A stretch of 64,000 bases of DNA, taken from the IMG/VR virus record IMGVR_UViG_3300006924_000007, positions 8,258-72,257 of that record. One strand, written 5' to 3'. Shown here one piece after another: positions 1 through 64,000 of the stretch. The number at the start of each line of letters is the position of its first letter. Positions within the stretch are counted from its first letter, which is position 1. This DNA comes from a virus. Position numbers and translations under genes: made by a program. The notes below the pieces were generated by a model. It was not told where the DNA came from, ran no database searches, and worked only from the letters and a program-made list of their open reading frames with translations.

Positions 1-775
1 TCAAAATTCTATTCAATAGTGCCACAGGTTTCTGCGTTGCATAATCCAACTTCTCAACACCTTGAATTTGTTTGATATCATTCCACACGTCTTTTACTGG
101 AATACCATCCATTTCATCAAGATATTTTTTTACTCTAGGAATACCCGTATTGGGAGAATACTCCAGTCGATTATCATCGTGAAGCATTTGCATTCTCTCC
201 TTTGATACATGCCACTGGAGATCATTACCATTCCATTCATATCTCAAATTGGGGCGAGACACAACATTTGGTTGACGATTAACGAGTGCAGATGTATTAT
301 ATTTCTTCTTACGAACCTTACAGATTTTTGCTTTCTTTACAGTTTCTGTGTCATATTGTTTATGTTCTGCATTGTATATTGATTCCTTACCTTTCTGATA
401 TACAATAATTGTGTCGTGGTTTCTTTGTAATTGATACTTTGATTTGTGATTACCACCAGACACCCATACAATTTCGTTCTTAAATTTTTTTTCTCCAAAG
501 ATGTCATCAAGAACAATGCGAACATGATGAGAGATCTTTGCCTCTACATGAATAACAATGTTGCCGACATCAGTCAAAATTCGATGACACTCTTCAAACA
601 TTGGACGCAACAACAATTCACGATAATCTGCACTGGAATTGAATCTATCATCAAAATGATAAAAATCTCTTCCAGTGCAATAGGGTGGATCAATATAAAT
701 TAGATCCACAGTATTTGACTCAACTTCCTTCAGAAGTTCTCTGTTGTCACCTATTTTATACTCGTTGATTTTCAA
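1..775 (-). CDS. Site-specific DNA methyltransferase (N6-adenine/N4-cytosine, beta class); runs off the left end of the window
   Basis: Not in the ORF track; both ends translated by hand in one frame. From TTG at 775 it reads LKINEYKIGDNRELLKEVESNTVDLIYIDPPYCTGRD (DPPY catalytic motif); near the window edge it reads DVWNDIKQIQGVEKLDYATQKPVALLNRIL, typical of this family. Confidence 0.88.
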   Translation of the reverse strand, partial: MKINEYKIGDNRELLKEVESNTVDLIYIDPPYCTGRDFYHFDDRFNSSADYRELLLRPMFEECHRILTDVGNIVIHVEAKISHHVRIVLDDIFGEKKFKNEIVWVSGGNHKSKYQLQRNHDTIIVYQKGKESIYNAEHKQYDTETVKKAKICKVRKKKYNTSALVNRQPNVVSRPNLRYEWNGNDLQWHVSKERMQMLHDDNRLEYSPNTGIPRVKKYLDEMDGIPVKDVWNDIKQIQGVEKLDYATQKPVALLNRIL

Positions 776-1292
776 GATTGGTGATGACCTCTTTTGCTCT
801 TCCTTCGTATTTACGACGAAGAACTGCGGGGACTTGACCAACACAGAAACCAGGCATTTTCTTATCCTCCAGTTCATAACTAGGGATTGCAAGATACTCC
901 CACTCAGAAATATCTTCATGTCCCTTTGGAATGATAAACAAGATTACATCGAAAGAATCGATTGCATATCTTACTTGACCATTCTTTGCACCGTTGGTTG
1001 CATTTTTACCAGTTGTGCGACGAGTCTGCTCCATGTGGAGAGTATTACCTCCACGATATTTTACCTGGATACGAATTCCGCCGGGAGTAATACGATCATA
1101 CTTCTCTTGTTGTCCTTCAGAATCGTCAGGTGATGGAGTGGTTGCAATATCACAAACATTACGCAACCATTGTGGTGCGATAATGCGTTCTGTGGGAAAT
1201 GCAAGAAACTTACCAATTTCCCGTGTGTCTCCCTCTTTAATCAGTTCTTCAAAACCGAGAGCAACGATTTCGGAAAGTTGTGAAACTCCCAT
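756..1292 (-). CDS. Putative PD-(D/E)xK-fold nuclease (restriction endonuclease-like)
   Basis: 178 aa with YD-x7-IQVK, resembling a PD-(D/E)xK/QxK active site; overlaps the methyltransferase start. Confidence 0.45.
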   Translation of the reverse strand: MGVSQLSEIVALGFEELIKEGDTREIGKFLAFPTERIIAPQWLRNVCDIATTPSPDDSEGQQEKYDRITPGGIRIQVKYRGGNTLHMEQTRRTTGKNATNGAKNGQVRYAIDSFDVILFIIPKGHEDISEWEYLAIPSYELEDKKMPGFCVGQVPAVLRRKYEGRAKEVITNLENQRV

Positions 1293-1323
1293 CAGTGGTC
1301 TCCTTGTGTAATGTACTTAATCA

Positions 1324-1377
1324 GTATAGTATTAAAAAAGCACCCTGTCAAGGGTGCTGTGCCAGTTAATGAACTGA
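1324..1377 (-). promoter_or_regulatory. Cyanophage early-type promoter element, copy 1
   Basis: Minus strand: AACTGGCACA, hairpin GCACCC-ttgac-AGGGTGC containing TTGACA, 17 nt, then TATACT. Confidence 0.7.
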
Positions 1378-1382
1378 AAAGT

Positions 1383-1718
1383 TTAAGATTTAAATCTGTT
1401 GAACAGGATAGACTCTAACCCATATGCCTCCTCCTCTCTCTGAGTGTCATCAAACTGACCATTTTCATTCTGAACAACATGAACAAGTTCATGCAATAGT
1501 GTGGTAATGTAATCATTCTCATTCAAATCATTGTGAATCTGAATGAATTGCTCATCACCATTGATTTCAGTAAAACCAAATGCATTGTCATCAGTGAGAT
1601 CTGTATGAAATACTTCAACATCACTCTTTACACCATAGAGTGATGTAAAGAACTCAAATATACTTTGAGCAAGATGTGAGTGTGATGATTGTCCAGAAGT
1701 GAAAAGCATTGATGTCAT
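1383..1718 (-). CDS. Small zincin-like metallopeptidase-domain protein
   Basis: TLLHELVHVVQ (HExxH) followed by an EEEAY motif; 111 aa. Confidence 0.65.
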   Translation of the reverse strand: MTSMLFTSGQSSHSHLAQSIFEFFTSLYGVKSDVEVFHTDLTDDNAFGFTEINGDEQFIQIHNDLNENDYITTLLHELVHVVQNENGQFDDTQREEEAYGLESILFNRFKS

Positions 1719-2122
1719 ACTGCAAGTGCTCCTTCTGGAATTTCAGTAAGTTCAGGAAGTTTATCATTGAACTCATTCATGTCATAGCATACCCACTCAC
1801 CACTACGGAAGATGTAAGAATACTCTTCACCTTCTTTCAAATACTCACATACGTTGTTGTCAAGACGGGGAGGGCAACTCTCACCACGAGCAGAATAATA
1901 CTCAGGAGAATACTCACCCTCAGGAAGTTTATCACCCCAGATAGAATCAGTCCAGCAAGATGACATGTCACCACCATCAATCAGTTCTGCTACTTTCTCC
2001 TTTGTATTGTAGTGCGTCTTGAGAATCCGACCCAACCAAGTAGGATAACCATCCCAGTGATGATAAACAGAAAGAATAGAATCATCTGAGAGTTGAATGC
2101 CAATGCGTGAGCGAGTTGCCAT
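1715..2122 (-). CDS. Conserved phage hypothetical protein
   Basis: 135 aa, MATRSRIGI...YHHWDGYP family motif; follows an early promoter element. Confidence 0.7.
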   Translation of the reverse strand: MATRSRIGIQLSDDSILSVYHHWDGYPTWLGRILKTHYNTKEKVAELIDGGDMSSCWTDSIWGDKLPEGEYSPEYYSARGESCPPRLDNNVCEYLKEGEEYSYIFRSGEWVCYDMNEFNDKLPELTEIPEGALAV

Positions 2123-2222
2123 GCTAGAAAGAGAAGGTGGATGAGAGGCGGCAGAAGTTTGTCTCTGCTCTTATGTGTGTTGCCTCTGGGTGTGTTGTGT
2201 CAGGTCTCCCCTCCACTCATCT

Positions 2223-2279
2223 AATATACACGAAAAAGGGGGGTATGAAACCCCCCTTGTGCCACTTATTCAAGTGTCC
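2223..2279 (-). promoter_or_regulatory. Cyanophage early-type promoter element, copy 2
   Basis: Minus strand: AAGTGGCACA, G-rich/C-rich hairpin, then TATATT -10 box. Confidence 0.6.
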
Positions 2280-2282
2280 CAA

Positions 2283-2510
2283 TCAGTCTTCATAAACTAA
2301 ACATTCAGGTTCTGATGGGTTGGCATCACAATATAGTTCAAGTGCAGTTGGATCATGATGATCACCTGCTTCAATTTCTTTCTGATGATGTTCTACATAA
2401 TCTTCCAATTCATGTAGTTCACCTTCAATGTGACGACGTTGATTAGGAGAAGTTAGAGGGTTGTCAAGGATCTGTTTATCTACCTCAATATGCTGCTCGA
2501 TTGTGTCCAT
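2283..2510 (-). CDS. cp12: Calvin-cycle inhibitor CP12 (auxiliary metabolic gene)
   Basis: 75 aa ending LELYCDANPSEPECLVYED, the CP12 C-terminal Cys-pair signature. Confidence 0.92.
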   Translation of the reverse strand: MDTIEQHIEVDKQILDNPLTSPNQRRHIEGELHELEDYVEHHQKEIEAGDHHDPTALELYCDANPSEPECLVYED

Positions 2511-2555
2511 GCGAAGTTTTGTAATTTGTTTTACTTATTTATTTTGATTAATGGT

Positions 2556-2720
2556 TCAAAGTGCTACATTTGCACTATTCTTGAGTCTTTGAACCATAGA
2601 ATCTGCGAGTGCTTCCATCCTTTCGGGATGAATTGAACGGATTCCTGCCTCTTTTAAGGCAATTTCCATACTTTTCTCCTCTATTTCTGTCAATTTCTTG
2701 CCATTTTGGGGAAGAGTCAT
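2556..2720 (-). CDS. Small hypothetical protein (54 aa)
   Basis: Hand translation MTLPQNGKKLTEIEEKSMEIALKEAGIRSIHPERMEALAD...; below the ORF-track length cut-off. Confidence 0.55.
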   Translation of the reverse strand: MTLPQNGKKLTEIEEKSMEIALKEAGIRSIHPERMEALADSMVQRLKNSANVAL

Positions 2721-2814
2721 AGGTGTCTTGCTTTTACTGAGATATTTTAGCGTTTCCGCACAAAATTAGTTAGTAATTTAAGGTTTTCTTTGTAATTGCT
2801 TTACAAATATTGTG

Positions 2815-3189
2815 CTAAGTTCCTGGTGTCCATTCGTATCCACCTTCTTTACTAATTCTATCCATCTCTTGTTTTAAAGAAGAATTGAATTTTAAATGAT
2901 TCTCATCATACCAAAAATTTTCCCATTGTTTCATGGACTCCTCAGATCCATCTTTTCCTGAAAAAGCAATAGTTTCTTTCTTTGATGTGAGTGCTGATTC
3001 ACCTTTTAAGAGCTCTAAAAGTTTCTTACTATGTTTATAGCATGTTTCATGATAGTCTCTTCTCTCTCTGACAGTTCTTACAATTGTTTCATATACTTGT
3101 TGTGGAGTGTGTGGAGACTCTAATGATTCTTTCACCCAATCGGATAACATATTCAGTGAGTAATCTTCATGCTCATCAAATGGTTTCAT
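2815..3189 (-). CDS. Hypothetical protein
   Basis: 124-aa ORF in the same orientation as its neighbours. Confidence 0.6.
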   Translation of the reverse strand: MKPFDEHEDYSLNMLSDWVKESLESPHTPQQVYETIVRTVRERRDYHETCYKHSKKLLELLKGESALTSKKETIAFSGKDGSEESMKQWENFWYDENHLKFNSSLKQEMDRISKEGGYEWTPGT

Positions 3190-3337
3190 CTAGATTATCT
3201 TTGACTAGGGTCTCTATCATAGTGCTAATTTCTTTACTTGTCAAGTTATTTAAAAAATTCCACTTAGGATCATTCTTATCCCATTCTATAGTAAATGTAC
3301 CATCGTTATTCTGGTTTACTTTCAGACTGTCTTCCAT
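3176..3337 (-). CDS. Small hypothetical protein (53 aa)
   Basis: Hand translation MEDSLKVNQNNDGTFTIEWDKNDPKW...; overlaps the next gene's start. Confidence 0.55.
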   Translation of the reverse strand: MEDSLKVNQNNDGTFTIEWDKNDPKWNFLNNLTSKEISTMIETLVKDNLDETI

Positions 3338-3605
3338 TTTTCTTTAATTGCTTTCTAATCATTTTAGCATACGTAACCTCTTCTTGGGAATACCAGTTGG
3401 GATGTTTTTTGGATCTTTTGATAATTTTTTTGGTTGCCTTTTTGTCGGATAAATCCACTTTAAGTCTTATTTGGATGTTTTAAGTATTTAACAACTTTGC
3501 ATTAAAAAACCCCCTTGCGAGGGTTAATCGTATTAAATTCTCTGAATAATCAAGGCGGATGCAGATAAACTAACATTTTTTACCTCTAACTGACTGTGTG
3601 CAAAC

Positions 3606-3767
3606 TTAAGTTAGAACCTCCCGACAGATTCTTTTACAGACTGACTGATTATTGTCACATTCTACCAGACATTCATAATACTCGTTGATCAAATTATCAG
3701 AAATTTCAGACTTGTTTTCCTCCAGTTTAAAACCTGCTAATTGATTAAACGATATTAAATTGTGCAT
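3606..3767 (-). CDS. Small Cys-rich cyanophage hypothetical protein (53 aa)
   Basis: MHNLISFNQL...EYYECLVECDNNQSVCKRICREVLT with an upstream GGAGG RBS. Confidence 0.6.
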   Translation of the reverse strand: MHNLISFNQLAGFKLEENKSEISDNLINEYYECLVECDNNQSVCKRICREVLT

Positions 3768-4114
3768 GATGAACCTCCATGTATTAGATAAGCAAAAGAC
3801 ATAATATAAAGATTTTCAGATCATTGTTCCTCCGAAGTTCTCCCTAATATTTATCACGAATTGCTGACATTTGCAAGTTTCTGAAATAAAAATTTATGCC
3901 TAGGATGATGTGCTTATCTTGATATAGTCTTGAGAACTTCTTGTTGTTTGAGGTAAAGTTTCATATAACATTTACATATATCTCTCAGTTCATCAGGAGT
4001 TAAACCATCAAGATCACGAGACATCTTTTCATAGGTAAATTGCCTACTTGTAGTTTCTAAAGTAATTTTTTCTGGATCCATAACTTTAACTATAGTTCTT
4101 TATTAGTTATATTA

Positions 4115-4309
4115 TTACCATCTTTTTGTTTTGAGATAATCTAAAACATCATTGCGAACATCCATCAGTTCATGATAACATTTTTGATTACGAGCACAAT
4201 CGCGGAGAGATGCATCAGGTTTAATCACGGATTCAATAAAGATATCAAGTCCACGATTCCACTTTTCCTGTTTGCTTTCGCAATCTTCAATGCTGTTTTG
4301 ATCCTTCAT
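4115..4309 (-). CDS. Hypothetical protein
   Basis: 64-aa ORF; ATGA overlap with the upstream gene. Confidence 0.6.
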   Translation of the reverse strand: MKDQNSIEDCESKQEKWNRGLDIFIESVIKPDASLRDCARNQKCYHELMDVRNDVLDYLKTKRW

Positions 4310-4539
4310 CGTTTTTTCTTCAGATTTTTTTCTATGTATGAAACAGCAGATGGATAATTTTTTGAAGTGTGAACGATCGATCCGTTGTTGATAATCACAA
4401 ACTTTTTAGATTTTGCGAGTGGAACAGCTGCCCACATACCATCCTTGGTTACATAACCACTTGGATATCCAACTTTGTTTTCTAAAATGTCTTTGTTAGG
4501 ACAAGTGTAGAACTTTCGGTAGTCTTTTGATTCACTCAT
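4306..4539 (-). CDS. Hypothetical protein
   Basis: 77-aa ORF translationally coupled on both sides. Confidence 0.6.
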   Translation of the reverse strand: MSESKDYRKFYTCPNKDILENKVGYPSGYVTKDGMWAAVPLAKSKKFVIINNGSIVHTSKNYPSAVSYIEKNLKKKR

Positions 4540-4679
4540 TAGAAGACGGCAGTAACACTTACAACTGTTGCCGTAGGATTACGTGCAAGTGCAGTTTTTC
4601 TTGCTTCTTCATAGTTTCGTGCGATGACAATCTCATCAAAGACGGTGCCAGAAACATAGAGTTGAACTTTGCACTTCAT
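4539..4679 (-). CDS. Small hypothetical protein (46 aa)
   Basis: MKCKVQLYVSGTVFDEIVIARNYEEARKTALARNPTATVVSVTAVF; TAATG overlap; directly after an early promoter element. Confidence 0.6.
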   Translation of the reverse strand: MKCKVQLYVSGTVFDEIVIARNYEEARKTALARNPTATVVSVTAVF

Positions 4680-4703
4680 GGGAGGTTCCCTTGATTACCT
4701 TTG

Positions 4704-4760
4704 TATTATAGCAGAGTGGAGCAGCATTCTACTCCTGATGTGACAGTTCTACTTCCGGAC
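4704..4760 (-). promoter_or_regulatory. Cyanophage early-type promoter element, copy 3
   Basis: Minus strand: AACTGTCACA, hairpin GGAGTAG...CTGCTCC, then TATAAT. Confidence 0.65.
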
Positions 4761-5924
4761 CACCGAGATGGCAGGTTCACCCTGCTCAAATACAGTGTCA
4801 ACCACTGCCTGTACGCTCTTGGCAGTGCTGATTCCCACCTTATCAAAGACTGGCACGCAGACCAGTCCAAAGGTCTTCTCAGCACCACCCAGACGGATCA
4901 CACGACCGATAGACTGACTGATTCCAATGTAGTTCATGTTTCGCATGAATAGAACTGCCTCCAGTCCCTTGACATTGATGCCCTCGGACAGGATAGAGTG
5001 GTGCATGACAACAAAACGAGTGCTATCCTGACCCCAGGTATTCAAAGTCTTGAAGAATTCCTCACGGGAAACTTTCTTACCATTGATGATTGCACCGGTC
5101 TTAGATGTAATATACATCCAGTTGTATCCACGCTCATGTAGTTGCTGACAAAAGTCAGATTGACTTACCATACGCAGAATCTGCTTGGTAGAACGTGCTG
5201 CAATTAGAATCTTATTGAGTGAGTTTGCATCAATAGTATCAAGCAGATTCTTCTCATCAGATTGCTTGAAATCTCCCTGAGGCAGTTGCTGAACCACAAC
5301 TTTGGGAGGAAGGATATAACCTTCTTTGACAAGTTGAGGTGCAGGAATGTTGCAGATGACCTGACCATAAACCTCAGGATCATTCATTCCTGGTTTGAAT
5401 ACAGACAACGAGTGCTTAGGAGTCGCAGTGAAGAAATAGCAACGATCAGCATCGCTACTGAAGAACTCAGTTGCAGGAAAGAAGTTACGTTGAACTGAGT
5501 TATGTGCCTCATCAAAGTAAATTGTATTCACTTCAATGTCTGCCTCTACAAGACGATGTAGGGAGTGATATGTGGTGAAGATGATGACATTCTCACCAGC
5601 AGTTCTTGCAGTGTTGTTGAACAGGTGAATTGTATCTGCTTTGGTGGTGCTGAAATACTCAACATCACCACTATGAACCTGCATTACATGAGTGTGAGTA
5701 GTATTAATCACCTCAAGAAACTCTTTGCAGAGTTGTTCTGCTAGAAGAATGCGGGGTGCTACAACAACAATAGTAGAACCATTATCAATATACTTTTGAT
5801 TCTCAATAATATCATGTATCATACACATGGTCTTGCCACCACCCGTAGGGATGATGACCTGACCCCTGTCATATGCCAGCATTGCATTCAGTGCTTTCTT
5901 CTGGTGTGGGCGAAGGGTGACCAA
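4749..5924 (-). CDS. Superfamily 2 (DEAH-box, ResIII-like) helicase
   Basis: LRPHQ Q-motif, PTGGGKT Walker A, FDEAH Walker B, TATP motif III, LSEGINV motif V, QSIGRVIR motif VI. Confidence 0.9.
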   Translation of the reverse strand: MVTLRPHQKKALNAMLAYDRGQVIIPTGGGKTMCMIHDIIENQKYIDNGSTIVVVAPRILLAEQLCKEFLEVINTTHTHVMQVHSGDVEYFSTTKADTIHLFNNTARTAGENVIIFTTYHSLHRLVEADIEVNTIYFDEAHNSVQRNFFPATEFFSSDADRCYFFTATPKHSLSVFKPGMNDPEVYGQVICNIPAPQLVKEGYILPPKVVVQQLPQGDFKQSDEKNLLDTIDANSLNKILIAARSTKQILRMVSQSDFCQQLHERGYNWMYITSKTGAIINGKKVSREEFFKTLNTWGQDSTRFVVMHHSILSEGINVKGLEAVLFMRNMNYIGISQSIGRVIRLGGAEKTFGLVCVPVFDKVGISTAKSVQAVVDTVFEQGEPAISVVRK

Positions 5925-5948
5925 GTGCTGTCCTGTTTGGTATGAATA

Positions 5949-6005
5949 TATTATAGCAGAAAACCACCCCGATTAGGAGGTGGTGTGACAGTTTTACAAC
6001 CGGTT
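5949..6005 (-). promoter_or_regulatory. Cyanophage early-type promoter element, copy 4
   Basis: Minus strand: AACTGTCACA, hairpin CCACCTCC...GGGGTGG, then TATAAT. Confidence 0.65.
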
Positions 6006-6047
6006 TCTATAGTGTCTTAAAGCTTCCTCTTCAACCCGGACAAAGGT

Positions 6048-6076
6048 AGTCTATAGGGTTTTCATGATTCTGTCAA
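6048..6076 (-). promoter_or_regulatory. Sigma70-like promoter
   Basis: TTGACA-17 nt-TAGACT on the minus strand. Confidence 0.55.
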
Positions 6077-6080
6077 GTTA

Positions 6081-8456
6081 TTATGTTGAACTTGTTACTG
6101 CCTCCCATGCAGAACCATTCCAGAAGTTAAGTTTGTTTGTGGTTGTGTTATACATGATTGCACCTTTAGGAAGGTTGCCATAACCACTCATTAAGTTTCT
6201 CTTGGTGCTATTGAATGTGGGGATTGCAAGTGAATCATATCCAGATTGATTCTGTGTCAATGTTGCAACACCACAGAATACTGTGCCACCTGTGCTAACA
6301 TTAAGTCTTCTGGATTCATTGTTATAAACGACTGAACCACCAGGAATTCCAGATTCACCAAGAAGTTTCTTGGCAGTTGCTGTTCCAAATCCAGATTGAA
6401 CTGGATTTACGTTTTGATTACCACCAGCATTTGAGGTGTGAAGATTGGCAACGATGTCTAATTCTTCATTATTAAGTGAAGGCATGATGACAAAACTGCT
6501 CATCGTGGTACTTGCCATACCAACATCAAGAACAGATCTTGCAAAGTAAGTATTGATTCCAATTCTAGTTAAATATTTTTTATCTCCTGCATCAGTTGGA
6601 ACTAGTCCTTGATTAGTTGCTCCATATCCTGCCGCAACAATAGGAGCAGTGGGAACAAATAATCCACTTCCGCCAAACATGACGAAACTATTTTGCGTTT
6701 GGAAACTTCCATTTGCAAAATCAGGAACAGTTTGTCCTAATGCAGATGGAATTATTCTTGGATCAGATATAAATGAACCATCAGTACTGGTGGCAATTCC
6801 AAGTTGTGTTGCAGAAATAATTTTTCCAAAGGCATAAGAATCTCCAAAAATTGCAGACTCAAAAGCACCTGCGGGTGGGAATCCATCAACACTATCTGTG
6901 CCAATCCCTAACTTCCCACCAACAAAAGTATTTCCTAAGAATGTTCCTATGCCATTTCCAACTTGAAAATTGCGACTAACAAGAAGATCATTGAAGGTCG
7001 AAATACCACTGGTTACACTAATAACAGCACTACTAGAAATTGGTAGAGCACTACCATCACCCAGAGTAAGTTGATTAGCACCTTGTCCTACGGTAAGAAT
7101 ACCAGCAACTTGTCCGTAACCACTTATAAATGTATTTCCTCCGACTTCCAGTTCTCGTGTTAATGTAATACCATGACGATTAACACCTACTTTACCATCA
7201 TATGTGGTTTCAAATTTAGTATTATCGTCATATCTAACCTTGAAACTTTCTGTTGTTCCGGCACCAGATCCAGAATGGAGATTGATATTAACTCCACCAA
7301 AATCATAGTTGGAGAGACTTAGTGTTCCTGAGTTGAAACTTAAAACACCACTACTATTACCTGTTCCAACAGATTGTCCGACACTAATTCTAGAAGTATT
7401 ACTGGATGTAATAACATCTATTGCTGTATTTGTTGTCTTTCTGATTTCAATATCAGAGGCAGGAGTATCAGAACCAATACCGAGTTTATTATCAACAACC
7501 AGTGCGGTTACAGTTGCGGATGAACCAACAATATTTCCTACTGTAATAGCAGGTGTACCATCAAGTCCGAATGAAGTTGATGCAAATCCTGCTGTCTGTG
7601 CAACACCACTCAAATATCCTGTGACATTACCAGTCACATTACCCGTAACATCACCTGTAACATCACCAGTTACATCTCCAGTGAGATTACCATCAAAACT
7701 TGTTGAAGTAGTGACACCAGTAACATTTAATCCACCAGCAGTAATTTGTGCATCATCGGTGAATGTTGCAATACCAGATACTACAATACCTGTAGAGTTT
7801 GTATCAAACTTCGCGGCATTAACTTCTCCAGTTAAATTTCCGGTAAAACTTGTAGCAGTTACGGCACCACCAACATTTAAATCATTCTTTATCTCGGCAC
7901 TGGAGAAGAATGTGGAGAATCCGGATGCAAGTATGCTTGAACCAGTTATAATGCCAGTTGCTCTGAATGAACCAGCAGTTACAATACCTGTGAAGTTACC
8001 TTGTCCTGTTGAATCAATACCAACACCATAAGTTGCCGATGTTGGATCATCACCAATTTGTAATAATGATACGGGATTAGTGGTGCCTACCCCAACATTA
8101 GCTATTGTGGAGATTCCTGCGTCGGTGATGGACCATCCGGTTCTTGCAACAGCAACAACACCGGATAGTAAACTACCATCACCAATAAATTGCTGTGCCG
8201 TTACAACACCGGTTGCATTAAGACTAGTTGCATCTAATACAGTTAATGTCGATACGCCCGATATGAATACGTCCTCAGTGACAAATAAGTCCGTTGTCGA
8301 TACAACACCACTGACCTTTGCAGTTCCTCTTACATCAAGAAACTCGCCCGGAATCGATGTGCCGATTCCGACCAGACCATTTGCATCTACTATGAAGTTG
8401 TCATTATCAACTTGGACACCATTACGAAAATTAAAGGACTTCTTATAATTTGCCAT
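6081..8456 (-). CDS. Virion structural / tail-fibre-like protein
   Basis: 791 aa, Gly/Thr/Ser-rich; VGIGT and GDVT repeats; C-terminal IPTFNSTKRN...GAIMYNTTTNKLNFWNGSAW fibre-type module. Confidence 0.75.
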   Translation of the reverse strand: MANYKKSFNFRNGVQVDNDNFIVDANGLVGIGTSIPGEFLDVRGTAKVSGVVSTTDLFVTEDVFISGVSTLTVLDATSLNATGVVTAQQFIGDGSLLSGVVAVARTGWSITDAGISTIANVGVGTTNPVSLLQIGDDPTSATYGVGIDSTGQGNFTGIVTAGSFRATGIITGSSILASGFSTFFSSAEIKNDLNVGGAVTATSFTGNLTGEVNAAKFDTNSTGIVVSGIATFTDDAQITAGGLNVTGVTTSTSFDGNLTGDVTGDVTGDVTGNVTGNVTGYLSGVAQTAGFASTSFGLDGTPAITVGNIVGSSATVTALVVDNKLGIGSDTPASDIEIRKTTNTAIDVITSSNTSRISVGQSVGTGNSSGVLSFNSGTLSLSNYDFGGVNINLHSGSGAGTTESFKVRYDDNTKFETTYDGKVGVNRHGITLTRELEVGGNTFISGYGQVAGILTVGQGANQLTLGDGSALPISSSAVISVTSGISTFNDLLVSRNFQVGNGIGTFLGNTFVGGKLGIGTDSVDGFPPAGAFESAIFGDSYAFGKIISATQLGIATSTDGSFISDPRIIPSALGQTVPDFANGSFQTQNSFVMFGGSGLFVPTAPIVAAGYGATNQGLVPTDAGDKKYLTRIGINTYFARSVLDVGMASTTMSSFVIMPSLNNEELDIVANLHTSNAGGNQNVNPVQSGFGTATAKKLLGESGIPGGSVVYNNESRRLNVSTGGTVFCGVATLTQNQSGYDSLAIPTFNSTKRNLMSGYGNLPKGAIMYNTTTNKLNFWNGSAWEAVTSST

Positions 8457-8488
8457 CTACTTTAGAATACTTTAGGATCTCCATCTAG

Positions 8489-11400
8489 TTATTTATCTGA
8501 TAATTTTTGCTCTAGAATTTCAACCTTAGATGATAGTTCCTTAACTGCTTCAATAAGTAGTGCAGTGAGTTTGTCGTATTTGACTGCCATGTAACCAGTT
8601 TCTCTCATAACTGTGAGTCCAGGAAGTCCAAGAGCAGCAATTTCTTGTGCGATGACACCCGTATCTTCACCTTCATGAACACCACCTTCAATCCAGGTAA
8701 ATGTATTACCACTAATTGAGAGCACCTTGGCAAGAGGTTGTTCAATTGGTGTGATGTTCTCCTTCAATCTTTCATCAGAAGAGAAGAATGCAGTAATATC
8801 ATCGGTGACCTGAAGTTCTCCAGTAATTTTGACACCATCACTAATAGTTTCAAGTTTCTTGGCATTATTGTGGTAAAGTTCTACTGCACCATTGCCAATA
8901 ACTTTAATGCCGTCTTCACCGCCTTGAGGTTGAATGAATACATCATCCGCACCTCTTAAGTAAAGATCATTATTGTTTTGAGAGTCAATGTATAAATCTC
9001 CAACACCATTCGCCTCGATTAACGAGTTAGTCCCATCATGATAAAGTTGCAAATCATGATTTGTTCCAAGTCTTAATCTATCATCATCAAGTAGATTTAC
9101 ATTGGCTCGGAATGTGGAAATACCGGTTACATTTAACTCACCATCAACACTCAAATCAGCATTAACAGCAATCCTATTAGTGGCAGCATCAATTTTTAAA
9201 TCGCCCGTGCTCGTATCAAGTGTATTATCATCGGTAATTGCAATCTGAATATTGCCGAAAGTAGCACCTGCACCAGTGATATTATTATCAAAACTTGTAT
9301 TGCCATCAACATTTAAGTCTCCGCCAACATTTAAGTTTTTACTAATACCAGCACCACCATCAACGATAAGTGCTCCGGTAGTTTTAGTTGTTGATTGTGT
9401 TGTGTTTGCAATCTTGACTGGACCTTTTGCCGTTAAATTATCTTTAAAGGTGACTTCTCCATTAAGAGTAACTGGACCATCAAATTGTGAAAGAATCTGT
9501 CCCGAATCTCCACCCTCAACTACAAGATTATTTTTGACGATAACTTCATCAAAAACTACACTGAGACTAGATGGATCTTCACCAGTAACTGTTGAAACTG
9601 GGATGTCATAAGTTTTTTCTTCGCCTGTTGAAGATGATGTTCTTCTATTTCCAATGTAAAAATCACCCTTGTTATTCATACCCGTATAAACAACAATACC
9701 ACCCCTTCTTTCCTGCGCCTGAGAGAGGAATTCTTCGGTCTCTGAGAGTGTTCTGTCCTGAACTTGTGGAAGACCCGTTGAGTAGTTGCCTGGACCATAT
9801 CCAAGATATTCAAATGTATGACCGGATGCACGAATGATAGATGGTCTGCGGAATTCAACTGCAATTGGATCTACTTTATTCAGTAAAGAACCAGAATCAT
9901 GAGTAGAGATTCCTGTGCCTAATGCTCCTCGTGCCACAGTTATTTCATTGCTACTAGTACCAGTGATGGTGTCAGTTACAACTCTCATAATCTCTTCATC
10001 AACCTGAAGATATGAACCGAGAGGGAATCTCTTAGTGGTTGCAATACCAGAATAAGGTGAAGATACTTGTAACTTAGTATCGCCATTGAATCCACCGAGT
10101 GTTAGAGACTCGGTGTCAAATAGAGAGACGCCACGAGCATCAATGTTCTCTTCAGTCGGATCGGATATGCCATCATTTGATGACATGCCATGCTTGAGAA
10201 CATACTGTGCCGATAGACTTGAATTGGTGGTGGCAGTAAATGTATTGACACCAACTCTAGATTTAACCAGATAATCTCCAAGATTATTATTGCCACTATC
10301 AAGAACTCTGAACCTGCTTCCTGCAACTAATCCGTGAGGAGTGGAGCAGTTAAATTGTTGAACTCCTGTGGTAGAGTTATATGAATTGGATGAAACTTTT
10401 CCTGTTGGAGCAACAATATAAACATATTGCCCAGGAATACTTTCAGGGTCTCCTGCTGTTTTTGCAATAGAAACTTTATCTTTGGCTGGAATACCAGAAG
10501 TTCTATAAAGACCAAATGCAGTTGTTCCGATACCAGTAACCTGAACAACGGCACCATCAGTTGTAGAAAGACCACTAGCAGATAATCCTCTTTGAGCAAC
10601 GGTGATTGTTGCATCAGCAGATCCACCAATTACTAAGGTGTCAAAGAATAATGTGGCACCAGATTGATAACCAGAACCGGGTGATTGAATATCCATGCTG
10701 ACAACAGCACCACCAGATACACCGACGATGGCAGTGGCACCATTCCAACTAGATAGTTCAACCTCATTAAAGAGTTTTACGTTATAGTGTGTTCCATTTG
10801 TATGACCAGAACCACCAGTAATCGCACCTTCATGAGTCACAATTCCCGATAAACCATGATTTCTAGTGAATGTTAGTGTGGCAATACCTGCAACAACACT
10901 CAAATCTGATTCGGCAGATACTTCTAGATGCTTTCTGAACTTCTTATTGAACGAGTCAGTAGATTCTTTTGTGATACTTTTCTTGAGATCATTAGTTTGG
11001 ACTTCTCCAAGTGGTTCTCTCAGTGCAAACGACTTAGCAGATTGTGGATTATCATTGACATTATCTCTATCTAACTGAGGGTAGAGGTCAACAACATTTT
11101 GATTATATTCATAATTTGTAAATTCTGTAGGAACACTAAGGTTTGCATTTAGTGCATACAGATGATAGATTCCATCCTGAACATCTTGAATATAGTCAGT
11201 AATGATTTCATTTCTATAAACGAAAAGTTTATTCTGTAAATCATTTACCTCATATCTTGGTAGAGATGTTGTTCTATTGGTTAAATCATTCGTCAATGCA
11301 GGTCCAAGAGATGCACCTGTTTCATAGGTGAACTCCATATCATTAGGAATTGATACGACGGTAAATGTTCCGTTGTATCCACTATTAGCAGTGCCAACAG

Positions 11401-14044
11401 TATTGGATGTATCTTGTATATTCTTGGTAATGATTACATCACCAACAGATACGTTATGTGGTAATTCAGATCTAACAGTTACTGTTCCGCCAGAGAATGT
11501 GCAACTACCAATGAATCTTGAATTTTTGTTGAAATCGTAATCATCTATTGTAATGGACGAGAGAGATGCATCGGCATCAGTTCTTAATCCAGTTGTGCTA
11601 GATTCTTGAAGAATGAATCCACTTTCTGGATTCTTTCCATTAGAAACTTCTTTTGGAATTACAACTCTAAGTTTGTAAATCTTTTCATCAAGACTTCTAG
11701 TATCTGATGTTCTCTTTAAGAATGAAACTTCCGTTCTTGTATCTAAACCATTGTTAGTTTGAACACCAACTTGAGTCAGAGCATTGTAAATGTCACTGCC
11801 TGCATTGGTGTTAATATACCACTGCTTAACCCCTACGGTAGAGTCATACTGAACTGGATGACCAATATCTCCTGCATCTTTATCAGATACTCTACTCAAA
11901 ATTACAAGGTTTGTTCCACCATAAACGGTAATTGGAGTTCCGTTAATAGATGCTGCAAATGAAGATGCAACCTTAATTTTATTATTATCTCCACTATCAA
12001 TTACATAGTAAGTTCTTTCTGGAGTAAGGTTTTCTGGTAAGTCGGCATCATCACTCTTGATGATAATTTTCTCGCCAGTTGATAAATTATGAGCACCAAT
12101 GGTAAACTCATTTGATGTTGGACCTGATACTACTCTATATTCTTTAACACTACTTGTTTCCTCATCACTCATCAAAATGTTTGCTTCACTTATACCATAA
12201 CCTGTGACGGCACTGAAGTCTACACTTAATACATCTCCTACTTTTGCACCAACTCTAAAACCTTGAGTGAGAATTGATGGTTTGATGTCTGCTTCTGTGA
12301 AACCAAAGAGATATAGTCTTTTGTTATTTGCAACAGAAGTTGTGACACCAACGTCAATTGTTTGCCAGTCAATATTTTCTTCTAAACTCGTAATTGCTCT
12401 AGGAGCAATGATATTAGTGACGAATCCTTTATTGTCTTTTGCAAATGCATCTTTCTTAAATCCTGCGGATATAAGAGCTAGTTGTCCAAAGTTTGAGTTT
12501 GAGTTGGTAATAGATGCATCACCACCAGTATCGGCAAAGAAGTGCTGGTTAAATCCGATAGCAAAGACAGAAACAATCTGGAGGATTGCATCATTTACCA
12601 TTGAAATATGTGCGGTCTCCCAGTCTTTTCTATAGACGGCACCTGAATCTAAATGATAAACAGTGCTGGCATTAGTGGATGATGATTGCGTAGATAATGC
12701 GGATCCAGTTACTTTACCAACACCAATACCTTCATATGTTCTATTTGACTTGTTATACTTTACAAAGGCACGATCATCTTTTTGAAGACTGACTCCAGTG
12801 AATTGAGCCACAACCATTGAACGGAAACCGGATGCCTTAGAACCATCGGCTTTCATTCCGTTCATGCCAAAAACAGAACGCAGAGAGATATTAAAGATGT
12901 ATGGTGATGCACCAGTTACAGTATCAGTTTCAATCGTTACAGTGGCACTTGATGTATTACCAGGTGTCTCTAGATTCTTTCTAAAATCTGGAAGTAAATA
13001 TGTGAATACTTTTGGATTATCTGTAGAAACACTCTGAACTTTCGTTGAAATATTATAATCGTCGGGAACAACTCCTTTAATTTTTATTGGAGTTCCTGCT
13101 TGCAATTCATGATCGGTTGCCGTGGTTACAGTAACTACACTCGTAGGAGTTCCACCCGAACCAGATACAATGGCACTAATCTCTAGTGGGTCAGATGCAA
13201 AAGCACCAACAATTTCCCATTCCGGTCTTTGCTTCTCAAATCCTTGTGGGTTGGCAGGATATTTTTGGTCAATAATTCTACCCGATGCCTGATTATATGC
13301 ATTACCAAGTTTTGCATAATACATGTCAAGGTCAGTGAGATCATAACCACTGACATTATTAACACCATCGGCATACTCAAAACAAGTAAGTTTGTGGTGT
13401 GAGAATGTTGGTTTAGACCTATTATCTACTGAGAAATCAACGGGGTCGGTATATACTACACCTGCATCATCTCCATCAAAGAAGGAGAACTGCCAAAAAT
13501 AACATGTGCCAGTAATTCTAAAGATTGCCGAATCAGCAACTGCTAAATCTGTAGGATTGGGAACATATTTTGGACGAACTTTGGTCTTTCTTAAGTCAAG
13601 ACCAACAACGGATGTTCCTCTGGGGATAATAATACCACCATTGACACTATTGAACTTATAAAGAATATTATCTTCTTGGTTAATATCAAAATTAGAATCA
13701 AGTTGTAAATTTAAAGTATCCGATGCCGCAGTTTCTCCACCACCAGGAGAAATTACTTTTGCAGTTCCGCCATCATTTTTTACTGCAAATCCAGGTCTAT
13801 TATCAACTTCATGAATTCCGGGCATGAGAAGAATAGTGGTCTTCTCTACCAAATCATTACTATTTCCTTGCACATAAGAAAATCTTGCCGACTCTAAGAG
13901 TGCTCTCTGAAGAGTTTTGAATGGTTGAGCAAGGGAATTGCCCTGGTTATTAATACTATCAGTTGCATCCAAATCCGATGGACTTACATATAAGATTCGA
14001 CCTTCAGTATTCTTGATAAAATTATCTAGTTTATTCAGAGGCAT
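8489..14044 (-). CDS. Large virion structural (fibre-like) protein with C-terminal Peptidase_S74-type intramolecular chaperone
   Basis: 1851 aa; MPLNKLDNFIKNTEGRILYVSP N-terminus typical of cyanomyovirus structural proteins; C-terminal SDERLKENITPI...GVIAQEI...VKYDKLTALLIEAVKEL. Confidence 0.82.
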   Translation of the reverse strand: MPLNKLDNFIKNTEGRILYVSPSDLDATDSINNQGNSLAQPFKTLQRALLESARFSYVQGNSNDLVEKTTILLMPGIHEVDNRPGFAVKNDGGTAKVISPGGGETAASDTLNLQLDSNFDINQEDNILYKFNSVNGGIIIPRGTSVVGLDLRKTKVRPKYVPNPTDLAVADSAIFRITGTCYFWQFSFFDGDDAGVVYTDPVDFSVDNRSKPTFSHHKLTCFEYADGVNNVSGYDLTDLDMYYAKLGNAYNQASGRIIDQKYPANPQGFEKQRPEWEIVGAFASDPLEISAIVSGSGGTPTSVVTVTTATDHELQAGTPIKIKGVVPDDYNISTKVQSVSTDNPKVFTYLLPDFRKNLETPGNTSSATVTIETDTVTGASPYIFNISLRSVFGMNGMKADGSKASGFRSMVVAQFTGVSLQKDDRAFVKYNKSNRTYEGIGVGKVTGSALSTQSSSTNASTVYHLDSGAVYRKDWETAHISMVNDAILQIVSVFAIGFNQHFFADTGGDASITNSNSNFGQLALISAGFKKDAFAKDNKGFVTNIIAPRAITSLEENIDWQTIDVGVTTSVANNKRLYLFGFTEADIKPSILTQGFRVGAKVGDVLSVDFSAVTGYGISEANILMSDEETSSVKEYRVVSGPTSNEFTIGAHNLSTGEKIIIKSDDADLPENLTPERTYYVIDSGDNNKIKVASSFAASINGTPITVYGGTNLVILSRVSDKDAGDIGHPVQYDSTVGVKQWYINTNAGSDIYNALTQVGVQTNNGLDTRTEVSFLKRTSDTRSLDEKIYKLRVVIPKEVSNGKNPESGFILQESSTTGLRTDADASLSSITIDDYDFNKNSRFIGSCTFSGGTVTVRSELPHNVSVGDVIITKNIQDTSNTVGTANSGYNGTFTVVSIPNDMEFTYETGASLGPALTNDLTNRTTSLPRYEVNDLQNKLFVYRNEIITDYIQDVQDGIYHLYALNANLSVPTEFTNYEYNQNVVDLYPQLDRDNVNDNPQSAKSFALREPLGEVQTNDLKKSITKESTDSFNKKFRKHLEVSAESDLSVVAGIATLTFTRNHGLSGIVTHEGAITGGSGHTNGTHYNVKLFNEVELSSWNGATAIVGVSGGAVVSMDIQSPGSGYQSGATLFFDTLVIGGSADATITVAQRGLSASGLSTTDGAVVQVTGIGTTAFGLYRTSGIPAKDKVSIAKTAGDPESIPGQYVYIVAPTGKVSSNSYNSTTGVQQFNCSTPHGLVAGSRFRVLDSGNNNLGDYLVKSRVGVNTFTATTNSSLSAQYVLKHGMSSNDGISDPTEENIDARGVSLFDTESLTLGGFNGDTKLQVSSPYSGIATTKRFPLGSYLQVDEEIMRVVTDTITGTSSNEITVARGALGTGISTHDSGSLLNKVDPIAVEFRRPSIIRASGHTFEYLGYGPGNYSTGLPQVQDRTLSETEEFLSQAQERRGGIVVYTGMNNKGDFYIGNRRTSSSTGEEKTYDIPVSTVTGEDPSSLSVVFDEVIVKNNLVVEGGDSGQILSQFDGPVTLNGEVTFKDNLTAKGPVKIANTTQSTTKTTGALIVDGGAGISKNLNVGGDLNVDGNTSFDNNITGAGATFGNIQIAITDDNTLDTSTGDLKIDAATNRIAVNADLSVDGELNVTGISTFRANVNLLDDDRLRLGTNHDLQLYHDGTNSLIEANGVGDLYIDSQNNNDLYLRGADDVFIQPQGGEDGIKVIGNGAVELYHNNAKKLETISDGVKITGELQVTDDITAFFSSDERLKENITPIEQPLAKVLSISGNTFTWIEGGVHEGEDTGVIAQEIAALGLPGLTVMRETGYMAVKYDKLTALLIEAVKELSSKVEILEQKLSDK

Positions 14045-14081
14045 GGGATTATTTTACTGCTGAAATATTTCTATATTCTAT

Positions 14082-14300
14082 TTAGTTACCTTTATTAATT
14101 GATTTTTTTCTTTTACGCACTAAAGGTTTAGCATACAACACCATTTCTGAATCAATATGTTTTTCAATAATTTTTAGAACGTTCATAAACTCGTTTATGG
14201 TCTCGCATTCTACTAGTCTTGTGTCGCCTTCATTACCGAGCACAATGACAGTTCTTTTGCAAACATCAATTAAAATGTTGCTAACATTTTCAGTTCCCAT
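14082..14300 (-). CDS. Hypothetical protein
   Basis: 72-aa ORF within the structural cluster. Confidence 0.6.
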   Translation of the reverse strand: MGTENVSNILIDVCKRTVIVLGNEGDTRLVECETINEFMNVLKIIEKHIDSEMVLYAKPLVRKRKKSINKGN

Positions 14301-14322
14301 ATGAATACATCCATATCTGGCA

Positions 14323-15246
14323 TTATATAGCTGTTGATAGTCCAGTTATTGCAGCTATTGTATCTGATTCGGAAGTTGCTCTTGCTTCAACCTCAAGTTT
14401 AGTATTTTTACATCCCCAATTTTGTAGTTCTTTTTCAGATTTTTTATTCTTGACAGTATTAAGATCGTCTCTAAGTGCTCCTATTCCATTTCTAAGTACA
14501 TTAATATCGGTATACAAGGAATCGATTTCAGTTTTTATTTGAGCACATGTTTTCGAACCACTAATGGGTATTCCGGTTCCAGATAAATCAAGTCTGCCAC
14601 TTGTTGAAATAACTGGTCCACTTCCATCCGTTTTGAGTCCGGTCACAGATCCGGCACTATTTTTATAAATGAAAGGTTCTGCAACATTCTCGTATCCAAA
14701 TCCTGCATATTGTGATGTTGATTCATTCAATGCTATTGTAGTGTCAGGTTCAAATGGATTTTGTGCTCCATAATCAACATCAGGACCTGCCATTTTGGTG
14801 TATATTTTGATAGTTTCTGTATCTTCATTTATTTCAAATAGTGTAAGACCAATACCTGCCGACGAATTGCAAAAATTGAGTGGACTATCTACTGTTCCGG
14901 TTGAAATTCCTGCTGTGAGTGATAGAGTAACTATTTCCCTTTTCTTAGCATCAATCTGAGTTAAAATACCAATAATTTTATTATCTACATCTGCACAAAA
15001 TTCTTGCAATACTTTTGCTTCCTCTTCAATTTCTGCCTCTCTTACACCAATCACTCCACCATCTTTTAATCCACTATCAACAATTTCTTTATTTTGACTC
15101 CAAGTTCCATCAGAGTTTTCTGTGACAGTTATTTTTTCTATTTTCTCGGGAGCAGTATATTCTGATTGATTTTCATATACACCTTTTAATTGATCCTGGT
15201 CCCTGTTTACGACTTCAAGAGCCCTGTTTGTTAAATTTTCATTCAT
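14323..15246 (-). CDS. Hypothetical (probable structural) protein
   Basis: 307 aa with coiled-coil ends; ATGA-coupled to the upstream gene. Confidence 0.6.
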   Translation of the reverse strand: MNENLTNRALEVVNRDQDQLKGVYENQSEYTAPEKIEKITVTENSDGTWSQNKEIVDSGLKDGGVIGVREAEIEEEAKVLQEFCADVDNKIIGILTQIDAKKREIVTLSLTAGISTGTVDSPLNFCNSSAGIGLTLFEINEDTETIKIYTKMAGPDVDYGAQNPFEPDTTIALNESTSQYAGFGYENVAEPFIYKNSAGSVTGLKTDGSGPVISTSGRLDLSGTGIPISGSKTCAQIKTEIDSLYTDINVLRNGIGALRDDLNTVKNKKSEKELQNWGCKNTKLEVEARATSESDTIAAITGLSTAI

Positions 15247-16043
15247 GATTCTAATTCAGTAATTCTAGTTTTCAATTCTTCAATTTGTTCTTGTTGCTCT
15301 TTGACTGCTCCAATTAATACGGCAGTAAGTTTCTCGTAGTTGACACTTTTCCATTTTTCGTCATAAATTTTTTCTTCTCTTACAACTTCAGGAATGATGT
15401 CTTCAATCTCTTGTGCTATTAATCCAATCTGTCTTCCCTCTTTATGATTTTTGACAAATGACGAGGGAAGAATATCCTTTCTCCATTCATAATATACTGG
15501 GTTTAATTGTAGCACCTTTGTCAAGGATGTAGAATTGGGAATGGATTCAATTTTCTTTTTTAATCTTGAATCGGAGTGAGTATGGAGTGTATTAAGAGTG
15601 AGTCCATTATATGCCCAGTGTCCTAATAAATCTCCTGCCAGAGCTATATGTGTTTCTTTCGGTGCCACAGAAGTATCTGCCGGAGCTACAGTTACTTCTT
15701 TTCCGGTTACTTTATTAAAGAATGCACTATATCTTGCCGCGATTGCACCTAGTGATATATCAGAACCAACCTTTACATCTACACCGAGTATATTTCTCAC
15801 CCCTACTTCAGCACCAAGACCCAAAAAGTTCCATGATAATGGAGTGGGAATAGGACCAACAGAAGGTGCAGTAACTAATGATGCACTATAAGGAATTGCA
15901 CTAGATCCCTGTCCAAAGTGTCCCTTATATGCCGATAGAACACCTCCACCGGGTTCGGTAAGCATTTTTGGAAACGCAAGACCACCACCGGTAAACGAAT
16001 TAAAAACATCTATATGGTTTGCTTCCAAATAATCAAATGCCAT
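15243..16043 (-). CDS. Structural protein with C-terminal S74-type chaperone domain
   Basis: HSDSRLKKKI...LNPVYYEW...GLIAQEIEDIIPEVV...VNYEKLTAVLIGAVKEQ. Confidence 0.75.
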   Translation of the reverse strand: MAFDYLEANHIDVFNSFTGGGLAFPKMLTEPGGGVLSAYKGHFGQGSSAIPYSASLVTAPSVGPIPTPLSWNFLGLGAEVGVRNILGVDVKVGSDISLGAIAARYSAFFNKVTGKEVTVAPADTSVAPKETHIALAGDLLGHWAYNGLTLNTLHTHSDSRLKKKIESIPNSTSLTKVLQLNPVYYEWRKDILPSSFVKNHKEGRQIGLIAQEIEDIIPEVVREEKIYDEKWKSVNYEKLTAVLIGAVKEQQEQIEELKTRITELES

Positions 16044-16052
16044 TTCTACTCC

Positions 16053-16643
16053 TTATCCACAAGTTTTTCTAACAGTATCTATAAAACCACCAATAATATC
16101 TCCAGTTAATAATTTTGCAACTACATTAAGAGGAGATGACTTTACCACATCAGCACAGAATAAATTTAAAAAACCCTGAGCATTCAAAGTAATGGAATCA
16201 GATGACAACATGCATATTTTAGAACCACTTATGGTTATTTGCTCTCCGGCAGTCATTGTTATGTGATCATTTGCCTTTAATAAAAATGACCCATCATTAC
16301 CATCACCTATACATTCTGCGTATATGTTTTTTGCCTTAAATTTTATATTTCCATTTTCGGCAATGATACAGATGTCACCATTTTTCGCAGTAATAATTTT
16401 TGCAATTGCTTCTTTTGATGCCTCTTGTTGGTCACCCTGAACTAGATTAGTCCCGCAAACTTCTTCAGATTTTCCTGGATTAATCTCTGCTTTATTTCCA
16501 TTTTTGTTGCATAAAATAGTATGCCCTCCATCTAAGGACAGAAGCATTGCAGTATTATCATCCTTCTCCTTTGGTGCTATGGGACCGAAGGATAATATTC
16601 CATGAGGATTATCTGTAACTATAGTTTCTGGGATAAATGTCAT
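16053..16643 (-). CDS. Baseplate spike-associated protein (resembles the gp5 C-terminal beta-helix region)
   Basis: 196 aa with short beta-strand repeats (GDICIIAENGNIKFKAKNI), downstream of the gp5-like gene. Confidence 0.5.
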   Translation of the reverse strand: MTFIPETIVTDNPHGILSFGPIAPKEKDDNTAMLLSLDGGHTILCNKNGNKAEINPGKSEEVCGTNLVQGDQQEASKEAIAKIITAKNGDICIIAENGNIKFKAKNIYAECIGDGNDGSFLLKANDHITMTAGEQITISGSKICMLSSDSITLNAQGFLNLFCADVVKSSPLNVVAKLLTGDIIGGFIDTVRKTCG

Positions 16644-16655
16644 AATGTTTTATAT

Positions 16656-19532
16656 TTAATATCCACCACCACCATATCCACCTCCTCCGGAGGGTGGTGG
16701 TGAAGGTGAAGGACTTGGAGTAGGTGAAGGACTTGGAGTAGGTGTGGGAGTAGATCTTGGTGCTGGTGTGGGTCTTGGTCTCGGTGTCGATGCAGGAGTT
16801 TGAGAAGTTGCTGGTGTAGGAGTTGAAGGTTGAGTAGATCTCCTTCTTTTATTTAAACTTTCTTCAGCAGTATCATAAATTGTTTCATGATATCCTGAAA
16901 TGTGGAAGGCACCAACCATTTTTACACCTTTAGATGGGTGAACATGGAATGGTCCAGAGTATGGTTGACCATTAACATATCCAATGACGGGAGGTGTATT
17001 ACCAACACAATCAATTACACGAACAACATTTCTTTGGGCAAGAACGGCAATACTTTCATCGCTGGCAATTGTTCTATCAATAGGAATAATTGTTTGTGGT
17101 GGCAGTTCTTCTTCAGTATCGTCAGTAATTTTGATGAAGGAGAATTTTGGTTTAATTTTAGCACCTTCTCCTGTTGGACTATCTATTGTAATAGTTGGAA
17201 TATCGGTGAGACCACAAACTTTTCCTATCATGGTTATACTTATAATTTGACCTGCCTCTGTCATTCTCACAGATGCCTCTAAATTGGGAAGATCTGGTGT
17301 GATTATAATTTCATCTAATTGAGAATATCCAAGTCCTGTTGAAATAATATCAAATCCTTCTAAGCAAACAATATAATCATTAACTCCTCTATTCGGATCT
17401 ATAATCACGCCTCCACCACCGGGATCACCAGGAGTTCCATCACCACCATCACCACCGGGAGTGTCACCACCACCACCAGGAGTTCCGCCACCACCAGGTG
17501 CTGTTGGATCTATCAGATTACCAAATTCATCACGACCAGTTGGTCTATTTGGATATCCATTTCCATGATTGACCATTATAATGTCAGTAATCTGACCGTA
17601 TGTGGATGATTGAGAATTATAATCAATCTCTGCATATCCGGAAGCATAATTACCATTATCACACGGATCAATAATACTTACAAATGGAGGTCTTGTGTAT
17701 CCAGAACCTCCATTTTCTATGTTGACACCATAAATTTGTCCAAGATCATTAATAACTGCCTTTCCAACGGCACCAATACCACCGCCACCAAAAATTTCAA
17801 CACTAGGAGGACCACATTTAAATGGATTTGTATCACATGGGAATGGTGCATTAGGTGCATCTGCCAAATCTCCTAATGTACCACCAAAAATTGATAATCC
17901 ATTAACAGAATCTTCCAATCCTCCCTCTAAAATTGCACTTTCTGCATTATCTAAGAAATTATCAAACTCATTTCCAAAAGGTTTTGATGGAGCATTTGCC
18001 CATGGTCCTAATGGTGTTGCCTTAATTTCTGGACAATTTGGTTTTTGGCAAAGATATGCTTCAAATCCGAGAATGAAATCAATTGCTTCAAATATTGATC
18101 CTGCAATTTTGCCAATACCACCTAAAAGGTCATTGATACTGTCTAGAACTGGTCCCAATGCTTCATCTACCATTGCAACAACGTTGTTAATTAATCCATT
18201 TGTAAATTGTTGCACTGCACAGAGGGGAACATTTACAATTTTACCAACAAGTTCAAATAAGAAGTCGGCAACAAGTTGTCCAAGATTATCAACTATATCT
18301 TTAAACTTACATAAAATATTATCAATGATTTGTCCGATTATCGTATTCTTAAATTGTTTGGCAAGAGTCGGAAATAGATTATCAATCAGTAATTGAATTC
18401 CTTTTCTGATTTTGTCTAACAACCAATTACGAAGATTCTGCATCAAACCTTTCATGATGCTACCAATTACAGATGCAGTATTTCTGATTAAATTGGTAAT
18501 TCTATATACGGAATTGAAGGCACTATTGATATATGTGTCTCCAAATTTTCTAATTTGTTTTAATGTATTGAAAAATTTTAATAATGTGGTATTGATTTTA
18601 GCTAGATCACTTGTTCCGCATGGATCTGGTAATGAAACTTCCTCTCTCAATAATGCAACTGCATCTCCGTATGCCTTTGTCTTTCTGAATGTTGTGCAGT
18701 CAGGAGCTCCTGGAAGACTCCATGATTTGCCTATAGTTTCTCTTGCCAAACAATTAGCAGCATCATTATCGGATGCAAGTTCTTTTAAGTTTTCATCTAA
18801 TTCTGCTAATTTATTAAGTTCATTATTATATTCTGCTTTTAGTTCATCACTCCACTGATCATAAGCAGTTCCTTCATTATCTTTTATTAATTTATTGACA
18901 ACATCTACTTGATCATTAATTGCATTTGCACTCCTAAGTGCTTCTTGACTCAACTCTTTGGGATTGGATACTTTTACTTTTTCTTTTGGTATAACTGCCT
19001 GTTGATCTGCTGTTGGTGATGATGATGTTGGTGATGATGATGATGTTGAAGGAACTGATCCAGCATAAATGCTGTCTCCCGTAACTCCAAAATTGTTTAT
19101 ATTATCAGTGAATGTATGTCCTCTATATGTAATCGCATCAGGTCTACCTTGACCACCTAAAGAATCAAATCCGTTGGATAATACTAAACCTCTTGCGTTT
19201 GTTGCACTAACACCATCTGATTGAACACTCCTCTGAAGTTCTGCCGGATTTTTTGCAAGTTGAAATGCTTTTTCTGCGTTACTTAATTGTGTTGTACTAA
19301 AACTTTGATCAATAGAATTTCTGCTGTCTCCTACTGGTTGATATTGATTTGGTGCGTATATAATATCCCTAATATTAGTGCTTCTAGTATTAAAATTAGC
19401 ACCTGCTCTTATTGCCTCTCTTCTGTTTAAGACACTTCTAATGACGAGTGCCATTCCCACAACACCCTCACTTCTTGCTTCTGCAAGAGCAAGTCTTTTT
19501 AAAAGTTCCTTATCCTGCGCGGAAATTGACAT
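16656..19532 (-). CDS. gp5-like baseplate hub protein (C-terminal part) with an N-terminal SleB/Hydrolase_2-type cell-wall hydrolase domain
   Basis: N-terminal LLKRLALAEARSEGVVGMALVIRSVLNR...IIYAPNQYQPV (SleB signature); body with PCGT, CGPPSVEIFGGGG and GGSGYTRPP segments seen in cyanophage gp5; Pro/Ser tail ending GGGGYGGGGY. Confidence 0.72.
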   Translation of the reverse strand: MSISAQDKELLKRLALAEARSEGVVGMALVIRSVLNRREAIRAGANFNTRSTNIRDIIYAPNQYQPVGDSRNSIDQSFSTTQLSNAEKAFQLAKNPAELQRSVQSDGVSATNARGLVLSNGFDSLGGQGRPDAITYRGHTFTDNINNFGVTGDSIYAGSVPSTSSSSPTSSSPTADQQAVIPKEKVKVSNPKELSQEALRSANAINDQVDVVNKLIKDNEGTAYDQWSDELKAEYNNELNKLAELDENLKELASDNDAANCLARETIGKSWSLPGAPDCTTFRKTKAYGDAVALLREEVSLPDPCGTSDLAKINTTLLKFFNTLKQIRKFGDTYINSAFNSVYRITNLIRNTASVIGSIMKGLMQNLRNWLLDKIRKGIQLLIDNLFPTLAKQFKNTIIGQIIDNILCKFKDIVDNLGQLVADFLFELVGKIVNVPLCAVQQFTNGLINNVVAMVDEALGPVLDSINDLLGGIGKIAGSIFEAIDFILGFEAYLCQKPNCPEIKATPLGPWANAPSKPFGNEFDNFLDNAESAILEGGLEDSVNGLSIFGGTLGDLADAPNAPFPCDTNPFKCGPPSVEIFGGGGIGAVGKAVINDLGQIYGVNIENGGSGYTRPPFVSIIDPCDNGNYASGYAEIDYNSQSSTYGQITDIIMVNHGNGYPNRPTGRDEFGNLIDPTAPGGGGTPGGGGDTPGGDGGDGTPGDPGGGGVIIDPNRGVNDYIVCLEGFDIISTGLGYSQLDEIIITPDLPNLEASVRMTEAGQIISITMIGKVCGLTDIPTITIDSPTGEGAKIKPKFSFIKITDDTEEELPPQTIIPIDRTIASDESIAVLAQRNVVRVIDCVGNTPPVIGYVNGQPYSGPFHVHPSKGVKMVGAFHISGYHETIYDTAEESLNKRRRSTQPSTPTPATSQTPASTPRPRPTPAPRSTPTPTPSPSPTPSPSPSPPPSGGGGYGGGGY

Positions 19533-19557
19533 CTATAATTTTACCTCCTTATGCTCG

Positions 19558-19564
19558 TATTTAT
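19558..19564 (-). promoter_or_regulatory. T4-type late promoter with RBS
   Basis: Minus strand ATAAATA followed by AGGAGG and the ATG at 19532. Confidence 0.6.
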
Positions 19565-19582
19565 CATCTTTAATAGTAATGT

Positions 19583-20365
19583 TTATCTTGCTAAAGAACC
19601 ATCTGGATTAGTAGCAAATCCTCGGTTTTCATTTGCTCTTACACGTCTGTAATATTCTTCTTCTCCTATTTTGTTAATAATTCTTTCTCTTTGGGCTGCG
19701 GAATCTGCTTGTCTCTGTGCATCTGTTCTGGTGTCAGTAGATCTTCCCTCACTCAAATTAATTACCTCTCCAGTTGGTTCTGGAATGTTTTCTATTGCTT
19801 CTGCTTCTCGTGCTGCTTGTGCTTCTGCTGCTTCTTCTGTTGGCACGAACCCTGGCAATTCTTCTCCTGGTGCCGGAGGTGATGATAGACCCTGTTTTGC
19901 TTTTTCAAAGTCTTCCTCATCCGGAACAGCAGGTTTTTTTGGTGGTGGCGCACCACCCATTTGATGTCCTTGTGCAACTTGACCAGAAAATCTCGAAACA
20001 TCTCTGAATTGTGTCGTGCCATTTTCCGATGCTTTTATCTTTGCCCCCGATACTTCATTTCTTCCTAATACCTGCATGATGACTGGAAGTTGCTCATCTT
20101 CATCAAGATAAAATCCTATGACCCATTCACCGCCCGATAGTCCGGTTGATGTTCCATTACGATTTCCAGCAGAAGTTGATTGAGATACAATAGCCCATGG
20201 CAAATCCTTATCAAGAATTTCAGGTCCTTTAGAATGTTTTCCTGGTATTCTAACTTTTACTCTATTATTATGTGCATCACTCCATGTTCCATTTTGAAGA
20301 TATTCAGTCCAATTAGGTGGGACTTGTCCTAAGAAAAATCCGTCTGGTAATGTTGCGCTTTTCAT
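19583..20365 (-). CDS. gp5-like N-terminal OB-fold baseplate hub subunit
   Basis: FFLGQV...RVKVRIPGKH...DLPWA...GEWVIGFYLDEDEQLPVIM, matching the gp5 OB domain. Confidence 0.78.
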   Translation of the reverse strand: MKSATLPDGFFLGQVPPNWTEYLQNGTWSDAHNNRVKVRIPGKHSKGPEILDKDLPWAIVSQSTSAGNRNGTSTGLSGGEWVIGFYLDEDEQLPVIMQVLGRNEVSGAKIKASENGTTQFRDVSRFSGQVAQGHQMGGAPPPKKPAVPDEEDFEKAKQGLSSPPAPGEELPGFVPTEEAAEAQAAREAEAIENIPEPTGEVINLSEGRSTDTRTDAQRQADSAAQRERIINKIGEEEYYRRVRANENRGFATNPDGSLAR

Positions 20366-21666
20366 GATTTATTTTTCTCCGTATATAGACCGTAACTGTC
20401 ACGAGCCAGTGTTAATGACGTAATAGACCTTGTTGGTTCATAATGATGGCATAAATCAACTATTAAGTATTTACCACTTTGAACTGGGTCCATATATCCC
20501 TGTTCTTTTTTGGATTGCGTAATAATTTCAAAGTAGCAGTCAATTGTATCACCTGCCCTTAAATTTGGATTGCAGGGAACTTGAATGTCAACTAACTGGC
20601 TGAATAATATATTATATCTCATTGCTGCCTGTGCCTGATAATCTTTAGGATCATTATTATCACCACCTTTAATAGTTGGTTCAAGTGTGCCGATATCTAG
20701 AATATTATAATTTGTTTTAGTATATGCATTCACATCAGGTGCTTCTGCGGATTTACCTAACGATTTTACTAATTTGCCATCAGTAAATTTATATTCAATT
20801 TCGGTCTCTTCAAAAGTTTGTGGATTAAAATAAATGTTTCTGGAAAAGAAAACTCCCGCATTTAAAGCATTCAAAATATTTTGATTTTTTCTCATATGAG
20901 ATGCTAATATTTTAAAATCATTTTGATCAGTATTCATACTTCCTAATAATACTTCTGATTTAAAATATCTCGCAGATATTGGTTGGGAAATTAAACTGTC
21001 AATTGATTTAAATTGAAATCCATCTTTTGTTTCAAAGAAAAAGAATCCGGCACTATCTTTTTCGGTAGTAGATTTTGATGCCAGATTGCAACATATTTCA
21101 AAAACAGATTTACTATTTCCGGCAAAACTATATGGGTTTGCAGTATTCTGTATATTTTCTTCCTTTACTTTTATTGATTCACTTTTTCCGGTCAAAAATT
21201 GTTTGATAAGCAACTTGACAGAATCACCAATATTACCCTGGTATTTTTTCATTGCGGTGGATTCTGAATTGAGTTTTGCTCCCTCAGAAAAAAGACTCAA
21301 TAAAATTGCTTCTCTTTGAGAATTTTGATCCGGACTTGTGCTGCCATTTACAAATAAAGGTCTGTTAACAAAATCAAGTTCGCCAAGAGATGATTCAATC
21401 CTAAATTTTAATTTTTCATTTCCCGTGAGGGGAAGTGCATTATAAATTGATCCAACTCTTTCCTGCTTATCATATTTTTTATTATATCGTGCAGAATATC
21501 CCGTATCCATAATTACCATGTTTGCAGTTATATTTGGAGACATTATACTTTCATAGTAATTAAATTCTAAAGTTTTTCCTTCTAATTGCACCTTGATTTC
21601 CTCACCATCTCTATCTTTGGTAAGAGTTATTTCGCTGTATTTTGATGCTGCGGATGCTTTTGCCAT
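20362..21666 (-). CDS. Baseplate hub protein (gp27-like)
   Basis: 434 aa; YYESIMSP, FFFFETKDGFQFKSIDSL, NLRAGD and SGKYLIVDLCH motifs; directly upstream of gp5. Confidence 0.7.
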   Translation of the reverse strand: MAKASAASKYSEITLTKDRDGEEIKVQLEGKTLEFNYYESIMSPNITANMVIMDTGYSARYNKKYDKQERVGSIYNALPLTGNEKLKFRIESSLGELDFVNRPLFVNGSTSPDQNSQREAILLSLFSEGAKLNSESTAMKKYQGNIGDSVKLLIKQFLTGKSESIKVKEENIQNTANPYSFAGNSKSVFEICCNLASKSTTEKDSAGFFFFETKDGFQFKSIDSLISQPISARYFKSEVLLGSMNTDQNDFKILASHMRKNQNILNALNAGVFFSRNIYFNPQTFEETEIEYKFTDGKLVKSLGKSAEAPDVNAYTKTNYNILDIGTLEPTIKGGDNNDPKDYQAQAAMRYNILFSQLVDIQVPCNPNLRAGDTIDCYFEIITQSKKEQGYMDPVQSGKYLIVDLCHHYEPTRSITSLTLARDSYGLYTEKNKS

Positions 21667-21675
21667 TTTATTATA

Positions 21676-23325
21676 TTATGCAGTAGTATATACGATGGGT
21701 TGTACTACAACAAGTAGTCCTTCTTCATCATCAGAAGATTGACTGATGACATTTGCCGATATAGTTTGGTTTCCGATGGGTGATATTTGAGCATCATTAT
21801 GATCTGCTCTCGAAACTGTTTGTGCTTTTTTGAATCTTCTATAATGTTGTCTAATCATATCACGAAGTTCTGGTCCACCACTACCCTTTGCTGCTCCTTT
21901 TCTTAAACCATATAAATCCCATCGAGCAACATTGCCACCCCATTCTGAAGGACCATAATTATCAGGTTTCCCATCTCCATCATCATCATTGTGAGCTGCA
22001 AGACCTCTGGGATCTAAACCAGAACCTGCCTCTGCATGAGTCCAAACATTTTTATTGATGTCAGATTCACTCCATCCCCATGCGATTGCTAGTCTTGCAG
22101 CTTCTGCGGTCATGGCATTTAGTTGTGCCTGAGTAGGAGGATGACTACCCATACGATTTAAATCGGTTGCGCCACCTGCCGCAGCAATACTCAATCCAAC
22201 GGCATTAGTATTCTTTCCTTCAGTATGTCCGACACGAGTATCATATGAAGAATTGGGCTTGCGGGTTCCGTCACCTGCAAAAACTGTATGATAACTACCA
22301 TTACTATCATAGTCACCAGCAGTCCAATGTAGATATATTAAAGTGCTTTTACTTCCATTACTTCCAGCATTAAATCCTGTTATGTTCATGGGAACAGGTG
22401 TTGTTTGTCCTGATGTTGTTGGTAAAACAAAAGTTTGTCTTTTTGGATCGGAACTACCCCCATTGGGACCATGATCATCTCTGCTTGCAGCAGCTGCAGC
22501 AGCAGAAGCAGCAGCATTCTCCTCCGTATAACCTTGTGGCATATCCGGTGGCATTACATATGCTTTTCTGTCACCTTTATCATATCTTCTTCTTTGATCT
22601 GGACTGAAATCTGATCTTACAAAATTTCCTTCCGCAGTCGTTATACCCTCTTGACCTGCTTCATTTATTGTAAGTGTTGCACCACCAGTTTGTAATTTTA
22701 ATTTAGCACCAAATTTTGATGTTAAATTATCTATTAAAGGTTTTAAAGCGTCAACAAGACCTCCAAGAGGTCCTAACTTAGTTCGTATTCCCTCCAATAG
22801 ATTATCTTTTGCTGTTTCTATGTCTTGACGAAACTTAATTTGTTTTTCTTCTAACTCTGGACTTACTTTTCCATCAGGACCACTCACTGCATTTATTAAA
22901 ATTTGAATAGTATCAACGACTGGTGTTATAAATTTCCCAACTGCAGTAAAAATATTTTCTAATTTTTTCTTTATTGCCGGAAGTGCATTTGCCAAGATTC
23001 CTGTGAGGACAATCAATCCAAAATCCATCATCTTATCAAAAAGACTTCCACCCGGTTTTGCTAGAGCACCTTTTACAGATGATGCCATCTTTTTAAGGGA
23101 TGATGTCCCTGCTGTTAGTTTTTTCTCTTCTTCTTTCTTTTTCTTTACACTTAATTTTTTCTTTTCTTGATCATCTTCCTTTTTGTCAGTTTTCTTCGTA
23201 TTCTGATTTTTCTTTATGAGAATACTCTTAATGTTAGTGACATTAAGTTTTAACTGTTTTAATTGTGCTTGTTCTGATTGCTGAGGTTCTTTTTTTACCT
23301 CTTGGGATTGTTCTTTTACTTCCAT
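21676..23325 (-). CDS. Tail/baseplate-associated protein with an N-acetylmuramoyl-L-alanine amidase (Amidase_2-like) domain
   Basis: Helical N-half, then IYLHWTAG...YHTVF...HTEGKNTNAVGLSI...VWTHAEA Zn-amidase motifs. Confidence 0.72.
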   Translation of the reverse strand: MEVKEQSQEVKKEPQQSEQAQLKQLKLNVTNIKSILIKKNQNTKKTDKKEDDQEKKKLSVKKKKEEEKKLTAGTSSLKKMASSVKGALAKPGGSLFDKMMDFGLIVLTGILANALPAIKKKLENIFTAVGKFITPVVDTIQILINAVSGPDGKVSPELEEKQIKFRQDIETAKDNLLEGIRTKLGPLGGLVDALKPLIDNLTSKFGAKLKLQTGGATLTINEAGQEGITTAEGNFVRSDFSPDQRRRYDKGDRKAYVMPPDMPQGYTEENAAASAAAAAASRDDHGPNGGSSDPKRQTFVLPTTSGQTTPVPMNITGFNAGSNGSKSTLIYLHWTAGDYDSNGSYHTVFAGDGTRKPNSSYDTRVGHTEGKNTNAVGLSIAAAGGATDLNRMGSHPPTQAQLNAMTAEAARLAIAWGWSESDINKNVWTHAEAGSGLDPRGLAAHNDDDGDGKPDNYGPSEWGGNVARWDLYGLRKGAAKGSGGPELRDMIRQHYRRFKKAQTVSRADHNDAQISPIGNQTISANVISQSSDDEEGLLVVVQPIVYTTA

Positions 23326-23329
23326 ATTC

Positions 23330-25129
23330 TTATACCATTATTCCATAAATCCCAGAAGTCGCGACCCTGGATCCATCCATCGGATTAGTACTTGAAATTG
23401 TTGGTTCTTTTGTTGCTTCACCTATTGATAATGGCATCTGAGTCTGTGCCTTTGCTCCCTCTATTATTTCTGGTGGTAATGTAATCGTTCTTATTTTGCC
23501 CCTTTTTCCTGAGGAAAGAACTTGATATATTTTTTCGGTTCTCGTATTATCAATAATAGATCCATCAATTCTAGGCATAAAAAGTTCTGGTCCAGATTCT
23601 CCGACCAAATAAGGTTTGCCTGATGTTACAGGACCACCCATTCTTCTTGTACCAGCAAGTCGTTCGAAGAGTGGTGCTAATTCAACATTATATTTTTCAT
23701 CTAATGCTTTAACTTTAGCTTTTTTGTTGTCATCAGCGTTGACCATTCTAAAATATCCAGTGGGATCCCACAATCCTTTGGGTGCAACTTTATCTAACTC
23801 TTTAAAATACCTATTTTTAATTGCATCTTTATCTTGCATGGCTTTTTGAAAAGCATCCACTGCCTCTATGGTTGCATTATATTTTTCTTCCCCAAGGTAT
23901 GCTTTCACTTGAGATGGTAATGCCATACCCATTTTTCGTGCATATTCATCAGGATCTTCACCTTTTGCTATTGCGTCCCTTTCGGTCGTAACACTACCCA
24001 TAAGAGTTTTATTACCAAAAATATCTTCAAATTTTACTGATTTTCCATCATCACCCATAACTACACCTGATTGAGTAGTTTTATTAGATCTTAAGTATTT
24101 TTGTCTAGCTGCTTCATCAAATGCTGCAAATTGTCCTCCACCACTTATAGACTTACCAAGAGCATCCGCAAGCATTGCTATTCCACCTGCTGATGTAATA
24201 ATACCAAGTAATGTTAAAAGTGCAGGAGCACCGAGTAAACCAAATAGAAAACTTCCTATTGTAAATAATATGGATCCAACACTAATTATTGAACTGACGA
24301 TACCTATAATAGGACCCATTAAAAATAATCCGGCAGCCACACCTGCTATCCATTTCCAATTATTCTTGATGAATGAAAATGCATCTTCCATCTTCTTTCG
24401 GTTTTCTTCATCACTCAACCATTTAAATGCTGCATTGACTGCAATACCTGCACCAACAGTTAAAACAAATTCTTTTATCTGATCAAAAATACCCTTAAAA
24501 GGAGAAAGAACTTTTTTCGTAGTATTTGCTAGTGCAGCACCAATTCTCTTTCTACCTTTTTCTAGTGCGCTTTCTTCTGCTTTTAATTTTTCACGAGAAC
24601 GTTCTTTTTTTTCTTTCTGCTCATCGCCTTTTTGTTCTGCAACTTGCATTGCAAAATCACTTGCAAGTTGCTTTTGAATCTCTACAAGAATTTTATTAGT
24701 TTCTACTAATGTTTTGTTAAAATTATTTTTATTATCTTTATTACTGCCTGGTAATTTTTCTCCGATTTTACTTTTTTGATTTTGAAGTGTATTTTTAATG
24801 CTTGTTATTTTTTTGGCATTTTTAGTAGTTTTTTTTACATTACTTATTATTTTTTCAGTATTTTCAGTAGTTTTTTTTACGTTACTTATTATTTTTTCAG
24901 TATTTATTTTAATTTTTTTTGCATTTGAACCAATTACTTCCTGATGTTCGGGAAGAATTTTTTCAATTGTATTTACTTTGATACGAGTGGTTCTTACAAT
25001 ACGAGCAAGTTTACCAATTTTACTTTCTTTTCCTAGAGCAGGACCCTCTTTTCCGAACACTGCCGATGAGACATTCGTGACATTTATTTTTGTTAGTTTC
25101 GGTGTTTGCTGCTCTAAGTTAGATTCCAC
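23330..25129 (-). CDS. Tape-measure/gp29-like helical tail protein
   Basis: 599 aa coiled-coil with a hydrophobic segment and RRMGGPVTSGKPYLVGESGPELFMP, a tape-measure C-terminal motif. Confidence 0.6.
   Translation of the reverse strand: MESNLEQQTPKLTKINVTNVSSAVFGKEGPALGKESKIGKLARIVRTTRIKVNTIEKILPEHQEVIGSNAKKIKINTEKIISNVKKTTENTEKIISNVKKTTKNAKKITSIKNTLQNQKSKIGEKLPGSNKDNKNNFNKTLVETNKILVEIQKQLASDFAMQVAEQKGDEQKEKKERSREKLKAEESALEKGRKRIGAALANTTKKVLSPFKGIFDQIKEFVLTVGAGIAVNAAFKWLSDEENRKKMEDAFSFIKNNWKWIAGVAAGLFLMGPIIGIVSSIISVGSILFTIGSFLFGLLGAPALLTLLGIITSAGGIAMLADALGKSISGGGQFAAFDEAARQKYLRSNKTTQSGVVMGDDGKSVKFEDIFGNKTLMGSVTTERDAIAKGEDPDEYARKMGMALPSQVKAYLGEEKYNATIEAVDAFQKAMQDKDAIKNRYFKELDKVAPKGLWDPTGYFRMVNADDNKKAKVKALDEKYNVELAPLFERLAGTRRMGGPVTSGKPYLVGESGPELFMPRIDGSIIDNTRTEKIYQVLSSGKRGKIRTITLPPEIIEGAKAQTQMPLSIGEATKEPTISSTNPMDGSRVATSGIYGIMV
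24824..24905. repeat. Tandem in-frame 42-bp duplication
   Basis: AGTAGTTTTTTTTAC(A/G)TTACTTATTATTTTTTCAGTATTT twice with period 42; encodes NTEKIISNVKKTT twice. Confidence 0.85.
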
Positions 25130-25301
25130 TATTTTGCTGCTGCGATTTTAGGTTTTCTTCTTCAATGTGTTGCTGAAGTAATGTTAGATAAATATCCTTC
25201 TCCCAAGGAATCATATTTTCAATCTCAGTTAAAGAGTATTTATGATGCTGAATCAATGCAAAATTAATCTTAAAGTATGACTCAAGATTCGTGTGAGCCA
25301 T
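25119..25301 (-). CDS. gp51: Baseplate hub assembly catalyst gp51
   Basis: NFALIQHHKYSLTEIENMIPWE motif; follows gp26. Confidence 0.85.
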   Translation of the reverse strand: MAHTNLESYFKINFALIQHHKYSLTEIENMIPWEKDIYLTLLQQHIEEENLKSQQQNSGI

Positions 25302-25303
25302 AC

Positions 25304-26029
25304 CTAACTGAAAAAAGCTGCTAACCCTTCAAGAAGCACTTCGGATTCAACACCAGTTTCTGGATTTTTCACTGCAATCTCATGTGATAGTTTAGGCATT
25401 GTAGTAAAGAACTTTTCAATTTGTTTGAACTGTTTGGTGTTCATTTGTTCTATAAACTCACTGAGTTCTTTTTGAGTGCAATCAGATGCTTCCCAACTTT
25501 CTTCTTGGTTATAGACCATTTCAATACAAGAAGAAATCATTGAAAGTGATTGTCCGATGTCTCCGGTGTTTGTTTGATTTACTTCAAAATTGTTTTCAAT
25601 AAACTGATCCAGTGATGGATACTTAAGTTTCATTGAAATATCATCATCAAGTTTGACGATGTTCTTATGTCCTCTGGTCTTTTTAACTTTGATGTCATCA
25701 ATATTGATAGACACCTCAACTTGAGTTTCACCATCATCGGGGCATGTTATATTCACTTCTATAGTCTCGCCAACAGACTTTGCACGAATATTAAGGAATA
25801 GATATTCAATATCAAAAGTTGCCAAAGATTCTACTTTAATATCTTTTGCAAGAATACAATCAGTAATAATTTGAATGATTGCACTGGTAATCTGATTCAT
25901 GTCCTCAGATTCCATTGCCATAATAAGAATTTTTTCTTCTCTTACAAGGAAAGGTCTATATTTAATCTTCTTTCCGGTAGAAGGCAACACCAACTCATAA
26001 GTCGGTGTATTAATCTTGGGTAAAGGCAT
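25304..26029 (-). CDS. gp26: Baseplate hub subunit gp26
   Basis: MPLPKINTPTYEL...YRPFLVREEKIL...FDIEYLFLNIRAKSVGE. Confidence 0.9.
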   Translation of the reverse strand: MPLPKINTPTYELVLPSTGKKIKYRPFLVREEKILIMAMESEDMNQITSAIIQIITDCILAKDIKVESLATFDIEYLFLNIRAKSVGETIEVNITCPDDGETQVEVSINIDDIKVKKTRGHKNIVKLDDDISMKLKYPSLDQFIENNFEVNQTNTGDIGQSLSMISSCIEMVYNQEESWEASDCTQKELSEFIEQMNTKQFKQIEKFFTTMPKLSHEIAVKNPETGVESEVLLEGLAAFFS

Positions 26030-26079
26030 GGTAATTGTGATAACACTTCAGTAATTTTATTTAGCGGGGTTATTTAAAG

Positions 26080-27054
26080 TCACCATCCTTCTAGTACTCG
26101 TTTAACACCATCTGCAGTGAGTGGTAAGTTTTCATCAGTAATTTTACCATCCTTAATGGCTTTCAAAACAGCTGCCTGGTTATCATTGAGAGCTAACATT
26201 CTAGTTACTCGCGCCCCAGGTGACAGTTGAACATTCGATGGCACTTCAAAAGAAAGTCCCGAACGCTCCCCTGTGTTTCCTGTTGAATCGTTAAGTAAAC
26301 TATTTCTATTATCCTCAAAGGATTCATCGGCAGCTGTTGATCCAGTTGACGGGAGAGAGGTAGTGGTGGCAGTTGTATCATTTGCCACACGAGCAATATC
26401 ATTAAATCCACTTGAGTTTGATTTTTTGATAGATCCTTTGGGATTCACAATGTATCGGTCATATGTAAATTGAACAGAAACTTTTAGTAAATCTGCCGCA
26501 CCATAAGATACGGGAATTGCTGTGACTAATTTTGGAAATGCATTGACAAACTGATAGTCTATTTGAGAGTTAAAATCTCTTTCAAACTTTGAGATGAACA
26601 TCGTCTGAACTTTATAGTTGTCAGGATAGTTCATTCTTCTATAATAATTATCATCTAATTCTGATATTTCTGCTTCTGATCCCCCGGCAATATAATCCAT
26701 CCATGATTCAAATATTTTTAAATTGACATAATTCGTATCAACATAGAATGTAAAGTCAATATCAGTATATAAACGAGTATGAGCAAACTCCTGAGGAATA
26801 CCCATGAAATTATCTCGAACTTCTCCTGTGGCAAGAGAACTCGTTGGCAATGATGCCTCAGAACAAAGAAGACCAGTTTTTCTAGATAAAAAATTTCTTA
26901 CATCTTCTCGGAAACCAATTCTTTTCTGAATATAACTCATCAGAGTGGAATTCAATGTGGAAAAACTTACCATATAGTAATTTGTTTGAGAGAGGTCACC
27001 GACCAATTCTCTCATATCTTTCATCGCAAATTTTTTAACTGTCCTATTTGCCAC
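26080..27054 (-). CDS. gp54: Baseplate tail-tube initiator (gp54-like, tube fold)
   Basis: LLCSEASLP...FAHTRLY...FYVD...FESWMDYI...NAFP; divergent from gp4 as in T4-like phages. Confidence 0.65.
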   Translation of the reverse strand: MANRTVKKFAMKDMRELVGDLSQTNYYMVSFSTLNSTLMSYIQKRIGFREDVRNFLSRKTGLLCSEASLPTSSLATGEVRDNFMGIPQEFAHTRLYTDIDFTFYVDTNYVNLKIFESWMDYIAGGSEAEISELDDNYYRRMNYPDNYKVQTMFISKFERDFNSQIDYQFVNAFPKLVTAIPVSYGAADLLKVSVQFTYDRYIVNPKGSIKKSNSSGFNDIARVANDTTATTTSLPSTGSTAADESFEDNRNSLLNDSTGNTGERSGLSFEVPSNVQLSPGARVTRMLALNDNQAAVLKAIKDGKITDENLPLTADGVKRVLEGW

Positions 27055-27055
27055 T

Positions 27056-27095
27056 CTAAATACCTTTCAGGAGTATTACATTATTAAGTATTTAG
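27056..27095. promoter_or_regulatory. Pair of oppositely oriented late promoters between gp54 and gp4
   Basis: CTAAATA on + at 27056-27062 and on - at 27089-27095. Confidence 0.55.
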
Positions 27096-27533
27096 ATGTC
27101 TTATAAGGGAAAATATCGTCCATCAAATCCAGAGAAATATAGAGGTGATTATACTAATATTGTTTATAGGTCTTTGTGGGAATTAAAGTTTATGAAATAT
27201 TGTGATTCCAATGAAAATATATTAGAATGGGGAAGTGAAGAGATTGTGTTGCCATATGTTTCGCCCATTGATAATAGATATCACAGATATTTTCCTGACT
27301 TTTATATCAAGGTTAAAGAAAGAGGTGGTAAAATTAAAAAATATGTGATTGAAATCAAACCTAAAAAACAGTGCGTTGAACCCAAAGTTCAGAAAAGAAA
27401 GACTAAGGGATATGTCTATGAAGTTTGTGAGTATGCCAAGAATCAGGCAAAGTGGAAAGCAGCAAAAGAATTCTGTGAAGATAGACAATGGGAGTTCAAA
27501 GTTCTAACAGAGGATGAGTTAGGTATTAGATGA
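27096..27533 (+). CDS. gp4: Head completion protein gp4
   Basis: YKGKYRPSNPEKYRGD...YRSLWE...WGSEE...RYFPDF...IEIKP. Confidence 0.9.
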   Translation: MSYKGKYRPSNPEKYRGDYTNIVYRSLWELKFMKYCDSNENILEWGSEEIVLPYVSPIDNRYHRYFPDFYIKVKERGGKIKKYVIEIKPKKQCVEPKVQKRKTKGYVYEVCEYAKNQAKWKAAKEFCEDRQWEFKVLTEDELGIR

Positions 27534-27877
27534 ATCGCATAGAAAAGATTAAAGATAAGATTATCGGAATGACTGATCCAGAAGACCAAATGATGGAAAT
27601 CATGGGTGCTCTGAATGGAACAGTGACTCCTGTTCCTGATCCAGGTGGTTACTATACTTTTGTTTATAATGCAAAGACACTCAACATTGAATATGATCAA
27701 CATCCACTTATTGCCTGCACCGGAGTTTATCAGTGGGGATTCGTAGGTATTAACATGCACTGGAGACAATCTAGAGCATATACATGGGCAGAACTTGCAG
27801 GACAACTTTATATTGTTGATATTGATGAGTTTGATGATTTGAAAAATATTAATTATGCGAAATTCGTGACTAAATAA
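27530..27877 (+). CDS. DNA end protector-like protein (gp2-like)
   Basis: YYTFVYNAKT...YDQHPLI...GFVGINMHW; adjacent to gp4. Confidence 0.6.
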   Translation: MNRIEKIKDKIIGMTDPEDQMMEIMGALNGTVTPVPDPGGYYTFVYNAKTLNIEYDQHPLIACTGVYQWGFVGINMHWRQSRAYTWAELAGQLYIVDIDEFDDLKNINYAKFVTK

Positions 27878-27902
27878 ATATGGAAACGAAAATAGTCATG
27901 TA

Positions 27903-28946
27903 ATGGCAGCCGTAAACTTTAATCGTAGTGGTAAAGGTCGCAATAAACAAGTTCTGAGATATCCACTGAAGATGTTTACGGCTGGGACCGATTACCTTCA
28001 GATTGATATGATGACCTATGCTCCTGTGGGGAAGAAAGATCAAGATAAAGATCGATCAATATATGTTAGAAACCCGGACCAAGGATTTAGAAGAAATACT
28101 AATAAAGAACCCTTAGGAACTATATTATTACCAATACCAGGAGGTATTCAGGATAGGAATTCTGTTAATTATGCAGATGATTCTATGAATAGTCTGGTGG
28201 GTGCCGGATCTGGTATTTTAGAAAGTTTGATGACTGATGGTGGATCATTAATTAGTAGTGCTCTTAGTAATATGGGTAATAATGCCGGAGAAATTAGTGC
28301 AGCAAAAGCAACTTTACTTAAAAATCTTAAGGCAGGATTTGCCGGTGCGCCAATAGATGCGGAACAAGCAATAGATATAGTTACCAAATCATTAACCGGA
28401 CGAGCACTTAGTATCTTTGGTGGTAATGTTACATTACAAGGTTTACTGGCAAGATCTAATGGGCAGGTCTTCAATCCTAATATGGAATTGCTATTCAGTG
28501 GACCATCACTGAGAAATTTTGGTTTTGCATTTAAGATGACCCCAAGAAGTGCAGATGAAGGAGAAGAGATAAAACAGATAATTAGATTTTTTAAGAGAGG
28601 TATGGCTGCTAAAGCAGGAAATACTGGATTATTCTTAAAAACACCTAATGTTTTTGAATTGAGATATCGGCAAGGAAATGAAGAACATAAGTTCTTACAT
28701 AGATTTAAGCAATGCTTCTTGACAGATGTTTCGGTAAATTACACGGGTGAGGGTGTATATGCAACTTATGATAATGGAACACCAGTCTCGATGGTAATGA
28801 ATTTATCATTCAAAGAACTCGCACCAATTTATGATATTGATTATGATAGTGATATGCAACAGAATTCTGATCCAAACTTCATCGGACCACCTGGTCCAGA
28901 TACAATGATACAAAAGAACACAGGATTCGGAGGAGTAGGATACTAA
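27903..28946 (+). CDS. gp48: Baseplate tail-tube cap gp48
   Basis: LRYP...ILLPIP...NPNMELLFSGPSLRNFGFAFKMTPRS...CFLTDVSVNYT...LSFKEL. Confidence 0.85.
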   Translation: MAAVNFNRSGKGRNKQVLRYPLKMFTAGTDYLQIDMMTYAPVGKKDQDKDRSIYVRNPDQGFRRNTNKEPLGTILLPIPGGIQDRNSVNYADDSMNSLVGAGSGILESLMTDGGSLISSALSNMGNNAGEISAAKATLLKNLKAGFAGAPIDAEQAIDIVTKSLTGRALSIFGGNVTLQGLLARSNGQVFNPNMELLFSGPSLRNFGFAFKMTPRSADEGEEIKQIIRFFKRGMAAKAGNTGLFLKTPNVFELRYRQGNEEHKFLHRFKQCFLTDVSVNYTGEGVYATYDNGTPVSMVMNLSFKELAPIYDIDYDSDMQQNSDPNFIGPPGPDTMIQKNTGFGGVGY

Positions 28947-28947
28947 A

Positions 28948-29595
28948 ATGGGATACTTCAGAGAACTACCAGAATTAGACTATCAGTCATTTCTATCTGA
29001 TAGTAATTCATCTTCAAACTATCTAAGAGTCAAGAATCTCTTCAGGAGATGCAAACTTCGTGATGACTTACAAAATGTCTTTACTCTCTTCAATAAGTAT
29101 GAGATTGTAGAAGGTGCAAGACCTGATACTGTGGCAGAAGAATTATATGGTGATGCAGAACTTGATTGGGTTGTTCTGATGACTGCAGGTATTATTAATG
29201 TTAGAAATGAATGGCCACTCTCAGATAGACAGATTTATAATTATTCATTAGAGATTTATGGTGCTCAATTAAATGATATGCATCACTATGAAACTAGAGA
29301 AGTAAAAGATGCTAATGGTAGATTAATTTTGCCCAAAGGTAAGGTTGTTGATTCTACTTTTAGAATTCCGGATCCTGACTCTTATACTGCAACAATATCT
29401 CCAATCAATGGAATCTCTAACTATGAATATGAAGTTAGAAAGAATGATGCCAAGAGGTCAATTTTTCTTCTAAAAGAATCATATCTGCAACAATTCCTTA
29501 ATGATATGCGTCAAGAAATGATTTACTCTAGATCATCTGAATATGTGAATGAGAATCTAGTAAGAACAGAAAATACTAGAGTCACCTCACCATAA
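28948..29595 (+). CDS. gp53: Baseplate wedge subunit gp53
   Basis: MGYFRELP...KNLFRR...RPDTVAEELYGD...WVVLMT...EWP...HHYET. Confidence 0.9.
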   Translation: MGYFRELPELDYQSFLSDSNSSSNYLRVKNLFRRCKLRDDLQNVFTLFNKYEIVEGARPDTVAEELYGDAELDWVVLMTAGIINVRNEWPLSDRQIYNYSLEIYGAQLNDMHHYETREVKDANGRLILPKGKVVDSTFRIPDPDSYTATISPINGISNYEYEVRKNDAKRSIFLLKESYLQQFLNDMRQEMIYSRSSEYVNENLVRTENTRVTSP

Positions 29596-29618
29596 AAAAA
29601 GAGGTCCGAAGACCTCTT
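29594..29618 (-). terminator. Rho-independent terminator with a UUCG tetraloop
   Basis: Minus strand AAGAGGTC-TTCG-GACCTCTT followed by a T run; lies between convergent gp53 and gp32. Confidence 0.85.
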
Positions 29619-29622
29619 GTAA

Positions 29623-30528
29623 TTATTCTGCTAGTTTAGCAAAGTAAGATAGTGTATCATCATCTTCTTCAACTGAGGCAGTCGGTTTTAGACTGTTAAG
29701 TTCATCCTGAAGATTTTCTGGAAGTGAAGAAGGTACAGGACCGCGACCTTCACTTTCATTCTCAAGTTCTTCATCTGTGGAATGACGAACTGAGTTGCCT
29801 AGAACATATCCAAGACGCTTCTTCAAGTCTTCATAAGATTTGAATTGATCAGCACCAACGAATTCTGCAAGAGAATATTCTTTCTTCCAGATTCCTTCCA
29901 TTGCGTCATCGTCGTCTAGAAGAGCATCCTGACGGGCAAACTCAGAAGAGTCATAATTACGATAACCGGCAACGTTCTTTGCCTTCAACTTGAAGTTGGC
30001 ACCCTGCCAGAAGTCAAATGGATCGATTGCTTCCTCGTCCTCAAACTCAGGTTGCATTGCAGCAGTGAGTTTGTCAAAGATCTTCTTGCCGAATTTGTAG
30101 AGCATGACTCTACCTTCATTATCAGGATTAGCAGGATCTTTGACGACATAGATGTTTGCAACATAAGTCAGTTTGCGCTTCTGCTTACGTGCGGTTTCTT
30201 TACCTGCATCTGTGCCATTATTCCACAGAGAAGTATTGTACTCTGATACAGGATCTTTCTGACCCAGAGTCGTCAGAGAGTTCTCAATATACCATCCACC
30301 AGGACCTTGGAAGGCATGGGAGTATAGTTTTACGAATGGAAGGTCTTCACCTTCAGGAGCAGGCAGGAAACGAATGACGGCATAACCATTGCCGCCTTTA
30401 TCACACTCTAGTTTCCATAGGCGTTCATCACCTGAACTACCTGCATTATTCATTTTTTCGACTTCTTTGACCAGTTTGGCAGTCAAAGAACCCAGTTTGG
30501 ATTGCTTTTTAAGGTCTGCGAAAGACAT
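29623..30528 (-). CDS. gp32: Single-stranded DNA-binding protein gp32
   Basis: DERLWK...GNGYAVIRFLP...YSHAFQGPGGWYIENSLTT...FGKKIFDK; acidic tail. Confidence 0.95.
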   Translation of the reverse strand: MSFADLKKQSKLGSLTAKLVKEVEKMNNAGSSGDERLWKLECDKGGNGYAVIRFLPAPEGEDLPFVKLYSHAFQGPGGWYIENSLTTLGQKDPVSEYNTSLWNNGTDAGKETARKQKRKLTYVANIYVVKDPANPDNEGRVMLYKFGKKIFDKLTAAMQPEFEDEEAIDPFDFWQGANFKLKAKNVAGYRNYDSSEFARQDALLDDDDAMEGIWKKEYSLAEFVGADQFKSYEDLKKRLGYVLGNSVRHSTDEELENESEGRGPVPSSLPENLQDELNSLKPTASVEEDDDTLSYFAKLAE

Positions 30529-30573
30529 TTAGATTACCTCGGATTAATTTGGATTGATTGGATTTACTTGGAT

Positions 30574-30602
30574 ATTATAGCAAAAATTTTGCAGTCAGTC
30601 AA
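30574..30602 (-). promoter_or_regulatory. Sigma70-like promoter for gp32
   Basis: TTGACT-17 nt-TATAAT. Confidence 0.7.
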
Positions 30603-30921
30603 TCTTCAATCTCAGATTTTTAATTGTCTGAGTCATGGTTTCAAAAAATGTATTGACATTGGTATTGGGCGGGAATCCCATCAAGACAAGTGACTTTTGC
30701 AATTCTTCTTTCATTTTAATCGCTTGTGGATCATCAGAAAGAGACACTCTTGTGTACATCAGTTGTTGTTTTTCCAACAATGTTGTCATTTTTTCAATGT
30801 GTTCGTTTTTTTGTTGCGTAGTTAGAGTCGGAAAAGATGATAATTCTTCAAATATTTCACTTTGTAATTCATTAATAATTTCTAATTCTTCCTGAACAAT
30901 TTCAGAGTTAAAAAAACTCAT
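30595..30921 (-). CDS. DUF1825-like conserved cyanobacterial/cyanophage protein
   Basis: MSFFNSEIVQEE...LLEKQQLMYTRVSLSDDPQA. Confidence 0.7.
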   Translation of the reverse strand: MSFFNSEIVQEELEIINELQSEIFEELSSFPTLTTQQKNEHIEKMTTLLEKQQLMYTRVSLSDDPQAIKMKEELQKSLVLMGFPPNTNVNTFFETMTQTIKNLRLKID

Positions 30922-30922
30922 G

Positions 30923-31126
30923 TTACTCTTCCCCTTCTTCTACGTTTTCTTCTTGTTCTTCACTTTGTTCTTCTTGAACTTTACTATTTTCAATTTGCAT
31001 TAAGACATCAATAGCACCCATTAATTTTAAACGGGTATTAGATAAGATAGTCAATTCTTCATTTGTTTGAACAAGTTGTTCCTGCAAACGAGCAAGAACT
31101 TCATCATTTTTAAGAGCCATTACCAA
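30923..31126 (-). CDS. Hypothetical coiled-coil protein
   Basis: 67-aa ORF in the operon. Confidence 0.55.
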   Translation of the reverse strand: MVMALKNDEVLARLQEQLVQTNEELTILSNTRLKLMGAIDVLMQIENSKVQEEQSEEQEENVEEGEE

Positions 31127-31718
31127 GAATCTCCTTTATTATTTTTTTATGGTTGAACACGTTAATATTTAGAAAGGGAGTATATTTTTTTATTTTTAAA
31201 TTGACGGATTCCCACACCGGATCATTTAATTTCTTATCGAAATTTTTTGAAAAATGGAAGATGATTTCGTAGATTGTTAAAGTTTCTAGAGAGATGTTCC
31301 CTCCTAGAAATTTTTTTAGGATTTTGGGATGTCCCTTGGAGCAATCGAATAGACTCTCCAAGTCGTTCTCCGAGAGTAATTCGTTGCTTTGTTCTTTGAA
31401 TAAGTAAGTCAAACTCTGCTGACGTTTCATCCAATCGGCGTACTTTCTTTCGCCAGAATTGATAATTTCTCCAATCCATAGGTTTTGTGGGTTGTCGGTG
31501 GAAACAAAATTAGATACAAGGAAATTAACGATTTCTTTATTAGAATACTTACGGGAAGTTTTTTCAAACCAATACTTATCCTTCCTTTTATTAAATGATG
31601 CCATTGAAGCACGGGTTTTGGCACCATACTTAAAGAAATCATATTTTGGATTTGTAAAATGATTCTTTAATGAAAGATAATGCTGGTATGTTTCAAACGG
31701 AGTCACTTTCAACATCAT
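31110..31718 (-). CDS. gp59: Helicase loader gp59
   Basis: YLSLKNHFT...YDFFKY...FNKRKDKYWFEK...ISLETL. Confidence 0.88.
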   Translation of the reverse strand: MMLKVTPFETYQHYLSLKNHFTNPKYDFFKYGAKTRASMASFNKRKDKYWFEKTSRKYSNKEIVNFLVSNFVSTDNPQNLWIGEIINSGERKYADWMKRQQSLTYLFKEQSNELLSENDLESLFDCSKGHPKILKKFLGGNISLETLTIYEIIFHFSKNFDKKLNDPVWESVNLKIKKYTPFLNINVFNHKKIIKEILGNGS

Positions 31719-31890
31719 CTACTCTTTCAAATTCTTCAATCATATTAACAGGAACACTGTGCTTATTGGCAATTAGATACCAGTGTGTTCCTTCACCGGG
31801 ACCAATATATTTGATCTCGGTTTTGGGAATATTATGTTCCCTTATTGCTGCCTGCATCTTAAGATGTAGGAGTTCATCATGAGAAATCAT
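31693..31890 (-). CDS. Hypothetical protein
   Basis: 65-aa ORF coupled to gp33 and gp59. Confidence 0.6.
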   Translation of the reverse strand: MISHDELLHLKMQAAIREHNIPKTEIKYIGPGEGTHWYLIANKHSVPVNMIEEFERVDDVESDSV

Positions 31891-32147
31891 ATCGGAAGTT
31901 TTGCTCTTGAAGTTTTCTTCATGAAATTAAGACTAATAGCATCATACTTTAATCTTTCTTTCAGTGGTTTTGAAATTAATTTTGTTACTGAGTCTACCTC
32001 AATATTATTAATTTCGCAATAGTAGCAAATGGCATCAATGTAATTCATACCTTCCTTTGCTACTATGGTTTCTATCTCCATAGAAAACTTAGATGGTGTC
32101 AGAAATTTGCTTTCTAACGCTTTCTCTAGTTCTTTATTCGGTTCCAT
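31887..32147 (-). CDS. gp33: Late transcription coactivator gp33
   Basis: FSMEIE...YIDAICYYCE...LISKPLKERLKYDA; start moved to MEPNKELE (ATG 32147). Confidence 0.88.
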   Translation of the reverse strand: MEPNKELEKALESKFLTPSKFSMEIETIVAKEGMNYIDAICYYCEINNIEVDSVTKLISKPLKERLKYDAISLNFMKKTSRAKLPI

Positions 32148-32814
32148 AGAGTTCCAATTTATCTGTAACAAACTTTCTAATGTATTCGGTAAGAAGTTTG
32201 ATGTACTTTGATTTGTCTCGTTCTTCGTAGACGACGCATTCTCCATTTTCACAAGCCATAATGATTACAAATTTTTTGACTGGAATACCAGTCATTTCAT
32301 ACAGCATACATGCATATGCCGCACATTGGACAAAATAGTTTTCGATCCAATTTCTTGGTTTCGGTTTCTTAGAAGTCTTGAAGTCAATTATTGCTAACTC
32401 ACCATCATATTCTGCAATACAATCGACGGTTCCTGCAATTCCCAACTGCTTACTATATAGGGAAGTTTCTAGAGCATGAATATTGTCAATGTTTCTTAAA
32501 GTTCCTTTAGAAATCTTAAATAGAAACTCAGAAATAGGACGAACTTTAGGGAGATCTTCGTTCTTGAGATGATACTCTACAAGTGTATGCATATCCGTGC
32601 CACGACCAGTTGCAGCCTTTGTGACTCGATTTGCCTCTTCATCACCAACTTTCTTACGCCACTTAACAAAGATTTCTTTATTAAAATGACTAGTCACCGA
32701 AGTGATAGAAACTAGTTTTAAAAGTTCTTTTTCATCAGGAACAGAATAATATCTGACTCCATCAATGGTCTCCCTCTCAAGTTGAGGGAGATTCAAATCA
32801 ACATGATTAAACAT
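32134..32814 (-). CDS. PD-(D/E)xK exonuclease (Cas4/RecB-like, conserved in cyanomyoviruses)
   Basis: SITSVTS...RGTDMH...E...AGTVDCI...IIDFKTS...YFVQ. Confidence 0.85.
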   Translation of the reverse strand: MFNHVDLNLPQLERETIDGVRYYSVPDEKELLKLVSITSVTSHFNKEIFVKWRKKVGDEEANRVTKAATGRGTDMHTLVEYHLKNEDLPKVRPISEFLFKISKGTLRNIDNIHALETSLYSKQLGIAGTVDCIAEYDGELAIIDFKTSKKPKPRNWIENYFVQCAAYACMLYEMTGIPVKKFVIIMACENGECVVYEERDKSKYIKLLTEYIRKFVTDKLELYGTE

Positions 32815-33569
32815 TACAAACCTGCTTCTATTTTTGCGACGATGTATTCTCGAACTAAACCTGAACGAACAATGTCTTCTATTTGAAACTCAATAACATC
32901 AAAAGAAGGCATCTTTCTCAAAATACTCATAAAATCCATAATACCATTACGATCATTGGTTTTTGTCAAATCTGATTGTCTGGCATCACCACAGAAACAA
33001 ATTTTACTGTTTTCACCAATACGAGTAATTATACTATCAAGTTCATGAAAATTCAAGTTTTGGAATTCATCGACGATAATGATTGCATTATCGAGAGTTG
33101 TTCCTCTTAAGAAAGAAGTGCTCCAAAATTTGATGGTCTCTTGTGCTTTGAGATTGCCATACAGCATTTCAAAATCCACATCAGATGTCATCTGGAACAT
33201 ATACTTCACCATAGATTTGTATGGAATCTGATAAAGAGAAGACTTGTCCTCATGATCTCCCGGCAGAAATCCAATCTCGCGAGTGGCAATCAGAGATCTG
33301 ACGATATACACATTTTCATATGGAGTATTCTCGTCCAGAACATCTTTCAATGCATTGAAAAGAGTAATAAAAGTCTTACCTGTACCGGCACATCCATATG
33401 CGACTAAATGTTTGTCATCATTATATGAATCAAACAACCTTTGTTGATTATCAGTAAGAGGTTTAATATCAACCAAATAATTGGCACTCAAAGGTTTCTT
33501 CTTTTTCATTCTCATTGAAGTCATACCTACTCCAATAGATTCTTCTGAAGTCTTTTTTCTTCTAGGCAT
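32814..33569 (-). CDS. phoH: PhoH-family protein
   Basis: GCAGTGKT, REIGFLPG, FLRGTT, DEFQN, TRIG and GDARQSD motifs. Confidence 0.95.
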   Translation of the reverse strand: MPRRKKTSEESIGVGMTSMRMKKKKPLSANYLVDIKPLTDNQQRLFDSYNDDKHLVAYGCAGTGKTFITLFNALKDVLDENTPYENVYIVRSLIATREIGFLPGDHEDKSSLYQIPYKSMVKYMFQMTSDVDFEMLYGNLKAQETIKFWSTSFLRGTTLDNAIIIVDEFQNLNFHELDSIITRIGENSKICFCGDARQSDLTKTNDRNGIMDFMSILRKMPSFDVIEFQIEDIVRSGLVREYIVAKIEAGL

Positions 33570-33570
33570 A

Positions 33571-33819
33571 CTAAATCTTCTTTACTCTTGATCCGGGTGC
33601 TTTGGATGCTTTTGCAAGGACATCATTCCATCCGGGGTTTTTAGCAACTAATTTATCTTTCCATTCACCAACTTCTCCTGCACCAGGACATGTTGATGGG
33701 TCAGACCAATCTCTTTTCCAATCAGGATTATCATCACACCATTGAGGCCAATCATGGACACTGAGAATTACTTCTTTCTGTTCACCTGATTCTTTGTTAA
33801 CTACAGGATATGTTGCCAT
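33571..33819 (-). CDS. Conserved cyanophage hypothetical protein
   Basis: MATYPVVNKESGEQKEV...GWNDVLAKASKAPGS; start moved to ATG 33819. Confidence 0.7.
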   Translation of the reverse strand: MATYPVVNKESGEQKEVILSVHDWPQWCDDNPDWKRDWSDPSTCPGAGEVGEWKDKLVAKNPGWNDVLAKASKAPGSRVKKI

Positions 33820-33844
33820 TGTTAAAAATTCAATATAAAAATAT

Positions 33845-34480
33845 TTAGACCCATTCAAGGGATTCAGAAACAGCAGGAAACTGTTCAATAAAGATTTCTC
33901 TACATGCTTCTGCGATGTCCATATGCTCCTTCTGAGTGCCGTGTGCGGACCTCAGAGTGATATAATGGATCCACGACCTACATGAGCCGGTCATGTAGAT
34001 TCTGGTAGGCGTACATAATGGAAGCACCATACGAGCACATTCTTTTGCAACTCCAGATGCAAGCATTTGTTGATAGAGTGCCATAGATGAATCAAACAGA
34101 GTTTGCATCTGAAGTTCTAGTTTCTGGACTATAAAAGGATCTAAGTCATCAATAGAGTTTTGACGATTCTTATCATCTTGACGACGTAGTTCTGGCAAAG
34201 CAATTTTCTTTGATAGCATTGAAGAATCAGCATATCGTTGTGAAAATTCTTGATATGTGAAACTACGATGCCTTAAAATCTGAGCTGCAATGGCACGAGT
34301 AGTCTCAATTTCCAGAGTCATTGTTGATTGCTCAAACACGGACCAATGATTGTGTTTGATACAGTATTTTAGGAGACCAGAATACTTTTCATTATTCTGA
34401 TTTGATGGATTAGAGACCCTAGCAATATATGCCATGGTCTGTTCTGCATCAGGGGTGACACTTATAAGTTTAACAGTCAT
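33845..34480 (-). CDS. thyX: FAD-dependent thymidylate synthase
   Basis: ThyX motif QILRHRSFTYQEFSQRY; HWSVFE; ECARMVLP. Confidence 0.95.
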   Translation of the reverse strand: MTVKLISVTPDAEQTMAYIARVSNPSNQNNEKYSGLLKYCIKHNHWSVFEQSTMTLEIETTRAIAAQILRHRSFTYQEFSQRYADSSMLSKKIALPELRRQDDKNRQNSIDDLDPFIVQKLELQMQTLFDSSMALYQQMLASGVAKECARMVLPLCTPTRIYMTGSCRSWIHYITLRSAHGTQKEHMDIAEACREIFIEQFPAVSESLEWV

Positions 34481-34638
34481 TTTTCACCAAATCCTTTAGG
34501 TTTTGTTCTTGGAGTTCTTTTTACTGATAGTTCCAGTTGATTAAGTTGTTCTTGCATGTATTTAAGCTCATCACTACTATACAAATAATTTTGAGAAATT
34601 GCACTCTTAAGATTTTTAATCAATTGTTTAGTTCTCAT
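34477..34638 (-). CDS. Small hypothetical protein (53 aa)
   Basis: Hand translation MRTKQLIKNLKSAISQNYLYS...KPKGFGEK; ATGA overlaps on both sides. Confidence 0.6.
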   Translation of the reverse strand: MRTKQLIKNLKSAISQNYLYSSDELKYMQEQLNQLELSVKRTPRTKPKGFGEK

Positions 34639-34811
34639 CTATCATCGTCCTCAAAAATTTCATCATAGTCTGTAATATAATTAGAAACTGGGTCATCAAA
34701 GTTTTCCTGTTTGGAAACATATGATTCCCTGTCAGAATATACTTCGGATTTTAGAGCATCGATTAACAATTCTAAATTCCGGACAATTAGTTTTAATTTA
34801 TCCTTTTCCAT
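34635..34811 (-). CDS. Hypothetical protein
   Basis: MEKDKLKLIVRNLELLIDALKSEVYSD...; start moved to ATG 34811. Confidence 0.6.
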   Translation of the reverse strand: MEKDKLKLIVRNLELLIDALKSEVYSDRESYVSKQENFDDPVSNYITDYDEIFEDDDR

Positions 34812-34842
34812 AAAATTGTATATGGTTATAGGTATTTTACAT

Positions 34843-34870
34843 AAAAAAGGGGGGTTAGTCAACCCCCCCT
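34843..34870 (-). terminator. Rho-independent terminator
   Basis: G/C hairpin followed by a T6 run on the minus strand, after the DUF4278-like gene. Confidence 0.7.
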
Positions 34871-34891
34871 AACAATTTTAACGTAAGTGAC

Positions 34892-35059
34892 TCACTTGTT
34901 GTAGATACGACCACGATAACAGAATGTACCGTGCGTTTCTTTTGATTCTACACAACGAGTATCATACTCGACACCACGATATGAGGTGTGAGTGATTTGT
35001 GCGTCGTGCAGTGCAGATACTTTGTTGATCTGCTTGCGAATCATGTTTAGTGTGTTCAT
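34892..35059 (-). CDS. DUF4278-like small protein (55 aa)
   Basis: Hand translation MNTLNMIRKQ...TSYRGVEY...TFCYRGRIYNK with two YRG motifs; AGGAG RBS; directly downstream of the riboswitch-like RNA. Confidence 0.72.
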   Translation of the reverse strand: MNTLNMIRKQINKVSALHDAQITHTSYRGVEYDTRCVESKETHGTFCYRGRIYNK

Positions 35060-35092
35060 GTTGTTACTCCTAAAGTAGTTGGATTTTTAGGT

Positions 35093-35327
35093 CCGTTCCT
35101 TTAGTCGTTTGCGTCCCAATACCACTCACATTCTGGTGCTGAGTCCTTGAGGGTCTCAACTAACTCAACCTTAAGATGATTACTAAGGTTAACATTGTTC
35201 TCAATCTTCAGCATGATAGCATCAGTTTGAGTGCATGAGAGTGTTGTATAGAATAATAGTTCTAGCATGGGATGAACGGCTCCGTTCCGCGACTTACTTG
35301 CGTCCCACCCTAGAGTGGGATGAACGT
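35093..35327 (-). ncRNA. Tandem glutamine-riboswitch-like aptamers (glnA / Downstream-peptide class)
   Basis: Aptamer 1: CGTTCATCCCAC-loop-GTGGGACGCAAGTAAGTCGCGGAACGG. Aptamer 2: CCGTTCATCCCA...TGGGACGCAAACGACTAAAGGAACGG. AGTCG/CGACT complementarity; upstream of a DUF4278-like ORF. Confidence 0.72.
35101..35268 (-). CDS. 55-aa ORF nested in the second aptamer
   Basis: MLELLFYTTLSCTQTDAIMLKI...APECEWYWDAND; the ATG lies in the 5' arm of the stem. Confidence 0.55.
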   Translation of the reverse strand: MLELLFYTTLSCTQTDAIMLKIENNVNLSNHLKVELVETLKDSAPECEWYWDAND

Positions 35328-35335
35328 TAGGTCTT

Positions 35336-35364
35336 ATTATAGACCTCATACCTTATTTAGTCAA
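35336..35364 (-). promoter_or_regulatory. Sigma70-like promoter with an embedded CTAAATA late motif
   Basis: TTGACT-17 nt-TATAAT immediately before aptamer 1. Confidence 0.72.
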
Positions 35365-35388
35365 GTGTCTTGGTATTAAGACAAATAG

Positions 35389-35727
35389 TTATTTTTTCTT
35401 CTTTGGTTTGGGTGGTTCATATCCCCAACTCTTTGGATTGACTCCACCGTATCCAAAATCAATCTTCTGAATGGCACCTTTGCCATACTTATCATAGTAC
35501 ATATCAAAAAGTCTGGAGTCCTTTCCACAACGAGTAAGATCTATACACGTTACTCCATCAACAACATACCAAATTAATTTAGCATCGGTAGGAAAACTCT
35601 TGTCTTTTGCTTTTTCAATAGTAGTTTTTTCTAAAAGAATCTGACATCCATAATCAGATTCTTTAATTGAAATCATTTCCTTTCCTGCCTCTGGCGTTGT
35701 TTGTTTTTCTTCTACTGCAGATGTCAT
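35389..35727 (-). CDS. Conserved cyanophage hypothetical protein
   Basis: ...FDMYYDKYG...IDFGYGGVNPKSWGY; ATGA-coupled. Confidence 0.65.
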   Translation of the reverse strand: MTSAVEEKQTTPEAGKEMISIKESDYGCQILLEKTTIEKAKDKSFPTDAKLIWYVVDGVTCIDLTRCGKDSRLFDMYYDKYGKGAIQKIDFGYGGVNPKSWGYEPPKPKKKK

Positions 35728-36335
35728 GTGCGATCTCCCCAAATAATATCAGAATATGCTGCAGAAACAACATCTCTTGAAATTTTATACTTAGTTTCTA
35801 ATTGTTTATCTTTAACAAGAGTTAGAATTTCTGCTTCAAGTGGATGTAGTCCTTGTAGAATATTGATAAACATTGTTTCACGACGAATTGCATTAATTCC
35901 GCTATTTCCACCCTTAACAAAGTGATAGAAGTGTTTTGATTCTCTACGAATAGTTGTATGTCCTTGCTGATCACTAATACCTAAGGAGAAATTTCCAGAT
36001 TCATACATTGTACGAATGTCATGATCAATTTTAGTTGACAAAGTTCCCGAATAAGTATTTTGCTGATCGTATCCAACATAAGGAACAGGTCCATCAGGAA
36101 GAACAGAGACGATAGATTCATCAAAGTTCCAGACAAAGAGTCTTCTCAGTGAAGGATCATTATACTTTTTCAATACTTCAATCTTCTTTGCCTTTGTTCT
36201 TGAACGAGATACCAAGTCAAAAACTTCAAATGTTAGTGGATTTCTTGGAAGATTATCCACTACAAATGAAGTTGTCTTCTTTTTAGTGGTTGTCTTTGCC
36301 TTAGTCGTTGTTGTCATCTTCTTCGCTGTCGTCAT
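35724..36335 (-). CDS. Conserved T4-like phage hypothetical protein
   Basis: WNFDESI.S.LPDGPVPY...RRETMFINILQGLHPLEAEIL. Confidence 0.7.
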   Translation of the reverse strand: MTTAKKMTTTTKAKTTTKKKTTSFVVDNLPRNPLTFEVFDLVSRSRTKAKKIEVLKKYNDPSLRRLFVWNFDESIVSVLPDGPVPYVGYDQQNTYSGTLSTKIDHDIRTMYESGNFSLGISDQQGHTTIRRESKHFYHFVKGGNSGINAIRRETMFINILQGLHPLEAEILTLVKDKQLETKYKISRDVVSAAYSDIIWGDRT

Positions 36336-36528
36336 GATAGTTTTCAAAATTAAATGCTATGACCTCATCTGGAATCAGGTTGCCCTGTTCATCAAACATT
36401 TCGGGGTGAGGTCTGGGTACTTCCCGATAGTTCATCATATATTCTCTAGCAGTCCAACCAACCACAAGTCCTAGTATTAGAAACAAAACGGTCAGAAATG
36501 AACCAAAGACTAAACTTACTGCTAACAT
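36301..36528 (-). CDS. Small membrane protein, cyanophage hypothetical
   Basis: N-terminal hydrophobic helix followed by HPEMFDEQGNLIPDE. Confidence 0.6.
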   Translation of the reverse strand: MLAVSLVFGSFLTVLFLILGLVVGWTAREYMMNYREVPRPHPEMFDEQGNLIPDEVIAFNFENYHDDSEEDDNND

Positions 36529-36634
36529 GTATCTTACCTCAGAACTAATTTGTTTGTTTAGACTTTTTCTTCTCCTGTTTAGTATAAACTCAATACCACG
36601 ATTAACTTGATGAGTGTCTTTATTTAGTGGAGAA

Positions 36635-36871
36635 TCAGATGACTTTGTTTTCCCGGAGGAATTTAATGGTGTCAACACAACCTCCTAATTTTTTATCATC
36701 ACATAAGACCTGTGGAAAAGTAGAATCTTCTTCAAACTTATCAAAAAATGATTCCCGATCAAAATCTTCTCCTAAAGTATAGACCACAAACTCACTTTTT
36801 GTCAATTCTAAAACTTTTTTAATTTTCTCGCAGTATGGACAGTTGTTTTTAGAATATATCGTGAAATTCAT
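36635..36871 (-). CDS. Glutaredoxin
   Basis: CPYC active site, TFPQV, LGG. Confidence 0.92.
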   Translation of the reverse strand: MNFTIYSKNNCPYCEKIKKVLELTKSEFVVYTLGEDFDRESFFDKFEEDSTFPQVLCDDKKLGGCVDTIKFLRENKVI

Positions 36872-36906
36872 ACTTATATAAGGGATTACAAATTAATTTA
36901 TAAGAT

Positions 36907-37008
36907 AAAAAAAGGGAAGAAATTCTTTCCCCCCTTAGTATATCACCAATTTACCTTTCCCACCACAGAAAGGGTCTTCAGTCCCAAAGTTACAAGGATG
37001 CTGAACAC
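36907..37008 (-). ncRNA. Putative small non-coding RNA (~100 nt)
   Basis: Flanked by TTGACA-17-TATAAT (37015-37043) and a hairpin plus T-run terminator (36907-36935); two internal hairpins; no ATG-started ORF. Confidence 0.5.
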
Positions 37009-37014
37009 TTTGAT

Positions 37015-37078
37015 ATTATAAAGTAATTTTGATTTCGTGTCAAGCACGATTGACGTGCATGGTTAAATATGATAGAGT
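37015..37078. promoter_or_regulatory. Back-to-back sigma70-like promoters
   Basis: Minus strand TTGACA-17-TATAAT (37043-37015); plus strand TTGACG-17-TAGAGT (37050-37078). Confidence 0.6.
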
Positions 37079-37101
37079 TGAACACATCTAGAAGATTAAA
37101 A

Positions 37102-37803
37102 ATGTCAATAAGTTTTGATGATCTGACGGGCAAAAAACCTCAGCAGCAACCACAACAACAACAATCACAAGACGAATTGCTTTCGTTATTTCCAACACCA
37201 GTTCTCATCGCACAATATCCTGTTCCCTACGAGAAAGAGTTAGAATATATTCGTAACTTGCCCTGTCGTAGAGAAAACAAGGGTGGAGATGCAGGTAATA
37301 AGATACACTATAACCGACAGTCAGAAGATACTTTTGTATTAGATAAACCTGAACTCTCTAACATCAGGGAGTTCATTAAGTCTAAGATTTTTAAGTTTGC
37401 TCGTGAAGTCATGAGTTCTAAAGATGAGGTGGTGATTACTCAATCATGGATTAATAAGTCTGGTAAGGGTGAATCGCACCACGAACATGTTCATCCTAAT
37501 AGTATGATTAGTGGTGTCTGGTATCCTGTCATCAATGAACAACTACCACCAATTCAGTTTCGTAGTAGATCACAAAGAGATATTAGTCTGTCTAACGATA
37601 AGTATAACAACTTTAATAGCGCAACATTCTTACTACCCATGAAGATGGGAGAGTTGATTATCTTCCCAAGTAATCTCACTCATAGTGTTCCTGCTAATCA
37701 ATCAGAGACTGAACGTATTAGTTTGTCCTTTAATACTTGGGTCAAGGGTAGTCTTGGTGACATCAATTCACTGACCTATCTTCCACTTGATCGCTGCGTA
37801 TGA
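37102..37803 (+). CDS. 2OG-Fe(II) oxygenase-like protein (TIGR02466-like)
   Basis: LFPTP, QSWIN, HEHVHPNSMISGVWY, LIIFPSNLTHSV, RISLSFN; start placed at MSISF downstream of the predicted promoter. Confidence 0.82.
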   Translation: MSISFDDLTGKKPQQQPQQQQSQDELLSLFPTPVLIAQYPVPYEKELEYIRNLPCRRENKGGDAGNKIHYNRQSEDTFVLDKPELSNIREFIKSKIFKFAREVMSSKDEVVITQSWINKSGKGESHHEHVHPNSMISGVWYPVINEQLPPIQFRSRSQRDISLSNDKYNNFNSATFLLPMKMGELIIFPSNLTHSVPANQSETERISLSFNTWVKGSLGDINSLTYLPLDRCV

Positions 37804-38732
37804 GTTCCGCACTAGCACGTCCACTCCCAGAGTTTCATGGGTTTGGATATAGAATCGCACAGATAGAAAATAATACTCATTGCAACTATAAGTGTTGGTT
37901 CTGTCCTAATGCTTATGATAAACCTGCACCAAAAGAGTGTATGACCATAGAGCAGTTTCGTAAGATCCTTACAGAAATTCGTTCTGTCTATACACCATGG
38001 GAACTGAATGATGTCTCATTTGCCACATATAATGAACCCAATCTTGATGATGGGTTTAAGGATAAGTTGCAATTGATGACTGATATGGGATTTAATTATG
38101 AACATATCTCTAATGGTAGTATGGTTACAACTGAATTGACTGATTGGTTGATTGAGAATCCACAACGAATTAAACAGTTTCGTCTCAATATTCCAACACT
38201 GGATGAGAAGAAGTGGAAGGATATTACAGGTGCATCTACTGCTGTAATGTATCGGATGTATTATCAGTTGATGTATCTGTTTGAGAACTCACAGAGACTT
38301 AACTTTCCCATCACAGTGATTGTGAATGGTGATGGTAGTGCAAGTCATAAAGAAGAGTTCATGAAGGTATATCAGAAGTTCCAAAGATGTCCTCCTGGTA
38401 TTAACTTTAGTATGACCGGATTGATTGATAGGGCTGGAACACTTGAGGGTGCAGAGTGTGAAACACAAAAACTACCCACAGGTGCAATTGACTGGGGTGA
38501 TCAACCAACACGATGTAATGCAGGATACTTTGATAATCTATATTTTGGTATCAAAGGTAATGTATTCTATTGCTGCCATGATTACCACCAAGAGTATAGT
38601 TGTGGTAATATAAATGATACACCGCTGAAAGAACTTCTAAGTTCTGAGGCATATGAAACTCAAAAACTGAGGTTTCAACAAGATTTCTGTCGTAAATGTG
38701 AACAAGCAAGACCACTGGAGGTAGTAAAATGA
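37800..38732 (+). CDS. Radical SAM enzyme with a SPASM/twitch-like C-terminal domain
   Basis: CNYKCWFC (CxxxCxxC), YNEP, SNG; C-terminal C...CCHD...GNI...CRKC. Confidence 0.88.
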   Translation: MSSALARPLPEFHGFGYRIAQIENNTHCNYKCWFCPNAYDKPAPKECMTIEQFRKILTEIRSVYTPWELNDVSFATYNEPNLDDGFKDKLQLMTDMGFNYEHISNGSMVTTELTDWLIENPQRIKQFRLNIPTLDEKKWKDITGASTAVMYRMYYQLMYLFENSQRLNFPITVIVNGDGSASHKEEFMKVYQKFQRCPPGINFSMTGLIDRAGTLEGAECETQKLPTGAIDWGDQPTRCNAGYFDNLYFGIKGNVFYCCHDYHQEYSCGNINDTPLKELLSSEAYETQKLRFQQDFCRKCEQARPLEVVK

Positions 38733-39337
38733 CTGTAACACCACAAATGATCGCAATGAATAAGTATGATACTCAACTGCGTGACTTGATTCACGTTGAG
38801 AAGGGTATTATTCCTGCTAATCTGTGTGATTATCTCGTAGAAGAGATTGAAAAGAATGAATGGCGTCCTCATACTTGGTATAATAATGTTGCCAACTCAT
38901 TCGGTTCTGAAGAGACAATGGAACTGGATGTGCAGAACATTACTGGTGAGCATCAACAACTACTCACACCTTTTATGATTCAGGCAGGGTCAGCATATAA
39001 TGCAATCTATTCATTTAACTGCGAAAGAACTCAGCAGATTATGAATAAGTTCAGTTCAATTCGTTTTAATCGTTATGCACCAGGACAGATTATGCGTCAG
39101 CACCATGACCATATCCATTCACTGTTTGATGGTAATGAGAAAGGTATTCCTGTCCTTTCATTCATTCTTAACCTGAATGATGACTATGAAGGTGCAGAAC
39201 TATTCTTCTGGGATGATTATGTTGTGCCCCTGGGTAAGGGTGATATTATTATGTTCCCGTCTCTCTTCTTATTCCCTCATGGTGTGAAGGAAGCAACTAA
39301 AGGTAAGCGTTATTCTGCTGTATCTTGGGCTTGGTAA
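38729..39337 (+). CDS. 2OG-Fe(II) oxygenase (prolyl-4-hydroxylase-like)
   Basis: RY...HHD, LNDDYEGAEL, FPS...HGV...GKRYS. Confidence 0.88.
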   Translation: MTVTPQMIAMNKYDTQLRDLIHVEKGIIPANLCDYLVEEIEKNEWRPHTWYNNVANSFGSEETMELDVQNITGEHQQLLTPFMIQAGSAYNAIYSFNCERTQQIMNKFSSIRFNRYAPGQIMRQHHDHIHSLFDGNEKGIPVLSFILNLNDDYEGAELFFWDDYVVPLGKGDIIMFPSLFLFPHGVKEATKGKRYSAVSWAW

Positions 39338-40450
39338 TTACAATCCACCGTGACCGTTAGATGCAGATCCAGCACCACTCCTTGATTGTGTCAAATTACC
39401 AAAATCTATTGCATTTCCAGTGCTCATAATCTGAACATAATCAATTGTATCTGTTCTACTCGGTGTTGGACGATTACCACCAGCCCAGACTCCACGAGTT
39501 GGTGATGATGTAGCCTTCATTTCACCACCTCCAACAGTTAAATCACCAAAATCAACTGCATCTCCTAATGTTGCAATAGTAATATACTCAATAGTATTAA
39601 CATTAGGACCTGCACCCCCGAAAAGTCCCCTAACAGAATTTGAACAAGCTCCACCACCAGATGCAAACACATCGCCAAATTCTGATGCATTACCTAATGT
39701 AGATATCATTATAAATTCAAGAGTTGCTCCACCAAATACTGCCCTTGTTGAAGACTGACAAGCAGATTTCCCGCCAACATTTGAAGCATTACCAAAGTCT
39801 TGTGCATTTCCTGTTGACTGAATAGTTATATAATCAATAGTATCAACATTAGTAGTAGTATAACCAGCAATAAAAAGACCTCTGGTTGAATTTGAAGCAC
39901 CGCCAGCAGACATTCTTGCTTGTGATAAATTACCAAAATCTGCTGCATTTCCAGTTGATGCAATAGTAACAAAATCAATTGTATCTAATACTGTTGGAGT
40001 TCTTCCACCTCCGAAACACGCTCTGGTTCTGTCAGAAACTCCTGCTTGTAAGTGAACACCACTGCTTTGTGCATCACCAAAATTAATTGCATCTCCTGTT
40101 GACTGAATAGTTATATAATCAATTGTATTCGTATTTGGAGTTTCTCCACCAGAGAAGAGTCCACGAGTTCCACCAGTCTGTAACTCTGGTGACCAACTAT
40201 CAACTTCCATCCATATTCCGTTGGGAGTTGTTCCAAATCCAACGGGCCCGAGTATATAAACTTCTAATTTCTTGGAGTCAGTATTAAATCTGATTGATCC
40301 TGCGGGTGCTTGATTGTATGATGGTAATTCTTGTCCAGAAACATCACCAAAGGCACTTCCACCTCCTACTGTGGTATAACTTCCGCTACCACCACCTGAA
40401 CCACCGGAGCTGCCACCGCCTCCGCCTCCGCCGCCGCCACCATATCCCAT
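39338..40450 (-). CDS. Kelch-like six-repeat protein, type B (second half of the N-module), poly-Gly N-terminus
   Basis: MGYG(n); AGSIRFNTDSKKLEVY...W; six RG.F.GG...IDY.TI..GNA.DFG.L repeats; ends SNGHGGL. Confidence 0.8.
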   Translation of the reverse strand: MGYGGGGGGGGGGSSGGSGGGSGSYTTVGGGSAFGDVSGQELPSYNQAPAGSIRFNTDSKKLEVYILGPVGFGTTPNGIWMEVDSWSPELQTGGTRGLFSGGETPNTNTIDYITIQSTGDAINFGDAQSSGVHLQAGVSDRTRACFGGGRTPTVLDTIDFVTIASTGNAADFGNLSQARMSAGGASNSTRGLFIAGYTTTNVDTIDYITIQSTGNAQDFGNASNVGGKSACQSSTRAVFGGATLEFIMISTLGNASEFGDVFASGGGACSNSVRGLFGGAGPNVNTIEYITIATLGDAVDFGDLTVGGGEMKATSSPTRGVWAGGNRPTPSRTDTIDYVQIMSTGNAIDFGNLTQSRSGAGSASNGHGGL

Positions 40451-41472
40451 TAGCCTAGACCTCCATGTGAATCAGAACAAGCAGCAGTTTGGTTTCTTGC
40501 AAGATCTAAGTCACCAAAATCCTGTGCATCTCCAAGAGTGTTTATAGTTACATAAGAAATAGAATCGCCATCAGATGTCATATCACCAAAAATTGCTCTG
40601 GTTGGTGATGAACATGCTGATCCTAAAGTACATCCACTAATACAATCACCAAAATCTATTGCATCACCAAGACTTGCGATCGTTATATGATCAATGATAT
40701 TAGTATTAGATGGATTTGCTCCACCAAAAAATAATCCCCTCGTAGAATTGGATGCGGAAGCACCTTCTTTTCTCGCGTCTGTCAAATCCCCAAAGTCCTT
40801 TGTATTACCTTCAGTTGATATTGTTATATACTCTATTGTATTAACTGCAGGGTATGGAGATGCATATGGAGAATTTGATAAAGCAATAATACCTCTAGTT
40901 GTTGATGCATTCGACATGCCATAAGCAAAGGTTGCTGATGCATCTCCAAAAGTAGTTGCATTACCAAGACTGTTTATAGTTATAAACTCCATCTCACGAA
41001 AAGCTGTAACAGTGGGAGCAATATTCCCTCCCACACAAATACCTCTGGTGTTATCAGAAAGACAAGCAGTTCCTCTTTTTTGTCTGGTTAAATCACCAAA
41101 GTCAAAAGTATTTCCAAGTTGAGATATTGTAAGATATTGTATGGTGTTAATGTTAGTTGGAAATGTCTCTCCACCCATGAAGATGCCACGAGTGGATGAT
41201 GCACAACCACCAAATTCTGCAGTGGTTGTTGTTAAATTGCCAAAGTCGAGACCATTTCCTAAAGTAGAGATGGTAAATTTATCCATTCTCTCTTTGAGTC
41301 CTGGTGATGTTCTACCACCGACAAAGATACCAGTTCCTCTACCACCACGATAAGCAGTATCACCTCTTGGTAGTGCCATTGCACCAGTAGAGTTCATCTC
41401 AACGGTGCCAGAAATTACAGGACCATTAGTTCCACTCAAACTTTGTATATTGTTTACCTTAATGTCTGACAT
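40450..41472 (-). CDS. Kelch-like six-repeat protein, type A (first half of the N-module)
   Basis: MSDIKVNNI...LPRGDTAYR leads directly into the repeats; ends SDSHGGLG. Confidence 0.8.
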   Translation of the reverse strand: MSDIKVNNIQSLSGTNGPVISGTVEMNSTGAMALPRGDTAYRGGRGTGIFVGGRTSPGLKERMDKFTISTLGNGLDFGNLTTTTAEFGGCASSTRGIFMGGETFPTNINTIQYLTISQLGNTFDFGDLTRQKRGTACLSDNTRGICVGGNIAPTVTAFREMEFITINSLGNATTFGDASATFAYGMSNASTTRGIIALSNSPYASPYPAVNTIEYITISTEGNTKDFGDLTDARKEGASASNSTRGLFFGGANPSNTNIIDHITIASLGDAIDFGDCISGCTLGSACSSPTRAIFGDMTSDGDSISYVTINTLGDAQDFGDLDLARNQTAACSDSHGGLG

Positions 41473-41495
41473 CGGTTAATATCTCATACGATTAT

Positions 41496-42629
41496 TTATC
41501 CAAGACCACCATGTGAATCAGAACAACCATTTTTTAATCTTCTTCTTGCGGCAGTTAAATTTCCAAAGTCGGTTGCATCACCAAGAGTTGCGATAGTCAC
41601 ATAATCAATGACATCACTTAATGATGGTGATTCTCCCCCTGCCCAACAACAACGAGAGGGTGAAGAAAACGCACCTACTTGTCCTCTTCCTACAGTCAAA
41701 TCGCCAAAATCTAGTGAATCTCCAAGAGATGCGATTGTGATGTAATCTATTGCTGCATTAAAGGGAACTCCCGGATAATCTCCACCACCAAATACACCTC
41801 TTACAGAATTCGATGCACCGTTAGCATCAGTTGCCCCATTTATACCAGCATCTCCAAAATCTTGTGCATTTCCCATCGTGGAAATGGTCACGTATTGCAT
41901 GGTATTGTTATATGTTCCAGGTGATGGAGCATAATAGTTTATCCAAATACCTCTGGTTGAACTTGCTGCATTGGAGAAATTATTACAAGCAGTGACCAGA
42001 TCACCAAAGAAGAATGCATTCCCTAATGTAGAAATTGTAATTTGATCAATGGTGCTTCTATAATTGGACTGGTCGTAACCTCCTCCGGCCAATCCTCTAG
42101 TGTCATTTGATACTGTACCGACTCCGTGCTCTGCTGAACTTAAATCTCCAAAATCAAATGCATTTCCAGTTGCAGAAATTGTTACATAATCAATTGTATT
42201 TTGAGAAGTATCACCTGGAGCATTTCCTCCACACCAAACTCCACGCACAGAAGAAGCAAGACCAGAAACATAATCGTTTGCTCTAGTTAAATCGCCAAAA
42301 TCGGTTGCATCTCCTGTTGTTGCAATTGTTACGTAATCAATAGTATTAAATTGTGAAGGACCAAATCCTCCACCCCACATTCCACGACCTCTACTACCTC
42401 TCTCTGCCGTAGTTCCACTTGGAGGAATGAAGTGTGCCGTGGAATTTACTTCTACAATACCATCAACATCTGTTCCTCTCTTTCCATCTCTGCTTGTTAT
42501 ATTATCTACTTTTAGGTTTGCGGTTCTATCATCACTTACACGGCGATATCCAGACCCACCAGAAGCACCTGATCCTCCTCCTGATCCACCGCCACCGCCG
42601 CCGCCGCCACCGCCGCCACCGTATCCCAT
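41496..42629 (-). CDS. Kelch-like six-repeat protein, type A, poly-Gly N-terminus
   Basis: MGYG(n)...NLKVDNI...FIPPSGTTAER then the repeats; ends SDSHGGLG. Confidence 0.8.
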   Translation of the reverse strand: MGYGGGGGGGGGGGGSGGGSGASGGSGYRRVSDDRTANLKVDNITSRDGKRGTDVDGIVEVNSTAHFIPPSGTTAERGSRGRGMWGGGFGPSQFNTIDYVTIATTGDATDFGDLTRANDYVSGLASSVRGVWCGGNAPGDTSQNTIDYVTISATGNAFDFGDLSSAEHGVGTVSNDTRGLAGGGYDQSNYRSTIDQITISTLGNAFFFGDLVTACNNFSNAASSTRGIWINYYAPSPGTYNNTMQYVTISTMGNAQDFGDAGINGATDANGASNSVRGVFGGGDYPGVPFNAAIDYITIASLGDSLDFGDLTVGRGQVGAFSSPSRCCWAGGESPSLSDVIDYVTIATLGDATDFGNLTAARRRLKNGCSDSHGGLG

Positions 42630-42660
42630 TAGTTACTCCGACTATAGTATCTCACAGTAT

Positions 42661-43731
42661 TTATCCCAATCCACCGTGACCATTAGAAATGCCCATAGAA
42701 AGTCTTCTTGCACTGGTCAAATTACCAAAGTCAACTGCATCACCTAAACTCATAATCTGTACATAAGCAATTGTATCAACATTTGGTGTTCCTCCGCCAG
42801 CAAAAATTGAACGAGTCGATGATGCTGCTGATGTTGAATATGCTGCATCATAGGTTAAATCACCAAAATCTATTGCATTTCCAAGGGTGGCAATTGTTCC
42901 ATAACTTAAAGATCCAACAGGAGATCCACCATCTCCATGAATACCTCTTACAGAATTGGAAGATGAACCTCTATTTGAAGTGGTAGATTGTGCATCTCCA
43001 AAGTCCGCAGAATTTCCTAATGTGGATATTGTAATATATTGAATTGTATTAATGCTGCTAATACTGGGAGTTGTACCTGTGTTTCCACATAGGTGAATAC
43101 CTCTTGTTGATGAAGCCCATCCACCACCTGTATGATTTCCTGCACCAGTATATAAATCACCAAAATCAACAGCATCTCCTGTTGATGCAATGGTTATGTA
43201 GTCGATTACATTTGATCCTTTATAATTGGGAGATTGAGGTGCAAGACCACCCATAAGAACACCACGAGTGGAATTTGCACAACTGCCCATACTTCTTCTG
43301 GCAGTGGTCATATCACCAAATGTGGTGTCATTACCTGTTGATGATATGGTGATGTACTTCAGGTTCGTTGAATAATGAGGTAAATTTCCTCCGAATACAC
43401 CTCTTGTTCTTGATGCCAGAGCAAATCCCTCATAATCGGATGTTGCAGTTCCAAAAGAAATTGCATCGCCAGTGGAACTCATATTAACATAATCAATACC
43501 AGTTTGATCTCTTCCACATACAATTACACCACGAGTTCCACCAGTCTGAATATCTGGTGAATCAGTTGTGAGTTGAACCCATTCTCCTGCTGCCATGGTT
43601 CCAATGCCAGCATAAGAACTTGTGCTTCCACCTTCCATTCCAATACGGAAATACTCTAGTTTCATAGAGTCCGTGTTGAATCTGATTGCTCCTGGAGTTA
43701 TATTACCTGGTGCGTTTTCTCCGTGTGCCAT
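42661..43731 (-). CDS. Kelch-like six-repeat protein, type B
   Basis: PGAIRFNTDSMKLEYF...W; ends SNGHGGLG. Confidence 0.8.
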   Translation of the reverse strand: MAHGENAPGNITPGAIRFNTDSMKLEYFRIGMEGGSTSSYAGIGTMAAGEWVQLTTDSPDIQTGGTRGVIVCGRDQTGIDYVNMSSTGDAISFGTATSDYEGFALASRTRGVFGGNLPHYSTNLKYITISSTGNDTTFGDMTTARRSMGSCANSTRGVLMGGLAPQSPNYKGSNVIDYITIASTGDAVDFGDLYTGAGNHTGGGWASSTRGIHLCGNTGTTPSISSINTIQYITISTLGNSADFGDAQSTTSNRGSSSNSVRGIHGDGGSPVGSLSYGTIATLGNAIDFGDLTYDAAYSTSAASSTRSIFAGGGTPNVDTIAYVQIMSLGDAVDFGNLTSARRLSMGISNGHGGLG

Positions 43732-44735
43732 TATCCTAGACCTCCGTGTGAATCAGAACATGCACCAACTTCTCTTCCTGCTTCAATTAAATCTCCAAAG
43801 TCAACTGCATTACCAATAGATGCAATGGCGACATAATCAATTACATCACTATCACTTGGAGTATCACCACCACCCCAGACACCACGAGTACTAGAGGAAC
43901 AAGCACCAGGATAATATCTTGCTAATGTCAAATCACCAAAGTCTTGTGCATTTCCTTTTGATGCAATAGTGACATAATCCATTGTATTAACTCTGGCTGG
44001 GGCCGAGACTCCACCAGCAAAAACACCACGAGTTGATGAAGAACAAGCAGAAACTCCATATCTTACTTGAGTTAAATCTCCAAAGTCTGCTGCATTTCCT
44101 AATGATGCTATGGTGATAAAATCTATTGTGTTTTGATTAGTTGCTCCAGGATCTTGACCACCACCAAAGACACCACGAGTACTAGAGGAACAAGCACCAA
44201 GATTACTTCTTATTTGAGTTAAGTCACCAAAGTATGCAGCATTTCCTTTTGATGCAATGGTAATATAATCTATTATTTTTACTTTAGCTGTTGCATCCTC
44301 ACCACCACCAAAGACCCCACGAGTACTAGAGGAACAAGCAGGAAATTCTTTTCTTACTCCAGTCAAATCACCAAAATCAAATGCATTACCTGTTGATGAT
44401 ATAGTTACAAATTCTATTATGTTTAATCTACTTGGAACAGCACCACCACCAAAGACACCACGAGTACTAGAGGAACAAGCACTCGGAGCTTTCCTTGCTG
44501 CAGATAAATTGCCAAAATCAGTTGCATTTCCTAGTGTAGAAATTGTTATATACTCAATTCTATCAGTAGATGGATCTCCCCCACCAAAAACACCACGACC
44601 TCTACCACCACGATAAGCAGTATCACCAGAAGGCATCACAATACCAGAAGTTCCAGTGAAGGTAGTGATACCTGCAATATCTGGTCCTCTGGATGCATCT
44701 TGACTTTTGATTTGATCTATTCTAAATTCTGACAT
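43731..44735 (-). CDS. Kelch-like six-repeat protein, type A
   Basis: MSEFRIDQI...MPSGDTAYR; highly homogeneous ACSSSTRGV(F/W)(G/A)GG repeats; ends SDSHGGLG. Confidence 0.8.
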   Translation of the reverse strand: MSEFRIDQIKSQDASRGPDIAGITTFTGTSGIVMPSGDTAYRGGRGRGVFGGGDPSTDRIEYITISTLGNATDFGNLSAARKAPSACSSSTRGVFGGGAVPSRLNIIEFVTISSTGNAFDFGDLTGVRKEFPACSSSTRGVFGGGEDATAKVKIIDYITIASKGNAAYFGDLTQIRSNLGACSSSTRGVFGGGQDPGATNQNTIDFITIASLGNAADFGDLTQVRYGVSACSSSTRGVFAGGVSAPARVNTMDYVTIASKGNAQDFGDLTLARYYPGACSSSTRGVWGGGDTPSDSDVIDYVAIASIGNAVDFGDLIEAGREVGACSDSHGGLG

Positions 44736-45790
44736 TATAAACCTCCGTGACCATTAGAGCATCCCATTTCTTGTAAAAGAGTTGGGTTTATCAGGTCACC
44801 AAAATCAATTGCATTGCCGGTTGTCATAATTTGAACATAATCTATTATATTAGTTTGTGTTGGTGCCCAAGATCCTGCCCAACATCCACGAGTTGGTGAT
44901 GATACTGCACCAATCTCATGTCTTGCTGTAGTTAAGTCACCAAAATCAGTTCCATTACCAAGAGTACTCATCGTCACATATTCAATGGCATTTGTACTTG
45001 ATCCGGCATTACCACCACCATTCAAACCTCTCACTGCATTTGAACATCCGGCAGCATAATATTTTGCAACATTTAAATTACCAAAATCTGCAGTATTTCC
45101 AAGAGTTGATATGGTAACAAATTGAATATAGTCTTTGATATCACTTATATATCCTCCCATTGCAAATCCACGAGTGGGTGAATTAAATGATGATTGAGAT
45201 CTCACTGCCTCAGTAAGATCGCCAAAATCTTTTCCAGCACCTGTTGCTGCAATAGTGACATATTCTATACTTGCAGTTAAAGGTGATGGTCCAGTAAAAC
45301 CACCAGCTATAAGACCCCTAGTTGAATTACTCATACCAACAGGATAATACCTACCAGTGGGTATATCACCAAAATCTGTTGTATTGCCACCACTTGCTAT
45401 GGCACAAGTATCAATAGAAGCAAGTGTAGATGGAGTAAGTCCTCCTGCCCACATTGCTCTTGTTCTACTAGAGAATCCAGCATTACCATATACTGCTCCA
45501 CTTCCAGATAAAGTTCCAAAATCTACTGCATTACCAGTAGTGTTAATCTGTATATATTGAATGTCATCATATCTTGGATGAGGCGATGTTCCAAAACCAC
45601 CTGCATACAATCCACGAGTTCCACCAGTCTGAACCTCTGGTGATGTTGCTTCTATTTCTTCCCACTGACCAGCAGCAAGTGTGCCGATTCCTGCCATTGA
45701 AGCAGTTCCTTCATAGTTTGCACTACCACGAAAGATCTCCAGCTTCATGGAGTCGGTATTAAATCTAAATGCTCCTGGTTTAATCGTCAT
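44735..45790 (-). CDS. Kelch-like six-repeat protein, type B
   Basis: MTIKPGAFRFNTDSMKLEIF...W; ends SNGHGGL. Confidence 0.8.
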   Translation of the reverse strand: MTIKPGAFRFNTDSMKLEIFRGSANYEGTASMAGIGTLAAGQWEEIEATSPEVQTGGTRGLYAGGFGTSPHPRYDDIQYIQINTTGNAVDFGTLSGSGAVYGNAGFSSRTRAMWAGGLTPSTLASIDTCAIASGGNTTDFGDIPTGRYYPVGMSNSTRGLIAGGFTGPSPLTASIEYVTIAATGAGKDFGDLTEAVRSQSSFNSPTRGFAMGGYISDIKDYIQFVTISTLGNTADFGNLNVAKYYAAGCSNAVRGLNGGGNAGSSTNAIEYVTMSTLGNGTDFGDLTTARHEIGAVSSPTRGCWAGSWAPTQTNIIDYVQIMTTGNAIDFGDLINPTLLQEMGCSNGHGGL

Positions 45791-45815
45791 CAGATATTAC
45801 TCTCCATAGTTATAT

Positions 45816-46949
45816 TTAGAGACCTCCGTGACCGTTGGAACAACCACCTTCTCCGCTCCATCTTGCAACTGTCAAATTGCCAAAATCTACTGCATTACCG
45901 GTTGTTTGTATTGTTACAAAATCAATAGTATCATCGTTTGGTGCTGCACCACCAGCCCATAAACCTCTTATAGGTGAAGAGGTTGAGTTTCCGTGTTGCA
46001 TGGTTCTTGTTAAATCACCAAAGTCTTGTGCATTTCCTAATGTTGCAATGGTAATAAATTGTATTGTACTAACTTTTGATGGTGTTAATCCTCCTCCATG
46101 TACTCCTCTTGTCGCATTACCACATCCAATCGCATCAAATTGATTCTGCACCAAATCTCCAAAGTCTTGTGCATTTCCGGTAGTAGATGTGGTTACATAT
46201 TGAATTGTAGAATCCTCTGCTGGTGTAGAACCTCCGGCAAATATGGCACGAACTGGTGATTGGCATGTTCCAACATTATTAGTTGCTGCAATTAGATCTC
46301 CAAAATCAACTGCATTACCTGTTGATTGAATTGTAACATAATCAATTGTATTTACTTTAGTTGGACTTGCAACTCCACCACCAAATAGTGCTCTCGTTGA
46401 ATTAGCAGCGGATCCAGCACCTCTTCTACCTACACTCAAATTTCCAAAATCTTGTGCATTTCCTGTTGACGAAATTGTTACATAATCTATTACATCATTT
46501 GTTGGATTTTGTCCTCCCCATAAACCTCTAGTTCTATCCGCATTAGCTGCAGCAGCATATCTTGCTACTGTTAGATTTCCAAAGTCCTGTGCGTTTCCAA
46601 GAGTAGAGATAGTAACATAATCAATTACATCTTGATTTGCTGGTGCAGCATATCCACCACCAAACAATCCACGAGCTCCTGTTCCACCGGAAGAGTTTGT
46701 ATTATTTTGATCTCCAAGTTCGTTGTTATTAGTAATCACATCAACCCAAAGTTCACCTGTGTAATACTCAAGGTGACCACTATCAGTATTAAACCTTATC
46801 ATCCCTTCTCCGGGACTTGAAGGTCTCTGTGCTGTTGAACCTGATGGTGGAACAAAATAGTTTGGTGATGAGAATGTAGAGATGCCAGATACTACTGGTG
46901 CTCCATCTTCGTTCTCGTTAAAAAGATTGCTTACATTAAGTCTTGACAT
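45816..46949 (-). CDS. Kelch-like six-repeat protein, full N-module
   Basis: FVPPSGSTAQRP...GMIRFNTDSGHLEYY...W; 377 aa. Confidence 0.8.
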   Translation of the reverse strand: MSRLNVSNLFNENEDGAPVVSGISTFSSPNYFVPPSGSTAQRPSSPGEGMIRFNTDSGHLEYYTGELWVDVITNNNELGDQNNTNSSGGTGARGLFGGGYAAPANQDVIDYVTISTLGNAQDFGNLTVARYAAAANADRTRGLWGGQNPTNDVIDYVTISSTGNAQDFGNLSVGRRGAGSAANSTRALFGGGVASPTKVNTIDYVTIQSTGNAVDFGDLIAATNNVGTCQSPVRAIFAGGSTPAEDSTIQYVTTSTTGNAQDFGDLVQNQFDAIGCGNATRGVHGGGLTPSKVSTIQFITIATLGNAQDFGDLTRTMQHGNSTSSPIRGLWAGGAAPNDDTIDFVTIQTTGNAVDFGNLTVARWSGEGGCSNGHGGL

Positions 46950-46951
46950 GA

Positions 46952-48085
46952 TTATAAACCTCCATGACCATTAGATATTGCACCATAACCATATGATCTT
47001 GCTTGAGTTAAATCTCCAAAATCTGTTGCATTTCCAGTGGTGGCAAATTCAATATAATCAATCGTATTACGTTTACCACCTGGTTTCTGACCACCAGCAA
47101 ATACTCCTCTTGTAGGACTTGCAGCAGCAGAAGTTCCAGTTCTTGCTTCAGTTAAATCACCAAAGTCTTGTGCATTTCCTGTGGTTGCAATTGTCATAAA
47201 ATCAATCGCATTATTAGTGCCACTTCTCCCTGCATAAACTCCCCTTGTTGCATTTGAGGATGCTCCTGCACAGTTTCCTTCAGCCGTCAAATCTCCAAAG
47301 TCCTGTGTATTTCCTGTTGTTGAAAGAGTTACATATTGAATAACATTGGTGGCGTCACCTGTTCCACCCATTGCTAATCCACGAATAGATGATGCAAAGT
47401 TTGATGTTCCCTGAATTGCTACTATCAAATTACCAAAATCAACAGCATCTCCGTCTGATGCAATTTCTACATAATCAACAGTATCTTGTGAAGATGGATT
47501 TACTCCTCCACTAAAAATACCCCTTGTTTGATTAGAACATGCACCTATATTATGCCTAGCTACAGTTAAGTCTCCCCCAGTATCAACTGCATTTCCAGTT
47601 GATGCAATTGTAATCTTCTCTATAGCATCTCTTTGTCCTGGTGTATATCCACCAGCAATAAGTCCTCTAGTTCTTGATGCACACTGACCAGAACTTCTAT
47701 ATACTGAAGTTTGATTACCAAAATCTTGTGCATTTCCTAAAGTTGAAATGGAAATATAATCTATTGTATCAACTATAGTTGGTGTATATCCACCTGCAAA
47801 TACCGCACGAACTCCTGTTCCACCAGCAGAGTTTGATACATTATTATTACCAAGATTAGGAGACTCACCAAGTATCGTTGCCCAGTGGTCGTTTCTCCAT
47901 ACTTCAAGTCTTCCAATATCAGTATTAAACCTCAACATCCCTGGTGGAGGACTACTGGGTCTTTCTGCTGTTGATCCTGATGGTGGAACGAAATAATATG
48001 GTGATGTAAATGTTGTAAGTCCTACAATATTTGGACCGCTACTACCAAATTCATCACTAAAACCTGAAGCCTTAAATTCTGACAT
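46952..48085 (-). CDS. Kelch-like six-repeat protein, full N-module
   Basis: FVPPSGSTAERP...GMLRFNTDIGRLEVW; 377 aa. Confidence 0.8.
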   Translation of the reverse strand: MSEFKASGFSDEFGSSGPNIVGLTTFTSPYYFVPPSGSTAERPSSPPPGMLRFNTDIGRLEVWRNDHWATILGESPNLGNNNVSNSAGGTGVRAVFAGGYTPTIVDTIDYISISTLGNAQDFGNQTSVYRSSGQCASRTRGLIAGGYTPGQRDAIEKITIASTGNAVDTGGDLTVARHNIGACSNQTRGIFSGGVNPSSQDTVDYVEIASDGDAVDFGNLIVAIQGTSNFASSIRGLAMGGTGDATNVIQYVTLSTTGNTQDFGDLTAEGNCAGASSNATRGVYAGRSGTNNAIDFMTIATTGNAQDFGDLTEARTGTSAAASPTRGVFAGGQKPGGKRNTIDYIEFATTGNATDFGDLTQARSYGYGAISNGHGGL

Positions 48086-48087
48086 AA

Positions 48088-49221
48088 TTATAACCCTCCG
48101 TGACCGTTAGAGCAAGACATCATACCTCTGTTAGTTCTTGTCAAATCACCAAAATCTGATGCATTTCCTGTGGTTGGAATAGTTATAAAATCAATAGTAT
48201 TAACAACAGTTGGAGTTCCACCACCACCAAAACAAGCACGGGTTGGTGAAGAAACTCCAGCTCTACTGAAACTAGCAGTCTGTAAATCACCAAAATCTTG
48301 TGCATTTCCTGTTGTTGATATAGTAATAAAGTCTATAATATTAGTGGTCGGTTCTCCTCCGGCAAAAATACCTCTTGTGGCATTTGATCCCGATCCAGCA
48401 GTTCCTCTGGCAAGTGTTAAATCTCCAAAGTCTACTGCATTTCCTAGAGTTGTTAGTGTTATATACGATATATTATTAATTTTTGAACCAGTATTACCGC
48501 CAGCAGCAATTCCACGAATCGGTGACCCACAAATTCCCTCTGTTTGTGCATCTGCAGTATAACTTAAATCACCATAATCAACTGAATTTCCTTCTGATGC
48601 AATACTGATATATTGAATTACATTTGATTTCGATGGAGCTCCTCCTCCAAAAAAGACACCTCTTGTAGAAGATGATGCTCCACCAACACCTTGTCCCATT
48701 CCTGTAGCCAAATCACCAAAATCTGAAAAATTTCCAGTGGATGCAAAAGTACCAAAATCTATTGTATTAACTATTGAACCAGTCTCACCTCCAGCAGCTA
48801 CGGCACGAGTTGATGATGCTGCGGATCCCCCTGTCCATCTTGCTTGAGATAGATTGCCAAAGTCTTGTGCATTACCGAGTGTTGATATACTTATGTAGTC
48901 TATGGTATCTGAAACGGATGGACCTCCACCCATGAATAATCCACGATGTCCTGTTCCACCGGTAGAGTTTGTATTATTTTGATCTCCAAGTTCTTCACTA
49001 CTTGCCTCAAACTCTAACCATACTAATCCATTCCAATACTCTAAGTGTGCAGAGTCAGTATTAAAACGAATAGACCCAGGAGGGCAATCAGAGGGTCTCT
49101 GTGCCGTGGTTCCAGTTGGGGGTATAAAATATTGCTGACCAGAAAATGTCGTGATACCAGATAATACAGGGCCACCAGTATTTGATTCGTTTCCTAAAGT
49201 GTTGACCCTTATCTCAGACAT
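48088..49221 (-). CDS. Kelch-like six-repeat protein, full N-module
   Basis: FIPPTGTTAQRP...GSIRFNTDSAHLEYWNG; 377 aa. Confidence 0.8.
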   Translation of the reverse strand: MSEIRVNTLGNESNTGGPVLSGITTFSGQQYFIPPTGTTAQRPSDCPPGSIRFNTDSAHLEYWNGLVWLEFEASSEELGDQNNTNSTGGTGHRGLFMGGGPSVSDTIDYISISTLGNAQDFGNLSQARWTGGSAASSTRAVAAGGETGSIVNTIDFGTFASTGNFSDFGDLATGMGQGVGGASSSTRGVFFGGGAPSKSNVIQYISIASEGNSVDYGDLSYTADAQTEGICGSPIRGIAAGGNTGSKINNISYITLTTLGNAVDFGDLTLARGTAGSGSNATRGIFAGGEPTTNIIDFITISTTGNAQDFGDLQTASFSRAGVSSPTRACFGGGGTPTVVNTIDFITIPTTGNASDFGDLTRTNRGMMSCSNGHGGL

Positions 49222-49224
49222 GTA

Positions 49225-50016
49225 TTATCTGTTCCAGAAATCCATATTGATATACTTATTTATCACAGATGAACTGAGCACTTCTGAGTAATGTTTTGAA
49301 GTCTTTTTAATACTTGGTCTGACTTCGTGCATTGTCTCAAGACCATATACTTCCTTATCTTTTTCTCTGTCTTTTGCAACGATATTATCAAAATTATACT
49401 CATATGGTTTTAACTTCAAAAACCAGTGGATGCCTTGTAGTGCCTTTTCTGGGTCATTTACCAAATCATCATATTGCACAAAATGAATGTGTTTTGTCTG
49501 ATTTTGACGAAATGCGGTTGCAAGTGCATTCATACTTTCCCATACAATTCCACCAGGATTCATCATAAACTCACACCGACTATCATCAGTGATAAACAAT
49601 CCTTGCTTGAGCATTGCCTTATCAATAAAATTGAATCCTCCATCCTTATGAAACAATGTAATGAAAGATGCCAATATATCTAGTGGATTACGAACAGTGC
49701 AAATAATCCTAGGATCATCTGTTACGTACTTTTTTAACATGTCAATGTGTGCTGGCCATGCACGACATTTGTCAATAATAATAGGTTCGTCTCTATTACA
49801 ATAATAAGTGATAATCCCATCACGTACCATTTTACGAAATATATCCGGTTTGGGAAATGCCTGTGCCTGCTCCCCTTTAAGTATATCGTCCGTATAATAC
49901 ATAACCTCAAATACAGGAGATAGTGTTCCCGCATGTATTTGAGGATTTTGGTTTAATATTGCCGTCAGAAGCGTAGATCCCGAACGTGGGAGTCCGCAAT
50001 CAAAATGAAATTTCAT
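49225..50016 (-). CDS. PAPS-dependent sulfotransferase-family protein
   Basis: GLPRSGSTLL (5'-PSB loop), VRNPLDILAS (3'-PB), YDDLVNDP. Confidence 0.85.
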   Translation of the reverse strand: MKFHFDCGLPRSGSTLLTAILNQNPQIHAGTLSPVFEVMYYTDDILKGEQAQAFPKPDIFRKMVRDGIITYYCNRDEPIIIDKCRAWPAHIDMLKKYVTDDPRIICTVRNPLDILASFITLFHKDGGFNFIDKAMLKQGLFITDDSRCEFMMNPGGIVWESMNALATAFRQNQTKHIHFVQYDDLVNDPEKALQGIHWFLKLKPYEYNFDNIVAKDREKDKEVYGLETMHEVRPSIKKTSKHYSEVLSSSVINKYINMDFWNR

Positions 50017-50041
50017 AATTTTTGAAAAACCCTACAGGTCA

Positions 50042-50074
50042 AAAAATTGCCGGGATTTTTTTACGGCAATTTTT
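50042..50074. repeat. Intergenic perfect inverted repeat (11-bp stem)
   Basis: AAAAATTGCCG-11 nt-CGGCAATTTTT. Confidence 0.7.
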
Positions 50075-50096
50075 GGAAATAAAAGTTGAATTTGGT

Positions 50097-50675
50097 TTAG
50101 GAGTTGACTGCCTCGTAAATATCCCAGAGTCTTGTTGCCTCTGCTGCATAATCGTATGCAGTCTCAAAGGTTGTAGTATCAGTTGTCGTTATAGTATCGG
50201 TTCTAGATTCTGCACCATCAGTTGTCACAATAGTTCTTGATGTTGATGTGGCAGTCTTGACCTCTACAACATTTCCGGTTCCAGAGAACGTAACCTTATC
50301 GGTCGTGGTTGTAGAAAGTCCTACTCCCGTGAACCATGCATCATCAGTGCCAGTAGTAATTGAAGTCTGAACACCAGTGACTGTATCAGTCAGAACTTTA
50401 TAGTCATTCGTAGTTCCAACAGTTGTAATATAAGTTTGAAGGTCTGCCTTACTTGCAATAGAACCAACATAACCATCAGGAGTTCCGTCAGAATCTACAT
50501 CACCACATCCCATACCCAAATAAATGGTGTCTTGTGGAGCACCAAAACGAGGAAGTTTGCCTGCCTTATTTGCACTTACGCTGTGTTGACCTTTGAATGC
50601 TCTGGAGTCCGTGCATAACCACTCAGGTTGCTTACCATGAATGGTTAATGTATATTTAATGAGAGGATATGCCAT
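50097..50675 (-). CDS. Hypothetical Thr-rich protein
   Basis: 192-aa ORF in the cassette interrupting the array. Confidence 0.65.
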   Translation of the reverse strand: MAYPLIKYTLTIHGKQPEWLCTDSRAFKGQHSVSANKAGKLPRFGAPQDTIYLGMGCGDVDSDGTPDGYVGSIASKADLQTYITTVGTTNDYKVLTDTVTGVQTSITTGTDDAWFTGVGLSTTTTDKVTFSGTGNVVEVKTATSTSRTIVTTDGAESRTDTITTTDTTTFETAYDYAAEATRLWDIYEAVNS

Positions 50676-50680
50676 TGTTG

Positions 50681-51403
50681 TTAATTGTTCCTAGAGTATT
50701 TACCATTGAAGAGATGTGAACCAAAGTGTCCGGTCTCCACCCAAGGAGCACACCAGACTTTGCCACCAATCTGCCTATAAGAATGACAGAAGAAATAATC
50801 TTCCGATAACAAATGATTTGTATCTTTATTTATCTCAACACGGAAGTAGTCTTTGATTTCTACTCCGTCTGGTAATGATCTCCCACCATTAGTATATATC
50901 GGAGTTTGTGGTTCTAGTGCCTGCAAACAATCACGACGGATCATCATGAATGCATTGCCACCATGTTCAATCTCAAATGGAGTTTCTTCATTCTCCATCT
51001 CAATACCAGGAAGTGTATTGATATTAAAGACTCCACCAGTGCGTCCAATATCATCATCACCGGCAAGTGCTGCCTGACGAATCTCTTCCCAGTTATATCC
51101 TTTCAGTGCAACAGGTCCAATGATTAGTTCCTTATCTGCCTGAATCATCTTTACAATATCCTCAACACGGAATTTAATATCCGCATCAATGAATAGAAGA
51201 TGAGTTGCATCAGGTAGATTCATAAAGTGGTGAGCAATAGTATTACGCCCACGCTGAATCAATGACTCATTACCAAGAAAGATGGTAGTGAGTTTGACAC
51301 CAGATTTATTGCAAGACTCAGAGAGTTTAAGTAATGAATCTGTATATTCACTTGTACACATACCCCCGTACATGGGGGTTCCAATCACAAGATGCAAATC
51401 CAT
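50681..51403 (-). CDS. GT-A fold glycosyltransferase-like protein
   Basis: IGTPMYGG...NESLIQRGRN...LLFIDADI (DxD)...LSEDYFFC...H. Confidence 0.75.
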   Translation of the reverse strand: MDLHLVIGTPMYGGMCTSEYTDSLLKLSESCNKSGVKLTTIFLGNESLIQRGRNTIAHHFMNLPDATHLLFIDADIKFRVEDIVKMIQADKELIIGPVALKGYNWEEIRQAALAGDDDIGRTGGVFNINTLPGIEMENEETPFEIEHGGNAFMMIRRDCLQALEPQTPIYTNGGRSLPDGVEIKDYFRVEINKDTNHLLSEDYFFCHSYRQIGGKVWCAPWVETGHFGSHLFNGKYSRNN

Positions 51404-51404
51404 A

Positions 51405-52334
51405 TCACTCTTCTACAGATGCTTTCAGTTTAGCATACTCTTCATCTACTTTAGATTCTGGAAGAACAGCATAGTTTGGTATTGCAAGAGACTTCTCATC
51501 AAGAATCTTAAATCCACGACTTTCTGCAAAGCGTTCTGAACAATTCTCAAACTTATCTGCACACTTTTCAAGCCACTCAACAGTCATCTCATGTGAAGGT
51601 GCCTGACCATTTGCAATCAGTTCGTTCTCCATCTTCAGATAGTTGAAGACTTCTGCTTGTGCATGTGAAACATTGACACCAATATCAAACAGATAGATAG
51701 AGTTTCCTTCATCAATCACACCACCACGAGGACGGGCAGAGTTCAATGCTTGCTTCAGGCAGGTCATTACATGATAACGCTTCTCTTCACGCTCATAATC
51801 TTCTTCTGTAATATGGTCTTTGCCAATGTGATCTAGAACAGAACGATACTGAGTCATCAGGAAGGACATCTTACGGATGGCACCCTTCATTGAGTTCTCA
51901 ATGTTCATGTTGTTATTCATGAGTTCGATCATCTCAATCTCAAGTTCTTCACGATCTAAATCATCCTTTTCAGCATCAATCTCACGTTGCTTCTTACGGA
52001 TTTTAATGTCATTCTTACGGCGATTGATTTGTGCCTCTGCAAGGGCACTCTTTGTTCTTTCAATCGCGGCAAGAGTATGCTTGATGCTACGGATAGGTGT
52101 CAGGTCAGTGATGTCCAAAGTCACAGTCATCATCTGTGAGTGTGACTTGTAGAAGTTGTCACAAGCAAGTTTAGTTGCAGGTAATGTTTCCTCAATATGA
52201 GTCAACATTCCTGTGTATTCTTGCGGCAGAGGACCAGTTGCAAGTTGTGCAAGGTCACTCTTGAGCGTTGTGACAGAAATCTCTGAACCAGGTGTAATAT
52301 CTACCGAAGTAATAGCAGAACTTTCTTCATTCAT
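51405..52334 (-). CDS. Hypothetical coiled-coil protein
   Basis: 309 aa, helical; first gene of the internal cassette; preceded by an ATAAATA motif. Confidence 0.65.
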   Translation of the reverse strand: MNEESSAITSVDITPGSEISVTTLKSDLAQLATGPLPQEYTGMLTHIEETLPATKLACDNFYKSHSQMMTVTLDITDLTPIRSIKHTLAAIERTKSALAEAQINRRKNDIKIRKKQREIDAEKDDLDREELEIEMIELMNNNMNIENSMKGAIRKMSFLMTQYRSVLDHIGKDHITEEDYEREEKRYHVMTCLKQALNSARPRGGVIDEGNSIYLFDIGVNVSHAQAEVFNYLKMENELIANGQAPSHEMTVEWLEKCADKFENCSERFAESRGFKILDEKSLAIPNYAVLPESKVDEEYAKLKASVEE

Positions 52335-52393
52335 ATCAGTTCAATCTATAGTGTAATAACTACCATATTTATTATACTATAAGAAGTCGGTTT

Positions 52394-53431
52394 TTACAAC
52401 CCTCCGTGAGCGTTGGAGCAAGCAGCAATATTGTTTCTTGCAACTGTTAAATCACCAAAGTCAACAGCATCTCCTTGTGTTGAAATAGTTACATAATCAA
52501 TGATATTAGAATATCCAGGATCACTTCCTCCACCATTAACGCCTCTTGTTGGTGATGAGCATCCAGCACTGGTATCCTTAACCGTAGTTAAATCACCAAA
52601 GTTTGTTGAATTTCCTGTGGTTGCAATTGTAATATATTCTATCGTATTTACAGCGGCTGGTTGACTTCCACCAAAGAATAATCCCCTAGTTGAATTGGAA
52701 GCACCAGTTCCCATTGCGGCTCTATTTGCAGACAAATCTCCAAAATTTTGTGCAGATCCAAGTGTCGGTATTGTTATAAATTGAATTAAACTTTGAATTC
52801 CTGGATTTTGACCACCGGCAAAAACACCACGAACAGGAGATGCTACAGAACTGTGGTATTTTGATGCACCAATTAGATTGCCAAAGTCTTTTGATCCTCC
52901 TTTTGATGCAATCGTAATATAATTAATTGTATCAATACCACCAGTCAAAGGTGAATTACCATCTCCACCAGCAATTATACCCCTTGTTTGATTGGAAACT
53001 GTTCCTGCTCTTGCTGTTGGGTCTATTAGATCACCAAAATCTATTGCATCTCCTGTTGAAGCAATGGTGATATAGTCAATAGTATCAAGTCTTGGTGGAG
53101 TATATCCACCCATAAAAACTGCACGAGTGTTTGATGCTAAACCACTCAACATACCACGACCACCAGTTAAATTACCAAAGTCAGTCGCATTTCCAGTAGA
53201 TGAAATATTTGCATAATCAATTATATCCAGGTATCCACCAGCACCAGGATTAAGTCCTCCCGCCCATACACCACGGGCACCAGGTTGAGTATCAACACTT
53301 CTACCAAGGTTTGGTGTGCTTAACTGAAACTCTGCCCACTGTGAGCCATCCCAGAGTTCTGGTTTATTACTATCAGTATTAAATCGTATTGCGCCTCTTG
53401 GGATTTCACCTGATGGGGGAAGATTACTCAT
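52394..53431 (-). CDS. Kelch-like six-repeat protein, type B
   Basis: MSNLPPSGEIPRGAIRFNTDSNKPELWDGSQW; ends SNAHGGL. Confidence 0.8.
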   Translation of the reverse strand: MSNLPPSGEIPRGAIRFNTDSNKPELWDGSQWAEFQLSTPNLGRSVDTQPGARGVWAGGLNPGAGGYLDIIDYANISSTGNATDFGNLTGGRGMLSGLASNTRAVFMGGYTPPRLDTIDYITIASTGDAIDFGDLIDPTARAGTVSNQTRGIIAGGDGNSPLTGGIDTINYITIASKGGSKDFGNLIGASKYHSSVASPVRGVFAGGQNPGIQSLIQFITIPTLGSAQNFGDLSANRAAMGTGASNSTRGLFFGGSQPAAVNTIEYITIATTGNSTNFGDLTTVKDTSAGCSSPTRGVNGGGSDPGYSNIIDYVTISTQGDAVDFGDLTVARNNIAACSNAHGGL

Positions 53432-53453
53432 ATTTTTATACCTCTATCGATAT

Positions 53454-55205
53454 TTATCCAAGACCACCATGAGCATTTGATAATCCAAATAAACCATTCT
53501 CATCGTAAACCAGATCACCAAAATCAATTGAATTTCCGGTGGTTGGGATTGCAATATATTGAATTACATTACCAGCAGAGGATGGTTGACTTCCACCAGC
53601 AAATATTCCACGAGTTGATGATGAGGCAGTGTTTCCTCTTTGGTTATGTTTGTATAAATCACCAAAATCCTGCCCATTTCCAGATGTTGATATTGTGACA
53701 AATTCAATTGTCTGTGTATTACTAGGGGTGATTCCCCCACCAAATACGGCTCTTGTCGAATTTGAACACCCTGACAATCTAAATCTAGATTCGCTTAAAT
53801 CACCAAAGTCTTTTGCATTTCCAGTTGTTGCAATGGTTACATATACTATGCTGTTTTCAGCACCACCCGAATTTGAACCAGCGATTACCCCTCTGACAGG
53901 ACTTGCTCCTCTTGCCGATGCATATAAACCTTGTATTAGATCGCCATAATCTGTGGCATCACCAGTGGTTGCAATTGTTACATAATCAATAACATTGAAT
54001 GTGCTTGGAAAATATCCTCCAGCAAACACTGCACGAGTTGAATTAGAAATACCAGCAGCTTGCTGCCTTGCTTGGGTTAAATCACCAAAATTTGTTGCAT
54101 CTCCTGTTGATGTAATGGTAATATAATCTATTGTATTTGTCGCTGCGCTGGTAGATGGTGCTATGTTTCCTCCAGCAATTATACCCCTTGTTCTTGATGC
54201 ACAACCATTACCATCTAAAGCACCAGACTGTCGAGTCAAATCACCAAAATCTGTGCCATTCCCAAGGGTTGCAATAGTAATATACTCAATGGTATTAACA
54301 TGAGGATCGCCACCACCAAAAACACCACGGGCACTACCATCACTAACAGCATTGGTAGCAAAATTCGGAAATCTTTCTTCTGTCGTTCCCTTTGGTAGTG
54401 TTAACCAGTTCTGTGAGACAAATCCTGCTCCACCTTGGAATGTTGGACCAGCAGTAGGATCAACATTTCTTGTCAGTCCTGGATTGAATGTTGTAATACC
54501 AATGGGACTATCAGTTGCTGTGGGTGTTGGAGAACTTGTGCGATCACCATGTGCTACAATGACCTTTCCTGTTTTTTCTGCAAAAATATTCTCTCCATCA
54601 TACAACCCAAGGAAAACAGTTTCTGGGTGAACTTCTAGTTCTCTGGTTGGAACTGTAAAGTTTTCTGTATAAACTGCATGTCCCTTACAAATACGAATGT
54701 TGGACATATATCCTTGGAATTCATATGTGGCTGGCGCGGGTGTATAGTCTCCAATTCCTAAAGGAGTTAGATCATTATATATTGTTCCCGATACAGTATT
54801 GGTGTATTTCTCTATACCATTTATAAAATATCTAAAAGTATTACTACTTCTAGTAAGAGCAAAATGACTCCATTCATTTTGAAATATACTGTCTGTTCCA
54901 GTTGCATTGGCAGTAGAAATCATATCATAACTACCACCATTGCTACTCACATATAATGACAAAGAATTTGAACTCATAAAGTATGTCTGTAGCGAATATC
55001 CAGGAGTAACAAGTGTTGCATATGAACCCTGAGGTATTCCAGTTGGATAAATAAATCCTTCTATTGTAAAGTCTCCACTACCAAAACTAAAGTCATCACT
55101 ATCAGCAATACTCAAATGATCCTGAACCCCATCAAAAAATACTGACCCTGTGTTCTCGGTGGATACTCCAACTGCTGCAATCTTATTGACTCTTAAATTT
55201 GCCAT
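53454..55205 (-). CDS. Kelch-like six-repeat protein, type A, with one LamG/ConA-like domain
   Basis: SVFFDG...GDFTIEGFI...WSHFALTR...GYMSNIRI (LamG), then LPKGTTEER, then the repeats. Confidence 0.82.
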   Translation of the reverse strand: MANLRVNKIAAVGVSTENTGSVFFDGVQDHLSIADSDDFSFGSGDFTIEGFIYPTGIPQGSYATLVTPGYSLQTYFMSSNSLSLYVSSNGGSYDMISTANATGTDSIFQNEWSHFALTRSSNTFRYFINGIEKYTNTVSGTIYNDLTPLGIGDYTPAPATYEFQGYMSNIRICKGHAVYTENFTVPTRELEVHPETVFLGLYDGENIFAEKTGKVIVAHGDRTSSPTPTATDSPIGITTFNPGLTRNVDPTAGPTFQGGAGFVSQNWLTLPKGTTEERFPNFATNAVSDGSARGVFGGGDPHVNTIEYITIATLGNGTDFGDLTRQSGALDGNGCASRTRGIIAGGNIAPSTSAATNTIDYITITSTGDATNFGDLTQARQQAAGISNSTRAVFAGGYFPSTFNVIDYVTIATTGDATDYGDLIQGLYASARGASPVRGVIAGSNSGGAENSIVYVTIATTGNAKDFGDLSESRFRLSGCSNSTRAVFGGGITPSNTQTIEFVTISTSGNGQDFGDLYKHNQRGNTASSSTRGIFAGGSQPSSAGNVIQYIAIPTTGNSIDFGDLVYDENGLFGLSNAHGGLG

Positions 55206-55208
55206 GAC

Positions 55209-56231
55209 TTATAATCCTCCGTGACCGTTAGAGCAGTTTCCTCTCATCATTAGACTTCTAGCAACAGTTAGATTTCCAAAATCAACAGAATTTCCTGTGG
55301 TCATAATCTGCACATATTCAATTGTATCAGTTGTAGATGGAAATCCTCCACCACCATAACATGCACGAGTTGATGATGATGGAGATCCTCCAGAATAATG
55401 ATTTGTTGCAACTGTTAGATCACCAAAATCTAATGCATTACCTAAAGTTGCAATAGTAAGATAATTTATATCTTCCGCGCCTCTTCTAAAATATAATGCC
55501 CTTACTGCATTAGATGATGCACCACCACTGTGATCTACAATTGTTAAATCACCAAAGTCTGCTGAGTTTCCAAGAGTTGAAATAGTGACAAAAGTAATTG
55601 TATTTGTATCACCTGGTGCTGTCCCTCCCATGACTAGACCACGAGTAGGACTTGCTGCTCCAGCTGGGGAACTAGTTGCTGCCGTCAAATTTCCAAAATC
55701 AATAGTATTTCCATTCGTATCTATTGTAGTATATTGAATAATATCTTGTCTTGTTCCAGTTGTTCCACCAGCAAATATTCCACGAGTTGCATTTGCAAGT
55801 GGTGCAAATCCCTGACAATTACTTGTTGCCGACAACAAATCACCATAATCAGCTGCATTTCCTGTTGATGATATTGTTACAAAATCAATTGCATTCGATC
55901 CAAGAGGAACTGCATTACCTGCCCATAGTGCTCTGGTTCTATTTGAAAATCCAGCACTTTCTCGTCTTGCTTCAGTTAAATTGCCAAAATCAATTGCATT
56001 TCCTGTTGATGCAATGTTTATGTAGTCTATTTCATTTCTGCTTGCAGGAGCAACATATCCACCCGCCAATAATCCACGAGTTCCAGGAGTTGAATCACCA
56101 CTGGTTCCAAGATTAGGAGTATCAGTAGACATCACCCACCATTCTCCCTGAGCATAAAACTCTAGCCTCTGGGAGTCGGTATTAAATCTAATTGCACCTT
56201 GTGGGATTTCGCCTGATGGGGGGAGACTCAT
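55209..56231 (-). CDS. Kelch-like six-repeat protein, type B
   Basis: MSLPPSGEIPQGAIRFNTDSQRLEFY...W; ends SNGHGGL. Confidence 0.8.
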   Translation of the reverse strand: MSLPPSGEIPQGAIRFNTDSQRLEFYAQGEWWVMSTDTPNLGTSGDSTPGTRGLLAGGYVAPASRNEIDYINIASTGNAIDFGNLTEARRESAGFSNRTRALWAGNAVPLGSNAIDFVTISSTGNAADYGDLLSATSNCQGFAPLANATRGIFAGGTTGTRQDIIQYTTIDTNGNTIDFGNLTAATSSPAGAASPTRGLVMGGTAPGDTNTITFVTISTLGNSADFGDLTIVDHSGGASSNAVRALYFRRGAEDINYLTIATLGNALDFGDLTVATNHYSGGSPSSSTRACYGGGGFPSTTDTIEYVQIMTTGNSVDFGNLTVARSLMMRGNCSNGHGGL

Positions 56232-56252
56232 ATCTTTATACCTCTAACATAT

Positions 56253-57944
56253 TTATGAGAGACCACCGTGAGAGTCTGAACATGCAGCACCTTGTTTTAT
56301 GCGTTGAGTTAAATCACCGAAGTCTCTTGCATTTCCTGTGGTCTGTATTGTTATATAATCTATAGCATTTGTTTCATCTACCACAAGCACATCTCCTAAT
56401 GCAAGAACACCTCTTATTGAATTACTTGATGCACCTTCCGGTTCATATGCTCCATTGGTTAAGTCGCCAAAATCTTGTGCATTTCCAAGAGTTGCAATTG
56501 TTATATACTCAATAACATTTGATTTAGATGGAGATGCATACCCTCCAGCAACTATACCTCTTGTTGAATCGGAAAGTGCCATTCTTGAGGTATTAGTAAT
56601 TGTAGTATCACCAAAATCTTGTGCGTTTCCAGTTGTTGCCCATGTAATATACTGAACTGTGGTGCCAATGAAAATAATACCTCTGGTTGGAGATCCGCAT
56701 CCACATCCTTTCGAACTCTCATCAGTTAAATCGCCAAAGTCTTGTGCATTCCCTATTGATGCAATAGTCACAAAATCAATTATATTACTATTACTTCCCG
56801 GAGTTCCCCCCGCAAAAAAGACAGCCCTGGTGGTATTTGATGCACCACCGACATCCATTCTTGTTGTAGTCAAATCACCAAAGTCAGTTGCATTACTTGT
56901 TGTTGAAATAGTCACAAACTCAATGACATTAGTTGTTGGAGAAACCTGTCCACCAGCAAACAACCCTCTAATTGCACCTGCGGCACCAGCCAATCTTTCC
57001 CTAATACTAGTCAAATCACCAAAATCTAATGCATTACCTTGAGTTTGAATTTGAATAAAATCAATCGTGTTTTTCTGAGATCCGGGGTTGGCATTCCCAC
57101 CACCAAACAATCCACGACCTCTGCCTCTTTGTTCTGTCGTGCCTGATGGTGGAACAAAATATCCTTGAGTATCAAATGTTGTGACACCACTGAACTCTGT
57201 GCCTGATGTGAAGTCTCTGGTGAGTCCTGGAGAGAATGTTGATGCTGCTGCATTTCCATTGGCAGTGATAGTCTTTCCTGTTCCATCTGCAGCTGCAGAG
57301 TCTGGGTTATTGCAACAGAGTAATACAGTATCACCAATAACTTCTAATGCATGTGTTGGTGGTGTGAAGTCTGATGTGTAAAGTGCGGTTCCATTGAGAA
57401 TTCTTAAGTTGGATACATATCCGGTAATACTTTCACTGTTGTATTGACCTACGTTAAATTCTGCTGCAGAAATATCTGCTTGGGGTGTTCCACTCAACGA
57501 AATATAATCAGTTCCTCTCCCATTGATGAATAATTTTGCACCATTTGCAACACTATATGTCATTGCAATGTGTGACCATTCTCCAACAACGACTTTATCG
57601 GATGTAACAAAAGTATGATTTTGACTTCCTTTCCAATAATAAAATTTTACAGTATTATCACTAACTGGACCGAAAGACCAATAATTGGTAGCACCATCAT
57701 GTTCAAAATGACCAACCATAGCTGGAATATCGCTTCCAGCTCCGGCATCATTAAACCACCAATCAGCATAACTATCAGCATATATCCATGCTTCAATGGT
57801 GAAATCAGATTGCCACCAATTAACAAAAGAATTATTAATTGGAGTAACTGCTAAGTAATCCCCAGTCCCATCAAAACTCACAGACCCTGTGACTGGTGTA
57901 GGTGTTTCTAACCCTGAAATTTTATCGGTGCGTAATATTCCCAT
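56253..57944 (-). CDS. Kelch-like six-repeat protein, type A, with one LamG/ConA-like domain
   Basis: SVSFDGTGDYL...DFTIEAWIY...WSHIA...GYVSNLRI; FVPPSGTTEQR; repeats. Confidence 0.82.
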   Translation of the reverse strand: MGILRTDKISGLETPTPVTGSVSFDGTGDYLAVTPINNSFVNWWQSDFTIEAWIYADSYADWWFNDAGAGSDIPAMVGHFEHDGATNYWSFGPVSDNTVKFYYWKGSQNHTFVTSDKVVVGEWSHIAMTYSVANGAKLFINGRGTDYISLSGTPQADISAAEFNVGQYNSESITGYVSNLRILNGTALYTSDFTPPTHALEVIGDTVLLCCNNPDSAAADGTGKTITANGNAAASTFSPGLTRDFTSGTEFSGVTTFDTQGYFVPPSGTTEQRGRGRGLFGGGNANPGSQKNTIDFIQIQTQGNALDFGDLTSIRERLAGAAGAIRGLFAGGQVSPTTNVIEFVTISTTSNATDFGDLTTTRMDVGGASNTTRAVFFAGGTPGSNSNIIDFVTIASIGNAQDFGDLTDESSKGCGCGSPTRGIIFIGTTVQYITWATTGNAQDFGDTTITNTSRMALSDSTRGIVAGGYASPSKSNVIEYITIATLGNAQDFGDLTNGAYEPEGASSNSIRGVLALGDVLVVDETNAIDYITIQTTGNARDFGDLTQRIKQGAACSDSHGGLS

Positions 57945-58960
57945 TATAGACCTCCGTGAGCATTAGATGTTCCACCCGCTGTTTGCACATTACGAGCCAA
58001 GTCTCCAAAATCTACAGCATTTCCAAAAGTTGTAATTTCTACATAATCTATCGTACTTACATAAGATGGAGTAGCCCCACCACCCCATACTCCCCGTGTC
58101 TTACTACTACATGCACCGGTTGCACGTCTTGTCTGCGATAAGTCTCCAAAATTTACAAATTTTCCTAATGATGCAATCGTAATATATTCTATGTCATTAG
58201 TTACACTTCCTGGTACATTAACTCCTCCAAATAATCCACGAGTTGCAGATGAACATCCACCATCTGAACCCTGTCCTCCACCAGTAAGTGCATCTCCAAA
58301 ATCTTGCCAAGTTCCAGTAGTTGGAATAGTGGCATAAATTGATGCTTTAGAACTTCCCCCACCTGCCGCGATAGTTCTTGTGGGACTGCTTATACCACTT
58401 GCAAATCCCTCTGCAAGAGTGGTGCTCATATTGCCAAAATCTTGTCTGCTACCTGTGCTTGCAATAGTGAATAGATTTGTAGTTGCAACTGATCCACCAC
58501 CAGGTTGTCCCCCAAAAAATAATCCTCTGGTTTGATTTCCACCTGAACCACCAGATCTTTTTGCCTGTGATAAGTCTCCAAAATCAAATACTTGTCCTAA
58601 TGATGCTATCTCCCAGGCATCTACCTGTGCGCTATAACCTCCTGATGATGCCTCCTTCATTCCCTGAAGTGCTCTAGTGCTTGATGCACACGCTGAGGCA
58701 CCAAATGCCGCAACGTTTAAATCACCAAAATCAAACTCACTTCCCGTTGATGCGATATTAATACCATCTATGTATATTTGATAGTTTCCGGGTGCAAGAC
58801 CACCAGCAAAAAATCCACGAGCACCAGGAGTTGGATCACCAGCACTTGCAAGATTTGGTGTTGCAGTATGAACCTGAAACCATGCCGAGCCATTCCAATA
58901 CTCCAACTTCTGTGAGTCGGAGTTAAATCTCATTGCACCTGCTGGAATCTCTGCTGACAT
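57944..58960 (-). CDS. Kelch-like six-repeat protein, type B
   Basis: MSAEIPAGAMRFNSDSQKLEYWNGSAW; ends SNAHGGL. Confidence 0.8.
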   Translation of the reverse strand: MSAEIPAGAMRFNSDSQKLEYWNGSAWFQVHTATPNLASAGDPTPGARGFFAGGLAPGNYQIYIDGINIASTGSEFDFGDLNVAAFGASACASSTRALQGMKEASSGGYSAQVDAWEIASLGQVFDFGDLSQAKRSGGSGGNQTRGLFFGGQPGGGSVATTNLFTIASTGSRQDFGNMSTTLAEGFASGISSPTRTIAAGGGSSKASIYATIPTTGTWQDFGDALTGGGQGSDGGCSSATRGLFGGVNVPGSVTNDIEYITIASLGKFVNFGDLSQTRRATGACSSKTRGVWGGGATPSYVSTIDYVEITTFGNAVDFGDLARNVQTAGGTSNAHGGL

Positions 58961-58982
58961 GTTACACTACCTCTGTCATTAT

Positions 58983-61406
58983 TTATCCAAGACCGCCATG
59001 ACCATTGGAAAATCCAGCTCCGCCACTACCCGGAGTAATTGTGTCACCAAAATCTTGTGCATTTCCTGTAGATTGGATAGTTACATAGTCAATTATATTT
59101 AAGAAAGCAGGACTATCGAATCCACCAGCAATGACTCCACGAGTTGAAGAAGCACATGATCCTATTGGCTCTTGTGCTGCTCTGCCTGTACTTAAATCAC
59201 CAAAATCTTGTGCATCTCCTAGTGTTGCGATTGTTATATAGTCAATTCGGTTTACGTTTCCAGCAAGACCTACACCTCCGGCTCTTATTGCACGAGTTGA
59301 ATTGGAACATACTACATAGAATGACTCTCCTGAGTTTCCTGCCCCTATCATGTCACCAAAATCTATCGCATTTGATGTCGTTGCAATGGTTACATAATCA
59401 ATTGTATTAGTACGATTTGGAGATGAAGGAAAATAACCTCCAAAGAAAATACCACGAGTTGGAGAACTCGCTTGTCCTGAACCACCGGTTCTGGCAAAAG
59501 TTAAATCTCCAAAGTCAATTGCATTTCCTGATGTTTGAATCGTAACATATTGTAGGGAATTTGTTGCAGTAGTACTTGATGGTCCTTCTGCAGCGTGAAG
59601 AATTCCTCTGGTTTGGTTTCCTGCTGCACCGCCCTCTCTCGTTTTAGTAACGCAATCACCAAAGTCCTTTGCGTTTCCTGTTGTTGCAATAGTAATATAA
59701 TCAATCTTATTATCTAAATTTGGTGATGAATTAGGATTACCACCCGCAAATATGCCTCTTGTATTTGATGCAAAACCACTCATACCTCTTCTTGCGGAAG
59801 TTAAGTCACCAAAATCTTTACTATTTCCCTTAGATGCAATCCCAATATACTCAATAATATTCGATATGGCAGGATCACGATAACCTCCAGCAATAACACC
59901 ACGAGTTCCTGCATTATAAGTTCCGGTTGCTTCTCTTGATTCTGTATTACCAGTTGGGAGATAGAAATAAGCATTTGAGTTTACTTTGGTGACACCCTCA
60001 AAGGTTACTTGTCTATCATCACCGACTTGTGGTGTGAAGTTTGATGGTCCCGGTGCTGTTGTTATACCAGAATTAACAACTGTATCATACGTATAAATTC
60101 CATTAAGTGAAATAGTTTTTCCGGTTGCCTCTTGTGTTGGATCATTAGAATCCTGACAACATAAAAGAACAGTGCCTGGAACTCTTTTGAGTTCTCTGGT
60201 TGGTGGAATGAAGTTGTCTGTATAGAGTGCAGTTCCTTTATTTACACGGAGGTTTGAGATGAAACCATAATATTCAATATTCCCATAGGTATGAGTGTAT
60301 TGTCCAATAGTTGGATTTCTTGTCGTATCACTAAAGTCAGTGGATACAGTTGTTCCTGCGGATGCAACTCCATTTACAAAAATTTTAACAGTATTTGACG
60401 CACGAGTCACTGCAACATGATGCCATGACCCAACCTCTACGGTTCCTCCAGATACTGTGGTTGATCCAAATGTTGCTTTAATTGCTTTGTCACTATCAAC
60501 TTTAAAAACAATGTAATCATTGCCAGATTGAGTTTGAGTAAATATTGCTTTTGTCTCTCCTCCATTAATTCCTTGTGGTTGTATCCATGCCTCTATTGTA
60601 AAATCTCCTGTTCCGTATGCAAAGTCTGTTCCTGCAGAAAGCACAAGGGCATCACTAGTAGATGTAAACTCAACAGACCCAGTGATTGCACTACCACCAC
60701 CAGACTTCACAATGGGTGTTAAAAGACCAGGAGTGAGTTCATTTGCAACTGCATTTCCATTGACTGTGATAGTCTTACCAGTCTTTTCAAGTGTTGCATC
60801 AGTCTTTGATTGGCAAGCAAGAAGAACAGTTCCCGGAACAACTTCAAGTTCTCTCATTGGAGGCTTGAAGTTTGATGTGTAGAGTGCTTTGCCTTTGACT
60901 ATACGGAGGTTAGAAATGTGACCATCCCAAAATCTAGATGGTGATTCCCAGTCACATCCTATTCTAAATTCATCTGCACTTACGCTTAAAAAAGTACCAC
61001 TATATAAACTTTCATCAGTTTTTTTACCATTTTGATATATTGTTATTATACTGTCTTTTTTAACTACAGATACATGCACCCACTGACTTTGTGGCACTTC
61101 ATTACCTGATATACCAAAAGTAGCACTACCATCATTAGAAAAAGTAAATCTCGGAATTCTATTAGAAAAGTATAAAATCCAACTTCTTCTACTATCACCA
61201 AAATTGTAGAATCCAGCAATATATTGTGTTCCTGAAGAATTACATAATGCCCAACATTCAATCGTAAAATCTTCTGCTGTGGCATTTAATCTAAAATCGG
61301 CATTATTGGGGATACTTAAATAATCCCCAGTCCCATCAAACTGAACTGAACCAGTCGTCTCAAAGGTTTCTGTGCTTGTAATCTTATCTACTCTTAAGTT
61401 TGCCAT
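58983..61406 (-). CDS. Kelch-like six-repeat protein, type A, with two LamG/ConA-like domains
   Basis: Two DFTIE.W...W.HV...ISNLR domains, then LPTGNTESR, then the repeats. Confidence 0.82.
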   Translation of the reverse strand: MANLRVDKITSTETFETTGSVQFDGTGDYLSIPNNADFRLNATAEDFTIECWALCNSSGTQYIAGFYNFGDSRRSWILYFSNRIPRFTFSNDGSATFGISGNEVPQSQWVHVSVVKKDSIITIYQNGKKTDESLYSGTFLSVSADEFRIGCDWESPSRFWDGHISNLRIVKGKALYTSNFKPPMRELEVVPGTVLLACQSKTDATLEKTGKTITVNGNAVANELTPGLLTPIVKSGGGSAITGSVEFTSTSDALVLSAGTDFAYGTGDFTIEAWIQPQGINGGETKAIFTQTQSGNDYIVFKVDSDKAIKATFGSTTVSGGTVEVGSWHHVAVTRASNTVKIFVNGVASAGTTVSTDFSDTTRNPTIGQYTHTYGNIEYYGFISNLRVNKGTALYTDNFIPPTRELKRVPGTVLLCCQDSNDPTQEATGKTISLNGIYTYDTVVNSGITTAPGPSNFTPQVGDDRQVTFEGVTKVNSNAYFYLPTGNTESREATGTYNAGTRGVIAGGYRDPAISNIIEYIGIASKGNSKDFGDLTSARRGMSGFASNTRGIFAGGNPNSSPNLDNKIDYITIATTGNAKDFGDCVTKTREGGAAGNQTRGILHAAEGPSSTTATNSLQYVTIQTSGNAIDFGDLTFARTGGSGQASSPTRGIFFGGYFPSSPNRTNTIDYVTIATTSNAIDFGDMIGAGNSGESFYVVCSNSTRAIRAGGVGLAGNVNRIDYITIATLGDAQDFGDLSTGRAAQEPIGSCASSTRGVIAGGFDSPAFLNIIDYVTIQSTGNAQDFGDTITPGSGGAGFSNGHGGLG

Positions 61407-61407
61407 T

Positions 61408-62802
61408 TTAGAAACCTCCTAGTCCGCCGTGTGAGTCTGATGTTGAACCAAGAAAACTATTTCCGCTTTGATAACTCATATCACCAAATTCTAGTGCATT
61501 TCCACCAGTTGGTATTGACACATATTCAATACGGTTAGTTCTTGGACCTCCATCACCCCCTCCATGAACTGCTCTTACATTATTACAAGCAGAAAAACCA
61601 GAGTAGTCTGCGGTGGCAAGTTCACCAAAATAAACTGCAACTCCACCCGATGACATATCAATAGCACTTATATCTGGGACATCATCACGACCACTAAAAA
61701 TAAGTCCTCTGACTGTATTTGATGCTGCAGATGGTCTCTGGTGTTTTGCAGTCAAATCTCCAAATCTAGTGGAATTTCCTTTTGATGCAATAGTAATACT
61801 TTCGCTAGATCTAATAACGTTGTCACCTGCAGGAGAAGTTGGGTGAGTTCCACCTGAAAATACTCCCCGAGTAGGTGAGGCACAAGAAGCAACATAACCT
61901 GATCCTGCATCCATATCACCTGATAGATCACCAAAATCTAGTGCATTACCTATGGTCGATATCTCAACATACTCAATTACATTTGTATGAGCTGCGGAAG
62001 GTCCACGATATCCTCCTCCCCATATACCTCTGGTAGAACTAGAAAGTGCTGAATTATGATAATTGGTATCTGTTAGATTTCCAAAATCAATTCCATTACC
62101 CGCAGATGCAATTGTTAGATAATCAATTTCATTGCTACCAGATGGAGATGCACCTGCCCCAAAGAGTGCTCTAATCGCAGATCCACACCCCATCTTTTCT
62201 CTTAAAGTACTCTGCATATCTCCAAAATATGCAGAGTTGCCAAGAGTAGAGATTGTTATATAATCATATTGTGCAAGATAATTTGTTCCTGAGTCATATC
62301 CACTTGAGATTATGGCACGACCAGCAGCACTACCTCTACTATATGAATTTACTGTCTTCCAATTGTTTCCATCAAAGAACTCAAGTGTTCCGAAGTCTTG
62401 GTTAAATCTAGTTGTTCCTGCTTCTGGTGTGCTGTCTCTACTATTTGTATCACCAAGAGGAACAGCAAACTTATCAGTAACAGTGAGTGTCTTTGTCTTT
62501 CCTATCTCTACTGTTGAACCAGAGGAGATTGTTGTCTCTCCACTGATTACTAGATCAGCAGAAAGAGAACTGAAAGGTCCACCAGTTTGATTATCAATTA
62601 CAATATTATTTGCAATCCCTTGTTCTGATTGATGAAAACCTTGATACTCTCTAAAAGTCGATACTCCACTACCACCGGCAGCACCTTCTGCTTTAATATT
62701 ACCAATAACTTCTAAGGTAGCAGTCGGATTTGTGGTGCCGATTCCGACCTGTTCATTCTCAAGATTAAATTGTGTGGATAAACCAATTCTTATACTTGGC
62801 AT
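61408..62802 (-). CDS. Kelch-like six-repeat protein with a fibre-like N-terminus and full N-module
   Basis: VGIGTTNP...FAVPLGDTNSR...GTTRFNQDFGTLEFFDG; ends SDSHGGLGGF. Confidence 0.8.
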   Translation of the reverse strand: MPSIRIGLSTQFNLENEQVGIGTTNPTATLEVIGNIKAEGAAGGSGVSTFREYQGFHQSEQGIANNIVIDNQTGGPFSSLSADLVISGETTISSGSTVEIGKTKTLTVTDKFAVPLGDTNSRDSTPEAGTTRFNQDFGTLEFFDGNNWKTVNSYSRGSAAGRAIISSGYDSGTNYLAQYDYITISTLGNSAYFGDMQSTLREKMGCGSAIRALFGAGASPSGSNEIDYLTIASAGNGIDFGNLTDTNYHNSALSSSTRGIWGGGYRGPSAAHTNVIEYVEISTIGNALDFGDLSGDMDAGSGYVASCASPTRGVFSGGTHPTSPAGDNVIRSSESITIASKGNSTRFGDLTAKHQRPSAASNTVRGLIFSGRDDVPDISAIDMSSGGVAVYFGELATADYSGFSACNNVRAVHGGGDGGPRTNRIEYVSIPTGGNALEFGDMSYQSGNSFLGSTSDSHGGLGGF

Positions 62803-62833
62803 TATACTACAACTTTCATATATTTATTAGACA

Positions 62834-64000
62834 TCAGAAACCTCCTAAACCACCGTGAGAGTCTGATGTTGCTCCTGCTTGCGCTATCGTGGTAAGATAA
62901 TCGCCAAAATCAAGTGCGTTCCCTGTAGATGCAATTTCTATATATTCCATTGAGATTGCTACAGAGGAAGAACTGGCGGGGAAGGTGGTGAAACCACCAG
63001 CAAAAGCAACTCTAGTTTGAGTGGATGCTGCAGCTGCGCCATGTCTTCCAATAGATAAATCACCAAATTCTATTGTATTTCCAAGAGATGCAATAGTCAC
63101 ATAGTCCATACTTTTAATAGTATCAACAGTATTATATCCACCAGCGAAAACACCTCTGATTTGATTAGAAGCACAATTACCACTTAATCCCGATCTAACG
63201 ATTTCATTCCATAGAATCGCATTACCTTTTGATGCTATGGTTATGTAATCATTATTATTTTTAAATGAAGGAGATTCTCCACCTGAGGAAAATACTCCTC
63301 TTGTTGGAGAACTAAAACCACCAAGATTTCTTCTTCCTTGTGTTAAATCACCAAAGTCCAGTGCATCTCCAAGTGTTGCCATTTCTACATAATCAATTAT
63401 ATTCTCTTCTTGTGATCCACCTGCCCATATCCCTCTTGTTGAAGAAGATGCAGATCCCATTTGCACATCACCTCTATCTTCACTTAAATCGCCAAAATCA
63501 ATTGAGTTTCCTTCTGATGGTATTGTAACATACTCTATTGTTTCTTGATTTGCAGGGAATGCTCCGGCAAAAAGACCTCTAGATCCATTACTACAAGCTG
63601 CATTCATTCTTGTATTAAGCGTTGCCTCTCCAAAGTTTTGTGCGTTTCCAAGAGTATGAATGTTCCAATACCCTATAGTTTTTACAACAGTAACACTGGG
63701 ATTTACTAGTCCTCCGAAAGACACCGCACGACCACTTCTGGTTGTATTATCTACCTGTCTCCAACCATAACCATCAAAGAACTCAATGGTCTTGAAGTCA
63801 TAGTTATAATATAACTCTCCCGGTTTTGGTGCATATGGTCTCTCATTTGTTCCGCCGTTTGGAGGTGTGAAAGTATTATAAACTTTTAGACACTCAATCT
63901 GACTTCCACCTGCAAGATTAATATCTGTGGTGTCAATGTTATTCTGTATAGTATGAGTTCCAACACCAACCGATGTCGTTCCAAGACCCACAACACCAAT
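62834..64000 (-). CDS. Kelch-like six-repeat protein, full N-module; probably begins beyond the right edge
   Basis: Frame is open to the window edge (IGVVGLGTT...); FTPPNGGTNERP...GELYYNYDFKTIEFFDG; ends SDSHGGLGGF. Confidence 0.78.
   Translation of the reverse strand: MGVVGLGTTSVGVGTHTIQNNIDTTDINLAGGSQIECLKVYNTFTPPNGGTNERPYAPKPGELYYNYDFKTIEFFDGYGWRQVDNTTRSGRAVSFGGLVNPSVTVVKTIGYWNIHTLGNAQNFGEATLNTRMNAACSNGSRGLFAGAFPANQETIEYVTIPSEGNSIDFGDLSEDRGDVQMGSASSSTRGIWAGGSQEENIIDYVEMATLGDALDFGDLTQGRRNLGGFSSPTRGVFSSGGESPSFKNNNDYITIASKGNAILWNEIVRSGLSGNCASNQIRGVFAGGYNTVDTIKSMDYVTIASLGNTIEFGDLSIGRHGAAAASTQTRVAFAGGFTTFPASSSSVAISMEYIEIASTGNALDFGDYLTTIAQAGATSDSHGGLGGF

Follow-up and report, generated by a model that had tools for sequence, protein, structure and literature searches.

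Candidate fission counterparts of whole-module genes in a propeller gene array of a large uncultured marine phage

How does a phage use an N-terminal module that is complete in some of its propeller genes and divided between neighbours in others? This question is raised by the large uncultured marine phage IMGVR_UViG_3300006924_000007, analysed here over a stretch of 64,000 nucleotides (the window). The window contains 17 paralogous propeller genes on the minus strand, from 39338 to 64000 (Table 1); complete relatives have 18.

Gene classes and predicted fold

Each of the 17 paralogs encodes a six-bladed Kelch-type propeller with the C-terminus ..HGGL, a terminus found in every superfamily member regardless of its N-terminus type. 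No Pfam Kelch model matched the window propellers, which were recognised only by their predicted fold. In the AlphaFold2 model of F1 (48088), the propeller has a pLDDT of ~90, and Foldseek aligned it to KLHL12, KLHL3, Keap1 and designed SAKe6 propellers with TM-scores of 0.85-0.90 (normalised to target) and E ~1e-16.

Two elements precede the propellers. The first, N1, consists of an N-terminal peptide of ~30 residues (MxxIRVxxI..GP..G..T.F) and, after it, PxGxTxxR. The second, N2, is a three-stranded mini-sheet, GxxRFNxD..E..W. Genes were classified by a regex scan, by an alignment of the 17 sequences (alignment A1) and by two HMMs derived from the copies in the window. All three agree: five genes carry N1 and N2, six N1 only (A) and six N2 only (B). 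HMM scores are bimodal, with 45-61 bits where a module is present and no match or less than 1 bit where it is absent. The same five, six and six genes had been set down as whole, first-half and second-half paralogs in a sequence-only reading of this DNA. That membership stands, with two corrections. The genes at 61408 and 62834 belong to a long class of their own, in which a fibre-like N-terminus of 80-110 residues precedes the module. The N-terminal peptide and PxGxTxxR of 53454, 56253 and 58983 are separated by one or two Laminin_G_3 domains. The peptide is common to the A, F and long classes and is missing from the B proteins (alignment A1).

Table 1. Propeller genes of the array and associated features, in transcription order; module content is from the regex scan, alignment and HMMs
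Feature	Position	Strand	Modules	Description	Remark
Long-class propeller gene	62834..64000	-	N1+N2	fibre-like N-terminus, N1b, N2, propeller	5' end maybe cut by contig end
Long-class propeller gene	61408..62802	-	N1+N2	464 aa; ~110-aa fibre-like N-terminus, PLGDTNSR..GTTRFNQD..W, propeller	
A1	58983..61406	-	N1	807 aa; MANLRVDKI, two Laminin_G_3, PTGNTESR, propeller, no N2	
B1	57944..58960	-	N2	338 aa; N2 (GAMRFNSD..W) starting at residue 8, then propeller; N1 absent	
A2	56253..57944	-	N1	563 aa; MGILRTDKI, Laminin_G_3, PSGTTEQR, propeller	
B2	55209..56231	-	N2	340 aa; begins MSLPPSGEIPQGAIRFNTD, PPSG a remnant of the first half; propeller	
A3	53454..55205	-	N1	583 aa; MANLRVNKI, Laminin_G_3, PKGTTEER, propeller	
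B3	52394..53431	-	N2	345 aa; MSNLPPSGEIPRGAIRFNTD.., propeller	
Four non-propeller genes	49225..52334	-		between the two blocks	
F1	48088..49221	-	N1+N2	377 aa; N1 residues 1-42, N2 residues 46-73, linker, six-blade propeller	AlphaFold2, Foldseek
F2	46952..48085	-	N1+N2	377 aa; whole module	
F3	45816..46949	-	N1+N2	377 aa; whole module	
B4	44735..45790	-	N2	351 aa; N2 starting at residue 6, with 18-aa insert; propeller	
A5	43731..44735	-	N1	334 aa; N1 (MSEFRIDQI..PSGDTAYR) directly into blade 1	
B6	42661..43731	-	N2	356 aa; N2 with insert, propeller	AlphaFold2 model
A7	41496..42629	-	N1	377 aa; Gly-rich extension MGYGGGG.., N1, propeller	
A8	40450..41472	-	N1	340 aa; N1, propeller	
B9	39338..40450	-	N2	370 aa; Gly-rich extension MGYGGGG.., N2, propeller	
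Tail-fibre-like protein	6081..8456	-		791 aa; last ~30 residues N2-like (..GAIMYNTTTNKLNFWNGSAWEAV)	HMM

The inter-block genes encode proteins of 309 aa (unknown), 240 aa (unknown), 192 aa (Thr-rich) and 263 aa (sulfotransferase). The same genes are present in L003, L007, G001 and partly in G002, and the interval separating the blocks measures ~3.1-3.3 kb in relatives.

The halves of one fibre repeat

PxGxTxxR and GxxRFNxD..E..W together make one copy of a widespread fibre repeat of ~45 residues. As proposed in the sequence-only reading, the two parts are complementary halves of one unit: the repeat is contiguous elsewhere, being present in 20,176 representative proteins at E<=0.001, and a protein can hold as many as 19 copies. 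Among the matches listed, the best stretch begins at profile position 8 or earlier in 146 of 150, showing that PxGxTxxR is included in the matched repeat. Although the A genes lack an N2 in cis, their PxGxTxxR is conserved as well as that of the whole-module genes: P35, G37, T39 and R42 are all invariant in alignment A2; in alignment A3 this holds for G37 and R42, with P35 and T39 at 90% or more.

N1 and N2 could each be a sufficient anchor, docking their propellers at separate sites on the virion or on a fibre, for instance at the tip of the 791-aa fibre. In that case A and B would never touch, whole-module proteins would be two-anchored and the A/B order would be inherited synteny. We regard this as possible but doubtful. 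It agrees with the predicted folding of N2 by itself. In the AlphaFold2 model of B6 (42661), which has no N1, N2 strands are found at residues 16-19, 24-29 and 50-53 (pLDDT 75-77); in the whole module of F1 they are at 51-54, 59-63 and 68-70 (pLDDT 73-80). N2 thus shows no visible need for PxGxTxxR. Residues 1-31 of N1 come out disordered, with a pLDDT under 55, although N2 is present in cis, so that N1 and N2 do not appear as one compact domain in the monomer. N2-only copies also occur within multi-repeat proteins, and an N2-like copy ends the 791-aa fibre (n2 HMM, 17.9 bits at residues 763-789); N2 can therefore occur where no first half is recognisable. N1 behaves as a portable anchor, since N1+Laminin_G proteins without propeller occupy A slots in L003, L007, L047/L079 and L083, and large domains are tolerated between N1 and N2 or within N1. 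However, independent anchoring leaves unexplained why PxGxTxxR, elsewhere always beside N2, is invariant in A genes, and why the cut between A and B runs through a repeat unit. Nor does it account for the slot-for-slot exchange of A+B pairs and single N1+N2 genes, described below.

Single-gene counterparts of A/B pairs

N1 and N2 were searched separately by BLAST. In sister lineages, the same slot can hold a single gene whose N1 corresponds to that of a window A gene and whose N2 corresponds to that of the next B gene. F377 of L003 has an N1 whose best match is A2 (56253; 44 bits, next 33; 78% over 27 aa) and an N2 whose best match is B2 (55209; 65 bits, next 48.5; 60-61%). For both F374 of L003 and F366 of L084, the best matches are A3 (53454) for N1 and B3 (52394) for N2. 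F608 of L007 is arranged N1-LamG-N2-propeller; its N1 and LamG match A3 best, and its N2 and propeller B3. In L006, the slot 5+6 pair (A5, 43731, and B6, 42661) is replaced by the single gene F600, with the slot 5 N1, an unrelated 210-aa domain, the slot 6 N2 and a propeller. The N1 of A1 (58983) is orthologous to that of A345 in L003. Because such genes join the N1 of an A to the N2 of the next B, the A/B pairs and the whole-module genes are, as judged from sequence, counterparts related by fission (or fusion). This also upholds the earlier view that A and B are complementary.

The apparent fission makes it probable that the two module halves still work together. In the explanation that we favour, and to which we would give an even chance, the array encodes a multi-headed set of tail-appendage, most likely receptor-binding, proteins. 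Each couples a hypervariable head, the Kelch-type propeller, to a short N-terminal assembly module that is strongly conserved and specific to its slot. The fibre repeat has been cut between adjacent genes, A (N1-propeller) and then B (N2-propeller), either by fission of whole-module genes or because the latter are fusions of A and B. In assembly, the A and B products would still join the same stalk as whole-module chains. A probably carries the virion-anchoring peptide that B lacks, with B recruited to that stalk through N2. If so, two different heads would be displayed at one stalk position.

Slot-specific conservation of the N-terminal modules

In comparison with L001/L002, the N-modules are 85-100% identical at all 9 left-block slots, whereas the propellers of that block are only 43-57% identical, with one value of 73%. 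Residues 1-48 of A5 (43731) show 85-100% identity among 120 listed of 350 protein clusters. N-modules are shared by hundreds of 90%-identity protein clusters each (350 and 417). Paralogous N-modules from different slots are only ~40-55% identical. The slot-specific conservation points to A and B as fixed partners. The earlier idea of combinatorial mixing of A and B chains consequently fares poorly: it appears unlikely because each slot has its own distinct module, conserved in close sister contigs.

The split might also have no present function. Unequal recombination would have left it behind, and attachment would be ensured by another part such as the ..HGGL C-terminus, common to all members whatever their N-terminus. 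Tandem paralogs of ~45-55% identity invite unequal crossing-over, and A, B and F heads do not form separate groups in the propeller tree but are shuffled among classes; the heads therefore lend the pairing no support. Yet functionless remnants would be expected to decay, whereas the N-modules are better conserved than any other part of these proteins, are kept in hundreds of clusters and retain their class order across at least five lineages, which makes this alternative very improbable.

Gene order and chain counts

In the direction of transcription, the right block runs A-B-A-B-A-B and the left block B-A-B-A-A-B, exactly as first read. TAATG stop/start overlaps, said earlier to be several, number four (57944, 44735, 43731 and 40450). 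In the right block, all three A to B spacers are 21-22 nt long and contain a ribosome-binding site with AGAGGTA; upstream of B1 (57944) the spacer has 22 nt, and a TAATG overlap follows downstream. At the B to A junctions, the genes either overlap or lie 3 nt from each other. This junction pattern is found in the window, G001 and G002, and the same order also in L099 and L100. Enumeration of random orders of 3A+3B per block gave P = 0.03 for the alternation. Taken alone this is weak, and the pattern could also result from tandem duplication. That the class order recurs slot by slot in sister contigs, which represent at least five lineages, is the stronger case against chance. Parity of A and B is not absolute. 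In five contigs of the L003-like lineage, the left block reads F-F-F-B-A-B-A'-B, of which B-A-B-A'-B totals three N2 and two N1; this broken parity agrees with independent anchors. In the window's left block, B4 (44735) and A7 (41496) have no adjacent partner of the opposite class in the A to B sense. Both points weigh against the favoured co-assembly.

A more specific version of the favoured co-assembly assumes trimeric stalks made of three different chains, with three N1 and three N2 per set and up to six heads. The sets would be the three long genes, the three A+B pairs, the three F genes and the B-A-B-A-A-B group; a chain break between N1 and N2 would be tolerated, each piece being held by the other two chains. 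Several counts fit. Three long genes, in a row in the complete relatives G001 and G002, are also present in L099, L101, L102 and L104. Three F genes occur wherever the left block is complete. The mixed set A-B-F-F of L003 totals three N1 and three N2, and B-F600-A-A-B of L006 likewise totals 3+3. Among 31 untruncated clusters of other phage groups with the propeller, 12 have three genes and none more, but 13 have one gene and 6 have two. N1 occurs only twice in the L003-like left block, and three homotrimers per set would fit the counts equally well. We consider the three-chain arrangement unlikely.

Comparison with known systems

The closest known systems are the branched receptor-binding protein (RBP) complexes, among which the tailspike complexes of Ackermannviridae reportedly count. 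The earlier remark that no described system like this one was known is too strong, as branched systems share its principle (PMC13352976). The same text describes, for Klebsiella podophages KP32, K11 and KP34, an anchor-bearing RBP1 and an RBP2 docked via a conserved N-terminal peptide (PMC13352976). The likeness lies in several receptor-binding proteins per virion from neighbouring genes (for the array, the genes alone), in short conserved N-terminal parts with variable, exchangeable C-terminal binding domains and, for the putative A/B pairs, in one anchor protein with an anchorless second protein docked by a short N-terminal element. In contrast, no T4-gp10-like branching domain was found in the array, whose putative docking elements are halves of one fibre repeat with single-gene counterparts. 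Branched systems comprise two to four proteins with depolymerase beta-helices as heads; the array comprises six A/B pairs and six whole-module genes with Kelch-type propellers.

Mtd of Bordetella phage BPP-1 resembles the array in having a short N-terminal beta module before a variable receptor-binding head, though this head is a C-type lectin and not a propeller. The Pfam models Mtd_N and DUF7360 reach their cut-offs on repeat copies in two relatives (P0427, 28.6 bits versus 26.3; P0453, 29.4 versus 27.6). Mtd_N is described as the N-terminal beta-prism of the Mtd trimer, said to attach that trimer to a tail fibre (PMC10743442). These matches are consistent with three-chain stalks and with independent anchors alike. 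Against the former, the window's own modules match neither Mtd_N nor DUF7360. Mtd was absent among PDB profile matches.

Jumbo phage vB_PcaM_CBB encodes Kelch-domain structural proteins such as CBB_552 (PMC5259590). Both are large phages with six-bladed Kelch-type propellers, but CBB has three Kelch genes, found by InterPro Kelch models, while the array has 17-18 paralogs without Pfam Kelch match and is organised by split N-terminal modules. Finally, two adjacent genes that correspond to a single gene elsewhere, the 'Rosetta stone' fission/fusion pairs, are a classic hint of joint action. Unlike in such pairs, each A or B product keeps a complete head, and only the short assembly module is divided.

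The N-terminal module is split between two classes of propeller genes

Seventeen paralogous propeller genes lie on the minus strand at 39338-64000. In the alignment, all 17 share six repeats of about 47 residues (..IDYITIATTGNAxDFGDL..TRG.F.GG) and a C-terminal S-[ND]-x-HGGL. From the sequence alone, they had been sorted by the two halves of an N-terminal module, here termed N1 (a peptide of about 30 residues followed by PxGxTxxR) and N2 (a mini-sheet of the type GxxRFNxD..E..W). This partition was reproduced by a motif scan, by the alignment and by two HMMs derived from the copies in the window, which scored 45-61 bits where the part is present and otherwise gave no match or less than 1 bit. 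Genes with N1 only are called A, those with N2 only B, and those with both F; the whole-module genes 61408 and 62834 form a 'long' class with a fibre-like N-terminus of 80-110 residues. In the alignment, the A, F and long genes share an N-terminal peptide that the B genes lack; two B genes keep a remnant of the first half at their start (M..(L)PPSGEIP.GAIRFN). In the three big A genes, Laminin_G_3 domains (PF13385, cut-off 27.6) are inserted behind the peptide (58983, 132 bits in two stretches; 53454, 65 bits; 56253, 53 bits).

The proposed gene order was also borne out. In transcription order, the right block reads A-B-A-B-A-B and the split genes of the left block B-A-B-A-A-B, with a TAATG overlap at four junctions. 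The three A to B spacers of the right block measure 21-22 nt and each contains AGAGGTA. Under random order, alternation this strong has P = 0.03, which is unpersuasive by itself.

Features of the propeller array and other loci discussed in the text
Feature	Position (left coordinate or range)	Strand	Evidence or location
N1+N2 present (F and long)	48088, 46952, 45816, 61408, 62834	-	motif scan, alignment, HMMs
N1 only (A)	40450, 41496, 43731, 53454, 56253, 58983	-	motif scan, alignment, HMMs
N2 only (B)	39338, 42661, 44735, 52394, 55209, 57944	-	motif scan, alignment, HMMs
A7	41496-42629	-	Gly/Ser start
B9	39338-40450	-	Gly/Ser start
2OG-Fe(II) oxygenase	37069	+	abuts array end (37069-39337)
Radical SAM/SPASM protein	37800	+	abuts array end
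Second 2OG-Fe(II) oxygenase	38729	+	abuts array end
Sulfotransferase	49225	-	between blocks (49225-51403)
240-aa protein, unannotated	50681	-	between blocks
Gap with inverted repeat and T run	50017-50096		upstream of sulfotransferase gene
791-aa tail-fibre-like protein	6081-8456	-	N2-like copy at its end
434-aa tail protein	20362-21666		similarity to cyanophage proteins

The module contains one copy of a common fibre repeat

A profile of 25 module copies (PxGxTxxR..GxxR[FY]N..E..W) matched 20,176 representative proteins at E<=0.001. The matches describe a contiguous fibre repeat of about 45 residues, with up to 19 stretches in one protein. Among the matches listed, the best stretch includes PxGxTxxR in 146 of 150, and head-to-tail copies of the whole unit are visible in three fibre-like proteins (P0435, P0506, P0455). 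Since the contiguous repeat is found across fibre-like proteins, the 'module' of the sequence-only reading is an N-terminal peptide plus one copy of this repeat. Each whole-module or long gene of the window holds one intact repeat and the A and B genes hold complementary parts, the boundary falling exactly between PxGxTxxR and the N2 sheet; the claim that A and B hold complementary parts of one unit thus stands. Alignments further showed that PxGxTxxR is invariant in A genes, though its usual neighbour N2 is absent in cis.

In the AlphaFold2 model of a whole-module protein, obtained with a 60-sequence alignment as input, residues 1-31 had pLDDT values below 55, residues 35-70 formed a three-stranded sheet (pLDDT 73-80) and a floppy linker followed. 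A B protein modelled alone gave the same three N2 strands (pLDDT 75-77).

None of the 25 aligned copies reached the gathering score of Mtd_N (PF18454) or DUF7360 (PF24059), the best being one copy against DUF7360 at E=0.028, and a six-frame search of the whole contig at E<=10 gave zero matches to either family. Only repeat copies in two remote relatives just reached the two cut-offs. According to PMC10743442, it is presumably through its N-terminal beta-prism that the Mtd trimer attaches to the tail fibre. Searching the PDB with the module profile returned Gp49 as sole match (9d83, residues 370-404, E=0.07). A PDB profile search also showed a resemblance of N2 (FNTD..LE.Y.G..W) to the canonical Kelch blade of the designed protein SAKe6, with a summed E of 1.7e-6 made up of only 3-4 bits per repeat over six repeats. 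The idea that N2 is a spare Kelch blade was rejected: N2 plus linker compared by hhalign with the phage's own blades gave probabilities of 23.5% (six columns, where blade 1 starts with RG..) and 0.4%.

Two further occurrences were observed. The 791-aa tail-fibre-like protein of the window ends in an N2-like copy, with IPTFNSTKRN just before it, and could serve as a docking partner or just be one more protein that uses the repeat. An N1 peptide of the A5 type (gene 43731; 96% identical) was found on a 381-aa protein with nucleotidyl-transferase domains (PF00483/PF12804; cluster P0149), which is either a genuine new fusion or a chimera produced during assembly.

An A gene and the next B gene correspond to one whole-module gene

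Related arrays were collected as 104 loci from two IMG/VR scans plus three further stretches, and their ORFs were classed by two HMMs. N1 and N2 were then compared separately with the window proteins by BLAST. In the lineage represented by locus L003, the right block reads long-long-A-B-F-F, where A matches A58983 and B matches B57944. The first F (F377) has an N1 of the A56253 type (78%, 44 bits, next best 33) and an N2 of the B55209 type (60%, 65 bits, next best 48.5). The second (F374) combines the N1 of A53454 with the N2 of B52394, a correspondence also found for F366 of L084. F608 of L007 is built as N1-LamG-N2-propeller; its N1 and LamG best match A53454, its N2 and head B52394. Finally, F600 of L006 combines the N1 of slot 5 with the N2 of slot 6, the two being separated by an unrelated domain of 210 residues. 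On the strength of these separate best matches, an A gene and the next B gene are the slot-for-slot counterpart of one whole-module gene. Parts of adjacent genes are each best matched by one gene occupying the same slot in a relative, as in a gene fission/fusion pair. The A/B pairs thus read as whole-module genes that underwent fission; alternatively, the whole-module genes arose by fusion of such pairs.

N-modules are conserved and heads are exchanged

G001 carries a complete array of 18 propeller genes: three long, (A-B)x3, four non-propeller genes, F-F-F and B-A-B-A-A-B. The A-B order expected in other phages was partly upheld: the nine-gene left block has the same class order in eight contigs, the window included, and parity fails in the five contigs of the L003-like lineage, with F-F-F-B-A-B-A'-B, one N1 short. 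Three A-B pairs behind long genes were seen in the window, G001, G002, L099 and L100, the first A of the last two lying under the HMM threshold and being recognised by eye. In three lineages with the standard left block, some A slots are occupied by N1+Laminin_G proteins devoid of a propeller.

As compared to L001/L002, the N-modules of the nine left-block slots are 85-100% identical and the propellers 43-57% (one 73%); with L011, which is more distant, identities are 43-64% for the N-modules and 37-53% for the propellers. N-module searches found 350 clusters for A43731 and 417 for B42661, and among the 120 matches listed for each, all were 81-100% identical over the aligned module part. A conserved anchor with exchangeable heads is the usual signature of receptor-binding proteins, and the sequence comparisons indicate this signature here. 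Whatever the mechanism, near-invariant N-modules of 40-80 residues with freely exchanged heads mark where recombination reshuffles host range.

A7 and B9 of the left block both start with a run of 25-30 Gly/Ser residues (MGYGGGGGG..). The same two slots carry this extension in L001, L002, L006, L082 and L083, and one slot was seen in L095; none was detected at these slots in the L011, L003 and L007 lineages. Though non-adjacent, A7 and B9 may be partners.

In another phage group (L015, L018, L037, L041, L048, L052, L060, L066, L072), the same propeller occurs in gene triplets with different N-terminal adaptors. One type starts with MPLRPPAGFI and a domain of about 100 residues, a second starts with MPSYSGVWTL..WP, and a third has W.AGIIRPV followed by GVWTLDQ..WP; in L048, MPLRPPAGFI is fused to PYSGVWNL..WP. 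Judged by eye, these triplets seem to follow a 'part X, part Y, X+Y' pattern as well. A general 'rule of three' was rejected, since only 12 of the 31 untruncated clusters outside the phage group of the window hold three genes (two genes in 6/31, one in 13/31).

A and B may share one stalk

Overall, the array reads as a set of multi-headed receptor-binding appendages, in which the N-terminal peptide of A, F and long genes would be the virion anchor. Because B lacks this peptide, PxGxTxxR is invariant in A, and pairs and single genes interchange, we consider that A and B most likely share one stalk, a reading held at about even confidence. The A product would supply anchoring to the stalk and the B product would be recruited into it through N2. 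Complex prediction with full-length A43731 and residues 1-72 of B42661 gave an ipSAE of 0.00 in both runs, made without controls, a value that weighs on neither side of the binding question. In the main rival reading, N1 and N2 would each be an anchor independent of the other. This is favoured by N2 folding alone in the models, by the disordered N1 peptide, by the parity failure of the L003-like lineage and by the N2-like end of the 791-aa fibre. The sequence-only reading had further proposed that A and B chains mix combinatorially; this is unlikely, since every slot has its own conserved N-module.

A more specific version of the shared stalk, which we regard as rather improbable, has hetero-oligomeric, trimer-based stalks, each made of three N1 and three N2 segments that three to six different genes supply. 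Here the N1/N2 chain break would be tolerated because other chains hold the pieces, and the different heads per stalk would double from three to six on an unchanged docking site, giving up to 18 different hypervariable Kelch heads per virion in four fixed bouquets. The constant threes fit such trimers (three long, three F, three pairs; A-B-F-F; B-F600-A-A-B).

If A and B do co-assemble in a shared stalk, they would be a natural case of a fibre repeat split over two polypeptides, which adds one more receptor-binding head to a docking site that is already there. Multivalent host recognition could then evolve in a simple way, and the split repeat would provide a compact conserved docking-tag pair for engineering multi-headed phage fibres.

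The closest described systems are branched receptor-binding protein complexes, in which, as described in PMC13352976, an anchor-bearing RBP1 carries RBP2 docked via a conserved N-terminal peptide; the tailspike complexes of Ackermannviridae (PMC11414711) belong to the same kind. In contrast, the putative docking elements here are the two parts of a single fibre repeat, and whole-module genes that correspond to them exist. With six pairs plus six whole genes the array is also larger, and it carries propellers as heads. No T4 gp10-like branching domain was present in the Pfam or PHROG matches of the A genes. Jumbo phages are reported to have structural proteins of the Kelch type (PMC5259590), and a limited literature search on phage Kelch propellers or receptor-binding proteins and on heterotrimeric fibres yielded no description of this propeller family or of a split module.

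The heads are predicted Kelch-type propellers

In the AlphaFold2 models of F48088 and B42661, 24 strands make up six blades, with a pLDDT of about 90. Foldseek gave matches to KLHL12, KLHL3, Keap1 and the designed SAKe6, with target-normalised TM scores of 0.85-0.90 and E of about 1e-16. With six four-stranded antiparallel blades in a closed ring, the modelled heads are Kelch-type six-bladed beta-propellers. Pfam Kelch families were absent among the matches of seven paralogs at E<=0.1 and of three more at E<=0.01, and a PDB sequence search with a whole F protein gave no match at E<=10. In the propeller tree, which has long branches and is shown without support values, A, B and F heads are intermixed and the classes do not separate; we use it only to state that heads do not track N-classes.

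The family is very common in marine metagenomes, 7,999 of the best 8,000 scored candidates matching at E<=1e-5, and its carriers include contigs of 197-214 kb. It is without a name, a Pfam family, or a cultured and studied representative. Its most widely conserved element is the HGGL C-terminal tail: ..S-[ND]-x-HGGL or a close variant ends every superfamily member, whatever the N-terminus (17 genes; loci L008-L078).

Source phage and flanking genes

The window makes up the final 64 kb of an IMG/VR virus contig of 72 kb, which has a CheckV completeness of 35%. Its tail genes encode a tail tube, a hub/lysozyme-like protein and fibres of 1851 and 791 aa. The conserved tail protein of 434 aa shares 31-39% identity with Synechococcus/Prochlorococcus phage proteins (S-SKS1, S-SRM01, P-SSM2). 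In the phage collection, a nucleotide search gave zero matches and tblastn found S-SKS1 only, at 31% identity. The tail genes, the cyanophage-like protein and the lack of a close relative in that collection together indicate a large uncultured marine phage, and the similarity of the 434-aa protein makes picocyanobacteria candidate hosts.

The enzymes flanking the array and lying between its blocks might modify the appendage proteins. The inter-block genes are also present in L003, L007 and G001, and in part in G002. A GC-containing inverted repeat with a T run behind it (TTGCCG..CGGCAATTTTTT) lies in the 80-nt gap upstream of the sulfotransferase gene. This element looks like a terminator, so that the left block may be transcribed as a unit of its own.
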